Part shown: one piece after another, positions 1-50,698 of the stretch
Layout of the letters: every line of letters begins with the position of its first letter
Position numbering within the stretch: position 1 is the stretch's first letter
Assembly (NCBI GenBank): GCA_001724265.1
Contig: MEDY01000063.1
Span: forward strand, 62,001 to 112,698
Direction of reading: 5' to 3'
From: Rhizaria sp. SCN 62-66
Taxonomy: Eukaryota
DNA: 50,698 nucleotides
The notes under the pieces: generated by a model
Database searches by the model: none
Told to the model about the DNA's origin: nothing
Seen by the model: only the letters and a program-made list of their open reading frames with translations
Made by a program: the position numbers and the translations under genes

Positions 1-11
1 TGAGTACGTAC

Positions 12-1305
12 CAGGTCTGCCATGGGCGCGTAGATCTGGCGGTCCTTCTCGCGGAGCGAGGAGCGGTAGCTCTTGCCGTCACTGCCGGCCTCGAGCGCGG
101 CGCCCTCGCGCGCCTCCTGCTGCTGCTGCGCCGTGGGCAGCGGGTCGTCGAGCACGGTGAAGGCGTCGATGGCGAAGTCGCCGACGCCGGCCAGGTGGAT
201 GTTCTGCCCGGGCTTGAGGTTGGTGCCGCGCACGTAGCCGTAAAGCGCGACCGTGCGGTCCGTCACCGGGTTCGCGGCGACCTGGCCGGGGTGCGTCATG
301 TCCTCCACGCGGTCTGCCAGCACGTACGAGTGCGCGATGCGCCACGAGAGCGGCGCGGGCTTGACGACCGAGACGAAGCGGCCCAGATTGATCACCTCGC
401 GACGCAGGTACTTGCCGTGCATGACACCAGAGAAGTAAAAGAGCTTGGAGCCATCGCAGACCTCGGTCCAGAAGCGTTCCTTCATGATCTTCTTGAGTCG
501 GCGCAGCTGCTTCGACTCGCGGAAGTTGTCCAGGTGGGTCAGGATGCCGATGACCTTGGGGAAACCGTGCGTCTTGAGGATGTTGAGGAACTCGAACGTC
601 TCCATCTCGAAGCCGAAGCTGGCGTCGATGACGAGCAGCACCAGGTCCGCAACCTTGGCGGCGTCGAGCCTGTGGCGAGCCGACATTTATCAGAAGAGAA
701 TAAAGAGGGTATATGTGAGTAAAATAAGTTGAAAATAATACAAGCAATAAATGGTGTACTGTCCATGCTTAGACCATAGTATTATCTTAATGCGCATTGA
801 CTAGCATCTTGAAAAGCAACGTTATATGCAATGGGCAGTGTTATCGCTATAGTTTTGTCGTAAGCACGTACATGGAGCCCATGTCGTTCGCGACCTCGAG
901 GAAGGTCACGCGGCGCGACTTGCCCGTGGTGATCGAGATCGGGCCCGAGGGGTCGCTGACGTTAACCTTGGAGTAGCTCTTGACGAGCGACTTGATGACT
1001 GTGGACTTGCCGACGCCGGGCGGGCCTGCAACGGCCACAACCAGCGGCGGCGGCACGGCCACCGCGCGCGAGGGCATCACGAAGTGCTGGCGGCGCTGCT
1101 CCATGAGCGAGGCGTAGCCGGCGAGCTTCTTGGCGCGGATCGAAGACGCGATGCCAAACGCGCGCGGGTCGCGGCGCTTGTTGGGGTTGTTCTTAGGGTC
1201 GACGCCTGCCTTCTTGAGTTTGTACGCCGCGCGCTTGTCCGACTTGACGCCGGACTGCTTCGCGCGGAACGGGCGCGACGGCGCCGGGTTGCCTGCGTCA
1301 CTCAT
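12..1305 (-). CDS. BMS1: Ribosome biogenesis GTPase Bms1, 5' part (exons 1305-872, 669-~12; continues beyond window start)
   Basis: Translation shows PPLVVAVAGPPGVGKSTVIKSL (P-loop), RRVTFLE, MLDAAKVADLVLLVIDASFGFEMETFEFLNILKTHGFPKVIGILTHLD and YGYVRGT, all typical of Bms1. GTACGT..AG intron at 871-670 joins in frame. Confidence 0.95.
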
Positions 1306-1595
1306 GCAGAGGCGGGACCGAGAGGGACGGTGACCTGGAGGGGTGGCGGGGCGCGGGGAGCGAAAAGCGGGAGGACGAAGTTGCAGTTGGTGAGGGGGCC
1401 GTAGTGTGAAAAAACAGGGGTCGGAGCGAGACGGGACGTCAGGTTGGAAAGAAACTACAACAAATTCAAATAGTAAATCAGCGTGTCACTGTTATATACG
1501 CTATTCATATATCTCTCTGTCGATGGGAAAGACCTCTAGGCTCATCTGCCTTCTACGGTGTCCGTGATTGCTGCAGTTGCTTGCTGGAACCATGC

Positions 1596-1608
1596 TTTTT
1601 CGCGAACC
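1596..1608 (+). promoter_or_regulatory. Candidate promoter motif TTTTTCGCGAACC (between divergent BMS1 and DnaJ)
   Basis: The same or a near-identical 13-mer recurs in three other divergent intergenic regions. Confidence 0.45.
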
Positions 1609-2062
1609 GAGCCGCTTGCAGCAGTCATCGTAGTAGCTTCACCGCGGCGATGGTGGGCAAAGGAGTGTTCGTTACATGGGTTGTTGATGGTGGTACGGTC
1701 GAGTGTTCACATTGTAGTTGGTGGCATAGATGTGTCTGCGAGTTCGAGATGCGTGTAGCGTAATTACACCTGAAAAGTCTTCACTCACTTGCTCTACGCA
1801 CGTCCTCGAAGCTAGTCCAGGCGAGATACCCCCATTACCCGATGGCGGGAAACCTTTCTCTCGCGCGCCCACTCTGCCATTCGCTGCCATATCAACGAAG
1901 CTTTACTAAAACATCCATACTATTGCAAATTATCGCATACTATGCCTTTACTTCTTCTAACGTCGAAATCATTCCGGTACGCCTTCGCAAAGCACTCACC
2001 CAACGTCCTTGCTGTACTCGATTCAACTTGTTCCCCTCGCTTTGCGCAGACCCCTCGTGTCC

Positions 2063-2860
2063 ATGAGCAGCGCTGCCCCCCGTCGCGCCCGCCCGGCCCG
2101 CATTGCGGCCCTTCTTCTTGTCGCTTTCTGCGCGCTCCTCGCCTCTTCCGCCCCCGCCACCACCTTCGCTGTCGCCACTGACGTCGACGCCGCCGCTGCC
2201 ACCGAGACCGAGACTGCTGCCGCTGCCGAGCCCGCCGCCGCCGCCGCTGTTGCGCCTAAGCGCGCCAAGGTGAACGTGCCCGACTACACGACGTACTCGA
2301 TGGACGACATCAAGGCGCTGACCTTTTACGAGCTCCTCGGTCTTGAGCCGACCGCCGACACCAAGACGATCAAGCGCAACTTCCGCACCATCTCGCTGCG
2401 GCAGCACCCCGACAAGGCGACCACTGAGGAGGACAAGAAGCGCCGCGAGCTCTTCTACCCGCGCTTTGTGCTGGCCTCGGACACGCTGAGCGACGAGCGC
2501 AAGCGGCTCAACTACGACCACCTGCTCGAGATTGGCAAGCGCCCCGCCAAGATCACCGACTCGGACATCGACAACGCGTGGGACGAGAAGAACCAGCGGT
2601 GGGCCAGCGACGGCTTCTACGGCTTCCTGTCCGAGATGCAGGCGCTGGCGATCGTTGTGGCGACCACGGCGGCGGGTTTGCTGTACCCGATCTACAACCA
2701 CTACAAGAAGGGCCAGGAGAAGGCGGCCAAGGAGAAGGCCGCCAAGGCCGCGTCGCTGGCCAAGCTGCAGGCGCTCGCAGCCAAGGGCCGCGCGCAGTAC
2801 GAGGCTGAGGAGAGCAAGAAGAAGGCCGCCGCTGAGGCCAAGGGCAGCAAGAAGGCATAA
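2063..2860 (+). CDS. Membrane-anchored DnaJ/Hsp40 J-domain protein (signal peptide, J domain, one TM helix), probably ER
   Basis: Intronless ORF with a hydrophobic N-terminus (IAALLLVAFCALLASSA), J domain FYELLGL..IKRNFRTISLRQHPDK..LSDERKRLNYD with the HPD motif, TM segment ALAIVVATTAAGLLYPIY and a Lys/Ala-rich tail. Ends TAA. Confidence 0.85.
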   Translation: MSSAAPRRARPARIAALLLVAFCALLASSAPATTFAVATDVDAAAATETETAAAAEPAAAAAVAPKRAKVNVPDYTTYSMDDIKALTFYELLGLEPTADTKTIKRNFRTISLRQHPDKATTEEDKKRRELFYPRFVLASDTLSDERKRLNYDHLLEIGKRPAKITDSDIDNAWDEKNQRWASDGFYGFLSEMQALAIVVATTAAGLLYPIYNHYKKGQEKAAKEKAAKAASLAKLQALAAKGRAQYEAEESKKKAAAEAKGSKKA

Positions 2861-3330
2861 GTGCGCGAGATAAGCAAGCAGCTTAACCTCAGCACGCGAG
2901 AGATTGCCAGTAGCATTAGTAGCATTATTTAGTTTTAGTTTTGGTTTCACGCTTTAGTGAAGCCTTGTTTCGTTTACATCATGTAATATAGTAACACACA
3001 CCATCAATCATACAGTGTTTCCAGTTATTCACACAAATATCATTATGCAGCTATCAATACTATGTTAGACTTCAGTGATTGTTCTCGCAACAAAGGTGAT
3101 TGAAAGCACCATTATGTATGTTGTATTAATACTTAAGCTTATGCTATAAATACACACGTTGGCCTGTAATGCATAACTGACATTATGATCCCTTAATTCT
3201 GTGCTTCATTTGTTTCTTCTTGAAGCGCATGTTCACCTCCACGCACTTGGCTTGCACTCAGTCACCCACCACAACGCACGCACACTCATTCACTGGTTGA
3301 CTGACGGGTGCTATCGACGCGCTCATTCAC

Positions 3331-5439
3331 TCACTCAGTCTTCTAGTGGCTGTGGTTGGCAGCATCGTCCGACTTTTTCGGTCCCCCCGCCGCCGCGGTG
3401 GGCACGAGTTTGTTCATGCGGGCCTTGATCTCGGTGAACTCCCGGCGTGCGCGGTCCACCTCGTCCTTGCCCTGCGGCGTGTAGCCAACGGTCCCGCCCA
3501 GCGCGTTAGCCAGCGTCATCACGAGGCCCGCGGCGTCCCACAGACCCTGCAACAAGAGCGAGAAAACATAACATTGTGGGGTGAGAAATTGGTCGTGTTT
3601 ACTCGGAGTCGAGTATCTGCTTCAAAAAGTGCGTGAATTTGCGTGATATAAACAACTTATACACCCAAATTTAAATATACGACCAATATAGCGTGTTTTA
3701 TGTTTTGGTCGACGTACCTGGTGGACAGTCCAGCGCACCATGGGCATGGGCACGGTCACAGGGACCGGCGCGCCAGAGGGGTCGAGCACGGTGACTGTGA
3801 GGTGCTGGGAGTGGTAGTGGCGCAGCAGCGGCAGCGTCTCCTCGGCGTACGACTGCAGGCGCGTGTGGATGATCTCGGGCGTGTCGTCGCCGCGCTGGAT
3901 CAGATGGCCCTGGCACTGGACCGAGACAACACAGATACAAAATGAAAATATGTGATATAACATGAGTTACAAATGAAATGTTAGGATATAGCAAGTTGAA
4001 TATAAATACATTATCCCAGTAACGCATACGACTGTTGACATCGATGTTCGTTATCAACAAAGCAAACATAGAAATGGCACGTACGTTGTCGCAAATGCCC
4101 TCGACCTTCGGCAGGATGGCGGGCATGAAGAGCTCGTGGCCGTGCTCGTCCCGCTCCACAACGTGCGCCGTGTTGTACCCGTCGCCGCACGTGTCGCACA
4201 CGCGGCGGCCGAGTGCCTTCTTGACGATCACGTCCTCCTTGAGCCGCACCTCGAGCACGACATTGGGCGTCAGCGTGGGGCCAATGACCAGCGACGCGTC
4301 GCGCATCGTCTGGTGGTTAAGCCGCGCCGTCTCGAGCGTGCGGTCCGAGCCGGGCACGGGAGGGCGGTCGGTCTTGCCGCGTCGGGTGACGAGGTCCCAG
4401 ACCCACGCGCCGAAGGTCTGGAACAGTGCCACCGGGTCCTTGCGCTTGCTCATCGTCAGCTGGTGGAAGAGCTTGTACACCGGGTCCGGCTCGGCCGAAG
4501 TGAAGGCCATCGAGCCGGCCGCCTTGTGCTCCGCAACGAGCTTATCCCACTCGCTGCGCAACACCTTGTCGTCGTTGTCCTTCTCGAAGTACGCGCGCTT
4601 ATCGCTACGCTTGTCGCGGGCGGTCGTCTGCAGGTTTGCCAGAAGGCTCTCCAGGAGCGGGGCCTGCGACGCGCGCCGAGGGAACCCGTCCAGGATGTAG
4701 CCCTTGAGCACGTCCGACTGGCTCATGCGCTTGTCCAGCAGCGACAGCACCAGGTGGTCGTCCACGAGCGCGCCCCGCGATGTGAACGACTGCAACTTCT
4801 TGCCTAAATCGGAGCCCGACTTGATCTCGTTGCGGATCAGTTCACCCGTCGAGATCGTGGGGACGCGGAAGGCAGAGGAGAGATAGCGCGCAAAGGAGCC
4901 CTTGCCGGAGCCGGGGGCGCCGAGGATGATGCAGCGGAAGCCCGCGGGCAGGTGGGTTGCGAAGCCAGCGGCCTGGAGATATTCGAGATCAGTGAACGAA
5001 CAAAATAAAACAAACTAGTTAGATTTGAAGAGACAGATCTGCATTGGTAGATATGATACATTCGTGACGCACAGAAAAGATATGGATGCATTGTTATGTC
5101 AAATGAGATGTCAATAGAGAACGATTATCCATAGGTATGTTAGCGTGTTTTGTAAGAACGCACGTGGAGGGTGGGGGGCTTGCTGACGCGGAAGCCCGCG
5201 AGCGCCTCGGCCGAGAGCGACTCCGCAGCGGCAAAGCCGCCGGAGGGAGCAGCAGCAGCGCCCGGCGCGGACGTGGTGAAGCGCGTGGAGCTCGTGGTCG
5301 TGACGGCGGAGCGCGGGGCCGAGCGGGCGGCGGCGTTGCTGCTCAACGAAGACGAAGTGGACGACGAGAGAAGAGTGTTGTTGATGCGTGAAAACGCGCG
5401 CATGGCGTGCTTGGGACGCTGCGAAACAGTGGAAAGCAT
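3331..5439 (-). CDS. Adenylate kinase with Cys4 (zinc) LID and probable mitochondrial presequence; exons 5439-5164, 4972-4085, 3915-3718, 3546-3331 (ends at 3343 if TAG is the stop)
   Basis: IILGAPGSGKGS P-loop, ISTGELIR, GYILDGFPR, LID RRVCDTCG..CDN|CQGHLIQRGDD, and an S/R-rich N-terminus. Three GT-AG introns join in frame. Start codon is uncertain (5439 or 5403). Last exon reads ..CAC TAG AAG ACT GAG TGA. Confidence 0.88.
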
Positions 5440-6308
5440 CGCGATCCTCGTGTTGCACTGTGTGACAGTGTGAGGCAAGAGGGAACGACGGGTCTGCATG
5501 ACGTTTTGATCGAGAGCAAGTGAGATGATGTGAGAGAGGGATTTGAGACGAGGAATGCAACGCGATCATCACGATATCTTCCGTCGTTAAGGAAAATAAT
5601 AACGCCATGCCATTTAAAGAACATGAAAAAGTCAGAACCCAAAATTAGAATTGTTAAGAAGCTCGTCCTGGTACCTAACGCGCTTAAAATAACGTTCCTT
5701 CCAGTCTACAGTGTGGGCTGCGACCTAACTTGAGCCCAGACTGGCTGGTCGACCGATCGACCGACCAACCAAATCGCCCAGTCAGACAAGGCGCACGCGG
5801 ACCGACAGCCGAATCGAACCGAGTGTGGCGAGGCAGACGGGCCAGAAAGATTGCAGAGGGTGAGGAAACGTGGCAACGAAAGCATGTCACGGGACTGCAT
5901 TGCTATCGTAGTGGTGTCAAAGGAGACGTTGATATGCGTACTATTGGTGGTTTTATGAGTGTCCTTTCAATTATGACGTGAGTACTTGCTGTTTTCCAGT
6001 CGATATCTGCCCTGTTAACTTCTGCTTCGACACGGTCACGGTGGTATCGTCACCCTCGCTTTGCTATATCCGTCTCCCATGCGCTCCCTCCACCACTTTT
6101 CTTTTTGTTTTTCGTTGAAAGCAACCTATCAACATGTATATATTTGTGTTATCTTGCTTTTCATTCTGAAATCCTTCTCTACTATCCCCCACACTACCTT
6201 CTTCTCACTCCTTCGTTTCGCTCCCATGCCTCCCCTCCCCTTCGCCCCGGCCCCCCGCGCGCGTCCCCACCGCCTCCGTTCCCTCCCGCACCGCTTTGCC
6301 CGTATTAG

Positions 6309-9300
6309 ATGGCCGCCCCCGCGCGTCCCTCCGGCCCTCCGCCGCCGATCCCCCCCAAGACGGGCCCGCGCCCGCTGCCGCAGCTGCCGCTGCCCGGCTC
6401 GCGGCCCGGCATCGCGCCCCCGCCGACGCCGCTGTCGCCGCCCGCGGCCGCCGCACATCCCACTGCCGGCGCCGGCGCGGGTCCCGGCGCGGGCCCCGAC
6501 GCCGCGGCCGCGCCCAAGGCGGAGCTGACGCCCGAGCAGCAGGCCGCCGCGAAGATCGAGAAGTCGCGCCGCGTCCGCGCCCAGATCGCTAAGGAAGTGA
6601 TGACGACTGAAGTGTCTTACGTCGAAGGCCTCGCCGCGCTTGTCAAGATCGCGATCGATTACCTGCGCAAGAACGAGGTGCTCACCGAGGTCGAGATGAA
6701 TACGCTTTTCTCGCAGGCCGCCACCATCTACACCTTCAACGAGCAGTTCTGCGGTGAGGTCAAGGGCCGCATCGAGACCTACACAGACGACACACAGGTA
6801 CGTCTTAGTCCTATATCCTCTTAAGAGAAGCTATTTTTTTATTATAACAATACTTTGAGCTATTCTAATCCAAGCGGCAACCTTTATTCTTGAACATGTT
6901 GATATAATCGAAACTCATTGTTGCTCATCTGCTGTTTTCTGTCTCTGCCCTTAGGTCGGCGACCTGTTCGTCAAGTACGCGCCGTACTTCCGCATGTACA
7001 AGACGTACGCGGCGAACCACGAGCACGCGACCGAGTTCCTGGACAAGTTCAAGGCGCAGTCACGCTACGAGCCGGCGATGTTGGCGATTAAGCAGAACCC
7101 CCAGTTCCGCGCGCCCGACCTGGCGTCGTACCTGATCATGCCGATCCAGCGCATCCCGCGCTACCGCCTGCTGCTGGCGGACCTGTTCAAGCACACGCCC
7201 GAGGGCCACCCCGACCACGACGCCACTGCCAAGGCGCTAGAGCTCATCGGCGACGTCGCGACCGCCGTCAACGAGGCCATCAAGGGCCAGCAGAACCGCC
7301 ACACGGTGCTGCGCATCGCACAGTCGTTCACGAGCGACCTGGACATCGTGACGCCCTCGCGCCGCTTTGTGCGCCAGGGCACGCTCACCAAACGCTGCCG
7401 CGCGCGCAACATCGACTACGAGTTCTTCCTGTTCAATGACCTGCTCATCTACGCCTCGCGCACCGCCACGGGCAAGAACAAGCTCCACCGCGAAATTAGC
7501 ATCAACAAACGCTTCCTGGTGACGTCGCTCGAGGACGAGCCGCCGAAGCTGATGCACCGGTTCCAGATCGTCAACTCGATCAAGTCGTTCGAGGTGCTGG
7601 CCAGCTCCAAGGAGGAGAAGGAGGTCTGGCTGCTCGCGCTGGCTGAGTGCGTTGCCGAGCAGACGACGCGCATCACGGGCGCGGGCGCCGCGGCGGGGAC
7701 CGCGGGCGCGGCGGCGGCGGGCGACGGCGGGATTCTGGCGCCCGTGTGGCAGAACGACAACACGTCCAGCAACTGCACCAACTGCCGCGTCGAGTTCACG
7801 CTCTTCAACCGGCGCCACCACTGCCGCCGCTGCGGCGGGCTCGTCTGCGACAAGTGCTCCCGCTCGCGCATGTGCCTGCCCTCGTCGCCCAACACCAAGG
7901 AGCGCATCTGCGACGACTGCGTCCGCCTCCTCTCGAACAACAACAACAGCGGCAGCAGCAGCGGTAGCGGCAGCGCGAACGCTGCCAACTCCGCTGCCGC
8001 TGCCGCTGCTGCCGCCGCTGCCGCTGCTGCTGCTAGTGGTGGCCCCGTCAGCCCCAGCGGCACACCCGCGCGGCCGCCGCCGCCCTCGTCGCGGCCCGCG
8101 CCCCCCACCCCGCTCGCGCTCAACAACAACAACAACAACAACGCTGGCGCTGCCGGTGCCGCTGGCTCTGGGCCTGCGCCTGCAGCGGCTCTGTCCCCGC
8201 TGGCGGCCGCGATCGCGAGCAAGGCCGCGCAAATGGCGGCCTCGCGCCAGGCCTCAGCCTCGATGGCGGCCGCCAACAACGCCGGTAACGCCAACGGGGG
8301 CAGCAGCAACGCCCCCGCGAGCGCGGCCGCGACGCCGAGCCGGCCCAGCGTGGCGCCCCCGATCCCGCCCCATAGTAACCGGGCGGGGAGCACCGCGCAC
8401 GCGCCTGCGCTGCCCGCGCTGCCGGTGATCGCCCCCGCCCCCGCACTAATGGAGGGCGAGGACTCGACCGACAGTGAGGAGGAGGAGGAGGTCGCCGAGG
8501 CGCTCCGCAACGAGGCCGAGATCGCTGCTGCCGTCAACAACAACACCTACGGTACGCTCGGCGCCAACAGCGGTGCCAGCGCCGCCAATGGCGCGAACGC
8601 TGCCGCCGCTGCCACTGCTGCTGGTGCTGCGGCTGCGGCCGGCAGCGGCGTCGGCGTGGTCAACGAGAATGGCGAGGTGGTGACCCCCGAGGGCGTCTTG
8701 CGGCCCTACATGGTGTGCCGCGCGCTTTATGCCTACGTCTCCGCACAGCCTGGTACGTGTCTGCAAAATATGAACTGAAATGCAAATGATAACTTGAAAT
8801 GTGATAATGTCATGATATCCCTTTAAAGCGTTATTTTAATCATGATTGCTGTAATTCATAGTTTATTTTATGTCATTATCTTTCTCTGTGTCGATATCCC
8901 TCCAAATTCATCACTTACAAAATCTCGTCGATCTTTGCTATGATCGCACACTGATTGATAACAGGCGACCTGAACTTCTCCGAGGGCGCGATCATCCACG
9001 TCTACGTGCAGGACTCCTCCGGCTGGTGGACGGGCGCGCTGGCGTTCCCGAACCCGGCGACGGGATCGAACGAGCCAGGCATCTTCCCCAGCTCCTACGT
9101 TGTCATGGACGAGCTCGAGAACGCCGGCTACGCGCCCTACCCCTGGCTCTTCTCGGCGCTGTGCGTCGAGGGCGTCGAGGCTTTGGCCGACATGGGCAGC
9201 GCTATGGCGTACCAGCGCGGCGACATCATCTGCGTCTCCTCGGCCGCGGCCGAGTGGTACTTCGGCTACAATCTCCGCGACGGCGCTGAGGGCTGGGTCC

Positions 9301-10205
9301 GCGCCGCGCACCTGGGCCGCGTGGCCTCGCAGGACGCTGTCGGTGAGCTTGTCTCCAACGCCGCCTCGGCCGCCGCCAGCTACGCCGCCGCGGACGCCGG
9401 CGACAAGGCTGCTGCGGCTGCGGTCCCCGAGAGCAGTGTGTCTGTGGTGCTGCCCACCATCAACGAAAACGAGGCGGCCGGCGCCGGCGTTGCCAGCCCC
9501 ACCGCGGCCGGCGCTGCCGCTGCTGCTGCCTCTGCTGGCACTGCGAGTGCGGGCGCGGGCGCGAGCGGGTTCAGCCCGGTGACGCCGAGCGCCGTGCACT
9601 CGGCGGGATTCAACCCAGCCTCGCTGCCCGGCTACGCCGCCTCGGCAGCCGTCTCCACCTCGTCCTCGGCTACGCCCCCCGCCTTCCCCACAGCCGCCAA
9701 CAACAACAACGTCGGTGCGGCTGCAGTGGCCCCGCCAGCGTTCCCGCTCCCTGCTCAGCCCACCGGCTCGGCAGCCAACACGCGCGTCGGCCACAGCGCG
9801 CCCGCCGGGCCCCCCATGAGCTCCGCCGCGGGCGCCGCGGCCCCGACCGCGCCCAGTGTGCCCGTGTTTGTGCCGCCGCCCGCGGCCGCGGCCGTGGCGG
9901 CGCCTGCGATGGCGGAGCCTGCCCCCGCCGTGGCCGCCGCCGCCGCGCCGCCGCTGCCACCCGCGCCCCCGGCCGCCCCTGCCGCTGCCGCTGCTCCTAG
10001 GCCTCCAGTGCCCGCCGCACCCCCCGTCCCCGCCGCCGCTGCCGCTGCTCCTGCTGCTGCTGCAGGCGCAGGCGCAGGCGCAGGCGCAGGCTCCGGGACT
10101 GTGGGCGGCTGCACCGAGTGCGGGTGCAAGTCGTTCAACCCCAACGTGTTCAAGAAGACCGTCTGCAAGGACTGCACACACAACATGGCCTCGCACATGC
10201 ATTGA
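6309..10205 (+). CDS. FGD/frabin-like RhoGEF: DH-PH-FYVE, two SH3-like domains, Pro/Ala-rich linkers, C-terminal Cys/His motif; exons 6309-6797, 6955-8752, 8965-10205
   Basis: DH motifs EVMTTEVSYV and LIMPIQRIPRYRLLL; PH motif FFLFNDLLIY; FYVE WQND..CTNC..FTLFNRRHHCRRCGGLVCDKCS..RICDDC; SH3 ALYAY..GDLNF..GWWTG..GIFPSSYV. Two GTACGT-AG introns join in frame. Ends TGA. Confidence 0.92.
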
Positions 10206-11638
10206 GCGGGCCGGCCAACTCTAAGTAGGTACTTACATAGAGTGTAGTTGGGGCAGTGACGCGGGCTCTGGAGCTCTGGATGGGAGATAGAAGCTTTTTA
10301 AGCATGTTGGGCCTGCTTTGTCCAAAACGTGCTGGAATGGTGCGGAGATATGGAGGAACGCATATGCAACAACAACGGCCAGAGTCCGTCGGCAAGATTA
10401 CTATCGTTCAGTACATGTATAAGCAAGATCGAGAGCAAGCAACATGGGCCAGATGTTACGCGCAGTGCCTGCGCACCGGCCGTGACAGAGTGAACAGTGA
10501 CATTAAGAGCATCGTATTTGCCTGCTATTCTGCGCTTTCTCTCCACTGCTGCGTGTGATCTCTTTCATCACAGTATTATGAGTGTTAGTGGCTCTCCGTA
10601 TAGCGTTTGTGCTTGCGTCGTGCAATGTACGGGACATCATCTCATTTGTCACTAACGTTTGTTGCGCTGCTTTCTGTTGCTGTCACTGCCACTGTCACTG
10701 CACTGCCGCAGGCGCACTTGCAGTCGCCGCTAGAGTCACTGCCGTTTCTCTCTTTGTCGACGTGCTCATTTACTGTTGAGTTCTGATTTGCGTTCTTGCT
10801 TGTTCAATGGTGCCCGTTTCACGATTGCGTGTAATGCTGTTGTTATTTTTGTTGCTGCTGTTGCTTGATGCGCCTAGGTGAGCGTGTCACGTTTTTTTCT
10901 CGGCTGTATATTTCGACTCCCACTTATCACTCGCTCGCAACAGCCGCACCAAATCATCAACATCTTCAGCCTATCAGTTGCTCCAATCAAAGGCGTCCTT
11001 CACATTTGTGTCGTTGTATTCCATTAGTTTCATATCTTTTAATGCCTAGTTTATTTCAGGTTCTTGGTATTTGTAATCTTTTTTTTGTCTCTTGTTTCTT
11101 GTTTCTCTCAGTGTCGTTTTACGTTTTGTGTTTGTTTTTTTTTGGCCAAATTTTGCGATCTCATGCGAGCAGAAACGTGGCATCAAACTCTCGTAGTAAG
11201 TACATCATCATCAACAACAATCGTGATACTCACTACTAGTATTCGTAACGGTGCATTACCACAGCAGCACAATCAACCATACCAGCGTTAGTAGTAATGC
11301 CAAAATACACTAAACAACATTTCAACACCTCCACCCAACCGTTATTGTTTTTTAGGAACCTCAAGTACCTTAATGGGTAAGTGCTCACGCTCACGGAGTC
11401 AGGGACACATGAACCCGAATTGCATATACTACTGCATATATCCATAAGATTGAGTTAAAACTTGTATTTTCCGACTACATCGTATGTATACATATTGTCT
11501 ATTTGATTATCTGATTCGTATGTTGATTTTTGCTTGCAGTTTTCTTCCTCCATCTGTCACCGACAACTCATGACCACTTTTGTCGGCACCATTTCGCCCT
11601 TACACTACTGTATCTTTAATTGTCTTGCACCACCGGTT

Positions 11639-13068
11639 ATGACGGCACGTGAGATTACAAGCCGTGGCCGCGTGCCTTTGACTAGCACGACCTAGGGCTT
11701 CAACATATTCGCCCGCGCCAGCTCCGACTCTGGGTTGTCTGAGTCCCTGTCGAAGTTGAAGGCGGGTGTTCAAGTCACAGTCGATGCCCTCCGGTCCGGC
11801 GCGTTTAAGCCGCCCTCAAAACTGAACAAGCAGCAGATCACGACGACCTGCCGGCTCCCCGAGGACGGCATCGCGCTCATGCCAGGATTCCCCGGGCTGG
11901 ATGCCGGCGATGAGCTCTTCGCAACCAGGGACACGTTCCTGCTCACGGAGCACATCCTAGCCATCCACGAGAGCATCAAGGCAAACGACCTCTCGCCCTG
12001 GACCTCCACGGCGCGCCGCCGCAACCTCATTGCCAACTCGGTTCTTGACGACGCGATCCTGAAGCGCAAATCCGACGCCGAGCCCTACATCGACTACCCC
12101 AACGACGTGCTCGACGCGTTCCCGCATCTCGCCAAGCGCAGGCCGCTGCGCCTCACGCAGCTAGGCAAGTGCATGTATAAGGGCGCGCTCGTGCACGGCA
12201 TTGAAGGCCGCGGTAATTCCACCGCGCTGAACTTTGCGCTCTTCAAGCTCATCGCCCGCGGCACGCCGGTGCTGATCGAACTAGCAGGCCATCACGTCAT
12301 CTACGTGCCGGGTCGCAAGGGCGAGGTCGAAGTGGTGCCGATGGCAAAGCGTCGCAACGACCTCCCGGGCAAAATCTTCGATGTAATCAAAAACAAAAAC
12401 ACCGTGTACGACTTCGACCCGCAGCAGCTGCCGCGCGAGACGGTCAAGGGCAACTACGAGCCTCTGGCCGACGCCGCGTGCGTCATCATCCCCACAGCGC
12501 CCAACGAAACGGCCGGCGAGTGGCGGCACTTCTACGCCACGTGCGCGCCGCTGCTGCGTCTGCATCTCTACGACCTGAGCAAGGAGGAGTTCTACGCCGT
12601 CACGAGCGTAGTCAACCCAAACATCACGGCCGACCAGAAAGCCCACTACCGCAGGTGGCAGGGCACGGGGCTGCGCGATATTGCCAGCAACGACCTCAAC
12701 CGCAACCTCGATCCCGTCTTCCGCGCCGCCATTCTGGCGTACAAGGGGGAGTAGCTGTTGATGTCCGGGTTGAACACGGACCGCATCTTTAGCGCAGACT
12801 GCTCCGAGCGCCACTTCTTCGGGCTGCGGTGGCCCGACGGGATGAGCGACACTCACATGGCCACCGCGCTGCCGTACATTCACCGTGAGACGGCGCGGCA
12901 GATCCACCTTACCATGCGCGAGAACATGCAGGGGGCCCCGGGTACGCTGCGTACAACGAGACCAAGCACCTCATGCGCCCGGATCCGTTCGTGACGTTCG
13001 AGACTGTGCTAGGCCCGATCGAGAAGGAGATCGCGGAGGAGCGCCGCGACGAAGGCGCGCATGAATAA
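11639..13068 (+). CDS. RHS/Crinkler-like divergent P-loop NTPase-fold protein with two in-frame TAG codons (11693, 12752) and an apparent 1-nt frame slip near 12931-12942; possibly a pseudogene
   Basis: GC3-rich coding-like frame from ATG 11639 (or 11570). GALVHGIEGRGNSTALNFALFKL resembles the degenerate Walker A region of RHS/CRN-type NTPases. After GGGGGCCCCGGG the coding-like codon usage moves to the -1 frame (YAAYNETKHLMRPDPF..GAHE, TAA 13066-13068). Family assignment is by recalled resemblance only. Confidence 0.5.
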
Positions 13069-14174
13069 GACTAAGCGCGGCTTTAGTGCGCGCGCGCACT
13101 TGCGGGGCACTCAAAAAACGCATTTGAGAGCTCAGAAGCGCATTTTTTTACTCGCAATCGCACTTTTGCACCAAGCGCTTGTATTCTGTACGTGTGCATT
13201 CTTGATCGCTGTTAAGAGCTGCGAGCCAGACTCTGCTTCCTGCTCTTCTCATGCTCGGGGATAGTTTGGGTTAATTCGACAGCTATCTAATGAACACGAC
13301 TCCCGGCTTGCCGCACATTGTTCATGGTGCTCTCCTTGCACCTAAACACCATACTACAATACAACGTCATACGAAACGCCGGAGTGGCGCAGTTTGTGGC
13401 ACATGTACTCTCGCAGGCGAGGCAAGCGCAGAAGCAGGCTGGGCTTGCGTGAACGGAGCGGCGGGTGGCGCAACTGCGTGCCAATGCAACCCGGACGCAG
13501 GCGGAGAAGACGCAATCTCAGACCTTACTGACAAAGACGAGGAGACCGATCAAAAAGTTGCTGGAGACGCAGAAGCTGTTGACTCCGAAGTACGCGTACT
13601 TGTTTGAGTATGAATATGGGATGCAGCTGATGAGGAGAACAAAGAAGAGGAAGAAATTGAGAGCTACGAGCATAAAGACGAATCTGGTGATGCTACTCAT
13701 GACTAAAACGAACCTTTGAGACGCATATTGTGAACAGTGTACGTGTACTGATAGCTGAGCAATCGCAGCGACAGAAACTGCTGCTGATACTATATCACTG
13801 CGGATCCAGATGCTGCTAACATTGCCAGCTTCAGGGTACTAACGCCGATGTGAGGGCAAGAAGCGTATGTCTGGCTGGGTTACGCGCAGCGGGGAAAGGC
13901 ATTGTTGTGAAAGAGCAGTGTGTAATGTCGAAAAAATATTGTGCTAAGCTTAATATGACTTTTGTTGCGGAAGCTTAGAAAATATGGAAATAAATTACTC
14001 TTGTGTATCGATTGTAATTTTTAAATAAACCCACAACAGCGGTGAACATGATATTTTCGAAACATCATTAAGCTGATAATAAATACCTCTAAAGAATCGC
14101 AGCGAACCAGGCACGTTCGCTCTCTTGCAAAGACAAATCACGACGTACCCCATAGCCAGGTGAGATTATGTCAG

Positions 14175-19717
<5,543 letters not shown>

Positions 19718-20306
19718 CGCGCAAAGGTCTGTCGCGCGTCACGGCAACGCAAGGAGAACGGTGTGCGTTACGCTTTGCGCGGGTGCAGACAAGATAACGC
19801 GGAGCTCGAGGTGAGGCAAGAGCAGGGCCTTCTGAGACACACAAAATAGCGTCGGCAAGTGTGAGGTGTCCGTCAATAGAAATATTGCAAATCGAAGTCG
19901 ATATTAAGCAGTAGATTCTAACTTTCCTGCAAATAAAATCATCCCTAGTGCGTATATACAGTCATTAGCTATCCTCTCGCAGAAAGTTCGGGACTAGTCA
20001 TCCCCACGCCGCCACTTGCTGAGTGCAAGACTCGTGAGTACAGTGACCGAAAACACCGAAGAGACTGCAGTAGAGCTCTAAAATATCCACGCATAGGAAT
20101 GAAACGTGACAATGTAGTATAAAATTTCGTGCTTTTTGTATTTTTCCTATTCATTTTCTCTTAGTTTATCATTATCAGTATCTAACGTTTCTAATATATC
20201 GTCTAAGCTCAGTCATACAAGCCGAGCCAAGCCCTTTCAACAACAAAAAATCTCATCATATAAAACAGTCATCGATCCCATATGCGTGCGCACCGTGTCC
20301 CGCCAC

Positions 20307-21182
20307 TTAGAGCATGAACGCGAGGTCCTCGTTGGCCTCGCCGGTGCCGCAGTAGGCGCCCGCGCCCGCGCCCTCGCCGACGGTGATCTTGTACTCGTAG
20401 CCGGGCCACGCGAGCGAGCGCAGCGAGACGGCGTCGCCGGCCTTGTTGGCCACCAGCGACCACACGCCCGCGGGCGTCTGCTCGGCGAGCCCGTCGAGGA
20501 AGGTGGGGCAGTTAGCCACGCCCATGCGGTTGATCGTCGCCAGAGTGCGCTCCAGCTCCGGGGCCCGGAAGAGACCGTACGACGCGAGCTTGGCCGCCTC
20601 GGCGTGGTCGAGGCCGGGGAACGCGTGGTTGCGCGCGATGTCGCCCGTGGCGGTCATCACGTACGCGCCCAGCGGCGTCACGCATGTGTCGTGCTCGATG
20701 CGCGCGACGACGTAGGCGAGACGCTCGATCTCTGTGAGACGGCGGTCGGGCACATGGCGCTCACCGTCCTCGTCCTCGTACTCCTCCTCATCTTCCTCGT
20801 CCTCCTCGGCCTCCCACGCGGCGACCGCATCCGCGTCCTCGGGGTCGGGCTGCCGGCGCGGGTCGCGCAGGCGCGCGGAGGGGTTGCCGGTGAAACGGCC
20901 CTTGATCAGAGGGGCGCGCTCAATGATGAAGGCGTCCAGGTCGGGCAGCTTCGCAAACGTGAGGCCGTTGTCGGAGGAGAAGAAGTGCTGCTTGGCGATC
21001 TTGGTGGAGATGGTGGTGCTCTGCGCGATGAAGTAGTCGCGCTCCTTGCCGGTGATCTTGCCCCAGTACGCGATCGTGGGGATCCGCTCGTGGAGCTTGA
21101 GGACCTTGAGGGCATTGGAGACAGACAGGCGCTGGTCCAGACTCAGGCCCTGGCCGCACGCCGTCACAGCTACGCTAGACAT
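20307..21182 (-). CDS. RSPH9: Flagellar radial spoke head protein 9
   Basis: GQGLS..YWGKITGKERDYFIAQ, GRFTGNPS, LTEIERLAYVVARIEHDTCVTPLGAY, N..FPGL and WSL..LRSLAWPGY..YCGTGEANEDLAFML match RSP9. Ends TAA. Confidence 0.9.
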   Translation of the reverse strand: MSSVAVTACGQGLSLDQRLSVSNALKVLKLHERIPTIAYWGKITGKERDYFIAQSTTISTKIAKQHFFSSDNGLTFAKLPDLDAFIIERAPLIKGRFTGNPSARLRDPRRQPDPEDADAVAAWEAEEDEEDEEEYEDEDGERHVPDRRLTEIERLAYVVARIEHDTCVTPLGAYVMTATGDIARNHAFPGLDHAEAAKLASYGLFRAPELERTLATINRMGVANCPTFLDGLAEQTPAGVWSLVANKAGDAVSLRSLAWPGYEYKITVGEGAGAGAYCGTGEANEDLAFML

Positions 21183-21500
21183 ACCGCTCTATAAGCCACG
21201 TACGCAGTCATCAGTACAGGATTTGTTGAGGACCAGTGCATCGGTGGAGCAACAGGAGAGAAAGCAAGGGAAAGCGTGAGGAGAAGAAAAAACGGTTAGT
21301 GAGGGCATTTTAAGGTGGGTCTGGAAGACCAAGAGTGGGTTTTCGCGAGACGCAAAATAAATATGTCTCTCACCAACTAGCTGGGTAATACATAATAGAA
21401 ATGCAGAGAAAAGAACAGTCATCTGAGATCGCATTGGGCAGTTTCTCAAACTGGTCAAGTCGCCCTCGAAAAACGGGCGGTTGTCGATTCGGCTTGGCCA

Positions 21501-21513
21501 GGTTCGCGAAAAA
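21501..21513 (-). promoter_or_regulatory. Candidate promoter motif TTTTTCGCGAACC (between divergent RSPH9 and LisH-WD40)
   Basis: GGTTCGCGAAAAA on the + strand is the exact reverse complement of 1596-1608. Confidence 0.45.
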
Positions 21514-21990
21514 CCCGACCAAGACTGACCGACCGACCGAGACGTCGTTCGACCACAAGAGCAGCTTCGCGAAGTAGGGTTCTTCAAATCCCGTGATGCA
21601 GGACAATACTTCCGTCGTTAGCAAAGTAAGACTGATATTATGAAACAAAATCTTGCATGATCTTTGTTTTGTGTGTATTCCGGCGCAAATCTGACGGGAA
21701 GTGTGTATATTCGCCGTCTCATGTGACCGAAAGAACACGGAACCCCGCTAGATGCCAAACGTGCTGCTGCCACGCAGCTCGACACAAAGACCATTGCTCT
21801 CACTTGCAGCATTGTGACACAACAACGCATTGCGTTGTTCTGGCCACGCCTCTAAGTTATCTCCAGCACTGCTCTCTATCTTGCCCTGATGTAACCTCCT
21901 TTTATGGGCTTTTAGCTCTGACTAAGCACAGTTTCAAGCTCACTTCATTTCTATCTGTACTGACTCGGCAACTGTCTTAACCCCCAACAG

Positions 21991-24900
21991 ATGAGCAGCT
22001 TGGCGTTGAACTTTACGCCGCGTCTGCGCGCCCTGCAGTATATCCTGCAGTTCCTCGATGACCAGGGCTTCGACAAGACCGCCGCCGCCCTCCGCGATGA
22101 AGCGTACGTCCCTTATCTTCCTGACGATATATCTCCGCACAATTGAACGCAAACAAAGAACATGTTCAGAGAAATATGTAGGCTCTCTGAATATATAATT
22201 TCGTTAAGTTGCATCGCTCTACGTTTTTATGGTCTTGCTTCGAACCTCTTTTTCTATCGCCTCCTCATATGTTTCTGTATCGCTCTCTGACCTGCTGCTT
22301 CCTTTAGCGCATCCGAGGTGACCGGCGTGGACGGCGGCGACGTGCTTCCAGTTCCGCGCAGTGCCAACGCGCTGATGCTGTCTGTCGAAACGCACGCGCG
22401 CGAGGAGGCCGCCGCGGCCGCGGACGCCGCCGACGAGCGCCGAAGCGCCGCCGCCAAGGCCGCCAACGTGGCGGGCCCCATCCGCAAGCGCGAAAACAGG
22501 CGGACAAACTTTCTCCTCTCCACCGGCGCCGCGAACGTCAACGCGGCGAGCAATGCCGACAAGTCTGGTCTTAGCGACGCCAAGTCGAGTGAGAGTGCCT
22601 CGAGTGATGACGCCAAGGCTAGTGACGCTGCGAGCGTCAACAACGCTCAGGATGATGAGTCAAATGCGGTTGCCGTTGAGTTCGTGACTGCTACCAAGCC
22701 CACCCTCGTCATCACCCCTATCACCACCAGCACGCCCGCCGCCAGCTCCAGCTCCAGCTCTAACTCTAGCTCTAGCTCTACCAGTGACGCCACTGCTGCG
22801 CCTGCTGCGCCTGCGGTGACTCCGGTCGCGTCGTCGTCGGTGTTGCCGCAGCACCCGTCGTCGATCCTGGCGCTCGCGGCCCACAGCAACCCCGCGTTCG
22901 GGGCCCGTCTGACCGCCACCGCCGCCGCGGACCACGCCATCCGCATCTTCGCATTCCTGCCCAATCAAGACAATAACAACATCAGTAGTCATCCGAGTGT
23001 GAGTGCTAGTGCGACAGTGGCCGCGATGCCCCAGGGCACGCTGATCGCCACCGCGACCGCCTCCGACCTCGCCGCCACGCCCACGCACTGCGGTCTCTGG
23101 GATCTCCGCACCGCCCGCTCCGCCCCCGCCTCGGCCGCCGCCGCCGCCGCGGCCGCCGCCGTGGCAGCGCCCGACGTGCACCTGGGCGCCGCGCGCGCCG
23201 CCGTGCTGTCGCTTGCCTGGCACCCGCGCCTGCCGCTGCTGCTCGCGGGGCTGGCCAACGGCGAGGTCCTCCTCCTCGGGCTCTGCGGCAGCAACAAGTC
23301 GAGCAGCGACAGCGACTCGGCTGACGCCAGCGCCAGCGCCAGTGCAAGTACTTCTACGGCGCAAGCGCAGGCGCCGCTGCCGCTGGGCGTCAAGGTGCTG
23401 CAGCGTTGGCGCCCCCACTCGCGCTTTGTCACTTCGGTTCAGTGGCTGCTGCCCTCCGGCGCCGGCTTTTGCACTGGGTCGCACGACGGAGCCGTGGCGT
23501 TTTTCGGTCCTGCGCTGTCGTACATCGCGCACACGGCCACGGTCACCAACAGCACTGGCAAGCCCACCAACGGCGACAACAGCTCTAGCTCTAGCTCTCT
23601 GAGCGCGAACGCTGACGCGAGCGCTGCCGCTGCTCCAACTAGTCCGTTCGGCAGCATCCCGAGCACCAGCGAGATCATCCCCGCGGCAGCCTCGAGCCTC
23701 TTCGTCGCGCCCCGCGCCGCGGCGGCCGCGACCGCCGAGGAGCGGGCCAAGGACGCCCACGCCGAGGCCGCGGTGACCTTCGCGGGGGCGCGGCTTAACT
23801 TGCTCGCGAAGTGCGGCTGCCCGGCCACGGGACTCGCGGCACTCGCGACCTCCTTCTCCTCGAGGAGCGCTGGCGACCCAGAGACGGCGACCGAGACTGC
23901 GACCGAGAAGAAGGACAGTGGGGAGGAGGACGGTGCCGCGGAGGGCGAGCTTGTGTCGATCAAGACCCTCAAGGCCATCCTGTTCCCTGTGGCCCAGAGC
24001 ACCAGCTCCGCTGAGACCGCGGCGGCTATTGGCAGCCGCGGCGTCGGCCAGAGCGCGTTCCTGTCGTTCGTGCTGACGGGCAAGTGCGAGTTCCCCCGCC
24101 AGGTCGAGGCCCTCGAGGCGCTGCGACCCGACGGCGAGTACGAGGCCGACTGGGCGCGCTTCCACTCGCCCTCGGCCGGCGACCGCGGGCGCATCCGGGC
24201 GCGCCGCGACGCCCGGCGCGCGCTCGACCGCATGCTCACGGCCCCGCTGCCCACCGCCACCGCCACCGCGAGTGCGAGTAGCGCTGCTGCTGATACTGAT
24301 AACGCTGCGAGTAAGGGCAATGCGAGCAAGTTCGAGCTGTCGTTCAAGGATGAGCACTGCTACGACGATGACAGTAGCCTCCTCGCCGCTGACGAGCTGC
24401 CCGCAGGGTACATGGCGTGTCCCGTGTTGCCGCCGAAACACGCGTTCCTGTGCTCGATCCGCGAGGACAAGTTCCTGTACGTGCTCGACTGGGCGCGCTG
24501 CTGCATCAACAAGACGGTCGACATCAACAAGAACGCGTGGGACGACCACGTGTCCTTCACGCTGCTCTCGCTCGCCGCCGCGCCGAAGGGGTACTTGGTC
24601 GCCGCCGCCACTGACAAGCACCGTGTGGTGCTCTACGACGTCGTTCGCAATGCCGTCGTCAACACCTACTTTGGTGGCGTCAACGGCGACATGAGCACGC
24701 CGAAGCTCGCCTGGGGCGGCCTCGTCAACAGCAACAGCAACGGCGGCAAGGATAAGAGGGCGAATCTCACCGGTTTGATGGAGTTCCTCGCTTGCTCGAC
24801 GCAGGACAACGAGGTCTACGTGTGGCATTCGGCCACGGCCAAGGTTGTCACCACTCTTAAGGGCGGCCACAGCCACTCGATCAGGGCGCTCGTGCCGTAC

Positions 24901-25059
24901 CCGCCGCTCCCGCTGCCCCGGGCGCAGGGCGGCGGCGACTGCGAGACCGAGACCGAAACTGAGAGTGAGGCCGTAGTCGTCGCCACGGGCGGGTTCTTGA
25001 CCGGTGGGTTTGATAAGACGGTCAAGCTGTGGACGCACGTTGGCACCAGTCCCATGTGA
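21991..25059 (+). CDS. LisH + WD40-repeat protein with low-complexity insertions; exons 21991-22103, 22308-25059
   Basis: Exon 1 encodes LisH-like LQYILQFLDDQGFDKTAAALRDEA. Exon 2 has WD repeats (VLSLAWHPRLPLLLAG, HSRFVTSVQW..FCTGSHDG, HSHSIRAL..FLTGGFDKTVKLW). GTACGT-AG intron joins in frame. Ends TGA. Confidence 0.85.
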
Positions 25060-25712
25060 GCGGGCGCGTGAGCCTTGCTGACTGTGAGCTGTGCTGTGCG
25101 GTGACTGACGCTGAAGTGACTGGGAGGAGTAGATTGAGTGTGAGGTGAGTTACAAGCGTGCGATTAGTAATACGCACTCAGTTGCTTTGCAGACATGATA
25201 ATCCTTCAAATGCGAAAGATAATTGTGTCTTAATTAACGAGTCACTTTGTGACTTAGTGTGTTTTGTCGCACTTTTGTGGTTACACAAGCAACATAGGTT
25301 GGTGTTGGTGTGACCTTGTTCTGGTCATTTCAGAAAAGTATACTTTTAGTGAATACAAAGCATTGATATCCTACTCAAATTTGAATATTGCTGTTATATC
25401 CCCTTTTTGAATATAAAAGAAGTGTTATTTTTCAATACGTTATCTATTTTGCAAATCTAGCTTTTGCCTGATCCACGAGTATACTAGCTATAAACACATG
25501 GAGGTGCCACCTGTTTTTCAGAATTTACTCGAGCACAAAATGTATCAACATGATTATTTATTATACTGCAGTAAAATATACACAGTTTCTTTTAAAAATT
25601 TATCGCTATAATTAAAACTCATATCAAAACTATCGTATCTTTTGTTAAAAAGTAAATCGCCTCCGCGCCCAGAGGCGGACTCGAAGGCTTGGCGGCTTGA
25701 TTATAACTCGCT

Positions 25713-28700
25713 TCACCACTTGGGCGTGTACATCCGCTCCCCAACCGGTCCACGCTGCTGCTTTACCTCCGCCGCAGCCGCCGCGCCAGCCTGCAGGCGC
25801 GACCGCATCGCCGCGCGTGGGGCTACAGTGTCAGAGCTCATGTTGCTGCTGCTGCTGTAGACGCCGTTGCCGTGCATCGGACCTGAGATAGGGGAGGAGA
25901 GCGAGTCAGCGAGCGACTGCGACGCGCCGAAGCCACTCTTGTTCCCGCCATTCTGCGCAGTGTTCACAGTCGTGTTCGCGATATTACTCTTGGCACTGCG
26001 CGCGTTTTGCTGCTGCTGTGGTTGTTGCGGAGGCTGTTGCATGAACATCGCGTAATGCGCTGCCAGCGGCGCACCAACAGCGCCCGCGTTACTACTAGCG
26101 TTAGCGCTGCTCTGCTGCGGCTGATGTTGCTGCTGCTGTGTCGAGGGACGCGACTTAAACCCCGAAGTCAATCCGCCCTTAGCACTACTGCTGCCGTTGC
26201 CATTGCTTGAGTGTGGGTTGATCGTAGTCATCGTGAGCGGCGGAATCGCTGCCGCGGCCGCTTGCGCCCGCGCTTGCGCGATGATCACGCGGGGGGACTC
26301 GCGGGCCCAAACGCTCCCGCCGCCCGCCGCCGCGCCAATGCCGCCAGCGCTGCCGCCGTTGCTCGTGGGAGCGTGGTTGGCGTTGCTGTGCGGGTGGAGC
26401 TGCGTATGCGTGTAGAGCGAGTTGTGGGCGCCGGCGCCTGTGCCCATCGCGTTGTGGTTTGGCGCAGCGCCAACGCTGGCGTGCGCGTACGCAGGCCCAG
26501 TCGCAGTCGCGATCGCGCTGTTGCCGCTGCCGCTGTGGATGGCAGGCAGCAGCGTGGCGGTGGCGTTGTAGCCGTTGCTGTCGCCATCAGGTGCTCCGAC
26601 GGGGTGACCGTGGGCAGTACTCATGTAGCCCGTATTGGCGGTGGCGCTGGAGTTTGCGCTGGCGCTCGTGCGGACGCGCGTGATCTGGCTCATGGCGCGG
26701 AAGTCGGCCGCCAGCGCAGGCTTGCCGATGGGCAGAGGCGCGAGCGCGGTAACCGCACCGCTGCTGCTGTAGCCCACGGGGAGCGACGTCGCGGCCAGCG
26801 AGCGCGCGCTCGGCAGCTGCTGCTGCTGCGGGCTGGGGCCGAAGCCAATCTGCTGCTGCTGCTGCTGCTGAGGCGGCTGCTGGATACTCGCACTGACAGA
26901 GGCGTTGGCGCTAGCAGGAGAGGCAGTTGCAGGCGGACGAGGTGTCAGCGTGTTCGAGTTAGAGCTCGCGTTGTTGTTGCTGGCGCCCGTTGCGTGGCGG
27001 TGCGTGCGCGTGCGCGCAGCGGCCTGCAGTACGCGCTCGCGGGCCTGCCGCTTCTTGACGAACGCGACGTCCTTGGCCAGACGCTCGTTCTCGGACGCCT
27101 GTTGCAGATAGAGACAAATGACAAAGCAAAATAAAAGAGAAATGTAAGACAATGAGTAGTAATTGAGTGATCGAAAGAAGATAGAAACACGTTTACAATG
27201 ATACAGCAGGAGCACACACATAGTAAAAGAATAATATTGAGCACCATGTTATTTTGATAAGACTGTCGACGTACGAGGTTGTGCACGGCCGCAATGAGCG
27301 CCCCGTGCTGGAGGTTGCGCACGCGCGCAGTGGTTTCCTTCTCCGCGCCCTGGTGGATCAGGTGCACGTTGGCGTTTGCAAAGGCACTGGCCGTGCCGTG
27401 CCAGTGACGCGTAAGCGCCGACACGAGCATCACGCGGCCGTCCATCTGGTACAGCAGCGAGTGCAGCATGTGCATGCGCACCAGGATGCGCTTCTCAGAG
27501 TCGAACACAGACTGCTGCAGCGCGTACTCGCGGCCCAGCGCGGAGGACGACTTGCCCAGCAGCTCGCCCAGCAGCGTCTCGGCGGAGAGAATGCGCTCCA
27601 CGGTCGCCTCGTCCAGCCCTTCAGCGGCAGCAGCAGCGGCGGCGGCGGCAGCGGACGCCGAGCCAGCGGCCCCGTCGGCGTTGGCGTTGGCGCTGCCGCC
27701 GTTGCTGTTGAGGCTGGGGTCGAAGCCCGGGACGCCCTGCCAGTTGAACGGGACGCGCTGGCTCTGGCCGTCGTTGTCACTGTCGCTGCCGCTGTCGCCT
27801 GCGCTCCCGCTCGCGCTGGTGGCCTCGCCACTTTTGGAGTTGTCGTTGTCCGCGCTGCTGGTGCGGCGGTGCGCGCGGCGGCGGCTTGACTTCGACTTGC
27901 CCTTGGCTGCGTCGTCGTTGCTGTTGCGCGGCGATTGAGGGCGCATGAAGCGCGGCGGGTCGGCGCCAACGCACTTAGAAGGCGGGGCGGGCACGCCGGC
28001 ACTTAGACTGGCTAAGTGGGCCGCGCGCAGCCACTCGGCTTCGGCCTCGGCCTCGGCTTCGTCGTCGTCCTCGTTCTCGTCGTCGTCATCGTCGTCATCT
28101 TCGTCGTCCTCATCAGTGTCCGCATCGTTGTAGTTGTAGAAGTCGCCGTCGTCGTCCTCAGCAGCTGCGCCGCTCACGATGAGTGCACTTGGGGCCGCGC
28201 TAGCGCCCGCGCCAGCGCTGGGACCCGGGAGAGTGGTGACCGTGGTTGTAGTCATGGTCGTCGTCGTCGTCGTCATGCTCACAGTCACCGCGTTCGCGTT
28301 GCCAGCGCCGCTACTGCTCGCGGTTGAAGCAGCGGCGACCTTGCTCGCGGGCGTGCTGTTCACCGCATTGTCGCCGTTGCTGCTGCTACTCAGCGCGTTG
28401 TCGATGTCGCTACCAGTCGCCACCGTGTTGTTGCTGTTCGGGTTGGTGTTCGAGCCAGCGACGGTGTGGGCGTTGTTGTTCGCGGTCGTGGCCGTGAGTG
28501 TGAGCGCAGCGCCGTCCAGCCACGGCCGCGTGAGGCTGCCGCGGTGGCTTTGGCTCACTCCGCCGCTCAGCCCGCCGGCGGTGCCGCTCGCGCCAACGCT
28601 GGGCGTGACGTTGCCGCCGTTGCCGTTGCCGTTGGCCATGGTGGCGCGCGAGGGGGTGCGCGACGGCGACTGGGACGGCGGCCGCGACTGCGCGTGCCTG

Positions 28701-31700
28701 CTGCTGCCGCCGCCGCCGAAGACGTGGGTACCAACAGGACTGATGACGCCCGTGGGAGTCGTCGAGCTGCCGCCGGTCAGGTGCGATTGCGACGGCTGCT
28801 GCTGCAGCGGGAGCTGCGCGAAGCTATTATTGTGGCTGCTGTTGTAGCTCGACGTGAGGTGACCGTGGGCACCATGCATTCCGTGTCCGTGCCCGTGCCC
28901 CCCGAACCCCGCCGATGACACCGACGGCGTCAGCCCCCTGCCTGCGCCGGCTCCGGCGCCGCGCACGCGCCCGCGCTCCCTGTCGCGCTCGCGCTCGCGC
29001 TCACGGTCCTCGCGCGCTTTCATCTTGGCCGACGCGGCCGCCGCGGCAGCGCGCGCTTCGGCCTCGGCCTGCGCCTCCTCGCGCGCCTTGGTGGCGGCGC
29101 GCTTGGCGACGGCCTCCGCGGTGGCCGTGTCGATCAGGCCGAGCTCGCGCATCACCGTGCGTGCGCGGCCGCGGCGGCGCAGAGAGTCGACCCAGCGCAG
29201 CCTGTGAACAAGAGTAGTGACGAGGAGTTAGAGGCATACATGAGCGAAATTTGAGACACATGCGAATTAACACGCGTTGCGTTATGATGTGATTGTGCAG
29301 TTGTGGGGGAATAATGTAACGTACCTGGCTTCCATGCCAGTGTCTTTGCGGCTGCGCGTATGCTCCGAGAGCTGCGGCCGCAGCGACAGCGGGTCGCGGC
29401 ACGCGTACGCGCGGATGCTGGCGTCGAGGCGCGTGATGAGCGCCAGCGTGGCGGTGAAAAAAAGTCCGAGCTGCTTGCGAATGCGGTGGAACTTGAGGAA
29501 GAAAGAGCCCGCAAAGACGAGCAGAACCTTCTTGAGGCGAGCAGCCTGTTGATGCAGAAAGTGTAAAGCAAAGTTAAGACCAGATAGGTTTGAAGCACAA
29601 GATGTAAGAATGAGGGACTAGAAACAGATACACGTATATTACGCGCCAGTGCAGTTGAATTATACAGATTATGGCCACCGCAATTTGGTGCGCGCAATTT
29701 TGAGTGCGTACCTGTTCGCGCTTCTCGATGTGGACTGCGCAGAGGAGGTAGAAGCGGCGGTCGAGCTTCTGGATTTGGCGCCGCTGCGCCAGCAGCTCGC
29801 CCTGGGCTAGCTCCCGGGCTGCCACGGCGGCGTCCTTCTCGCTCTCCATGCGCATCAACTCGCTGTGAGCAAGACAAAACAAAACAAAGCAAGACGACAA
29901 TACAGAACGATCGTGAGGCGACTAGAATAAAACACATTTCATGCCGCCGCGTGTTATAATAGAATACGATCGGAATAGACTAAATTGAAGATAGATGCAG
30001 AGTAAGCATATTTAAATCGGAGTATTATAAACATATTTGTTCATTTTTGATGCACCATATCACGTACCGTGCGAGCCTGGTCTCCTCGGCCTGCGCCTGC
30101 GTGACGAGCTCGAGCCCGCGGAGGAACTTGCCGTGCGCCACGAGCTCGGCCTCGCGCGACTTGCGGCTCGCCGCCAGGTGCTCCGCGGCGTTCTTCTCCG
30201 CCGCCTCGACCAGCGCGGCCGCGTCCGCCACACTCGCCGCGCGCGCAGCGCGGGCGTCCTCGCTGGCCGCGGCCGCGGCCGCCCGCGCCGAGGCGAGCTC
30301 CGCCCGTAGCGCGGAGGCCTCGGCGCCCCGGTCGCGCCGCGCGAGCGCCAGCTCGTGCCGCAGCTCGCCCGCAGCCTCGGCGCCCGCCGCGGCGTCGGCC
30401 TCGGCGGCGGACGCGCGCGCCAGCGCCGCCGCGAGGTCGTCCTTGAGCTTGCGCTCGCGGCGCTCTCCACGCTGCCGCTGCTCTTCCAGCCGCGCGAGCT
30501 CGGCGGCGTGCGCGGCGCGCTCCGCCCGCTGCTCCTCGCGCAGGAGCGCCAGCTGCGCCTGCAGCTTCGGGGCAATGCCCAGCCCGCCGCCGCGCGCGAG
30601 TGAGAAGGCGGCCCAGTCGACGTTTGTTGCGCCGGGACCTTCGCCGGCGCCAGAACCAGTGCCGGCGGCAGCCGACTTGCCCGCGCCATCGGCGCCGCTC
30701 AGGTCGCTGGCGATGTTGAAGCCCGAGGCTGAGGCGGCCGAGGTGGGGGAAGTTAGGCCACCCTGGTTGCCGAATAAGCCGCTCAGCGTGGTAGCCGAGT
30801 TGTTGGTGCCGCGGTTGGTGTTCAGCCTCGCAGCACCCTGTTGTTGTTGCTGCTGCTGCTGTTGCTGTGGGTGGTGTTGCGCAGGGGTACTTAGATGTGT
30901 AAGTGCCGGCGTGAGCAACGGCAGGTGCGAGTACTGGTTCAAGAACGCTGGCCGCGGCTGCGGCAGGTTGGTCGCGGCCGCCAACGACGACTCTAGAATC
31001 GCCACGGTGGCGTCCGCGGCGTCGGCGTCGGCGGCAGCGGCGGCGGCAGCGGCGGCGGAGAGCGACGAGGGCGTCGCGGGCGGGGACCCGTTGCTGCCGC
31101 TGCCGCTGCCGCTCCCGCTGACGACAAGGGCATTGCTGCTCGAGCCAGAGCCAGAGCTCGAGCCAGAGCCTGCGGTGCTGTGGGTGTGCGAGGCCGAGGC
31201 GGCGGCGGCGGCGAGGCGCGCGGCGGCCAGCGCGACGCGGAGGCGGGAGATCACTACCACGGGCTCGGGCGCGTACAAAAACGGCAGCTCCGTGCTCTTG
31301 ATGCCTCCACCGTGGTTGCTGTTGCTGTTTGCAGAGTAAAGCGCGGTGAGGCGCGTTTGCAGCAAAGGCTCGAGGCCCTGGGGCACAGTCATGCTCACGG
31401 TCACGTTGAGGTTTGCACTAGAAGAGCTAGCATTGCCGTTCGCAGCGGCGCTCGCGGCGTTGACAAAGGCCAGCGCGAGCCCGGTCAAGTGGCCAACGGC
31501 GGCGTTGTTCGCATTACTGCTACCACCGTGCATCAATGAGGACGCGGTCTGACTTTGGTTAGTCAAGCCGCCGCGCGGCCTGATTTGCCGGTTCGCACTC
31601 GTCCCACGCGGTGTGAGCCGCTGCTGCTCGCGGTCAGCGCTGCGCTCGCGACTGCCGCTGCGGTTCGCGTTGGCGTACGCGTTGTTGTTGGCGGACGCGT

Positions 31701-34700
31701 TGTTGTTGGCGTTGGCGGCGTTGTTGTGGTGGGAGCTGATCGTGGACGCGTCCGGGAGGGGCGGCGGCAGCGACAACACGGAGTGCGGCGAGAAGCCCGG
31801 CATGGGCGCGTTCAGGCTGCTGTTCGCGCCCGCGCCACCCGCGCCTGAGACGCTCTCCGTGTCGTCGGCGGTGATGCCGGTGTTGCCGTTCTCGTCGTCG
31901 TTCGCAGTGACAACTTGGGGCACCGAGTTGATGTTGATGCCGTTGTTGTTGTTGTTGTTATTGTTGCCCGCAAAGAAGGTCTGCCGCGCGTTGTTGCTGA
32001 CGCTGCTGCTTTTGTTGCTGTCGGGGTCGTTTGAGTCGCTGGCGTTGTTCGCGGTGTTGCCGCCGCCGCCGCTGGTGTTGTGCGGGTCATGGTCGTCGAC
32101 GGTGACCGTGAGCCCCGTCGTCAGCGCGCGGTTGCTGCTCGCGGAATTTATACCCCCCGCGGCGACCTTAGACCCGCTGCCAGCAGCAGCCGCGGCGCTG
32201 CCGCCACTGCCCGCGGCCGCAGTCCCGCCCGTGGCCGATGCCCCTGCGGCAAGCGCCGCAAGGCCCACGGAGCCGGTCTGGCGCCGTGCGTGGCCGCCCC
32301 TGCCGCGCGCGCTGGCGCCGGCACCGGCGCCGCCGCCGAGGGTGTTTGAGTTCGTGGGGGGCGTGGGCAAGCGGCCCTTGCCGAAGCCGCCGGCCATGTT
32401 CGCGATGGCGTTGGCGGTCGTGTTGGAGGCGGCCGTGGCGGCGGCGGCCGCGGCGGTGGCGGTGAGGGCGTGCGCGAGGGCCAGCGTCCAGGGGTTGCTC
32501 ACAGTCATGCTCACACTCACCCCAGTTGCAGCACTCGAGCCTGAGCCTGAGCCGGAGCTAGAGCTAACGTCGTCGCTGTTGCTGGCAGCGTCGACGGAGG
32601 GGCTGTGCGGCGAGTCCGCGCGCTTCTGCTGCTCAGTGTAAGCGTCCTGCTTGTACTCGAGGTCGCGCAGCCGCGAGCCGCGGACGACGGCGGGCGCGGA
32701 TGAGGCCGAGACGAGCGAGGTGAGCTCGGAGACCAGCGCAGTCGTCAGCTTCTCCTTCTCCTCCTGCTCACCCACACTCGCGCTCGCGCTCGCGGCGGCG
32801 GCCCAGGCGGTGGTCTTCTTGGCCCTGCTACCGCCGCCCGCGCCGGCGCCGGGCAGCGCGGGCGTCGTGTTGGTCGAGCGCGGGGGGAGACCGGCGCCCG
32901 TGCCGGTGACGGAGTTGAGCCCGCTGGCCGAGGGGAGCAGCAAACTAGAGCTGGGGTTGGCGGGGTTAAACGCGGGGGAGCCGTTGCCGCTCATCGGGAC
33001 GGGGGACATGATGCCGCTGTTGGTCGAGCCGCCCACAGTGTTATTGTGACCAGAGGTGCTCACGGCCGCGTCTCCCTCAGTCAGGCCACCAGCGGTGCCG
33101 TTGGGGCCGACGAAGGACGACGACGACACCGCGCCGGAAGTGTGGCCGCCGGCGCCGACACCGAGGGGCGTGGGCGTGGGCGCAGCGACGCGCAGACCGA
33201 GGTTGGGGGAGCCGCGCTTGCTGTTGAAGCTGCCCACACCGCTGCTGTTGCTGCCACTGTTCGCGTCGCCCTTGTTAGCACTGTTGTTGTTACTGTTAGC
33301 TCCGCCAACAAGGTTGCCGGAGCTATTGTTGTGGGTTAACGTACTGTTCATACCGGTGCCATTCGGGTTAGAGATGCGGGACAGCGCGCGCTTGCCCCAG
33401 ACGAGAGCCTTGTTACGCAAGTCCTGAAACGCTACAACAGCGGCCGCGACCTCGGCCTCGGCCTCGGCCGCCTCGGCCGCGGCGGCCCGCAGCAGCGCCG
33501 CAAACAGTGCGGGGTACAATTGCTCAATGCTGGCAATATCGCGGTAGGCCAACACCGCGATGTGGCAGTCAGACTCGGCCACAACGTCGCACGCGCGGCG
33601 CGGCTTAAGTTTGGGACTGGAGGCCGCCGCGGAGGCGGTTGAGTCGGTTTTGTGGTGGTGAGGCGGCATCGACGACGACGCGGCGACAAGCGCACTCGAG
33701 TTACTTTGCTGAGCGCTGTTGGTTTTGCTGTTGCTGTTGCGGTAGTAGTGGTAGCCGCCGAAGCCCATCACGCGGCCCAAAGGCACAACGAGCACTTCGG
33801 ACGATGAGTTGCTTGCACTGGGGCCAGCAGCAGTCAGAGTCGCCGGATTCGCTGCGGCCGCCGTCGCTGTCGCAGAGCTGCTGCCGGCGATCGCACCCGC
33901 ACCCGCACTCGCGCTGCTGCTGCTGCTGCTGCTGCTGATGCTGTTGCTTGAGCTGCTGGAAGTGCGCTGGAGAGCGATCACACTGCCTGTAAGAGGAATG
34001 AAGGCGAAAGTCGCGACGTCGCCGTACTTGCACACAGTCTCTCCGGCCCGTAGATGGATGACCGTGAGCAGGCGCGAGAGAAGCGCGGCTAAGGGGGCCT
34101 CGGTCGCATCTAAGGGTCCCTTGGACGCAGACAACGGAGAGCCGCTTTCAAAGCCGGCGTCAGAACTGCTGTTGCTGTTGTCAGAGCTACGGGTCAGGTT
34201 GAGCGCGGTGGCCAAAGGCGAGGGCTGGCCCGAGGAGCCCCTTAGACATGTAAGTGCGTCCTTGAGCAGCGAGAAGACGACCGCCTCCGCCTCCGCCTCC
34301 GTCTCAGCAGCGCACTTGTCCTCGCTCTCCTCATGCGCGCCGTGGCTGCTCTCCGCCGCGCTCTCGCCATCCTGCGCCTGCGGCTTCACAGTGTGGGAGA
34401 ACAGCGCGGGCGCGAGCGAGTGCGGCAGCCACTTGACGAACAGGTCGCCCCGGTTGACGCTGAGGCCGGCCAGCGCGCCTGTGGCGACAGTGTGGGCGGG
34501 AAACGACGCGGGCAGCGGGAAGTTAAGCCGCGACGGGGCGACGTTGAGCCGCCCGTTAGAAGAGTTCAGCCTGCCTTGGTTGCTGCTCGAGCTAACAGTC
34601 GTCGTCATATTATTGCCCGTTGTCGTCGTCGTTGTTGTCACAGTCATCATCATCGTCGTCGTCGTCGTCGTGCTGGTGGTGGTGGTGACTGTGCCGGCGT

Positions 34701-37700
34701 TGCTGAGCTGTTGCTGCTCGTGCTGCTGCCACAACGCGCTGCCGATGTGATCACCGTAGAAGCCGCACATGTTATTGCTCCAGACGTCAAGCCCGCTCCC
34801 GGTGCCGCCGAACGCGCCGTTCGCGTTGGCGGGGTCAACCGCGAAGCCAAACCCGCCCATGGACAGAAGCGCACCGCCGTTGCCGGCGTTGGCGCTGCTG
34901 CTGCTGGCGGCGGTCGCGGGTGACGACAGAGGCGAGAAGTGCATTGGCAGCGCGCTGCTCTTAGTGTTGGTTGTGCGCCTCGGGTTGACCGCGCCACTCG
35001 TATTGCCAGTCGTGGTAGGCGTGATACCCACGTTGGCGTTGGTGTTGCTGCGCGTGTTGGTAGCGTTGAGAGCGCTCGTCGACCGAGGACTCGCCAGCCC
35101 ACCGCCGCCGCCGCCGGCGCCGCCGCTGGCGTGCGCGTGCGGGTTGGGGGCCGGGCTCGGGGACAGACCGAGCACCGACGACGACACGGCGCTGCTGTGG
35201 CCGCCGCCGTGCACGTTGCCGCTGCCGCTGGTGTGCGTGCCCAGGGACGGGGGGCCGGGGGTGTACGAGTAGTGCTGCCCGCCGGGCCCCAGTCCGCCCG
35301 AGATCGACATCCGCCGCTGCGCAGAAAGCGACATTGCATTGGGAGCGTTGATCGTGCCGCCCGCGGCGCCCTTGTTATGCGCGGCGGCGGCGGTGGCAGC
35401 GGCGGTAGCGGTCGTGACGGCCGCGGAGCCGCGGCGGCCGGCGGCGACGGCTGCGGGCCGGCCCCGGACAGCGCTGCCGCCCGCAGCGCTACTGCCGTGG
35501 GCCGCGCCGTGCGCGTTCGCAGCACCCGGGGTGGTGTTACCGTTGTTGCTGCTGTTGCTGACGAGCGCGCTCGCGTGCAGATTGCTGTGGCTGCTGAGGT
35601 GGCTGCCGCTGTTGTTGTTGGCGAGCGGGGTGCCTGCGCTCGACTGGCGCGAGATGACTCCACCCTTGGCCAATGTAGACTGCGCCGCCGTCGGCGTCCG
35701 GTTGCCGGCTGACGAAGTCGCCGCGGTGGGCGAGTTGCCGTGGGCGGGGGAGGACGGCTTCGAGGGGGGGCCGTGGGTCGGAGAGGTCGGCTTCGAGGGG
35801 GGACCGTGGGCAGGAGAGGTGGCCGGAGAGGAGAGTCGGGAGCCTGCACTCGTGCCACGAGCCGGCTTGGCTTTCGTAGGGCTGCTGCTGCCGCTGCTAG
35901 CGTTCGCATTTACGGTCGCAGCCGCATTGGGGGTTCTAGAGCGCGTGCCCACAGCGTCGTCAGCCGCGCTGGCGTTGACGTTCACTCTAACAGCAACATT
36001 TGCGCTTGAATTAATGCTCGCGCCCGCAGTGGGATTGGGCGCAGTGTTGTTTGCGGTGCTGATCCCGATAGGGTTAGTGTTGTTGGCGTTGTTGTTGATT
36101 GACTTGGTGATGTTGAGGACAAGGTCAGCGTCGTCGTCGTCATCGCCATCGTCATCGTTGGTATCACTGCTATTGTCGCCGTCATCCTTGTTGATCTTTG
36201 CAGGCGCGCTCGCGTAGAGGGCGTTTGCCGTGCCCAGGCTGCTGCGGGTGCTCATCGCTCTCGCCGTGTCGCCGTCACCAGCAATCGCGCTCGCGCTTGC
36301 ACTCGCACTGGCGCTGGCACTGGCGCTCAGGATAGCGCCCGCCTGCGGGTTCAGAGTGTTGGAATCGTTGTTGGTGTTGGTGTTGTTGTTCACCGCCTTG
36401 CTGTTGCTGCTGCTGCTGCTGCTGCTGCTGTTGCTGTGGCTGATGCTGTTCGTGCTGACTTGCCCCAGCGTGCTCACGCTGTCCGAGCTCGTCAGCCGGC
36501 GCCGGCGGCTATTTGTGCTGGCGTTCTTGCTCGCGCTCGCGCTACGGTTGCTAGACCCGACCGCGTGCATCGTCGCCCTCAGGTGGTTGCGGCTCGCGGT
36601 CTGACTCGCGCTATGACTTTCATCGTCGTCGTCGTCGCCGTTGTCGTCGCCGGCGTCGTAGTGGTGCATGTCGTCGTCGTTGTCGTCAGCGTTGTGCGCG
36701 CCGTCCCCGTCGCCCTCGTCGCTGCTGTTGAGCGCGTTGTGGTTGCGGAGACTGAGCCGGTTCGTCGTGAAGATGCTGCCGCGGGGCTTGCGCAACGCAT
36801 CACCGTTCTCGGCCTTCTCCGTCTTCTCAGCGGTGTCAGCCGCAGCCGGCGGCTTCACGTTGTGGTCGACAGCCTCGTCGATAATGAGAGTGTGCTTTTC
36901 AGGAGTTGCCGCATTGTTAGTGTTGTTGTTGTCGGCCTCAGTGGGAGCCTTGGCGGCCTTACCAGCGCTTGAGCCACTGCAAACACTGTTCTTGTCGGCG
37001 TTGGCGTGTGCTTCAGCAGCAGCATCAGCCGTGTTCGCGAGCTCGCTGTCGACGACTGCGACAACGGGGGTGTTTGCAGTCGCACCATTCAGGTGAGCGC
37101 TGTCACTGGCACTGACATGCGCACTGACATGTGCGCGAGCACTGGCGTTGTCGTCCTGACTATGATTGCGACTGGAATTGGATGCGACTGCTGCTGCGGC
37201 ATCAGCGTCGCCGTCATCTCTCGCACTGGCGCTCGCACTGCGGTTAGCTGCAGCACTTGCACTCGCACGGGCACTGGCGCTGGTGCTGGCGCCGTCACGG
37301 ACTCTCGCAGCAGCACTGGCGGCCTCAGCAGCGCTGTTGTTGTCTGCGGCGCTTGCCTTAGCAGCATCGCTGGCATTGACGGCATCACTGGCGCTGACAG
37401 CAGCGCTGCTATGGTTGCCGTTATGCTTTGGAGCGAGGTCGGTGGCATTAGCATCGCTGCTAGCGCTGTCGGCAGCGTCCAAACCAGTCCCTGAGGCAGC
37501 GTGAGCAACTCTAGTGTTGTCGTCGTTGCCCTGATTACGGCCATCGTCGCCATCGCTGTAAATGTAGCTAGCATTGCTGTTGCCGTTCGCGCTCGCGACG
37601 TCATTGTTCTTGTCCTACTCGTCCTCATTGACTCCGCTCCGACTACCCGGGCCGTCGGCGCTGTCAGCCTGCGTTTGCGCCTCCGCCTCCGCCTCCGCGT

Positions 37701-38943
37701 CGTCGTCGCCCTCGGTCTCGGCGAAGCTGCCCAGGTTGCCGTTGCTGCCGGTGGTGTTGTTGTTGTGGAGAGAGTGCGAGTCGTCCGACAGCGAGATCGA
37801 CGACCGTGTCGTCGGCTCGGGCAGCGCCGCCAGAGAGGGCCGCGGCATCGCGAACGCGTCCGCCAGAGAGCCATCGGCGAGAGTGGACGAGGACTGCGAG
37901 GGCGATGCCAACAACGACGACGAGGACGGGAGCGGGGGCGCGAGCAAGTGCTGCTGCTGCGACTGCGCTGAATTAGCGTGGGTATCCATGTGCGCATCAA
38001 CAGTAGCATCAGCATCAGCGTCAGGCGTTGCCTCGGCCTCGGCCTCGGTCTCGGCATCAGGCTCAGCTTCAGGGGCAACAATCGTGGCGTCGTCGTCATC
38101 GTCATTACCGTTGATGTCAGTGTCATTGATGTTATTATGAATGTTATTGTTGTTGTTGTTGGGCACAAAGGAGTGCAGAGTGATGTCTTGCGCCGTGGCA
38201 GTCGCATTGCCAGCCATGACAGCAGCGGAAGTCGCCGTCGCCGCCTCAGCCGTGTCAGACGCAGACTTCGCCTCCGCATTAGCCTCAGCATCTGCCTCCG
38301 CATGAGCCTCAGCCTCAGCCTTAGCCTTGGGCTCGGCCAAAGCCTCGGGCTCGGCCAAAGCCTCGGGCTCGGTCACAGCGGCAGCGACAGCGGCAGTCGC
38401 AGCGTCCGCCTCAGGCTCGGCTTCCACAGCAGGCTCGGCATCAGACTCATCAGCTTCCACGTCAGCCTTCGACTCGTGCTCAGGTTCAGGCTCAGCATGA
38501 GCCGCAGACTGAGTCTCCTCATCGTCGTCAGCCTCAGTCTCAGCCTCTGCGTCGAGGTTATCGGTGGCAGTTGCAGCTGCAGAGCCGTCGCCGACTCTGT
38601 CGCCCTTGTGACTGGCAGTAGCGCTGGCAGCAGAAATAGCAGCAGCTTCGGTCGCGTCCCCGGCGTCGGCGTCCGCAGCGTCAGCTGACGCGCCGTTGCT
38701 GTTGTTGTCAGCGTTGCTACCGACTTCGTCGTCATCATTAACTTCTCTGTTGTTGTCGTGGCTGCCGTTACGAGTGCGCGCGGCAGAAAGCAACAGACGC
38801 ACGGCGCTGCCGCTATCGCGAGCGCTCACATTGGTAGCAGCGACATCAGCGTCAGCATCAGCAATCGAGGCAACCGCAGGAGTGGCGACTGAGGCAGAGG
38901 CTGGGACTGCCTCGTGTTGGGAAGGTCCCGGTGAGTCAGACAT
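25713..38943 (-). CDS. Giant (~4,186 aa) low-complexity A/S/N/G-rich protein with a cyclic-nucleotide-binding-like domain and C-terminal coiled coil; exons 38943-30068, 29862-29712, 29545-29325, 29201-27275, 27098-25713; one in-frame TAG at 37615-37617
   Basis: ORFs 37615-38943 and 30025-37482 share a frame and are separated only by one TAG plus 44 sense codons. Four GTACG-AG introns join the downstream exons in frame (12,561 nt total). cNMP-like segment IHLRAGETVCKYGDVATFAFIPLTGSV..G..RRACDVVAESDCHIAVL at ~33500-34075. Ends TGA. Confidence 0.72.
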
Positions 38944-40166
38944 CGCTCAAAGCGGCTTGCTCACGCAAATGATGAACACAAGCGTAAAAGGCCTAGCTGT
39001 AGGTTCAGAAAACAGTCAAAAAGAAAGCGTATGGGCAGTGAAATTCAGGAAAAAGCAAGCTTGGTCTGAGAGAGAAGCTGCTGGGGCAGAGAGGGACGAG
39101 GAGGGGGCGCAGAGAAGGGGTTAGAGTGAGACTTAAGGAAAATAAAGGAACACAATTAAAATGAAAAAGAACAAAGAGTACAATACTTGAAATGCGGGTT
39201 TGTTGACGAACAAAAAAGCGCGATAGAGGTTCCTAAAGTTGCTGCGACTGGATTGCAGAGTAACTGCAACGGACTGGGTCACGGTCACTTTGCTGGCGCC
39301 GACTGGCGAAGATGAATCGAACACGAATAGAACGAGTCAAGACTAACGTTGTTTGAATTAAAACGTAGATTTATACATTTGTAGAACTGTTTATTGATCA
39401 TATTAAAACGACTCACTTTCTATATCAAAGAACAAATACGTCATCACCATAGAGAAACAAAAATAATCAAAGCCCACCAAGCACATTGCGCGTGTGCTTG
39501 GAATATACTTTAATAGTACGTCTTATCTTGTTGTTGTTGTTGTGGTTTGCCCGACATTATTAAGCGTTGCCATAGCCGTTGTTGTTCGTTCCATAGGGAG
39601 TCGTCGCATCAGTAAAGCAGCAAGTAGCAAACAACATCAGAGTGAGTTGCGTGATAAGGACGACACCTCTCGTGCCGTGTGACTGCTGCTCGCGCGCTGT
39701 TGTGTGGTTTGTTGTTCGTACAGTGCTGAACCAAACAATCTAAGTAACGTATAGCACTGACACACCAGGAACAACAGAAGCGAGAAATTACGGCTACATA
39801 ATCCGATTGCGACCGCGCCTCAACGCTCCCCCGCTCGCGTCCCATTCGCACACCTACCAGTGAACACGAATCGAACGCGTAAAAACAAACAACACGACAA
39901 AACAACGCTCACTTGCTGATTTTCCGCCCGTTTCTGTTGTGTGTTATATCTTGTCTTCATGTTTTCTTTTCTTTTGAACTTATATTTTACACTCTCATAA
40001 CCTCCGTTGTCGGGTACAGTCTCTTGACAAGGCAAAAAACTCACACAACTCAAGACTTAGGCTTTACACTAGTGCGTTATAGCGATGCCATGAGTCCGAC
40101 TTGCTGTGCGTGTTTACCCCTATCTCCACGTAAGTACCCCATAGACAGTCTAAGTATCCTGTGCGC

Positions 40167-42087
40167 TTAGATGAAGCCGTCGTCATCGAAGACGTTGTCG
40201 TCGAGGGCGTCCTCGAGGGTGGCGAGGTCGAGCTTGTAGCGCATGATGCCGCCGATGCCACCGAAGCCCTTGCAGAACTGGGAGCCTTCCTGGGACTTGT
40301 CGCTCACGAAGGCGATCTTGGCGCCGAACGACTTGTAGTTGTTCGACAGCCACTCGACCATGAGCTCCTGTGTAGTCGCGATGGTGCGCAAAAGCAGAAA
40401 ATGAGACATATAAATGAGGTGAGTTAGATTCACGTAAAGGATTTGTTGTTGTTGAAAATATCATTGTTGACATTGAATACACTCGAGAGTAATTTAAGCA
40501 CGACTAATACACATTTTGGCTCGTTTTAGGACATACCTGGTCGACGAGGTCGAGGGCGACGTCGTCGGCGGTCTTGAAGAACGAGGGGTCGCGGGTCTCC
40601 TCCTCGTTGTCGACGATCTTGATGACCGTAGCGCCGGTCTCCTTGTTGCGGAGCTCGAAGCGGATCATCTCGAGCGCCTCCCAGACGATGATGGTGTCGA
40701 CGGCCGAGGCCTCGAGCGCGTTGAGCGTGTCCTTCCAGCCGAAGCAGTAGAGACCAGTGTCGCGGGAAATCTCACTGAAGAAGTTCGTCAGCAGGGTCTT
40801 CTCGCGCATGAACTTGACGTCGCGGAGGGAGTCCGCAGCCATGTCGATGGCCTGTGGGGAAAGGGTTCGGAAGCGAGAGATGTGTGAGTAACAGTTGCGA
40901 AATACGATATAACACAAGATGAACACATACAATACATTAACCAATAAATACTACGACAAGATAATTGCAAAGGGATTGTGCGTACCTGAGCGAAGCCGTT
41001 CTCGCCGCCGTATGAGATATCGACGATGTTGAGGATGATGTTCTGCAGACGGGGGTCGAAGGTATTAGCCTCGGCGAGCTGGGCCTTGAAGTCGGCGGAA
41101 CCGGCGAGAATGAGGCCGGCGACGTTGGGCATGTTGTTGGTGATGAAGATCTGCGTGGTGAGCTCGGCGACCTGCGTGATGTAGTTCTGGCGCTTCTCCT
41201 TGCGGATACGCGCGAAACGGGGCGCGGACTGACCACCACGGCCGTGCTTCTTGGGCAGGTCGACGGAGATCTTCTTGAGCACGACGCGCGCGTTGCCGGC
41301 GAGCGTGCCCCAGAGAGTGCCGGAACCGTCCATGATGATGAAGCCGTACTTCTCGTCGTCCTCGAGCAGGCCGCGGAGCGCCTCGGTGTGGAACTGGTTG
41401 TCGCACATGTACATGGACGTGTTGATGGGCTTGAAGGGCTCGACGTCGATCGAGACCTTTTTCTACTTGCCGTCGGAGTTGAGCACTTCACCGCAGTACA
41501 GGATGAGGCCGTTGTTGGGGATGCGGGGGAAGAGCTTGAGGCGCTGCTGGACGGACGTGATGGCGGACAGCACGGAGAGGCGGTTCACGCGGGACTTGAT
41601 GTTGGAGGCCTTGGAGTACTCTTCCGTGAGCATGGTGGAGATGCGCGAAACCTGTTCCTTGGGGGGAACGACCAGGGAGATAACGGACGAACCATTGCTG
41701 TAAAGTCGCGCAAGGAAAACAAGAGTACGGGAGCGAAGGCGGACGAGATCACGGGCGCAGAGTGAAAAGCGGGAAGTGTAGGGAGGAAGTTTGGTTGGGG
41801 TGGACAGGGGATGGAAAATTAGAAGGGAAGAACGCACAAAAACAGAGTGCGGGGAGAAATACAAGGAATAATAAAGTGAGTTCTACTGCGCAATGTATGT
41901 TACATAGCCGATTGGCGGGTGATACGAAGCACAGGAAAGGCGCAAAGCGCGGCACGAGAGAGGTTGAAGGGCAAGGAGAGAAGACGGACCCGCGCGCAGC
42001 CTCGAGGTTGCGAATAAGCTTCTTGAGCTTCCATTGCTCAATAGCGAGCTCCTCAGGATCGAGGTTATGAGGCTTCTTAACGGACAT
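40167..42087 (-). CDS. ETF1: Eukaryotic peptide chain release factor 1 (eRF1), 441 codons, with in-frame TAG at codon 111; exons 42087-41990, 41697-40986, 40851-40537, 40367-40167
   Basis: [75 protein letters not shown] (GGQ), [10 protein letters not shown] and [16 protein letters not shown]. Three GT-AG introns join in frame. Ends TAA. Confidence 0.97.
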
Positions 42088-42203
42088 GTTCGGACTAAAC
42101 ACAAACTACCGGGTTGAGCGAAGGATTACACCAAAAATGACGTGTTGCGAAACCCCCAATGGGCCGCGCCGACCCGGCCCACACACAAAAAACACACGCG
42201 GAT

Positions 42204-42216
42204 TTTTTTGCGAACC
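42204..42216 (+). promoter_or_regulatory. Candidate promoter motif TTTTTTGCGAACC (between divergent eRF1 and PRR11-like)
   Basis: 12/13 match to the motif at 1596-1608. Confidence 0.4.
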
Positions 42217-42602
42217 AGTCTCGTTGCTGGCTGGTTCTCAACAACGGATAGATTCGCCATTATTTTAAAAGCGTATCAATCTCTGTATACACAACGCCCA
42301 AATGTGGATATAACGAGTGAACAGGAAGATTATGCAATGTTATGTTTGGGTTGCATAATAACTTTTCTTTTCTTGCCGCAAAGAGGACGAACAATGAGCT
42401 TGAATGAAACATCCAAACGAGAGCCTCTTGCATGCTCACAGTTCCTTCCATTCCCCAGCCATTTTCAAGGCTGAACCAATATATTTCTAAGTATAGACTC
42501 ACCACACAAAACAAACAACTACATCACACTTCAACACTCTTTCACAATTTGCGATATGGCTTTTGCACCCCGAATATCTTGTTTCGCAGACTCAACGGCT
42601 CG

Positions 42603-44711
42603 ATGGTTCGCCACCGTGTCGGCATGAGCACGTCCCGCCGCGCCTCCCTGCCGGCCGACCCTTCCTACATCCACGAGATCCTCGCCACGCGCGCGCCTAG
42701 GACGTCTCTTGCGCCCGTCGGCGAGAACAAGAGCAACCGCTTTGCCGTGCTTTCCCGCTCGCCCAATGGCAACAACAGCCGCGATGGCCTTGGTTCTCCC
42801 CTGTCCCCCTCACGTGCTCATAACAACGGCGGCCGCAGCCACAAGCGCAACCTCGCCTCTGGCACCACCTCCGTGCGCGGCAAGGAGCTGTTTCTCTCCC
42901 TCCGCAAGCGTTACACCGACAACACTCACGCCAACGGGAGCAGCGGCAACAACGCCAATGCTGACTCAATCGCTGAGAACGACGAGTTCAATGGATCGAT
43001 CCCTGCCACCTTCGAAGACGCCGTCGCCACCACGACGTCCCCCGCTAAGCCTAACAACAGCGCGCGCCGCCTGAGCACCGCGTCGTCTGCCACCACGCCC
43101 ACCTCGTCCCCTTCACTCTCTCCTTCCAACACCACGCACACCAACCATAACAACAACAGCAGCGTTCACAACAACGCAGGCATCAGCACCCGCCCGCGCA
43201 CCGAGCGCGCTCAGCTGAGCACCGCGGCCACTGCGACTGCCCCTGTAATGACGGTGCCCGAGCCCCTCGCCGCGGTTACGGCCCCGCAAACCGGGCTGAT
43301 GCAGCGCCTCTTCAGCCTCGTGCGCTGGCCCTTCACAGTCCTCGGTGACTACCGCACCGGCCGCGCGCTCCGCCTCGCACCCGCCGCCGCGGCGGCGACC
43401 GTGGGCGGCACGGGTTCCGCGGCTCCTGCGGTTGTGGGTTCCGGCGTGGTGACCGCGGACACACACCGCATTCGCCGTCTCCGCTCGCGTGTGACCGCGC
43501 TCGAGACCAAGCTCGAGGAGCTCCAGTCCACCATCGCTAACCTCGCCAGCAACCGCAACGGCAGCGCCGGCTATAGCAGCCACATCCCGCCCGCTCCTGT
43601 GTTTAGCAGCGGCAGCCACATGTCCGGTCCCCCCGCGCCTGTCGGCGTCGGTGCCCCGCCGCCCCCGCCGATGTTCGATTTGTTCGGCGACGATTTCTCG
43701 CTGCCCACGCCTGCGCCCGTAGAGAAGACCTGGAACCTCAACAAGGGCAACAACAACAACAACGCGAGCAAGAGCAGTGCCGCCGCGAAGTCCACCGGCC
43801 CGCTTGTCACTGTCGAGGCACTGCGCAGCATCAAGCTCAAGTCGGCCGCCGAGCGTACAGTCGGCGCTGGCGCTTTCCCCGCCACGCCGAGCAAGTTTGA
43901 GGGCGGGCCGCTGGTCAGTCTCGAGCAGCTGCGCACGGTCAAGCTGCGCAAGGTCCAGCCGCGCACGGCCGCGGGCGCTAACGGCGAAGGCGACTGCGCA
44001 CAGGCACCGCTGACCCCGGCGCAGGAGGCCGCCCGCGCGCGCGCCGCCAAGAGCAGCGGCAGCGTGTTCATCCCTACGCTGCGCGACATCACGGGCGTGA
44101 AGCTGCGCTCGACGGCGATGCTGCGGTCGCCGGGCAAGACCCCACACAAGGCCAAGCTTAAGTCGCCCGAGCAGGCGGCGATGAACCCGATCATGCTGCT
44201 GCGGCGGCGCATGTTGGGCAGCCCGCGCACGCGCGCGACGCTCAAGCAGCGCGAAAGCGAGCATTCAAGCAAGCAGGACGCCGACGAGGACGACTTTGCC
44301 GCTGCGAGCAAGGGCGCTGATGTCATTAACGCGCCTGCAACTGCAACTGCGGCTGCGGCGGCGGCCAGTGAGGGTGGTGAGGCGACTTCTAGTGGGCAGG
44401 CTGCGGCGACTGTGCTCGGATCGCCGTCTGGCTTTGCGACTTCGCATGTGAAGCGTGCTAAGGCGGCGTCGCCTTCTGCTAACAGTATTGCAGACAGTGT
44501 TGTTGTTGCTGATGCCAATGATGAGAACAGCGTTGTTTTCCTGTCCCCTCCTCGTGTTCGCGAGAACTCGAAGACTGCTGCTTTAAGTGCGCAGAGCAAA
44601 CTCTCCGTGAATAGCAACAACGGCAGCGGCAGTGGCCGCAAGAGGGCTGTGTTGGGCGAGGTGACATCGGCGTCAAAGAACATCCGCGCCGTCGACTTCT
44701 CGTTTGCTTGA
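42603..44711 (+). CDS. Proline-rich protein, PRR11-like (coiled coil, polyproline, three 'L..VKLK/R' WH2-like motifs, C-terminal D-box-like motif)
   Basis: Intronless ORF with RLRSRVTALETKLEELQ coiled coil, PPPPPM, repeats LVTVEALRSIKLKS / LVSLEQLRTVKLRKV / PTLRDITGVKLRST, RSPGKTP and RAVLGEVTS. Resemblance to PRR11 is from recall. Start may be 42603 or 42624. Ends TGA. Confidence 0.6.
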   Translation: MVRHRVGMSTSRRASLPADPSYIHEILATRAPRTSLAPVGENKSNRFAVLSRSPNGNNSRDGLGSPLSPSRAHNNGGRSHKRNLASGTTSVRGKELFLSLRKRYTDNTHANGSSGNNANADSIAENDEFNGSIPATFEDAVATTTSPAKPNNSARRLSTASSATTPTSSPSLSPSNTTHTNHNNNSSVHNNAGISTRPRTERAQLSTAATATAPVMTVPEPLAAVTAPQTGLMQRLFSLVRWPFTVLGDYRTGRALRLAPAAAAATVGGTGSAAPAVVGSGVVTADTHRIRRLRSRVTALETKLEELQSTIANLASNRNGSAGYSSHIPPAPVFSSGSHMSGPPAPVGVGAPPPPPMFDLFGDDFSLPTPAPVEKTWNLNKGNNNNNASKSSAAAKSTGPLVTVEALRSIKLKSAAERTVGAGAFPATPSKFEGGPLVSLEQLRTVKLRKVQPRTAAGANGEGDCAQAPLTPAQEAARARAAKSSGSVFIPTLRDITGVKLRSTAMLRSPGKTPHKAKLKSPEQAAMNPIMLLRRRMLGSPRTRATLKQRESEHSSKQDADEDDFAAASKGADVINAPATATAAAAAASEGGEATSSGQAAATVLGSPSGFATSHVKRAKAASPSANSIADSVVVADANDENSVVFLSPPRVRENSKTAALSAQSKLSVNSNNGSGSGRKRAVLGEVTSASKNIRAVDFSFA

Positions 44712-45046
44712 GTCGGCGATCAAGCTTGAGTATAATTGTTCGCGCCTACTTATTGTTTGCCTGCACAAACTCTCAAATATGTTGCACAATTTATCATCAT
44801 TTTTTGGAAGTTTATTTTCAGGGCCCTGTTTTAGCTGGATTTGCACTCTTGACGGCGACTGCATGGTTTGGCACCACGCTACGCTTGCCCGTGAAAGGGG
44901 CAGATAAAACCGCATTTCGAAGGATCATAGTGGTCTTGAAGAATATTAATAATACAGTAAGTGAAACTCTCAAATATGCTTTTATCAGTATCGTATGTTA
45001 CGTTCAGTCGCGATGCAAACTGGCGAGGCAAGATGCGTGTTACTTC

Positions 45047-45160
45047 GTATAGGCTCGATATTTAAGAACTAGATGGAGCTTATTAAGGCTCCATCGAGTT
45101 CTAAAATATCTAGCCTATACTAAGTAGGAGCCTTAATAAGCTTACTGCACGAAGTGCAGT
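45047..45160. repeat. Nested inverted-repeat element: 33-bp hairpin, overlapping 16-bp inverted repeat and a 7-bp GAA-loop hairpin
   Basis: 45047-45079 pairs with 45088-45120 with 3 mismatches. AGCTTATTAAGGCTCC (45077-45092) is the exact reverse complement of GGAGCCTTAATAAGCT (45127-45142). ACTGCAC-GAA-GTGCAGT lies at 45144-45160. Confidence 0.85.
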
Positions 45161-45845
45161 GGCGTAGTGAGAAACACCGGGGGCGACCGAGAAGCGAGGT
45201 GAGAAAAGTGTGTGCTTGAAAGGAACAAATGTTCCGTTGCTCATCATTCAACTTGTCTCCTATTAATACTCGTACTAGGTCTGCTCGCAGACCCCATACC
45301 CGCTTTTCTGACTACCGTAACAATAAAGATAATCTTGTATGAACATTCGATGTGTATACGATAACATAATATAATGATAATTTGCGAAAGTCACAATGTC
45401 ACAGCGGTAACTTTGTTTCACGCAACGATCTATCGAGTTTTTTTTAAATGATTTTTTGGATTAGAGCAAGTTCGCTCATAGGTGAAATCGAGTTGGATAG
45501 CAATGGAACTAAGCTCCTTAAGGTAGATCTTCCTGAAAAAACCACCAAGAGCTCTTTCGAGCATATTATAACAGACACCATTTGATGATGCATATAATCG
45601 CAAAAGAAAGCGTTCTGGATGCGTTATTCTGGCTTTGAAATGAAACAAGTGTTTCCACTGGCTCCAGATCAAGTCAAGGTCCCATTGCCATCCGATTGGA
45701 TTTCACCTATAATACTGGTTACATTTTCCTTGCCTCCATTTACTTTTCCACCATCCACCTTAAGCGACGTCAAAGCAACCAAACGCAAGCTACATGTTCA
45801 GTACCCTGTGTCACAGCGCGTGCAAGCACGAGGCCATTGGCTTTT

Positions 45846-48800
45846 TTACTTCTGCTGCTTGGCCGCGAGGTCCTTGAGCGCCTGCGAAGGCGCGAAGAAC
45901 GCCTTAAGCTGGGGGTTCTTGGCGCCGAACATCTCGCTGTACTTGGTGAGCTTGGCGACGACGTTGGCGTAGCCCTGGGCGCCACCCCAGTGGAGCAGGC
46001 CGCCGCGGTAGGCCGGGAAGCCGTAGCCCATGACGGAGACGACGTCGATGTCGGCCGCAGAGGACGCGAAGCCCTCGGCAAGGGTGCGCGCGCACTGTGG
46101 ACGCAGAGTCGCAAAGGTGACAAAAAGAGAGAGTTGGAGACATAAATGAGTGAGTTCAGAACTAAAACTTCATTAAAATGTTATAGACACGCATGCCAAG
46201 ATGTACAAGTTCACGGGCCAATTCACACTCTCAATCCGTCATTTGTTATCATGATTCGCAGTGATCGACGCACCTCGTTGACGACGGGGTAGAGGCAGAC
46301 CTCGACGATCTCTGCCGGGGTCAGCTTCGAGGTAGCGGGCACGGTGCCGTTGGCCTCGGCGATGACCTCCTTGAGGATGGGGGCAAGTCCCTCGGCGTCG
46401 GGCGCCGCCTTGCGCGGCTGCGGGTAGCGGTAGAAGCCCTGGCCGTTCTTCTGGCCCATGCGGTTCGCCGCCACCATGCGCTGCGAGAGCGAGGTGTTGT
46501 ACACGCGGTCCGGGTAGCCAGCGGTGAAGATGGGCGCGATGTGCACGCCGAGGTCCACGCCGACGCTGTCGTTCATGCGGTAGATGCCCATCGGCATGCC
46601 GAACGCCATCAGCGCCTTGTCCACCGCGTACGGGGACAGGCCACCCTGCGAATTGAGTTAATGAGAAAAACACAAAGGAGAAGAATTGAGAGGAATTGAG
46701 AGGATACATGCATGCGTTCAAAAACAAAAGCACATCATTAATAAAAATAGCGCTACATTCAATCTAAATATAGTACTCCCAGATTGATTGGAGACTATGA
46801 TCAATTATTTTTCACGAAAAAATAAATCTCTACGCGACGTACCTGGAGGAGGGCGGTGCCGGCCATGCCGTAGGGGAAAAAGACACGGTTGGCGACAAAG
46901 CCGACGCAGTTGCCGACGACGACGGGGGTCTTGCCGATGGTCTGCGCGAGCTTGACGCTGGTGGCGATGACCTCGTTGCTGGTGCTCGAGGTGCGCACGA
47001 TCTCGAGCAGGGGCATGATGTGCGCGGGCGAGAAGAAGTGGAGGCCGACGACGCGCTTCTGGGCCTGGGTCTTAGCAGAGACGGCGTCGATGTTGATGGT
47101 GCTGGTGTTGGTGGCGAGGATGCAGGTGGGCGAGCAGACCTTCTCGAGCTCGACGAAGATCTTCTGCTTCAGGGGAATGTCCTGTGATTGTGCGAAACAA
47201 AGAAAATACAAAGCAAAGATGAATTAGAGTTCAAACAAAAACCGGTGCAGGGAATGTCATTGATACTAACATGTTGCACACAAGTTTCATAGTGATATGG
47301 TATCATTAAGGCATCTCACGTTCGAAGTGTGAAGTTTGCAATCAAGTGGGTTTAAGCGAGGTTGCACGTACCTCGATGACGGCCTCGATGACGAGGTCGA
47401 CCTTGTCGAAGTTATCGTAGGTGAGCTGGGGCGTGAGGCCGCGCATGAGGTACTCGACCACCATGGGGTTCATCTTGCGCGCCTTGACCACGGTCTACAG
47501 TGACATCAAACAAAGCACACAAACGGGGATAATAGAGGCACATGATGTGAGGATATGCAAACTAAAGTTAAACCAGGATCAAATAAAGACAAAATCAGCA
47601 TTACGACAAAGAATAACCTCAACACGTTAATATCTTGCGATATAAGAGCTTTGTTTTAGTTCGAGAATGAGTGTGTACCTGAATGTCGTTGAGGATGCGC
47701 TCGACGCCAGCAGCGAGGAACTTCTCGTTGATCTCCTTGAGGATGACGGGGATGTTCTTCATGAGGAAGCAGATGGCGATGCCGGCGCCCATGGTGCCGC
47801 CGCCGAGAATGGCGACCGACTTGACGGGCTTGGCGTCCTTGGGCGACACGCCGGGGATCTTGGCCGTGGCCTTAGAGGCGAGGAAGAAGTGCAGAAGCGC
47901 CTTGGCGGCGGGGCCCTCGACGCAGTCGCAGAAGGCCTCGATCTCGGCCTTGATGCCCGCCTCAGGGCCGTTCAGCAGACCGGCCTCGAGTGCCTTAAGC
48001 GCCAGCAGAGGGTGGGTCAGGTTGGGGCTCTTCTTGGCCAGCTGCAGGCGCGCGCCGCCCACGAGTACGGCGACCTAAGCGTTACATGAAACAATTACAG
48101 AGAGGGTATCAAGATGATTATGAGCATGTGCTGAAACAAAGCTAAGTGATTAAGATATGAAACAATGCGGACTTTGCATATTCAGTGACTACATCTCAAG
48201 TAGTAACGGATCATGTCTCCAAGATATGTTTTTAGTGGTGTAATGCGAAGATATTGGGGACATACCTCCTCCTTGGAGGGGACCTTGCTCTTCTCGGTGA
48301 GCGAGATCTTGCGGGGGACCTTGCCGGCGGCAATAGCGAGCGCGAGCTTGGCCGCGGCGGGGATGAGCTCGTCGGGCTTCTTGACGACGACGTCGACGAG
48401 GCCGGCCTTCGCGGCCTTGGGCGCCGCGAGAGGCTTGGAGGACAGGATGGTGGAGATGGCGTCCTGGGTGCCGATGAGGCGGGCAAGGCGCTGAGTGCCG
48501 CCGAGGCCGGGGATAACACCCAGCTTGAGCTCGGGGAGGCCGAACTTGGCGCTGGCGAGCGCGACGCGCGCGTTGCAGCCCATGGCGAGCTCGCAACCGC
48601 CGCCGAGAGCGTCACCGTTGACGGCCGCGACGAGGGGCTTGGGGCCAGACTCCATGCGGTTAAGCATCTTGTGCGCTGCAGTGATGAACTCGGTCGACGC
48701 GGCGCGGTTGTTGAGCTCGGTGAGGTGCTTGAGGTAGGGGATGTCGGCGCCGGCCATGAACATCTTGCCCGCGCCCGTGAGCACGATGGCCTTGACCTCA

Positions 48801-49012
48801 TCGTTGGCGAGGCAAGCGTCGTAGGCCTTGGAGAGGCCCGCGGCGACGTCGCGCGTGAAGGAGTTCACGGGCGGGTTGTTGATCATGATGAGCGCGACGC
48901 CGTTCTGGACGCCCGCGATGGACACGACCTCGGCCGCGGCCGGGGCGGCGACGAAGTTGGGGGACACACCCTTGAGGAGCACGTCGAGACGAGTCTTGGC
49001 CTTGGAATCCAT
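45846..49012 (-). CDS. Multifunctional fatty-acid beta-oxidation protein (enoyl-CoA hydratase + 3-hydroxyacyl-CoA dehydrogenase; MFP2/AIM1/EHHADH-like); exons 49012-48266, 48074-47679, 47494-47372, 47181-46843, 46645-46274, 46094-45846
   Basis: INNPPVNS, FMAGADI, ALGGGCELAMGC, GLPELKLGVIPGLGGTQRL, VAILGGGTMGAGIA, VIEAVIE, LATNTSTI, GLHFFSPAHIMPLLEIV, GFVANR and GYGFPAYRGG. Five GT-AG introns join in frame. Ends TAA. Confidence 0.95.
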
Positions 49013-49445
49013 TACTAGACGATCTACAGAGAGGAAAAGAATGAGAAGGAACGATAGGATAATGATGTGGGCAATGTTATGGGATTGTTGTAGCAAGAAT
49101 TGTTGTACATAGCGATAAGAAAACGAGTGCGGAGAGAGGGAGCCACCCCTCCGCTGTTTCCTAAAGGTCAACACGTTAGACACGAATTGCGCCTAAAAAA
49201 ACGCACACGGGGGTCGTGTGATAAAACAGAATAGCCCCTACAAGCAAAGTTCTATTCATACCAGCCAATGGAATCTTATCTCCATAGCGCGCCGTGTCGC
49301 TCTGAGTGCATCTTAACGCAACCCCGATGTCACGAAAGAGAGGAGGGTCAGCAGCACCGTCGGCGACGCTGCACCGTCGGAGCGATCCGACCGAGTCAGA
49401 CCGAGCGAGCCAACCACAAACGAAAAATTCATGCAGCGGCTGGGA

Positions 49446-49458
49446 ATTTTTGCGAACC
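49446..49458 (+). promoter_or_regulatory. Candidate promoter motif ATTTTTGCGAACC (between divergent MFP and V-ATPase c)
   Basis: 11/13 match to the motif at 1596-1608. Confidence 0.4.
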
Positions 49459-50123
49459 CCCTCAGGGAAAAAAACGAGGCGAGGCCGATCGACGTCGGGT
49501 GGTTGACGAGTTCATAGAAATTTGTTGATTTGAGAAGCCAAGGCGCGTGAATACTGCATTGTGGCAGTGTAATGTGTTCTTGGTGCAGCTGCGATAATTG
49601 TGTTCTATTCTAGCAGCGTTGTCCGCGCGAATGTGTGCTGGAGAAGGTGTCTTTCTGAACGCCCGAGCGGCGGACGAGGGTGCAAGCTTGCCGGTGTAAG
49701 CGCCCCCTCGCTTCCGTCGACGGCAGCGTGGGATCCACACGCTGCTTTCTTTGCAGAGAGCTACGTGATTCGCGCAATGCACTCTGTGACTTTGCAGCGC
49801 TTCCGCAATCGTTTGTGAAGCGCACGCGACCGCTGACTGCCCGGCCGTCGGCAGGGCCTCCGCACGAAAGTCCACTTTCATCGACACCCTAGGATTTCCA
49901 GTTTGCTGCCTAACAACAACTCTGCTCATCGACCACATTTCTTTTAGCTATTGTGACGCAGTCATGCCATTATTCCTGTTTTAATTTGCACGCACTGCAC
50001 TTTGTCTTGTGTTGGAAAAACGCATTCTACAGATCTGCTCGCACCATTCTCATCCCCCAAGCCTTGCCACCCTTGCCTTGCCCTTTCATCTCGTCTCGCT
50101 TTCCCGTTGCTTAGACTTCGACA

Positions 50124-50698
50124 ATGGCTCTCGCCCCCGTCTTTGCCGCCTTTGCGTGCTCCGAGTCTGCCGCCTTCTTCGGCTTCATCGGCGTTTCTTG
50201 CGCCCTCGTCTTCTCTAGTACGTCTTTTTGTCTCTTCTCTGCTCTGCCCTTCTTAGTCCGACACCCACGTCCTTCATAGTATCGTTTCCAGCACTTCATT
50301 CTTGATATTCATAGCCTCAATTTATTCATTTCAACTCATAACAACATCTTTTGTATCTGTTTTATTCTGTACTTTTTTGCAACTTGCGCGTACTTGCTTC
50401 TACAGACCTCGGCTCTGCTTACGGCACTGCCAAGTCCTCCGTCGGTGTTGCCTCGATGGGTGTCACCAACCCCGATGCCGTCATGAAGAACATCATTCCC
50501 GTCGTCATGGCTGGTATCCTCGGTATCTACGGCCTCATTATTTCCGTCATTATTGTCCAGAACATCTCCGACACCAACTACGCCCTCTACAACGGTTACG
50601 CTCACCTTGCTGCCGGCCTCGCCTGTGGTCTCTCTTCCCTCGCTGCCGGCCTCGCCATTGGTATCATCGGTGACTCCGGTGTCCGCGCCTCCGGCCAG
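50124..50698 (+). CDS. ATP6V0C: V-type H+-ATPase 16 kDa proteolipid subunit c, 5' part (exons 50124-50217, 50406->window end)
   Basis: [97 protein letters not shown] intron at 50218-50405. Confidence 0.96.

Follow-up and report, generated by a model that had tools for sequence, protein, structure and literature searches.

The window, by which we mean the whole 50,698-nt stretch of DNA analysed here, comes from an uncultured organism whose sources are wastewater and bioreactor metagenomes. The host is a non-ciliate eukaryote with a GC-rich, intron-bearing genome that includes a flagellar radial-spoke gene. An AlaRS exon is also present in the window, and its nearest atlas clusters are bacterial-type. 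The features discussed below are listed here, with positions counted along the window.

3331-3345, minus strand: end of the adenylate kinase gene, reading TAG AAG ACT GAG TGA
11640-13068, plus strand: gene 5, encoding a P-loop protein (family unnamed), with homologues P0003, P0124 and P0127
11693-11695, plus strand: boundary TAG of gene 5, at the 5' coding boundary
12752-12754, plus strand: in-frame TAG of gene 5, context GGG GAG TAG CTG TTG
Near 12925-12940, plus strand: frame slip of gene 5
13066, plus strand: TAA terminator of gene 5, after the frame slip
25713-38943, minus strand: gene for a giant low-complexity protein, from the codon log-odds map, with several exons and AT-rich introns (GC dips)
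25715-25713, minus strand: TGA terminator at the end of the giant gene
37615-37617, minus strand: in-frame TAG of the giant gene, context GAG GAC GAG TAG GAC AAG
40167-42087, minus strand: eRF1 gene (Pfam eRF1_1 and eRF1_2), four exons, 441 codons
42087-41990, 41697-40986, 40851-40537 and 40367-40167, minus strand: eRF1 exons, with introns 1 and 3 backed by spliced RNA contigs
40169-40167, minus strand: TAA terminator at the end of the eRF1 gene
41463-41465, minus strand: in-frame TAG of eRF1 at codon 111, context GGC AAG TAG AAA AAG
2858, 14175, 20307, 40167, 45846 and 13066: unambiguous gene ends with TAA
10203, 25057, 25713 and 44709: unambiguous gene ends with TGA

When the exons of the eRF1 gene are joined by their coordinates, the resulting CDS of 441 codons has a sole internal stop, the TAG at codon 111, which is equivalent to Glu107 of the human protein (an offset of +4). 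It is flanked on either side by the Pfam eRF1_1 and eRF1_2 matches, and both the NIKS and GGQ motifs are present. The inferred protein has the majority residue at 111 of the 122 columns with at least 95% conservation, the remaining 11 being made up of 10 substitutions and the TAG column itself. At that column, Glu is found in 77 of 79 other loci and, as the remaining two are unreadable (intron edge), in all 77 readable ones; among the 120 database eRF1s listed the figure is 96%. The earlier note on this DNA had placed the TAG at a conserved Glu, and the alignment bears this out.

Positions 25500-45000 of the window were compared with external contigs, consisting of DNA contigs from a different study (X3), spliced RNA (X5), polyA RNA (X8) and contigs of a relative (X4). 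The eRF1 TAG is kept, with no differing letters, in an X3 DNA contig (40351-41976), an X5 RNA contig (41101-41697, depth 24.7) and an X8 polyA RNA contig (41035-41686), and the X5 contig is spliced from 41697 to 41990 over a GT..AG intron. The same TAG is carried by L001, a 1,626-base sequence from another metagenome that was the only close match in a metagenome scan for eRF1 (the next best was 74% identical), and the TAG form occurs in runs dated 2015 to 2025 from several studies. Since it recurs in independent DNA and RNA contigs, the TAG is neither a sequencing error nor a product of RNA editing, and the check for a misread GAG or CAG that the earlier note had proposed thus came out in favor of TAG; editing is ruled out by the UAG retained in the RNA contigs, and an intron over the site by the collinearity of the RNA contig across it. 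The eRF1 TAG is genuine at both the genomic DNA and the spliced mRNA level. In the relative's contig (X4) the site reads GAG, and the 30 variant letters listed for the eRF1 exons include 28 synonymous changes, one E to D replacement and this one TAG to GAG change. A GAG copy of eRF1 at 90% identity or above was not found in X3, where contigs can drop variants. Further contigs of the host were found neither in a genome-contig scan (best matches 70%, 64% and 65%) nor in a viral-contig scan (best match 60%), and no close relative was among the 120 matches listed in an eRF1 protein search, where identities were 65-70%.

The coding potential of TAG flanks was scored by codon log-odds; counts of stops between long open frames have no discriminating power in GC-rich DNA such as this, and a coding scan using GC3 only is confounded by antisense frames. 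In the giant gene, the 443 codons upstream of the TAG score +136.8 and the 315 that follow it, before the nearest in-frame ATG, score +123.7, with the other two frames of the region at -181 or lower. An X3 contig over 37377-38614 keeps this TAG and is identical to the window, so the proposed DNA check for error favors a true TAG at this site also. An intron over the site is ruled out, the local sequence being neither AT-rich nor bounded by GT..AG. The giant protein matches no Pfam family at threshold, and a protein search over its TAG returned nothing at E<=1e-5.

In gene 5, the alignment with the homologues P0124, P0003 and P0127 runs ungapped across the TAG at 12752 and for about 60 residues past it, and the residues of these homologues in the TAG column are variable (R, L and D). 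The database protein P0002, from another assembly, stops exactly before this TAG and P0125 begins just after it, an example of the way in which standard-code gene callers split host genes. The frame slip is also present in another assembly (P0125). Given the TAG and the frame slip, gene 5 may be a pseudogene, and it resembles a family that we take to be rich in pseudogenes. The label of RHS-like, previously attached to this gene, is not supported by Pfam, where there is no match at E<=0.01, RHSP and RHS_N included; atlas language-model feature matches (0.96 to a cluster in which 12% of members carry RHSP, 0.90 to one in which 98% do) provide a lead only towards a likeness to RHS/Crinkler-type NTPases. 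Around the TAG at 11693, log-odds are negative upstream and positive downstream, and there is no ATG between it and the conserved block of gene 5. This TAG is either a 3' splice acceptor or, counting from the ATG at 11640, sense codon 19. At the adenylate kinase TAG at 3345, scored over 60 codons, the sequence turns from coding on the upstream side (+24.6) to non-coding on the downstream side (-26.4). This TAG is most simply taken as the normal terminator of the gene, or else as sense, with a TGA stop three codons further on.

Secure internal TAGs are thus present at three sites in about 12 genes: eRF1, the giant gene and position 12752 of gene 5. The earlier note had read five TAGs as sense codons, and while all five are where it placed them, those at 3345 and 11693 are insecure. 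The nine gene ends that it listed do all carry TAA or TGA, and with the TAA at 13066 added, the ten unambiguous ends comprise six TAA, four TGA and no TAG. If TAG ended 20-25% of genes, its absence from ten ends would have a p of about 0.06-0.1 (an estimate), which is weakly unusual. Apart from a TGA after the frame slip of gene 5, no in-frame TAA or TGA had been seen in the gene models, and this stands: there are none in 8,272 confident codons, and none with coding flanks. Internal TAG occurs 3 times in these codons against 318 GAG, a very low usage, as claimed earlier on a count of 5 in roughly 12,000. By arithmetic on codon counts, TAG would be the outcome of about 70% of nonsense mutations arising at random in the host codon usage, so its being the sole in-frame stop is not significant alone. 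For the sequence that follows each of the three internal TAGs, folding gave z-scores of 0.09 (eRF1), -0.31 and 0.28, indicating no readthrough structure, and no common sequence context was found among the four TAGs. Frame changes other than the gene 5 slip all coincide with AT-rich GT..AG introns. No tRNA was detected in the window by ARAGORN or Rfam.

The eRF1 of the window has substitutions in or beside the GTS, TASNIKS and YxCxxxF motifs of stop recognition that are absent from the other eRF1s compared, apart from L001. In the set compared, 75 sequences have GTS and just two, the window and L001, have GSS; the forms SKAS-NIKS and YMCDNQF are likewise restricted to these two. The lineage-specific changes are T32S, M34V, G57S, T58K, L124M and K130Q. 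Within strictly defined motifs, 2 of 12 positions deviate compared with 8 of 109 elsewhere (p=0.26, no significant enrichment), and when the motif windows are widened post hoc by one residue, the figures are 5 of 17 and 5 of 104 (p=0.005). In the available text of two studies, Thr32 of eRF1 is described as touching the G of UAG, L124M as belonging to the four changes of a human eRF1 mutant that is UGA-only, and K130Q as predicted to disturb the YxCxxxF loop (PMC5304391, PMC3632111). Human eRF1 with T32S alone is described there as largely unaffected in its in vitro activity (PMC3632111).

Genuine in-frame UAGs in intact, expressed genes, eRF1 among them, indicate that UAG is most likely read as an amino acid. 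We consider it probable that the codon is translated, the best candidate residue being Glu, with UAA and UGA kept as terminators. A conserved column underlies the internal TAG at one of the three sites, and no consistent residue is seen across them. As the gene 5 column is variable, the assignment to Glu draws on one site, that of eRF1, and on the acidic context. The earlier argument from homology for UAG=Glu is accordingly upheld by the eRF1 column and by the GAG of the relative, but not by the R, L and D of gene 5.

Other explanations were considered. That sequencing or assembly errors (G>T) turned GAG into TAG has a negligible chance of being correct: every site is indeed one substitution from a common codon, but the eRF1 TAG recurs in contigs of three other runs from different studies and in L001, which refutes error for that gene, the giant-gene TAG recurs in X3, and a protein of another assembly (P0002) terminates exactly at the gene 5 TAG. 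A standard code with real nonsense mutations at the TAGs is improbable. On this view gene 5 would be a pseudogene, the giant protein would be cut short, and the eRF1 gene of the window would be a dead but transcribed allele or paralogue, with a functional eRF1 elsewhere. This would require three of about 12 genes to be defective in a contig that is clean in other respects, where every other frame change coincides with an AT-rich GT..AG intron. Gene 5, with its TAG and frame slip together, fits such decay, most nonsense mutations in the host codon usage would give TAG, and a second, more divergent eRF1 copy elsewhere in the genome is possible. The eRF1 present in the window, however, matches the majority at 111 of the 122 strongly conserved columns, 28 of its 30 differences from relatives are synonymous, its TAG form persists in runs from 2015 to 2025 of several studies and is spliced in RNA, and X3 has no GAG copy at 90% identity or above, with the proviso that contigs can drop variants.

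By analogy with known circuits, the UAG of eRF1 could be an autoregulatory sensor of termination activity acting by programmed readthrough, with the other TAGs as unrelated lesions. Parallels exist in the frameshift of bacterial RF2 and the readthrough/NMD circuit of plant eRF1-1, and the clearest TAG does lie in the release-factor gene itself. We regard this as very improbable, given that GAG occupies the site in a close relative, which means that the in-frame stop is not a conserved feature of eRF1, that there is neither a stable downstream structure at eRF1 (z = 0.09) nor a context common to the TAGs, and that two other genes also have internal TAGs. Glu is not, to our knowledge, a usual product of near-cognate readthrough, and the site is Glu-invariant. 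UAG could also have a dual meaning, in which it still terminates but a leaky eRF1 or a natural suppressor tRNA suppresses it often enough to be useful. Reassignment would then be at an intermediate stage rather than complete, and suppression would be the reason that rare internal UAGs are tolerated. We think this unlikely but deserving of serious consideration. The coding signal of adenylate kinase stops at its own TAG, although that gene end is equally compatible with TAG as sense and a TGA stop three codons on; internal TAG is very rare (3 in 8,272 codons); and the motif changes in eRF1 are mild, T32S being described as near-neutral in vitro in the available text (PMC3632111). On the other hand, TAG is found at none of the ten unambiguous gene ends, and a codon spanned by a single exon of the essential eRF1 would demand efficient suppression.

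Few nuclear codes assign different meanings to UAG and UAA. Within the available text of the cited papers, UAG-only reassignments are given for the rhizarian exLh (UAG=Leu) and Iotanema spirale (UAG=Gln) (PMC5304391), and UAG=Leu or Gln for phyllopharyngean ciliates (PMC11687900). All have UAG as a sense codon and UAA and UGA as terminators, as is proposed for the host; with both of these kept as stops, UAG is described in that text as Leu or Gln only (PMC5304391, PMC11687900), whereas Glu is suggested for the host. The eRF1 is altered at or near stop recognition in Iotanema (T32G) and exLh (L69A), as in the host (T32S, T58K, L124M and K130Q), but single genes of exLh are described as having several in-frame UAGs (PMC5304391), compared with 3 in 8,272 codons for the host. 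The usage of UAG in the host is far below that of known reassigned codes.

In the peritrich code (NCBI table 30), UAG is Glu. According to the available text, this is also the case in Oligohymenophorea sp. PL0344 (UAA=Lys, UAG=Glu; PMC10553269) and Blastocrithidia nonstop (UAR=Glu, UGA=Trp; PMC12153298). All three would share with the host a UAG read as Glu, one anticodon change from tRNA-Glu(CUC), but in these systems UAA is reassigned too, whereas UAA stands at 6 of the 10 unambiguous gene ends of the host and never occurs in frame. Ambiguous stop/sense codes are described, in the text available, for Condylostoma, Parduczia and karyorelicts (bioRxiv 10.1101/2022.04.12.488043). Their dual meaning would match the host if the adenylate kinase TAG really terminates, although in the host UAG alone would be affected.

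If UAG is indeed a sense codon, its residue would be supplied by a tRNA with a CUA anticodon, the simplest source of which would be a derivative of tRNA-Glu(CUC), and recognition of UAG may be weakened by the eRF1 changes T32S, M34V, G57S, T58K, L124M and K130Q. The very low usage of UAG would suggest a reassignment that is recent or still disfavored. Because completion of eRF1 needs readthrough of UAG, an eRF1 that recognized UAG efficiently would limit its own synthesis. Tentatively, and with somewhat less than even confidence, we propose that the host has been caught early in a UAG-to-Glu reassignment, with UAA and UGA still stops and the codon lying at the invariant Glu of eRF1 itself. If so, the change would be locked in, since renewed recognition of UAG by any eRF1 variant would stop that protein's own production. 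In the literature searched, as far as its available text extends, there is no report of UAG=Glu with UAA and UGA as stops, and such a code, with both other stops kept, would constitute a new code table, from a non-ciliate of high GC content. The in-frame UAG of eRF1 and its motif substitutions provide testable variants for the selective loss of UAG recognition, which is relevant to genetic code expansion, and the very rare usage of UAG in this organism would offer a natural view of an early, supposedly deleterious stage of stop-codon capture.

The window is eukaryotic, with a GC content of 0.50–0.70 per 2 kb, and its 50.7 kb hold about 12 genes, which are broken by AT-rich introns of 134–292 bases, frequently with a GTACGT start. 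Intron GC is 0.2–0.4 throughout the window (e.g. 16356-16435, 6798-6950 and 8753-8975) against GC-rich exons, a sharp contrast that could aid gene calling and binning for the lineage. The main features are:

ATG at 42087, minus strand: eRF1
3343-5014, minus strand: adenylate kinase
14175-18325, minus strand: alanyl-tRNA synthetase
25713-38943, minus strand: giant gene of about 4,000 codons
11640-13068, plus strand: gene 5, named RHS-like in the earlier note
Other recognized genes: RhoGEF-PH-FYVE-SH3 protein, WD40 protein, DnaJ protein, enoyl-CoA hydratase and a radial-spoke-head-like protein
Unambiguous TAA gene ends: 2858, 13066, 14175, 20307, 40167, 45846
Unambiguous TGA gene ends: 10203, 25057, 25713, 44709

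The radial-spoke-head-like gene suggests that the cell bears flagella or cilia. An Atlas look-up places an exon of the alanyl-tRNA synthetase, which carries long low-complexity inserts, among bacterial-type clusters, and the protein may be an organellar enzyme. Metagenomes of several studies (2015–2025), sampled from bioreactors, wastewater and activated sludge, contain the window sequence. Scans of metagenome, genome and viral contigs found no other DNA of the organism besides L001, a 1,626-base locus from a different metagenome that closely matches the window eRF1; the next best eRF1 matches, among the metagenome scan and protein matches listed, share 65–74% identity. No tRNA genes were detected within the window by ARAGORN or Rfam.

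The earlier note proposed that UAG is read as an amino acid, probably Glu, and named five in-frame TAGs, all of which are present: 41465-41463 (eRF1), 37617-37615 (giant gene), 11693 and 12752 (gene 5) and 3345 (adenylate kinase). As internal sense codons, those in eRF1, the giant gene and at 12752 hold up, while 11693 lies at a coding boundary and 3345 is probably or possibly terminal. The measure of coding potential was a table of codon log-odds derived from a training set of 3,864 long-exon codons, which took in the eRF1 flanks and left out the giant gene and gene 5.

With its three introns removed, the eRF1 CDS has 441 codons and a terminal TAA, contains the NIKS and GGQ motifs, and has the TAG as its sole internal stop, flanked by Pfam eRF1 domains 1 and 2, one on each side. 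Contigs of four sequencing runs were compared with the window over 25500-45000. Zero differences, TAG included, were found in a contig of X3, a metagenome DNA run from another study (40351-41976), and there were likewise none in an RNA-seq contig of run X5 (41101-41697, depth 24.7) or a polyA-RNA contig of run X8 (41035-41686). The X5 contig is joined over a 292-base GT..AG intron to 41990, and a second X5 contig omits 40367-40535, so the X5 RNA is spliced. The TAG also occurs at this site in L001. The eRF1 TAG is real: the identical DNA and RNA contigs, together with L001, rule out a sequencing error, and RNA editing is ruled out since both RNA contigs retain the TAG. The spliced X5 contig extends from the eRF1 exons to 39418 (39418-40166, minus strand), so the 3' UTR is apparently at least about 750 bases long.

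A close relative is represented by a contig in the metagenome DNA run X4, and has C for A at 41465, giving GAG on the coding strand. Thirty variant letters are listed for the eRF1 exons; 28 of them are silent and at third codon positions, and the remaining two amount to E to D and TAG to GAG. The X4 relatives differ from the TAG lineage almost solely at synonymous sites. Two different alternative letters occur in X4 at each of 41139, 41160 and 41220 (within 41061-41465), which places two or more close relatives alongside the TAG lineage in the X4 sample. The codon after the TAG (41460-41462, minus strand) is AAA, a rare Lys codon (14 AAA vs 140 AAG in the training set), and the GAG relative has AAG there.

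The giant gene encodes an Ala/Ser/Asp/Asn-rich, low-complexity product that matches no Pfam family at threshold, the sole hint being a sub-threshold cNMP-binding match. Coding signal continues on both sides of its TAG, with the 443 codons from the ATG to the TAG scoring +136.8 and the 315 codons from the TAG to the next in-frame ATG scoring +123.7, and the other two frames at -181 or lower. An intron over the TAG was rejected, as the local sequence is neither AT-rich nor intron-like. An X3 contig spans the site without differences from the window.

In gene 5, the TAG at 12752 is spanned gap-free by three homologous database proteins, P0124 (44% identity), P0003 (37%) and P0127 (29%), and the alignments run about 60 residues past it, including a well-matched GLNTD block. 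Two near-identical database proteins break at this codon: P0002 (99% identical) stops exactly before it and P0125 (100% identical) starts just after. At 11693, the sequence scores as non-coding upstream and coding downstream, the same pattern as at a control TAG (21191) within the radial-spoke gene's 5' leader. No ATG lies between 11693 and the conserved block, so translation would either begin at ATG 11640, which is in frame, and read across the TAG, or begin in an unseen upstream exon spliced at ...CCTAG/G. A one-base frame slip occurs near 12925-12940 (plus strand) within a G5C4G3 run, after which codon bias lies in the -1 frame, with a P0003-like C-terminus and a TAA end at 13066; P0125, from another assembly, has an identical slipped tail. 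The RHS-like label stands as a lead: the likeness to RHS/Crinkler-type NTPases comes from language-model features alone, and no Pfam match supports it.

As to the residue, GAG in the near relative means that a single G>T change separates TAG from the ancestral Glu codon, a change that would leave the protein unaltered only if UAG = Glu. The eRF1 column is Glu in 77 of 79 other loci (GAG 49, GAA 28; two unreadable at an intron edge) and in 96% of 120 database eRF1s. The context of the giant-gene TAG is acidic (NEDE_DKN), which also agrees with the Glu assignment of the earlier note; the column at 12752 is variable (R, L and D in homologues) and therefore uninformative. Glu is our best guess for UAG, drawn essentially from the single site in eRF1.

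For adenylate kinase, the 60-codon scores are +24.6 upstream of TAG 3345 vs -26.4 downstream. This TAG is probably, or possibly, terminal: it may be a normal stop, or it may be read as sense, with TGA after three further codons; the second stop is unremarkable, since the next in-frame stop lies 1–29 codons past the ten other gene ends. The protein has a long insertion separating the core from the lid, and its C-terminus is extended by about 65 residues that match no Pfam family. The nine TAA or TGA gene ends first listed all agree, and a tenth (TAA 13066) can be added. TAG terminates none of the ten, which is only mildly unusual given the small numbers. The reported lack of in-frame TAA and TGA was also borne out: the confident long exons, counted with one exon set with a frame problem left out, contain 3 TAG, 0 TAA and 0 TGA vs 318 GAG and 38 GAA in 8,272 codons, and scans of the window found no in-frame TAA or TGA with coding flanks.

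Several changes in the eRF1 are confined, among 81 sequences, to the window and L001: GSS instead of GTS (GTS in 75; four unreadable), SKAS-NIKS (others GTAS 65, GTAT 7) and YMCDNQF (others YLCDNKF 34, YMCDNKF 25). Conservation across the 120 database eRF1s reaches 95% or more at 122 of 235 columns, and the window protein departs at ten of these in addition to the TAG column: M34V, G57S, T58K, L124M and K130Q (human numbering), three conservative M-domain changes and two elsewhere in the N domain. Departures are not significantly enriched in the strictly defined motifs (2/12 vs 8/109, p = 0.26); significance appears only when the motif windows are widened by one residue post hoc (5/17 vs 5/104, p = 0.005). 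Thr32 is described as bonding the G of UAG, and the Iotanema eRF1 has T32G (PMC5304391). On its own, T32S has little effect on human eRF1, a UGA-only human mutant has four changes including L124M, and K130Q is predicted to perturb the YxCxxxF loop (PMC3632111). Overall the window eRF1 is well preserved, which argues against decay, but it has substitutions within and next to the motifs that read the stop codon.

The interpretation of UAG as a translated codon is partly supported, and we favor, with moderate confidence, translation of UAG, probably as Glu. A Glu-carrying tRNA (anticodon CUA) would decode UAG, eRF1 would have weakened UAG recognition, and UAA and UGA would keep terminating. UAG reaches about 1% of the GAG count. 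Such rarity is compatible with a reassignment that is young or still carries a cost, and also with UAG serving as both stop and sense codon, although we regard such a dual meaning as unlikely. The main rival holds that the organism uses the standard code, has a second eRF1 to spare and carries the TAGs as true nonsense alleles. It draws in part on gene 5, with its TAG and one-base slip, and an estimated 70% or so of random nonsense mutations in this codon usage (training-set counts) would yield TAG. However, introns account for all the other frame changes in the window, and the preservation of eRF1 speaks against decay; we regard this rival as rather improbable.

Programmed readthrough specific to eRF1 is very unlikely, since no stable structure lies 3' of the three TAGs (z = 0.09, -0.31 and 0.28), their contexts differ, and the close relative has GAG at the eRF1 site. 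Sequencing or assembly error, which the earlier note had allowed for, is scarcely credible: TAG is kept in eRF1 (X3, X5, X8) and the giant gene (X3), and P0002, from another assembly, breaks off right at the gene 5 TAG.

Known UAG-only reassignments, in the cited accounts, are to Leu and Gln (PMC5304391; PMC11687900), whereas Glu is suggested here; UAG = Glu is described there only alongside a reassigned UAA (PMC10553269; PMC12153298), which here is kept as a stop. The literature searches brought up no account of a code with UAG = Glu in which UAA and UGA stay stops, which does not prove its absence. If confirmed, this code would be a variant beyond the known Leu and Gln UAG-only codes.

Follow-up and report, generated by a model that had tools for sequence, protein, structure and literature searches.

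Few nuclear codes treat UAG differently from UAA. The literature cited here describes a handful of independent cases, almost all of them fully established (PMC5304391, PMC11687900). UAG alone is read as sense and UAA is kept as a stop in Rhizaria sp. exLh (Leu), Iotanema spirale (Gln), and Scotinosphaera (Ser); in phyllopharyngean ciliates, a sense UAG has likewise been combined with a UAA stop, with Leu used once and Gln twice (PMC5304391, PMC11687900, relevant passages). In the established UAG-sense codes covered by the cited part of PMC11687900, 78–91% of the genes contain a UAG. The one case of UAG read as Glu that we found is a ciliate in which UAA stands for Lys (PMC10553269, cited in PMC11687900). 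A reassigned stop can also lie within a release-factor gene: in Euplotes eRF1b, position 132 of the N-domain coding sequence is a UGA in frame, read as Cys (PMC3025575).

We analyzed a stretch of 50,698 nt (the window) that contains an eRF1 gene with an in-frame TAG at codon 111. Such a gene can also be compared with release factors that regulate their own synthesis, as bacterial prfB does by a +1 frameshift. Plant eRF1-1 autoregulates by readthrough and NMD, according to the sections of PMC5397192 cited here.

The eRF1 gene, its transcripts and its relatives

The eRF1 gene is located on the minus strand (42087..40167), and our hand-built model has four exons and 441 codons. The coding sequence of 1326 nt consists of 441 sense positions closed by TAA, with a sole internal stop, the TAG of codon 111. 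The three introns (292, 134, and 169 nt) are all of the GT...CAG type. Exon joints were seen in contigs of run X5, a cDNA data set. The features of the gene are as follows:

41990..42087, minus strand: exon 1, with ATG at 42087-42085 and a phase-2 end; joint 41697/41990 in X5 cDNA contigs
40986..41697, minus strand: exon 2, with the N domain and the M domain, containing the TAG; Pfam eRF1_1 E 4.3e-22, eRF1_2 E 9.4e-37
40537..40851, minus strand: exon 3; Pfam eRF1_3 E 1.3e-14; joints in X5 contigs
40167..40367, minus strand: exon 4; Pfam eRF1_3 E 3.5e-14; TAA at 40169-40167
39418..40166 at least, minus strand: 3′ untranslated region; a spliced X5 contig continues to 39418
41463..41465, minus strand: in-frame TAG, codon 111; the plus strand reads CTA
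41460..41462, minus strand: AAA, codon 112, the sole AAA among the 32 Lys codons of the gene
41229..41237, minus strand: GGQ catalytic motif, codons 187–189, 3′ of the TAG

All three eRF1 domains (eRF1_1, eRF1_2, and eRF1_3) were found with Pfam matches above the curated cut-offs, with eRF1_1 and eRF1_2 on exon 2 flanking the TAG on either side. The GGQ (187–189), NIKS (65–68), and YxCxxxF (YMCDNQF, 129–135) motifs were all present, with atypical flanking residues. The C-terminus, ...DDDGFI, aligned with the ends of two homologues from the protein search, P0004 and P0005. Codon bias was strong; Lys was encoded by AAG 31 times and by AAA once, directly after the TAG. Homology continued in the same frame on both sides of the TAG, and no prfB-type frame change was found downstream of it. 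The initial annotation had quoted AAC TCC GAC GGC AAG TAG AAA AAG GTC TCG ATC GAC from exon 2, which we found as quoted. It had also described the gene as colinear with eRF1 across the TAG and undamaged, having GGQ, three introns, a strong bias, and AAG for nearly every Lys. The gene model, the Pfam matches, and the Lys counts agreed with this description.

To place the TAG in DNA and RNA, we turned to public sequencing runs. Fourteen runs were listed as sharing the stretch, 12 of which had some part of it and 4 at least half of the sampled words. They are metagenomes and metatranscriptomes of bioreactors, wastewater, and activated sludge, originating from several studies between 2015 and 2025. 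Four runs (X3, X4, X5, and X7) were compared with positions 30000–44800 as contigs, a comparison that reports presence and not levels, and in which contigs may drop an allele, such that a minor allele could escape. A 1626-nt DNA contig of X3, from a separate study, covered 40351–41976 with 0 differences, the TAG included. The JGI contig at metagenome locus L001 has the same 1626 bases and may come from the same data set. In the X5 cDNA, contigs were joined at 40366/40536, 40850/40985, and 41697/41990, corresponding to all three predicted introns. The X5 contig over 41101–41697 showed 0 differences and retained the TAG before joining 41990. A contig of X7 (polyA RNA, a third study) over 41035–41686 also had 0 differences and retained the TAG.

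A base-call error at codon 111 was discarded on the basis of the exact match in X3 DNA of another study. Removal of the TAG by editing or splicing was also discarded, as the RNA-derived contigs of X5 and X7 keep it. Both possibilities had been named in the initial annotation, and neither removes the TAG. The eRF1 TAG is real, transcribed, and present in processed RNA, and the gene that carries it is intact, spliced, and expressed. Full-length eRF1 therefore can be made only if the UAG of codon 111 is decoded, as had been concluded from the reading frame at the outset.

Codon 111 differed in the relatives. Where our gene has TAG AAA at codons 111–112, an X4 contig from a close relative has GAG AAG, and thus the replacement of AAA112 by AAG sits on the same contig as that of TAG by GAG. 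X4 contains both the TAG form and the GAG form, the latter at a depth of 4.93 out of 8.13. Over the eRF1 gene, the X4 contigs of relatives displayed 33 variant letters: 31 synonymous third-position changes, one E148D substitution, and the TAG-to-GAG change. In P0004, the nearest relative at the protein level (84% identity; on a 5186-nt metagenome contig), the codon-111 column is Val. Twelve other aligned homologues have Glu (11) or Asp (1) there. Among the 120 best protein matches, 112 of which could be parsed at this column, we counted Glu 105 times, Asp 6 times, and Val once. A cluster look-up indicated that the closest protein relatives all come from metagenomes only.

We also scanned metagenomes for eRF1 loci by exact 8-residue patterns, a procedure that missed the P0004 contig. 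It yielded 32 loci, and the column was parsed in nine of them: TAG in L001, Glu codons in seven, and CAA (Gln) in L006. Only L001 was close to our gene, with an identical sequence; the others were at most 69% identical. In a prokaryote genome collection, where mis-binned contigs were sought, there was no eRF1 relative and no exact match. A search for eRF1 fragments broken at the TAG returned a best 120 that were all ≤70% identical, half-length fragments scoring below these.

The codon-111 column is thus usually Glu but tolerant, and it is a variable surface position. The relative with GAG and P0004 with Val indicate that the TAG is a recent, lineage-specific substitution. Conservation of the stop codon in relatives, which would be expected of programmed readthrough, was absent at codon 111: where the initial annotation had asked whether the TAG is shared by related eRF1s, the X4 relative has GAG and P0004 has Val. 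That annotation had also named GAG in relatives, in combination with no ribosome drop-off, as the mark of neutral synonymous usage; a relative with GAG does exist, so this part of the neutral case was borne out.

The motifs that read stop codons were altered at three places:

41685..41693, minus strand: GSS in place of GTS, codons 35–37; GTS in 120 of the 120 best matches
41592..41612, minus strand: KASNIKS in place of TASNIKS, codons 62–68; T in 118 of 119 parsed matches, K only in P0004
41391..41411, minus strand: YMCDNQF in place of YLCDNKF, codons 129–135; Q at that position in 0 of the 120 best matches

KASNIKS is preceded by S, not G. The YLCDNKF form occurs in 112 of the 120 best matches, and P0004 has H at the Q position. 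Each motif change of this eRF1 was either unique or common only to P0004 among the 120 best matches, and P0004 itself has part of the altered pattern. The changed K and Q positions are equivalent to T58 and K130, respectively. According to the passages cited from PMC3632111, T32 is invariant, makes contact with stop codons whose second base is A, and has a hydroxyl that is needed to read UAA and UAG; the T32S replacement alone left the activity of human eRF1 largely unchanged at all three stops. The same passages tie KATNIKD in Tetrahymena and SIKD/DPQ in Paramecium to UGA-only specificity and the loss of UAR reading, and K130Q (the Paramecium DPQ) is thought to disturb the YxCxxxF loop (PMC3632111). 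Iotanema, where UAG is Gln, has T32G in its eRF1 (PMC5304391, passage cited). Outside the ciliates, the stop-reading motifs are described as extremely conserved in the cited part of PMC10089648. Since such conserved motifs carry three changes here, the sequence of this eRF1 suggests an altered stop recognition.

In-frame stop codons and gene ends across the window

Every TAG, TAA, and TGA on both strands of the window was scored by codon usage in its own frame, with 40 stop-free codons required on each side. By this measure, 2 of 643 TAGs were internal to coding sequence, as compared with 0 of 706 TAAs and 0 of 1389 TGAs. Repeating the scan with 30 codons gave the same ranking. The sites and gene ends that bear on the meaning of UAG are as follows:

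37615..37617, minus strand: second in-frame TAG, at codon 444 in an open frame of 2974 codons (38946..30025, ATG 38943)
12752..12754, plus strand: third TAG in frame, within a gene of unknown family at about 11696-13068
2858, 13066, 14177, 20309, 30025, 40169, 45848: gene ends at TAA
10203, 25057, 44709, 25713, perhaps 13520: gene ends at TGA
3331..3345, minus strand: end of the adenylate kinase gene, with TAG (3345-3343), AAG ACT GAG, and TGA (3333-3331)

The frame with the TAG at 37617 encodes a low-complexity protein, the local peptide being ...NEDE-TAG-DKNND. Its coding status comes from codon statistics only, with codon-usage scores around the TAG of 0.54 upstream and 1.11 downstream in frame and −0.93 in the other frames. 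An X3 DNA contig over 37377–38614, which includes this second TAG, showed 0 differences.

The TAG at 12752 fell below the threshold of the codon-usage score and is recognized through homology. An exhaustive search without profiles in 1.84 billion representatives returned eight matches to its gene, two of which were the window's own pieces. Three of the homologues (P0242, P0243, and P0247) are colinear across the TAG, with R, L, and D at the column. The same gene contains a 1-nt frame change in the GGGGGCCCCGGG (G5C4G3) run near 12935, and on this account it may be a pseudogene or may reflect an assembly error.

Other candidates were rejected. The TAGs at 849, 5017, 6952, 11693, 21191, and 40506 lie in introns or upstream of exons, and the remaining in-frame TAGs of long open frames are intron acceptors or fall within introns. 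A sense UAA, as in a peritrich-like code, was also rejected, because the eRF1 frame ends at a TAA exactly where its homologues end.

About 12–13 gene ends could be placed, with TAA at 7, TGA at 4–5, and TAG at 0–1, numbers that are too small for significance. No TAG of the window other than that of adenylate kinase is a candidate terminator, and a TGA follows this one in frame three codons on; the gene may simply end at the TAG. In total, the 50-kb window has three in-frame TAGs in about 13 genes and no in-frame TAA or TGA, the gene models outside eRF1 being hand-made and without RNA support. The proposal that UAG is a rare recoded codon, made at the outset, fits both these other in-frame TAGs and the unusual motifs of the eRF1. 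The 50-kb window holds no tRNA genes of any kind. An Atlas look-up identified the radial-spoke protein of the window as RSP9-like; a search with it among longer proteins gave no match.

Readings of the in-frame UAG

We consider that UAG is a rare sense codon in this organism, possibly for Glu, and that TAA and TGA still terminate; we give this reading a probability of about 0.55. The code change, the genome-wide decoding, the decoding tRNA, and the amino acid are what we infer from the data above. The host would be an uncultured, intron-bearing, GC-rich eukaryote of bioreactor and wastewater metagenomes. A dedicated decoder, probably a tRNA with the anticodon CUA, would translate UAG, while UAA and UGA would stay terminators. 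The eRF1 substitutions in the three stop-reading motifs would weaken the recognition of UAG. Codon 111 would then have undergone a recent GAG-to-TAG change at a variable N-domain position, and the TAG would be tolerated because UAG is read through to the full-length protein. On this reading, the eRF1 TAG is best described as the ordinary use of a sense codon and not as an evolved regulatory device.

A sense UAG is favored because it explains three TAGs that have different next codons and occur without in-frame TAA or TGA. It also accounts for the absence of a clean TAG terminator, for the altered eRF1 motifs, and for a TAG form that has persisted through the years and at different sites, in DNA as well as in RNA. 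As to the amino acid, Glu is a tentative assignment, hinted at by the GAG of the relative and the acidic run around 37617. If UAG is Glu, the TAG-to-GAG change is synonymous and 32 of the 33 differences from the relatives are silent. As a counterpoint to the hint, GAG is one mutational step from TAG, and one other eRF1 has Gln at the column.

Several observations weigh against a sense UAG. One of the three TAGs lies in a frameshifted gene and a second is placed by codon statistics only. The basis is ~50 kb, and TAG is much rarer here than in established UAG-sense codes. T32S alone is near-neutral in human eRF1, and the adenylate kinase gene may end at its TAG.

In a close variant of this reading, UAG would be generally leaky without a dedicated tRNA: eRF1 would read it poorly and near-cognate tRNAs would insert a residue at a useful rate everywhere. 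The organism would then be at an ambiguous intermediate stage, with a few genes tolerating a TAG in frame. The great rarity of in-frame TAG (three in about 13 genes) and the altered eRF1 motifs fit such a stage, and the TGA soon after the adenylate kinase TAG would serve as a back-up stop. Codon 111 varies (E, D, V, and Gln in L006), and hence any inserted residue might be tolerated. Nevertheless, it would be costly to make an essential and abundant factor only by near-cognate misreading. Moreover, the base after the eRF1 TAG is A, and an A at position +4 after UAG is not a typical leaky context. We regard general leakiness as unlikely. Under a standard code, the eRF1 TAG could instead act as a gene-specific site of programmed readthrough with negative feedback on the eRF1 level, where more eRF1 leads to more termination at codon 111 and thus to less full-length eRF1. 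This logic is sound, and release-factor autoregulation is known both for bacterial prfB and for the plant eRF1-1 cited above (PMC5397192, in the sections noted). Two introns lie downstream of the TAG, which means that ribosomes terminating at this codon could elicit NMD, and the sole AAA Lys codon of the gene comes after it. The initial annotation had taken this AAA as a sign of a selected context. It rests on a single codon, and AAA makes up 5 of 99 Lys codons in the codon-usage training set, so its presence is weakly unusual; the codons after the three in-frame TAGs differ (AAA, GAC, and CTG). The region downstream of the TAG (41470–41345) folds at the chance level (z −0.10, with 86 of 200 shuffles folding as well), and TAG AAA AAG matched none of the known readthrough motifs with which it was compared. 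Neither the GAG AAG of the X4 relative nor the Val of P0004 preserves the TAG, and a feedback circuit would leave the other in-frame TAGs and the altered eRF1 motifs unexplained. We thus find little to recommend an evolved autoregulatory or self-checking element, as originally put forward, given a TAG that is not conserved, has no known leaky context, and is followed by no structure beyond chance, and we judge it rather improbable. Should the protein retain any termination at UAG, a degree of feedback would arise by itself.

The gene might also be a null or decaying copy, with the function provided by a GAG allele or by an undamaged paralogue, for instance one similar to P0004. X4 does hold both forms, with more than half of the depth on GAG (4.93 of 8.13), contigs can lose one allele, and P0004 is an uninterrupted eRF1 of 84% identity. 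On the other hand, the TAG form stands alone in the X3 DNA and in the RNA-derived contigs of X5 and X7, where it is spliced and expressed. There is no other damage over 441 codons, 31 of the 33 differences from the relatives are synonymous, and runs dated 2015 to 2025 contain the sequence again and again. As the GAG contig differs at further sites, it seems to represent a different strain and not an allele. A dead copy therefore seems to us a doubtful explanation, of much the same standing as the feedback circuit. Finally, the ribosome could hop over the UAG, the peptidyl-tRNA-Lys leaving AAG and landing on AAA or AAG downstream. AAG TAG AAA AAG does offer matching take-off and landing codons, and the rare AAA and the TAG appeared jointly (GAG AAG in the relative). 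The other TAGs have no such match (GAG TAG GAC and GAG TAG CTG), and the hop would cut at least two residues from a conserved loop. Known examples of hopping across a stop codon are inefficient, and here it is highly improbable.

Comparison with known systems

A literature search for a wastewater eukaryote with a reassigned UAG found no relevant report among the matches listed. UAG possibly read as Glu, with UAA and UGA still terminating, is a combination that we did not find in the literature consulted. In a bolder version of the sense-codon reading, a non-ciliate lineage would be at an early point of UAG capture (possibly by Glu), with UAA and UGA as stops and the codon already in its own eRF1 mRNA. 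Residual UAG termination would then lower eRF1 and act as a ratchet favoring completed reassignment. This scenario is speculative, and we hold it to be improbable as a whole. If UAG is sense in only a few genes, the organism would offer a view of early stop-codon capture and of the first eRF1 changes. If a reassigned codon does lie inside eRF1, the co-evolution of release-factor specificity and codon meaning becomes open to direct tests, given that wastewater reactors repeatedly contain the organism and that public runs already include its RNA. Gene-specific readthrough would instead represent a new kind of eRF1 autoregulation, and the evidence speaks against it.

As in the UAG-only codes, in-frame TAG appears to occur here in conserved genes, and genes end at TAA, including the eRF1 gene itself. 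The eRF1 N-domain motifs are changed as well, and position 32 of GTS is altered both here and in Iotanema. In contrast to those codes, TAG is far rarer here, the amino-acid hints point to Glu, and the reassignment is a proposed one. The genome style is also unlike that of ciliates, with a contig of >50 kb holding many genes, a high GC content, and introns of 134–292 nt.

Plant eRF1-1 and prfB resemble the present gene in that the release-factor output depends on failed termination in the factor's own mRNA. Their regulatory elements are conserved, unlike the eRF1 TAG, which the nearest relatives lack. A frameshift is required in prfB, whereas the frame continues across the TAG here. The plant gene uses its normal stop and the 3′ untranslated region, as described in part in PMC5397192, whereas the codon here is internal.

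The closest parallel in position is Euplotes eRF1b: in both cases, a release-factor gene contains the former stop codon of its organism near YxCxxxF. The codon is UAG here and UGA in Euplotes, which is a ciliate with a well-established code, in contrast to the putative code of this organism. A reassigned stop within eRF1 and a UAG-only sense code are thus both of a kind that is already known. Novelty would lie in the lineage, the non-ciliate-like genome style, the very low UAG usage, and possibly the amino acid.

Gene content and composition

The gene content of the window (1-50698) was taken from Pfam. Besides the BMS1-like GTPase and the multifunctional enzyme listed below, Pfam named a DnaJ protein, adenylate kinase, a RhoGEF-PH-FYVE-SH3 protein, alanyl-tRNA synthetase (AlaRS), an RSP9-like radial spoke protein, a WD40 protein, and eRF1. 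The presence of the radial spoke protein implies that the organism builds a flagellum. The exons are GC-rich, with GC3 values of about 0.8-0.9, and the introns and intergenic DNA are AT-rich.

Selected features of the window
3-1485, minus strand: BMS1-like GTPase (Pfam)
3331-3345, minus strand: end of the adenylate kinase gene, ...ANHSH TAG AAG ACT GAG TGA
14175-19738, minus strand: AlaRS gene, split by introns
30025-38946, minus strand: single open frame of 2974 codons, product of extremely low complexity
45846-49192, minus strand: enoyl-CoA hydratase/3-hydroxyacyl-CoA dehydrogenase multifunctional enzyme (Pfam)

The adenylate kinase gene contains two introns in its 3' part, and it ends in a TAG/TGA tandem with a spacing of three codons. 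In AlaRS, long Ala/Asn/Ser-rich insertions lie within the conserved domains. The product of the 2974-codon frame contains Ala, Asn, Ser, Thr, and Gln runs together with acidic repeats, and its C-terminus is coiled-coil-like.

Reading frame of the gene at about 11696-13068

Inspection of this plus-strand gene revealed a one-base shift of the reading frame in a GGGGGCCCCGGG run within 12925-12945. Coding-type codon usage is retained in the new frame as far as the TAA at 13066, and this frame encodes a PF-containing tail that resembles the homologue P0243. The frame change is either a real frameshift, which would make the gene a pseudogene, or an assembly error.

The homologues P0245 and P0248 are fragments matching different parts of the gene product. 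Their longest source contigs are of equal length (100431 nt). The two fragments may belong to one gene, which in a relative would be divided by either an intron or an in-frame stop.

eRF1 variants in run X4

The public run X4, which carries the TAG form of eRF1, contained at least two further eRF1 variants across window positions 41061-41465, with nucleotide identities of at least 90%. Positions 41139, 41160, and 41220 each showed two different alternative letters. Taken together, these sequence differences imply that several related strains or species co-occur in the one X4 sample.

Follow-up and report, generated by a model that had tools for sequence, protein, structure and literature searches.

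The eRF1 message and stop-codon pocket of an uncultured sludge eukaryote suggest an uncommon change of the genetic code

The eRF1 gene encoded by the window (the whole stretch of 50,698 nucleotides that was analysed) carries a TAG triplet in frame at codon 111, and the stop-codon pocket of the encoded factor differs from that of human eRF1 at six positions. Taken together, the message and the pocket suggest that the genetic code has been altered in an uncommon way. In the reading favored here, which is given a probability of about 0.55, UAG is a sense codon of this organism, probably for glutamate, UAA and UGA still terminate translation, and the pocket changes lower the efficiency of the factor on UAG. 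The parts of this reading differ in strength. UAG is very probably read as sense in this organism, and the amino acid is probably Glu; we infer that the sense reading is genome-wide, that Glu is its identity and that the substitutions have a causal role, and UAG blindness caused by them is plausible.

The source of the DNA is an uncultured eukaryote from wastewater and activated sludge, with a GC-rich genome (50–70%) that contains introns and encodes the building of a flagellum. Its alanyl-tRNA synthetase is of the bacterial/mitochondrial type, with the best named eukaryotic matches in zygomycete fungi at 29–37% identity, and the Atlas matches of its RSPH9 are animal clusters. At most, the two proteins hint weakly at an opisthokont, and no lineage is assigned. 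Other contigs, one of them of 104 kb, carry the same proteins as the window.

The eRF1 gene is located on the minus strand and is complete, with four exons, 441 codons, and three GT..AG introns. In the gene model, exon 1 (41990–42087) begins with the ATG at 42087–42085, and contig 14 of the X5 cDNA joins position 41990 to 41697, skipping the 292 nt of intron 1 (41698–41989). Exon 2 (40986–41697) encodes the N domain and the larger part of the M domain (Pfam eRF1_1, PF03463, 4.3e-22, and eRF1_2, PF03464, 9.4e-37). It is followed by intron 2 (40852–40985, 134 nt), exon 3 with the C domain (40537–40851; eRF1_3, PF03465, 1.3e-14), intron 3 (40368–40536, 169 nt), and exon 4 (40167–40367; eRF1_3, 3.5e-14), so that all three eRF1 domains are found. 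The last exon ends with DDDGFI and the TAA at 40169–40167, and this C-terminus agrees with that of the nearest relative among the homologues (P0005). The joints of introns 2 and 3 are present in contig 12 of the X5 cDNA, in which, as in contig 14, the introns are removed exactly as modelled. The catalytic GGQ motif is intact (41229–41237, codons 187–189). Exon 2 aligns with residues 30–266 of the human eRF1 chain 1dt9_A without gaps (E 1e-106), and therefore the human numbering can be used directly. The four-exon locus is the functional, expressed eRF1 gene of the organism.

The in-frame TAG (41463–41465, minus strand) occupies codon 111, which corresponds to E107 of human eRF1. An earlier note, made on the region 41385–41697, had read its pocket correctly and left this triplet, inside the same coordinates, unmentioned. 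The column is occupied by E in 223, D in 16, and V in one of 240 homologues. Such conservation alone cannot fix Glu as the inserted residue, because the site accepts other residues: yeast survives with E107A, and its termination is improved (PMC4381064). The TAG is spanned with 0 differences by contig 14 of the X5 cDNA, by a poly(A)-RNA contig of another study (X7, covering 41035–41686), and by a DNA contig of a third study (X3, covering 40351–41976). These three further studies stand beside X1, which is possibly the source run of the window itself. RNA editing of the triplet is ruled out, since the RNA contigs retain TAG.

A sister strain, represented by a variant contig of X4, has GAG (Glu) at codon 111. 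The strain variants comprise 33 rows (31 in X4 only, the other two shared with an X7 RNA contig), namely 31 synonymous third-position changes, one E148D, and the change of TAG to GAG; downstream of the TAG, 29 of the 30 differences are synonymous. If UAG encodes Glu, the change from TAG to GAG would also be synonymous. The GAG variant comes from a single contig at a depth of 4.93, and a single contig at a depth below 5 may be in error; the same contig carries two more synonymous differences. No fragment of the sister-strain eRF1 was present among the best 120 protein matches of a length-restricted homology search.

The minus-strand translation of 41385–41697 reads NGSSVISL...NRLSVLS...DGK(TAG)..., and its alignment with human eRF1 bears out all six substitutions named in the earlier note: T32S, M34V, G57S, T58K, L126M, and K130Q. 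The GTS loop becomes G31-S32-S33 (41693–41685), with TCG as the codon of S32 (41690–41688), and is followed by V34 (41684–41682). The strictly conserved loop thus departs to GSS, which is a departure within the eRF1 family and no ground for exclusion from it. The interval 41592–41615, which had been assigned to KASNIKS, holds S57 (41615–41613) followed by the motif proper (41612–41592), in which NIKS is intact. The YxCxxxF motif reads YMCDNQF (41391–41411). The residues described before as kept are all in place, namely E55 (inside 41624–41592), NIKS, S70 (inside 41579–41565, together with L69), Y125, C127, and F131; GGQ, S33, L69, and N129 are also unchanged.

The rarity of these substitutions was assessed in two sets, the 240 homologues and 149 representatives of 50%-identity clusters, from which the window's own fragment (P0392) was excluded. 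Position 32 is T in all 201 homologues with this column (39 are without it), and S32 occurs in none of the 99 cluster representatives with the column, where 91 have T and eight have other residues in badly aligned N-terminal ends. Position 57 is G in 240 of 240 homologues, position 58 is T in 239, and position 34 is M in 237; K58 and V34 are each found in P0005 only. At position 130, the homologues have K (235), R (4), or H (1) and never Q, which is also absent from the 135 cluster representatives with the column. Position 126 is the most permissive, with 224 L, 15 M, and one T. Among the cluster representatives, S57 is present in five and K58 in four. Consequently, S32, S57, and Q130 are missing from the 240 homologues, and S32 and Q130 from all of the approximately 390 other eRF1 sequences. 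Elsewhere, the substituted positions are invariant or close to it, and the changes of the window eRF1 go beyond chance.

The nearest relative, P0005, shares 84% identity with the window eRF1 and is the only one above 72% among the matches listed. Four of the six changes are common to both (V34, K58, M126, and a residue other than Lys at 130), which leaves S32 and S57 as the changes specific to the window lineage. No in-frame stop was found in exons 2–4 of P0005. In a search of metagenome contigs for related loci, the matches were the sequence of the window itself and 31 eRF1 loci that are more distant; the contig of P0005 was not among them. Six AT-rich metagenome eRF1 loci have GKATNIKD, and four of the six contain an in-frame TAA.

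The eRF1 gene, for which the TAG is documented in spliced and poly(A) RNA, is not the only gene of the host with this codon in frame. The second TAG (37615–37617, minus strand) is codon 442 of a 2972-codon ORF (38943–30025), where it lies in an acidic run, NEDE-TAG-DKN, in the context GAG GAC GAG TAG GAC AAG. Both of its 30-codon flanks score best by codon usage in this frame out of six, and the next in-frame Met is about 330 codons downstream. The third TAG (12752–12754, plus strand) is weaker; it is located in a Crinkler/RHS-like orphan gene with a weak downstream codon score, which also changes frame further along. No in-frame TAA or TGA passed the 30-codon-flank test. The ten ORF ends taken as gene ends, a small sample in which eRF1 and RSPH9 alone were compared with homologue ends or lengths, consist of six TAA (eRF1 itself ends in UAA), four TGA, and no TAG. 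Two solid and one weak in-frame TAG in about 10,000 coding codons make the triplet far scarcer than GAG (257 of 6574 training codons), and so the decoding of UAG may be inefficient, recent, or local. The window contains no tRNA gene of any kind, and no Rfam match either.

The six-frame codon-usage test was used in place of a GC3 scan for in-frame stops, which yielded 21 TAG, 4 TGA, and 3 TAA and was dropped as evidence. Most of those stops come from genes rich in GC3, read in the antisense frame, in which NNC-TAN (Tyr codons) gives rise to TAG. A TAG at 11693 precedes the likely start of the orphan gene, whose Atlas record begins after it, and was left uncounted. The same applies to other in-frame stops (near 1476, 5020, 6950, 19080, 21190, 48075, and others), which belong to intron ends or untranslated leaders.

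The scarcity of in-frame TAGs, with one of the two solid ones in the release-factor gene itself, speaks for autoregulation by readthrough. In this scheme, UAG is still a stop or is ambiguous, and the UAG of the eRF1 message serves as a feedback sensor. At high eRF1 activity, translation ends at codon 111, and at low activity, near-cognate or suppressor decoding gives the full-length factor, much as in bacterial RF2 and the Mimivirus factor. In Mimivirus, synthesis of the class-I factor passes two internal stops, in a bacterial-like autoregulatory scheme (PMC3521657). Position 107 accepts substitution (PMC4381064), so that any inserted residue would suffice, and E55, Y125, and N129 are kept, so that recognition of UAG may persist (PMC3632111). 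However, an internal TAG flanked by coding sequence is also present in an unrelated gene, where the next Met is about 330 codons away, none of the ten gene ends is TAG, and the altered invariant residues of the pocket would be unneeded by a pure sensor. The TAG is followed by A, and a purine after a stop codon favors termination rather than leakiness. Moreover, the spliced mRNA was readily assembled from two RNA libraries, although the "premature" stop precedes two exon junctions. Autoregulation is considered unlikely.

If UAG is instead a sense codon, the factor should be made in the following way. The UAG at codon 111 means that full-length eRF1 would be produced only if this codon is decoded, which would require a tRNA with the anticodon CUA; the simplest origin of such a tRNA would be tRNA-Glu(CUC). 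The pocket retains what is needed for U1 (NIKS), for UGA (S33 and S70), and for catalysis (GGQ). Its alterations affect the GTS loop (T32S), the TASNIKS helix at its entry beside E55 (G57S and T58K), and YxCxxxF (L126M and K130Q). The combined changes, rather than T32S alone, would lower the efficiency of eRF1 on UAG and allow the tRNA to outcompete it. The contact of T32 with the +3 guanine of UAG is cited here at second hand, from PMC5304391. The residues tied to the third base of UAG in PMC3632111 are E55, Y125, and N129, all of which are kept in the window eRF1. In Tetrahymena, the TASNIKS and YCF motifs increase readthrough selectively at UAG (PMC4695839). The UAG recoding proposed earlier thus gains support from the two in-frame TAGs, the lack of TAG among ten gene ends, and the pocket changes, and a UAA/UGA specificity brought about by the substitutions is plausible and unproven.

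The same sense reading of UAG can be combined with a passive eRF1, in which the changes are lineage drift and a suppressor tRNA outcompetes a still omnipotent factor, as argued for Tetrahymena. The T32S mutant of human eRF1 behaves in vitro almost as the wild type does, which makes this change neutral there (PMC3632111), four of the six changes recur in P0005, and UAG is Leu in the rhizarian exLh, whose classic motifs are unchanged (PMC5304391). On the other hand, approximately 390 sequences show little or no variation at the positions occupied here by S32, S57, and Q130, and the loss of so strong a constraint at three pocket positions in one lineage needs a cause. In addition, UAR activity is lost in the DPQ mutant, and a loosening of D128 and the YxCxxxF loop by K130Q has been proposed (PMC3632111). 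Drift is given a low probability, similar to that of autoregulation. A nonsense mutation in a dead allele or pseudogene copy, or an assembly error, with a second intact eRF1 serving the cell, is highly improbable: the GAG of the sister strain, which would make TAG a recent single-base change, and the weak third TAG in a gene with a frame change fit it, but the same TAG stands, beside X1, in three runs of three further studies (X3, X5, and X7) without differences around it and in DNA as well as RNA, the transcript is spliced and polyadenylated, the strain differences downstream are synonymous but for one, and no second eRF1 of the lineage is among the matches listed.

The reading of UAG as a sense codon can be extended to a more specific, tentative proposal, which is somewhat less probable than its contrary. 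The organism would be a non-ciliate, flagellated, GC-rich sludge eukaryote with an uncatalogued nuclear code in which UAG is Glu and UAA and UGA are stops. The new combination S32, S57, K58, and Q130 would separate UAG from UAA, and the release-factor gene would be self-locking. A variant of eRF1 still terminating at UAG would curtail its own synthesis, and for this reason the gene would select for a UAG-blind factor. No report of a nuclear code with UAG as Glu and UAA as a stop, nor of this organism, was found in the limited set of literature searched.

UAA and UAG nearly always change their meaning together, and the reassignment of UAG only is rare (PMC5304391; PMC11687900). How a single eRF1 separates UAG from UAA is still debated. 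The window offers a natural factor that keeps NIKS, E55, Y125, N129, S33, and S70 and alters T32, G57, T58, and K130, in a host that still stops at UAA. The altered set may thus define a compact, testable group of residues for third-base discrimination, and it could be of use for engineering amber suppression in eukaryotes (PMC12440015). Confirmation of Glu would make the code table itself new, and the UAG within the release-factor gene would be an example of a self-enforcing reassignment.

Among the closest known systems are Iotanema spirale (UAG as Gln) and exLh, whose nuclear codes reassign UAG alone and keep UAA as a stop, as proposed here (PMC5304391). The GTS loop of Iotanema is changed at the same residue (T32G), whereas the Ser of the window retains the hydroxyl that Gly lacks, and exLh has L69A where the window eRF1 keeps L69 (PMC5304391). 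Unlike both, the window eRF1 has the extra changes G57S, T58K, and K130Q, and the proposed amino acid is Glu rather than Gln or Leu.

Among ciliates, Tetrahymena has KATNIKD, Blepharisma KSSNIKS, and Paramecium YFCDPQF (Table 2 of PMC4695839). T58K is thus common to the window, Tetrahymena, and Blepharisma, and K130Q to the window and Paramecium. However, these ciliates reassign UAA together with UAG, or UGA, whereas the window eRF1 keeps NIKS, N129, S70, and the UAA stop. The GC-rich genome with introns of 134–292 nt is also unlike the AT-rich, ciliate-type loci with GKATNIKD.

UAG as Glu, inferred for the window, is established in peritrich ciliates, Blastocrithidia nonstop, and Oligohymenophorea sp. 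PL0344 (PMC11687900, PMC10553269, PMC12153298). Those codes also reassign UAA, to Glu in peritrichs and in Blastocrithidia, where it still ends genes, and to Lys in PL0344. The codes listed in PMC11687900 with UAG reassigned and UAA still a stop have Leu, Gln, or Ser, and Glu is absent from that list. Finally, bacterial RF2 and the Mimivirus class-I factor resemble the window in having a stop codon inside a release-factor gene. They use frameshifting, readthrough, or both at a codon that is still recognised (PMC3521657), whereas in the window an internal TAG is present in a further gene as well, and the pocket carries mutations.

The complete gene for eRF1, the eukaryotic class-I release factor, is located at 40167-42087 on the minus strand and has four exons (42087-41990, 41697-40986, 40851-40537 and 40367-40167). 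The three introns (292, 134 and 169 nt) all have GT..AG borders, and their GC content of 37-52% is lower than the 60% of the coding sequence. The spliced frame comprises 441 codons followed by TAA, with G or C at the third position in 396 of 442 codons, and eRF1 domains 1, 2 and 3 are all detected by Pfam. Exon 2 aligns without gaps to residues 30-266 of human eRF1 (1dt9_A, E 1e-106), therefore human numbering applies directly. Codon 111 of this frame is an in-frame TAG (41465-41463, minus strand), at which reading with the bacterial table splits the frame in two. The triplet lies within the region treated by the earlier note (41385-41697), which omitted it, and aligns with human E107, a column holding Glu in 223, Asp in 16 and Val in one of 240 homologues. 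The contig occurs in wastewater, bioreactor and activated-sludge metagenomes, and four sequencing runs were compared with the window over 39900-42300. Two cDNA contigs (run X5) splice out exactly the three modelled introns, and one of them spans the TAG with zero differences. The same identity is found in a poly(A)-RNA contig from a separate study (X7, spanning 41035-41686) and in a DNA contig from a third (X3, 40351-41976). The TAG is thus genomic in the population across studies and years and persists in mature mRNA, which rules out RNA editing. Such in-frame TAGs, together with the stop usage of the window, indicate with a probability of roughly three in four that UAG is a sense codon in this organism.

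All substitutions that had been claimed for the stop-decoding pocket were found, at the coordinates claimed, by translation and alignment to human eRF1. On the minus strand, GTS is changed to GSS (S32 codon at 41690-41688), KASNIKS with K58 is encoded at 41612-41592 and YMCDNQF at 41411-41391; V34 and S57 are also present. E55, N61-S64 (NIKS), L69, S70, Y125, C127, N129, F131 and GGQ are unchanged. Residues were counted per column in the 240 homologues, which were pooled from two database searches. Thr occupies column 32 in all 201 proteins having it (the column is absent in 39), Gly occupies column 57 in all 240, and Thr occupies column 58 in 239, Lys being found only in P0005, the nearest relative. 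Column 34 holds Met in 237, Val in P0005 only, and is absent in two; column 130 holds Lys in 235, Arg in four and His in one, and column 126 Leu in 224, Met in 15 and Thr in one. A set of far more diverged factors, 149 representatives of 50%-identity clusters excluding the window's own fragment P0392, contains no S32 or Q130, five S57 and four K58. GTS is present in 25 of 25 metagenome loci spanning the loop (31 DNA loci examined, the window's own locus, L001, excluded). The substitutions are far from ordinary: S32 and Q130 occur in no other sequence counted, S57 is rare, and V34, K58 and M126 are common to P0005. This relative, 84% identical over exon 2, also has H130 and Val at column 107 and keeps T32 and G57; the changes specific to the TAG-bearing lineage, if any, are therefore S32 and S57. 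The distant eRF1 P0509, a 382-aa protein with a high content of Asn, Ile and Lys, shares 48% identity with exon 2; it has S57-K58 (EYSKSSNIKS), STS replacing GTS, and Val at column 107. Its S57-K58 pair looks like a convergent occurrence.

The release factor of the window would discriminate against UAG. NIKS, tied to U1, is retained, as are S33 and S70, tied to the G of UGA (PMC4381064, PMC3632111), and the catalytic GGQ; the eRF1 gene itself ends in UAA, and other ORFs of the window end in TGA. T32 reportedly forms a hydrogen bond with the UAG guanine (cited in PMC5304391), and in Iotanema, where T32 is changed to Gly, UAG is read as Gln (PMC5304391). T58K is common to the eRF1 of Tetrahymena and Blepharisma, and K130Q to that of Paramecium (PMC4695839). 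The Tetrahymena TASNIKS and YCF motifs increase readthrough at UAG only (PMC4695839), and K130Q may, as PMC3632111 proposes, leave D128 and the YxCxxxF loop less firmly held. Against such discrimination, T32S leaves human eRF1 close to wild type in vitro, E55, Y125 and N129, which have been linked to the third base of UAG, are all kept (PMC3632111), and V34, K58, M126 and a non-Lys residue at 130 already occur in P0005. A contribution of the listed substitutions to UAG discrimination is suggested tentatively. The earlier note had proposed a UAA/UGA-specific factor supporting UAG recoding; the recoding stands at the probability given, and a causal role of the substitutions is hypothetical. A live alternative for the protein is an eRF1 that is still omnipotent and is outcompeted by a suppressor tRNA.

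Sense TAG elsewhere in the window was sought by scoring codon usage in all six frames, with 15 ORF segments as the training set (eRF1, the giant ORF and the orphan gene were left out of it) and with 30 stop-free codons required on either side of a candidate stop. Two in-frame stops pass, both TAG, namely that of eRF1 and codon 442 of the giant ORF (38943-30025, minus strand); no TAA or TGA in the window passes. Including the giant ORF in the training set leaves the outcome unchanged; when the flanks are shortened and the threshold is set low, a single TGA, antisense to the giant ORF, passes as well. The second TAG (37617-37615, minus strand) lies in an acidic run, GAG GAC GAG TAG GAC AAG, and the next in-frame Met follows about 330 codons later. 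The giant ORF is one frame of 2972 codons in which runs of Ala, Asn, Ser and Asp are very abundant; its sole match, of the cyclic-nucleotide-binding type, is sub-threshold (21.4 bits vs a cutoff of 27.5). The orphan gene (11633-13068, plus strand) ends in TAA at 13066-13068, shifts frame by one near the GGGGGCCCCGGG run (about 12925-12940) and contains a third TAG, at 12752. This TAG carries little weight because of the frame change and the weak downstream codon score. The orphan gene, with no Pfam family and with Crinkler-effector-like and retrotransposon-hot-spot-like clusters as Atlas neighbours, may be a decaying copy or contain an assembly indel. Ten ORF ends taken as gene ends comprise six TAA, four TGA and no TAG, only those of eRF1 and RSPH9 having been compared with homologues. 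Since the window is small, this evidence is consistent but thin. A large TAG excess from a GC3-based scan was dropped as an artefact of antisense frames, where sense-strand NNC-TAN reads as TAG. GC3-rich genes yield spurious antisense ORFs of up to 829 codons (e.g., 22660-25149, minus strand), a pitfall for stop-codon censuses in this genome. An autoregulatory UAG sensor in the eRF1 mRNA, as in bacterial RF2 or the Mimivirus factor (PMC3521657), accords with the scarcity of in-frame TAG, but leaves the second TAG-bearing gene and the mutated pocket unaccounted for.

Related strains provide 33 variants, 31 found only in run X4 and two (42025 and 42043) also in an X7 RNA contig. Synonymous third-position changes make up 31 of the 33, the others being E148D and a plus-strand A>C at 41465 that turns codon 111 from TAG into GAG (Glu). 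The GAG variant is present in a single contig of depth 4.93, flagged as possibly erroneous; two further differences on this contig, both synonymous, fit a real strain. The gene is under strong purifying selection, and TAG/GAG is the sole first-position difference. The simplest reading is that both codons have the same meaning here. If UAG is sense, it probably encodes Glu. A dead allele is unlikely, as its transcript is spliced and polyadenylated, the TAG recurs across studies and the gene is strongly constrained.

At the eRF1 start (42087-42088), variant-strain contigs of X7 and X4 lose their match exactly at the ATG and continue into a different upstream sequence, similar between the two, possibly a 5′ leader that has diverged or one added by trans-splicing. 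A full-length homologue of RSPH9 (radial spoke head protein 9; 20310-21182, minus strand; TM 0.81 to RSPH9 clusters) means that the organism has a motile flagellum or cilium; its best named matches, to animal clusters, are weak. The alanyl-tRNA synthetase (AlaRS; 14175-19738, minus strand) is of bacterial or mitochondrial type, in at least four ORF pieces with long low-complexity inserts. Its best named eukaryotic matches, weak ones, are zygomycete fungi (29-37% identity), and one piece is recorded on three contigs, the longest of 104,621 bases. No tRNA or Rfam family was found in the window.

With 50-70% GC and eRF1 introns of 134-292 nt, this genome is unlike the AT-rich, ciliate-type metagenome eRF1 loci with in-frame TAA. 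Those loci (L016, L027-L031) have 35-37% GC and GKATNIKD replacing GTASNIKS; in four of the six, an in-frame TAA occupies a Gln column among the first 50 codons. They are ciliate-like UAR recoders and have T58K in common with the eRF1 of the window. Stop-codon reassignment with a modified eRF1 is a known phenomenon, and the present combination is unreported in the literature searched: no report was found of UAG as Glu with UAA as stop, or of an eRF1 with the same set of changes. Known nuclear codes reassigning UAG alone use Leu, Gln or Ser (PMC11687900), and UAG as Glu is known only alongside reassignment of UAA (PMC11687900; PMC10553269).
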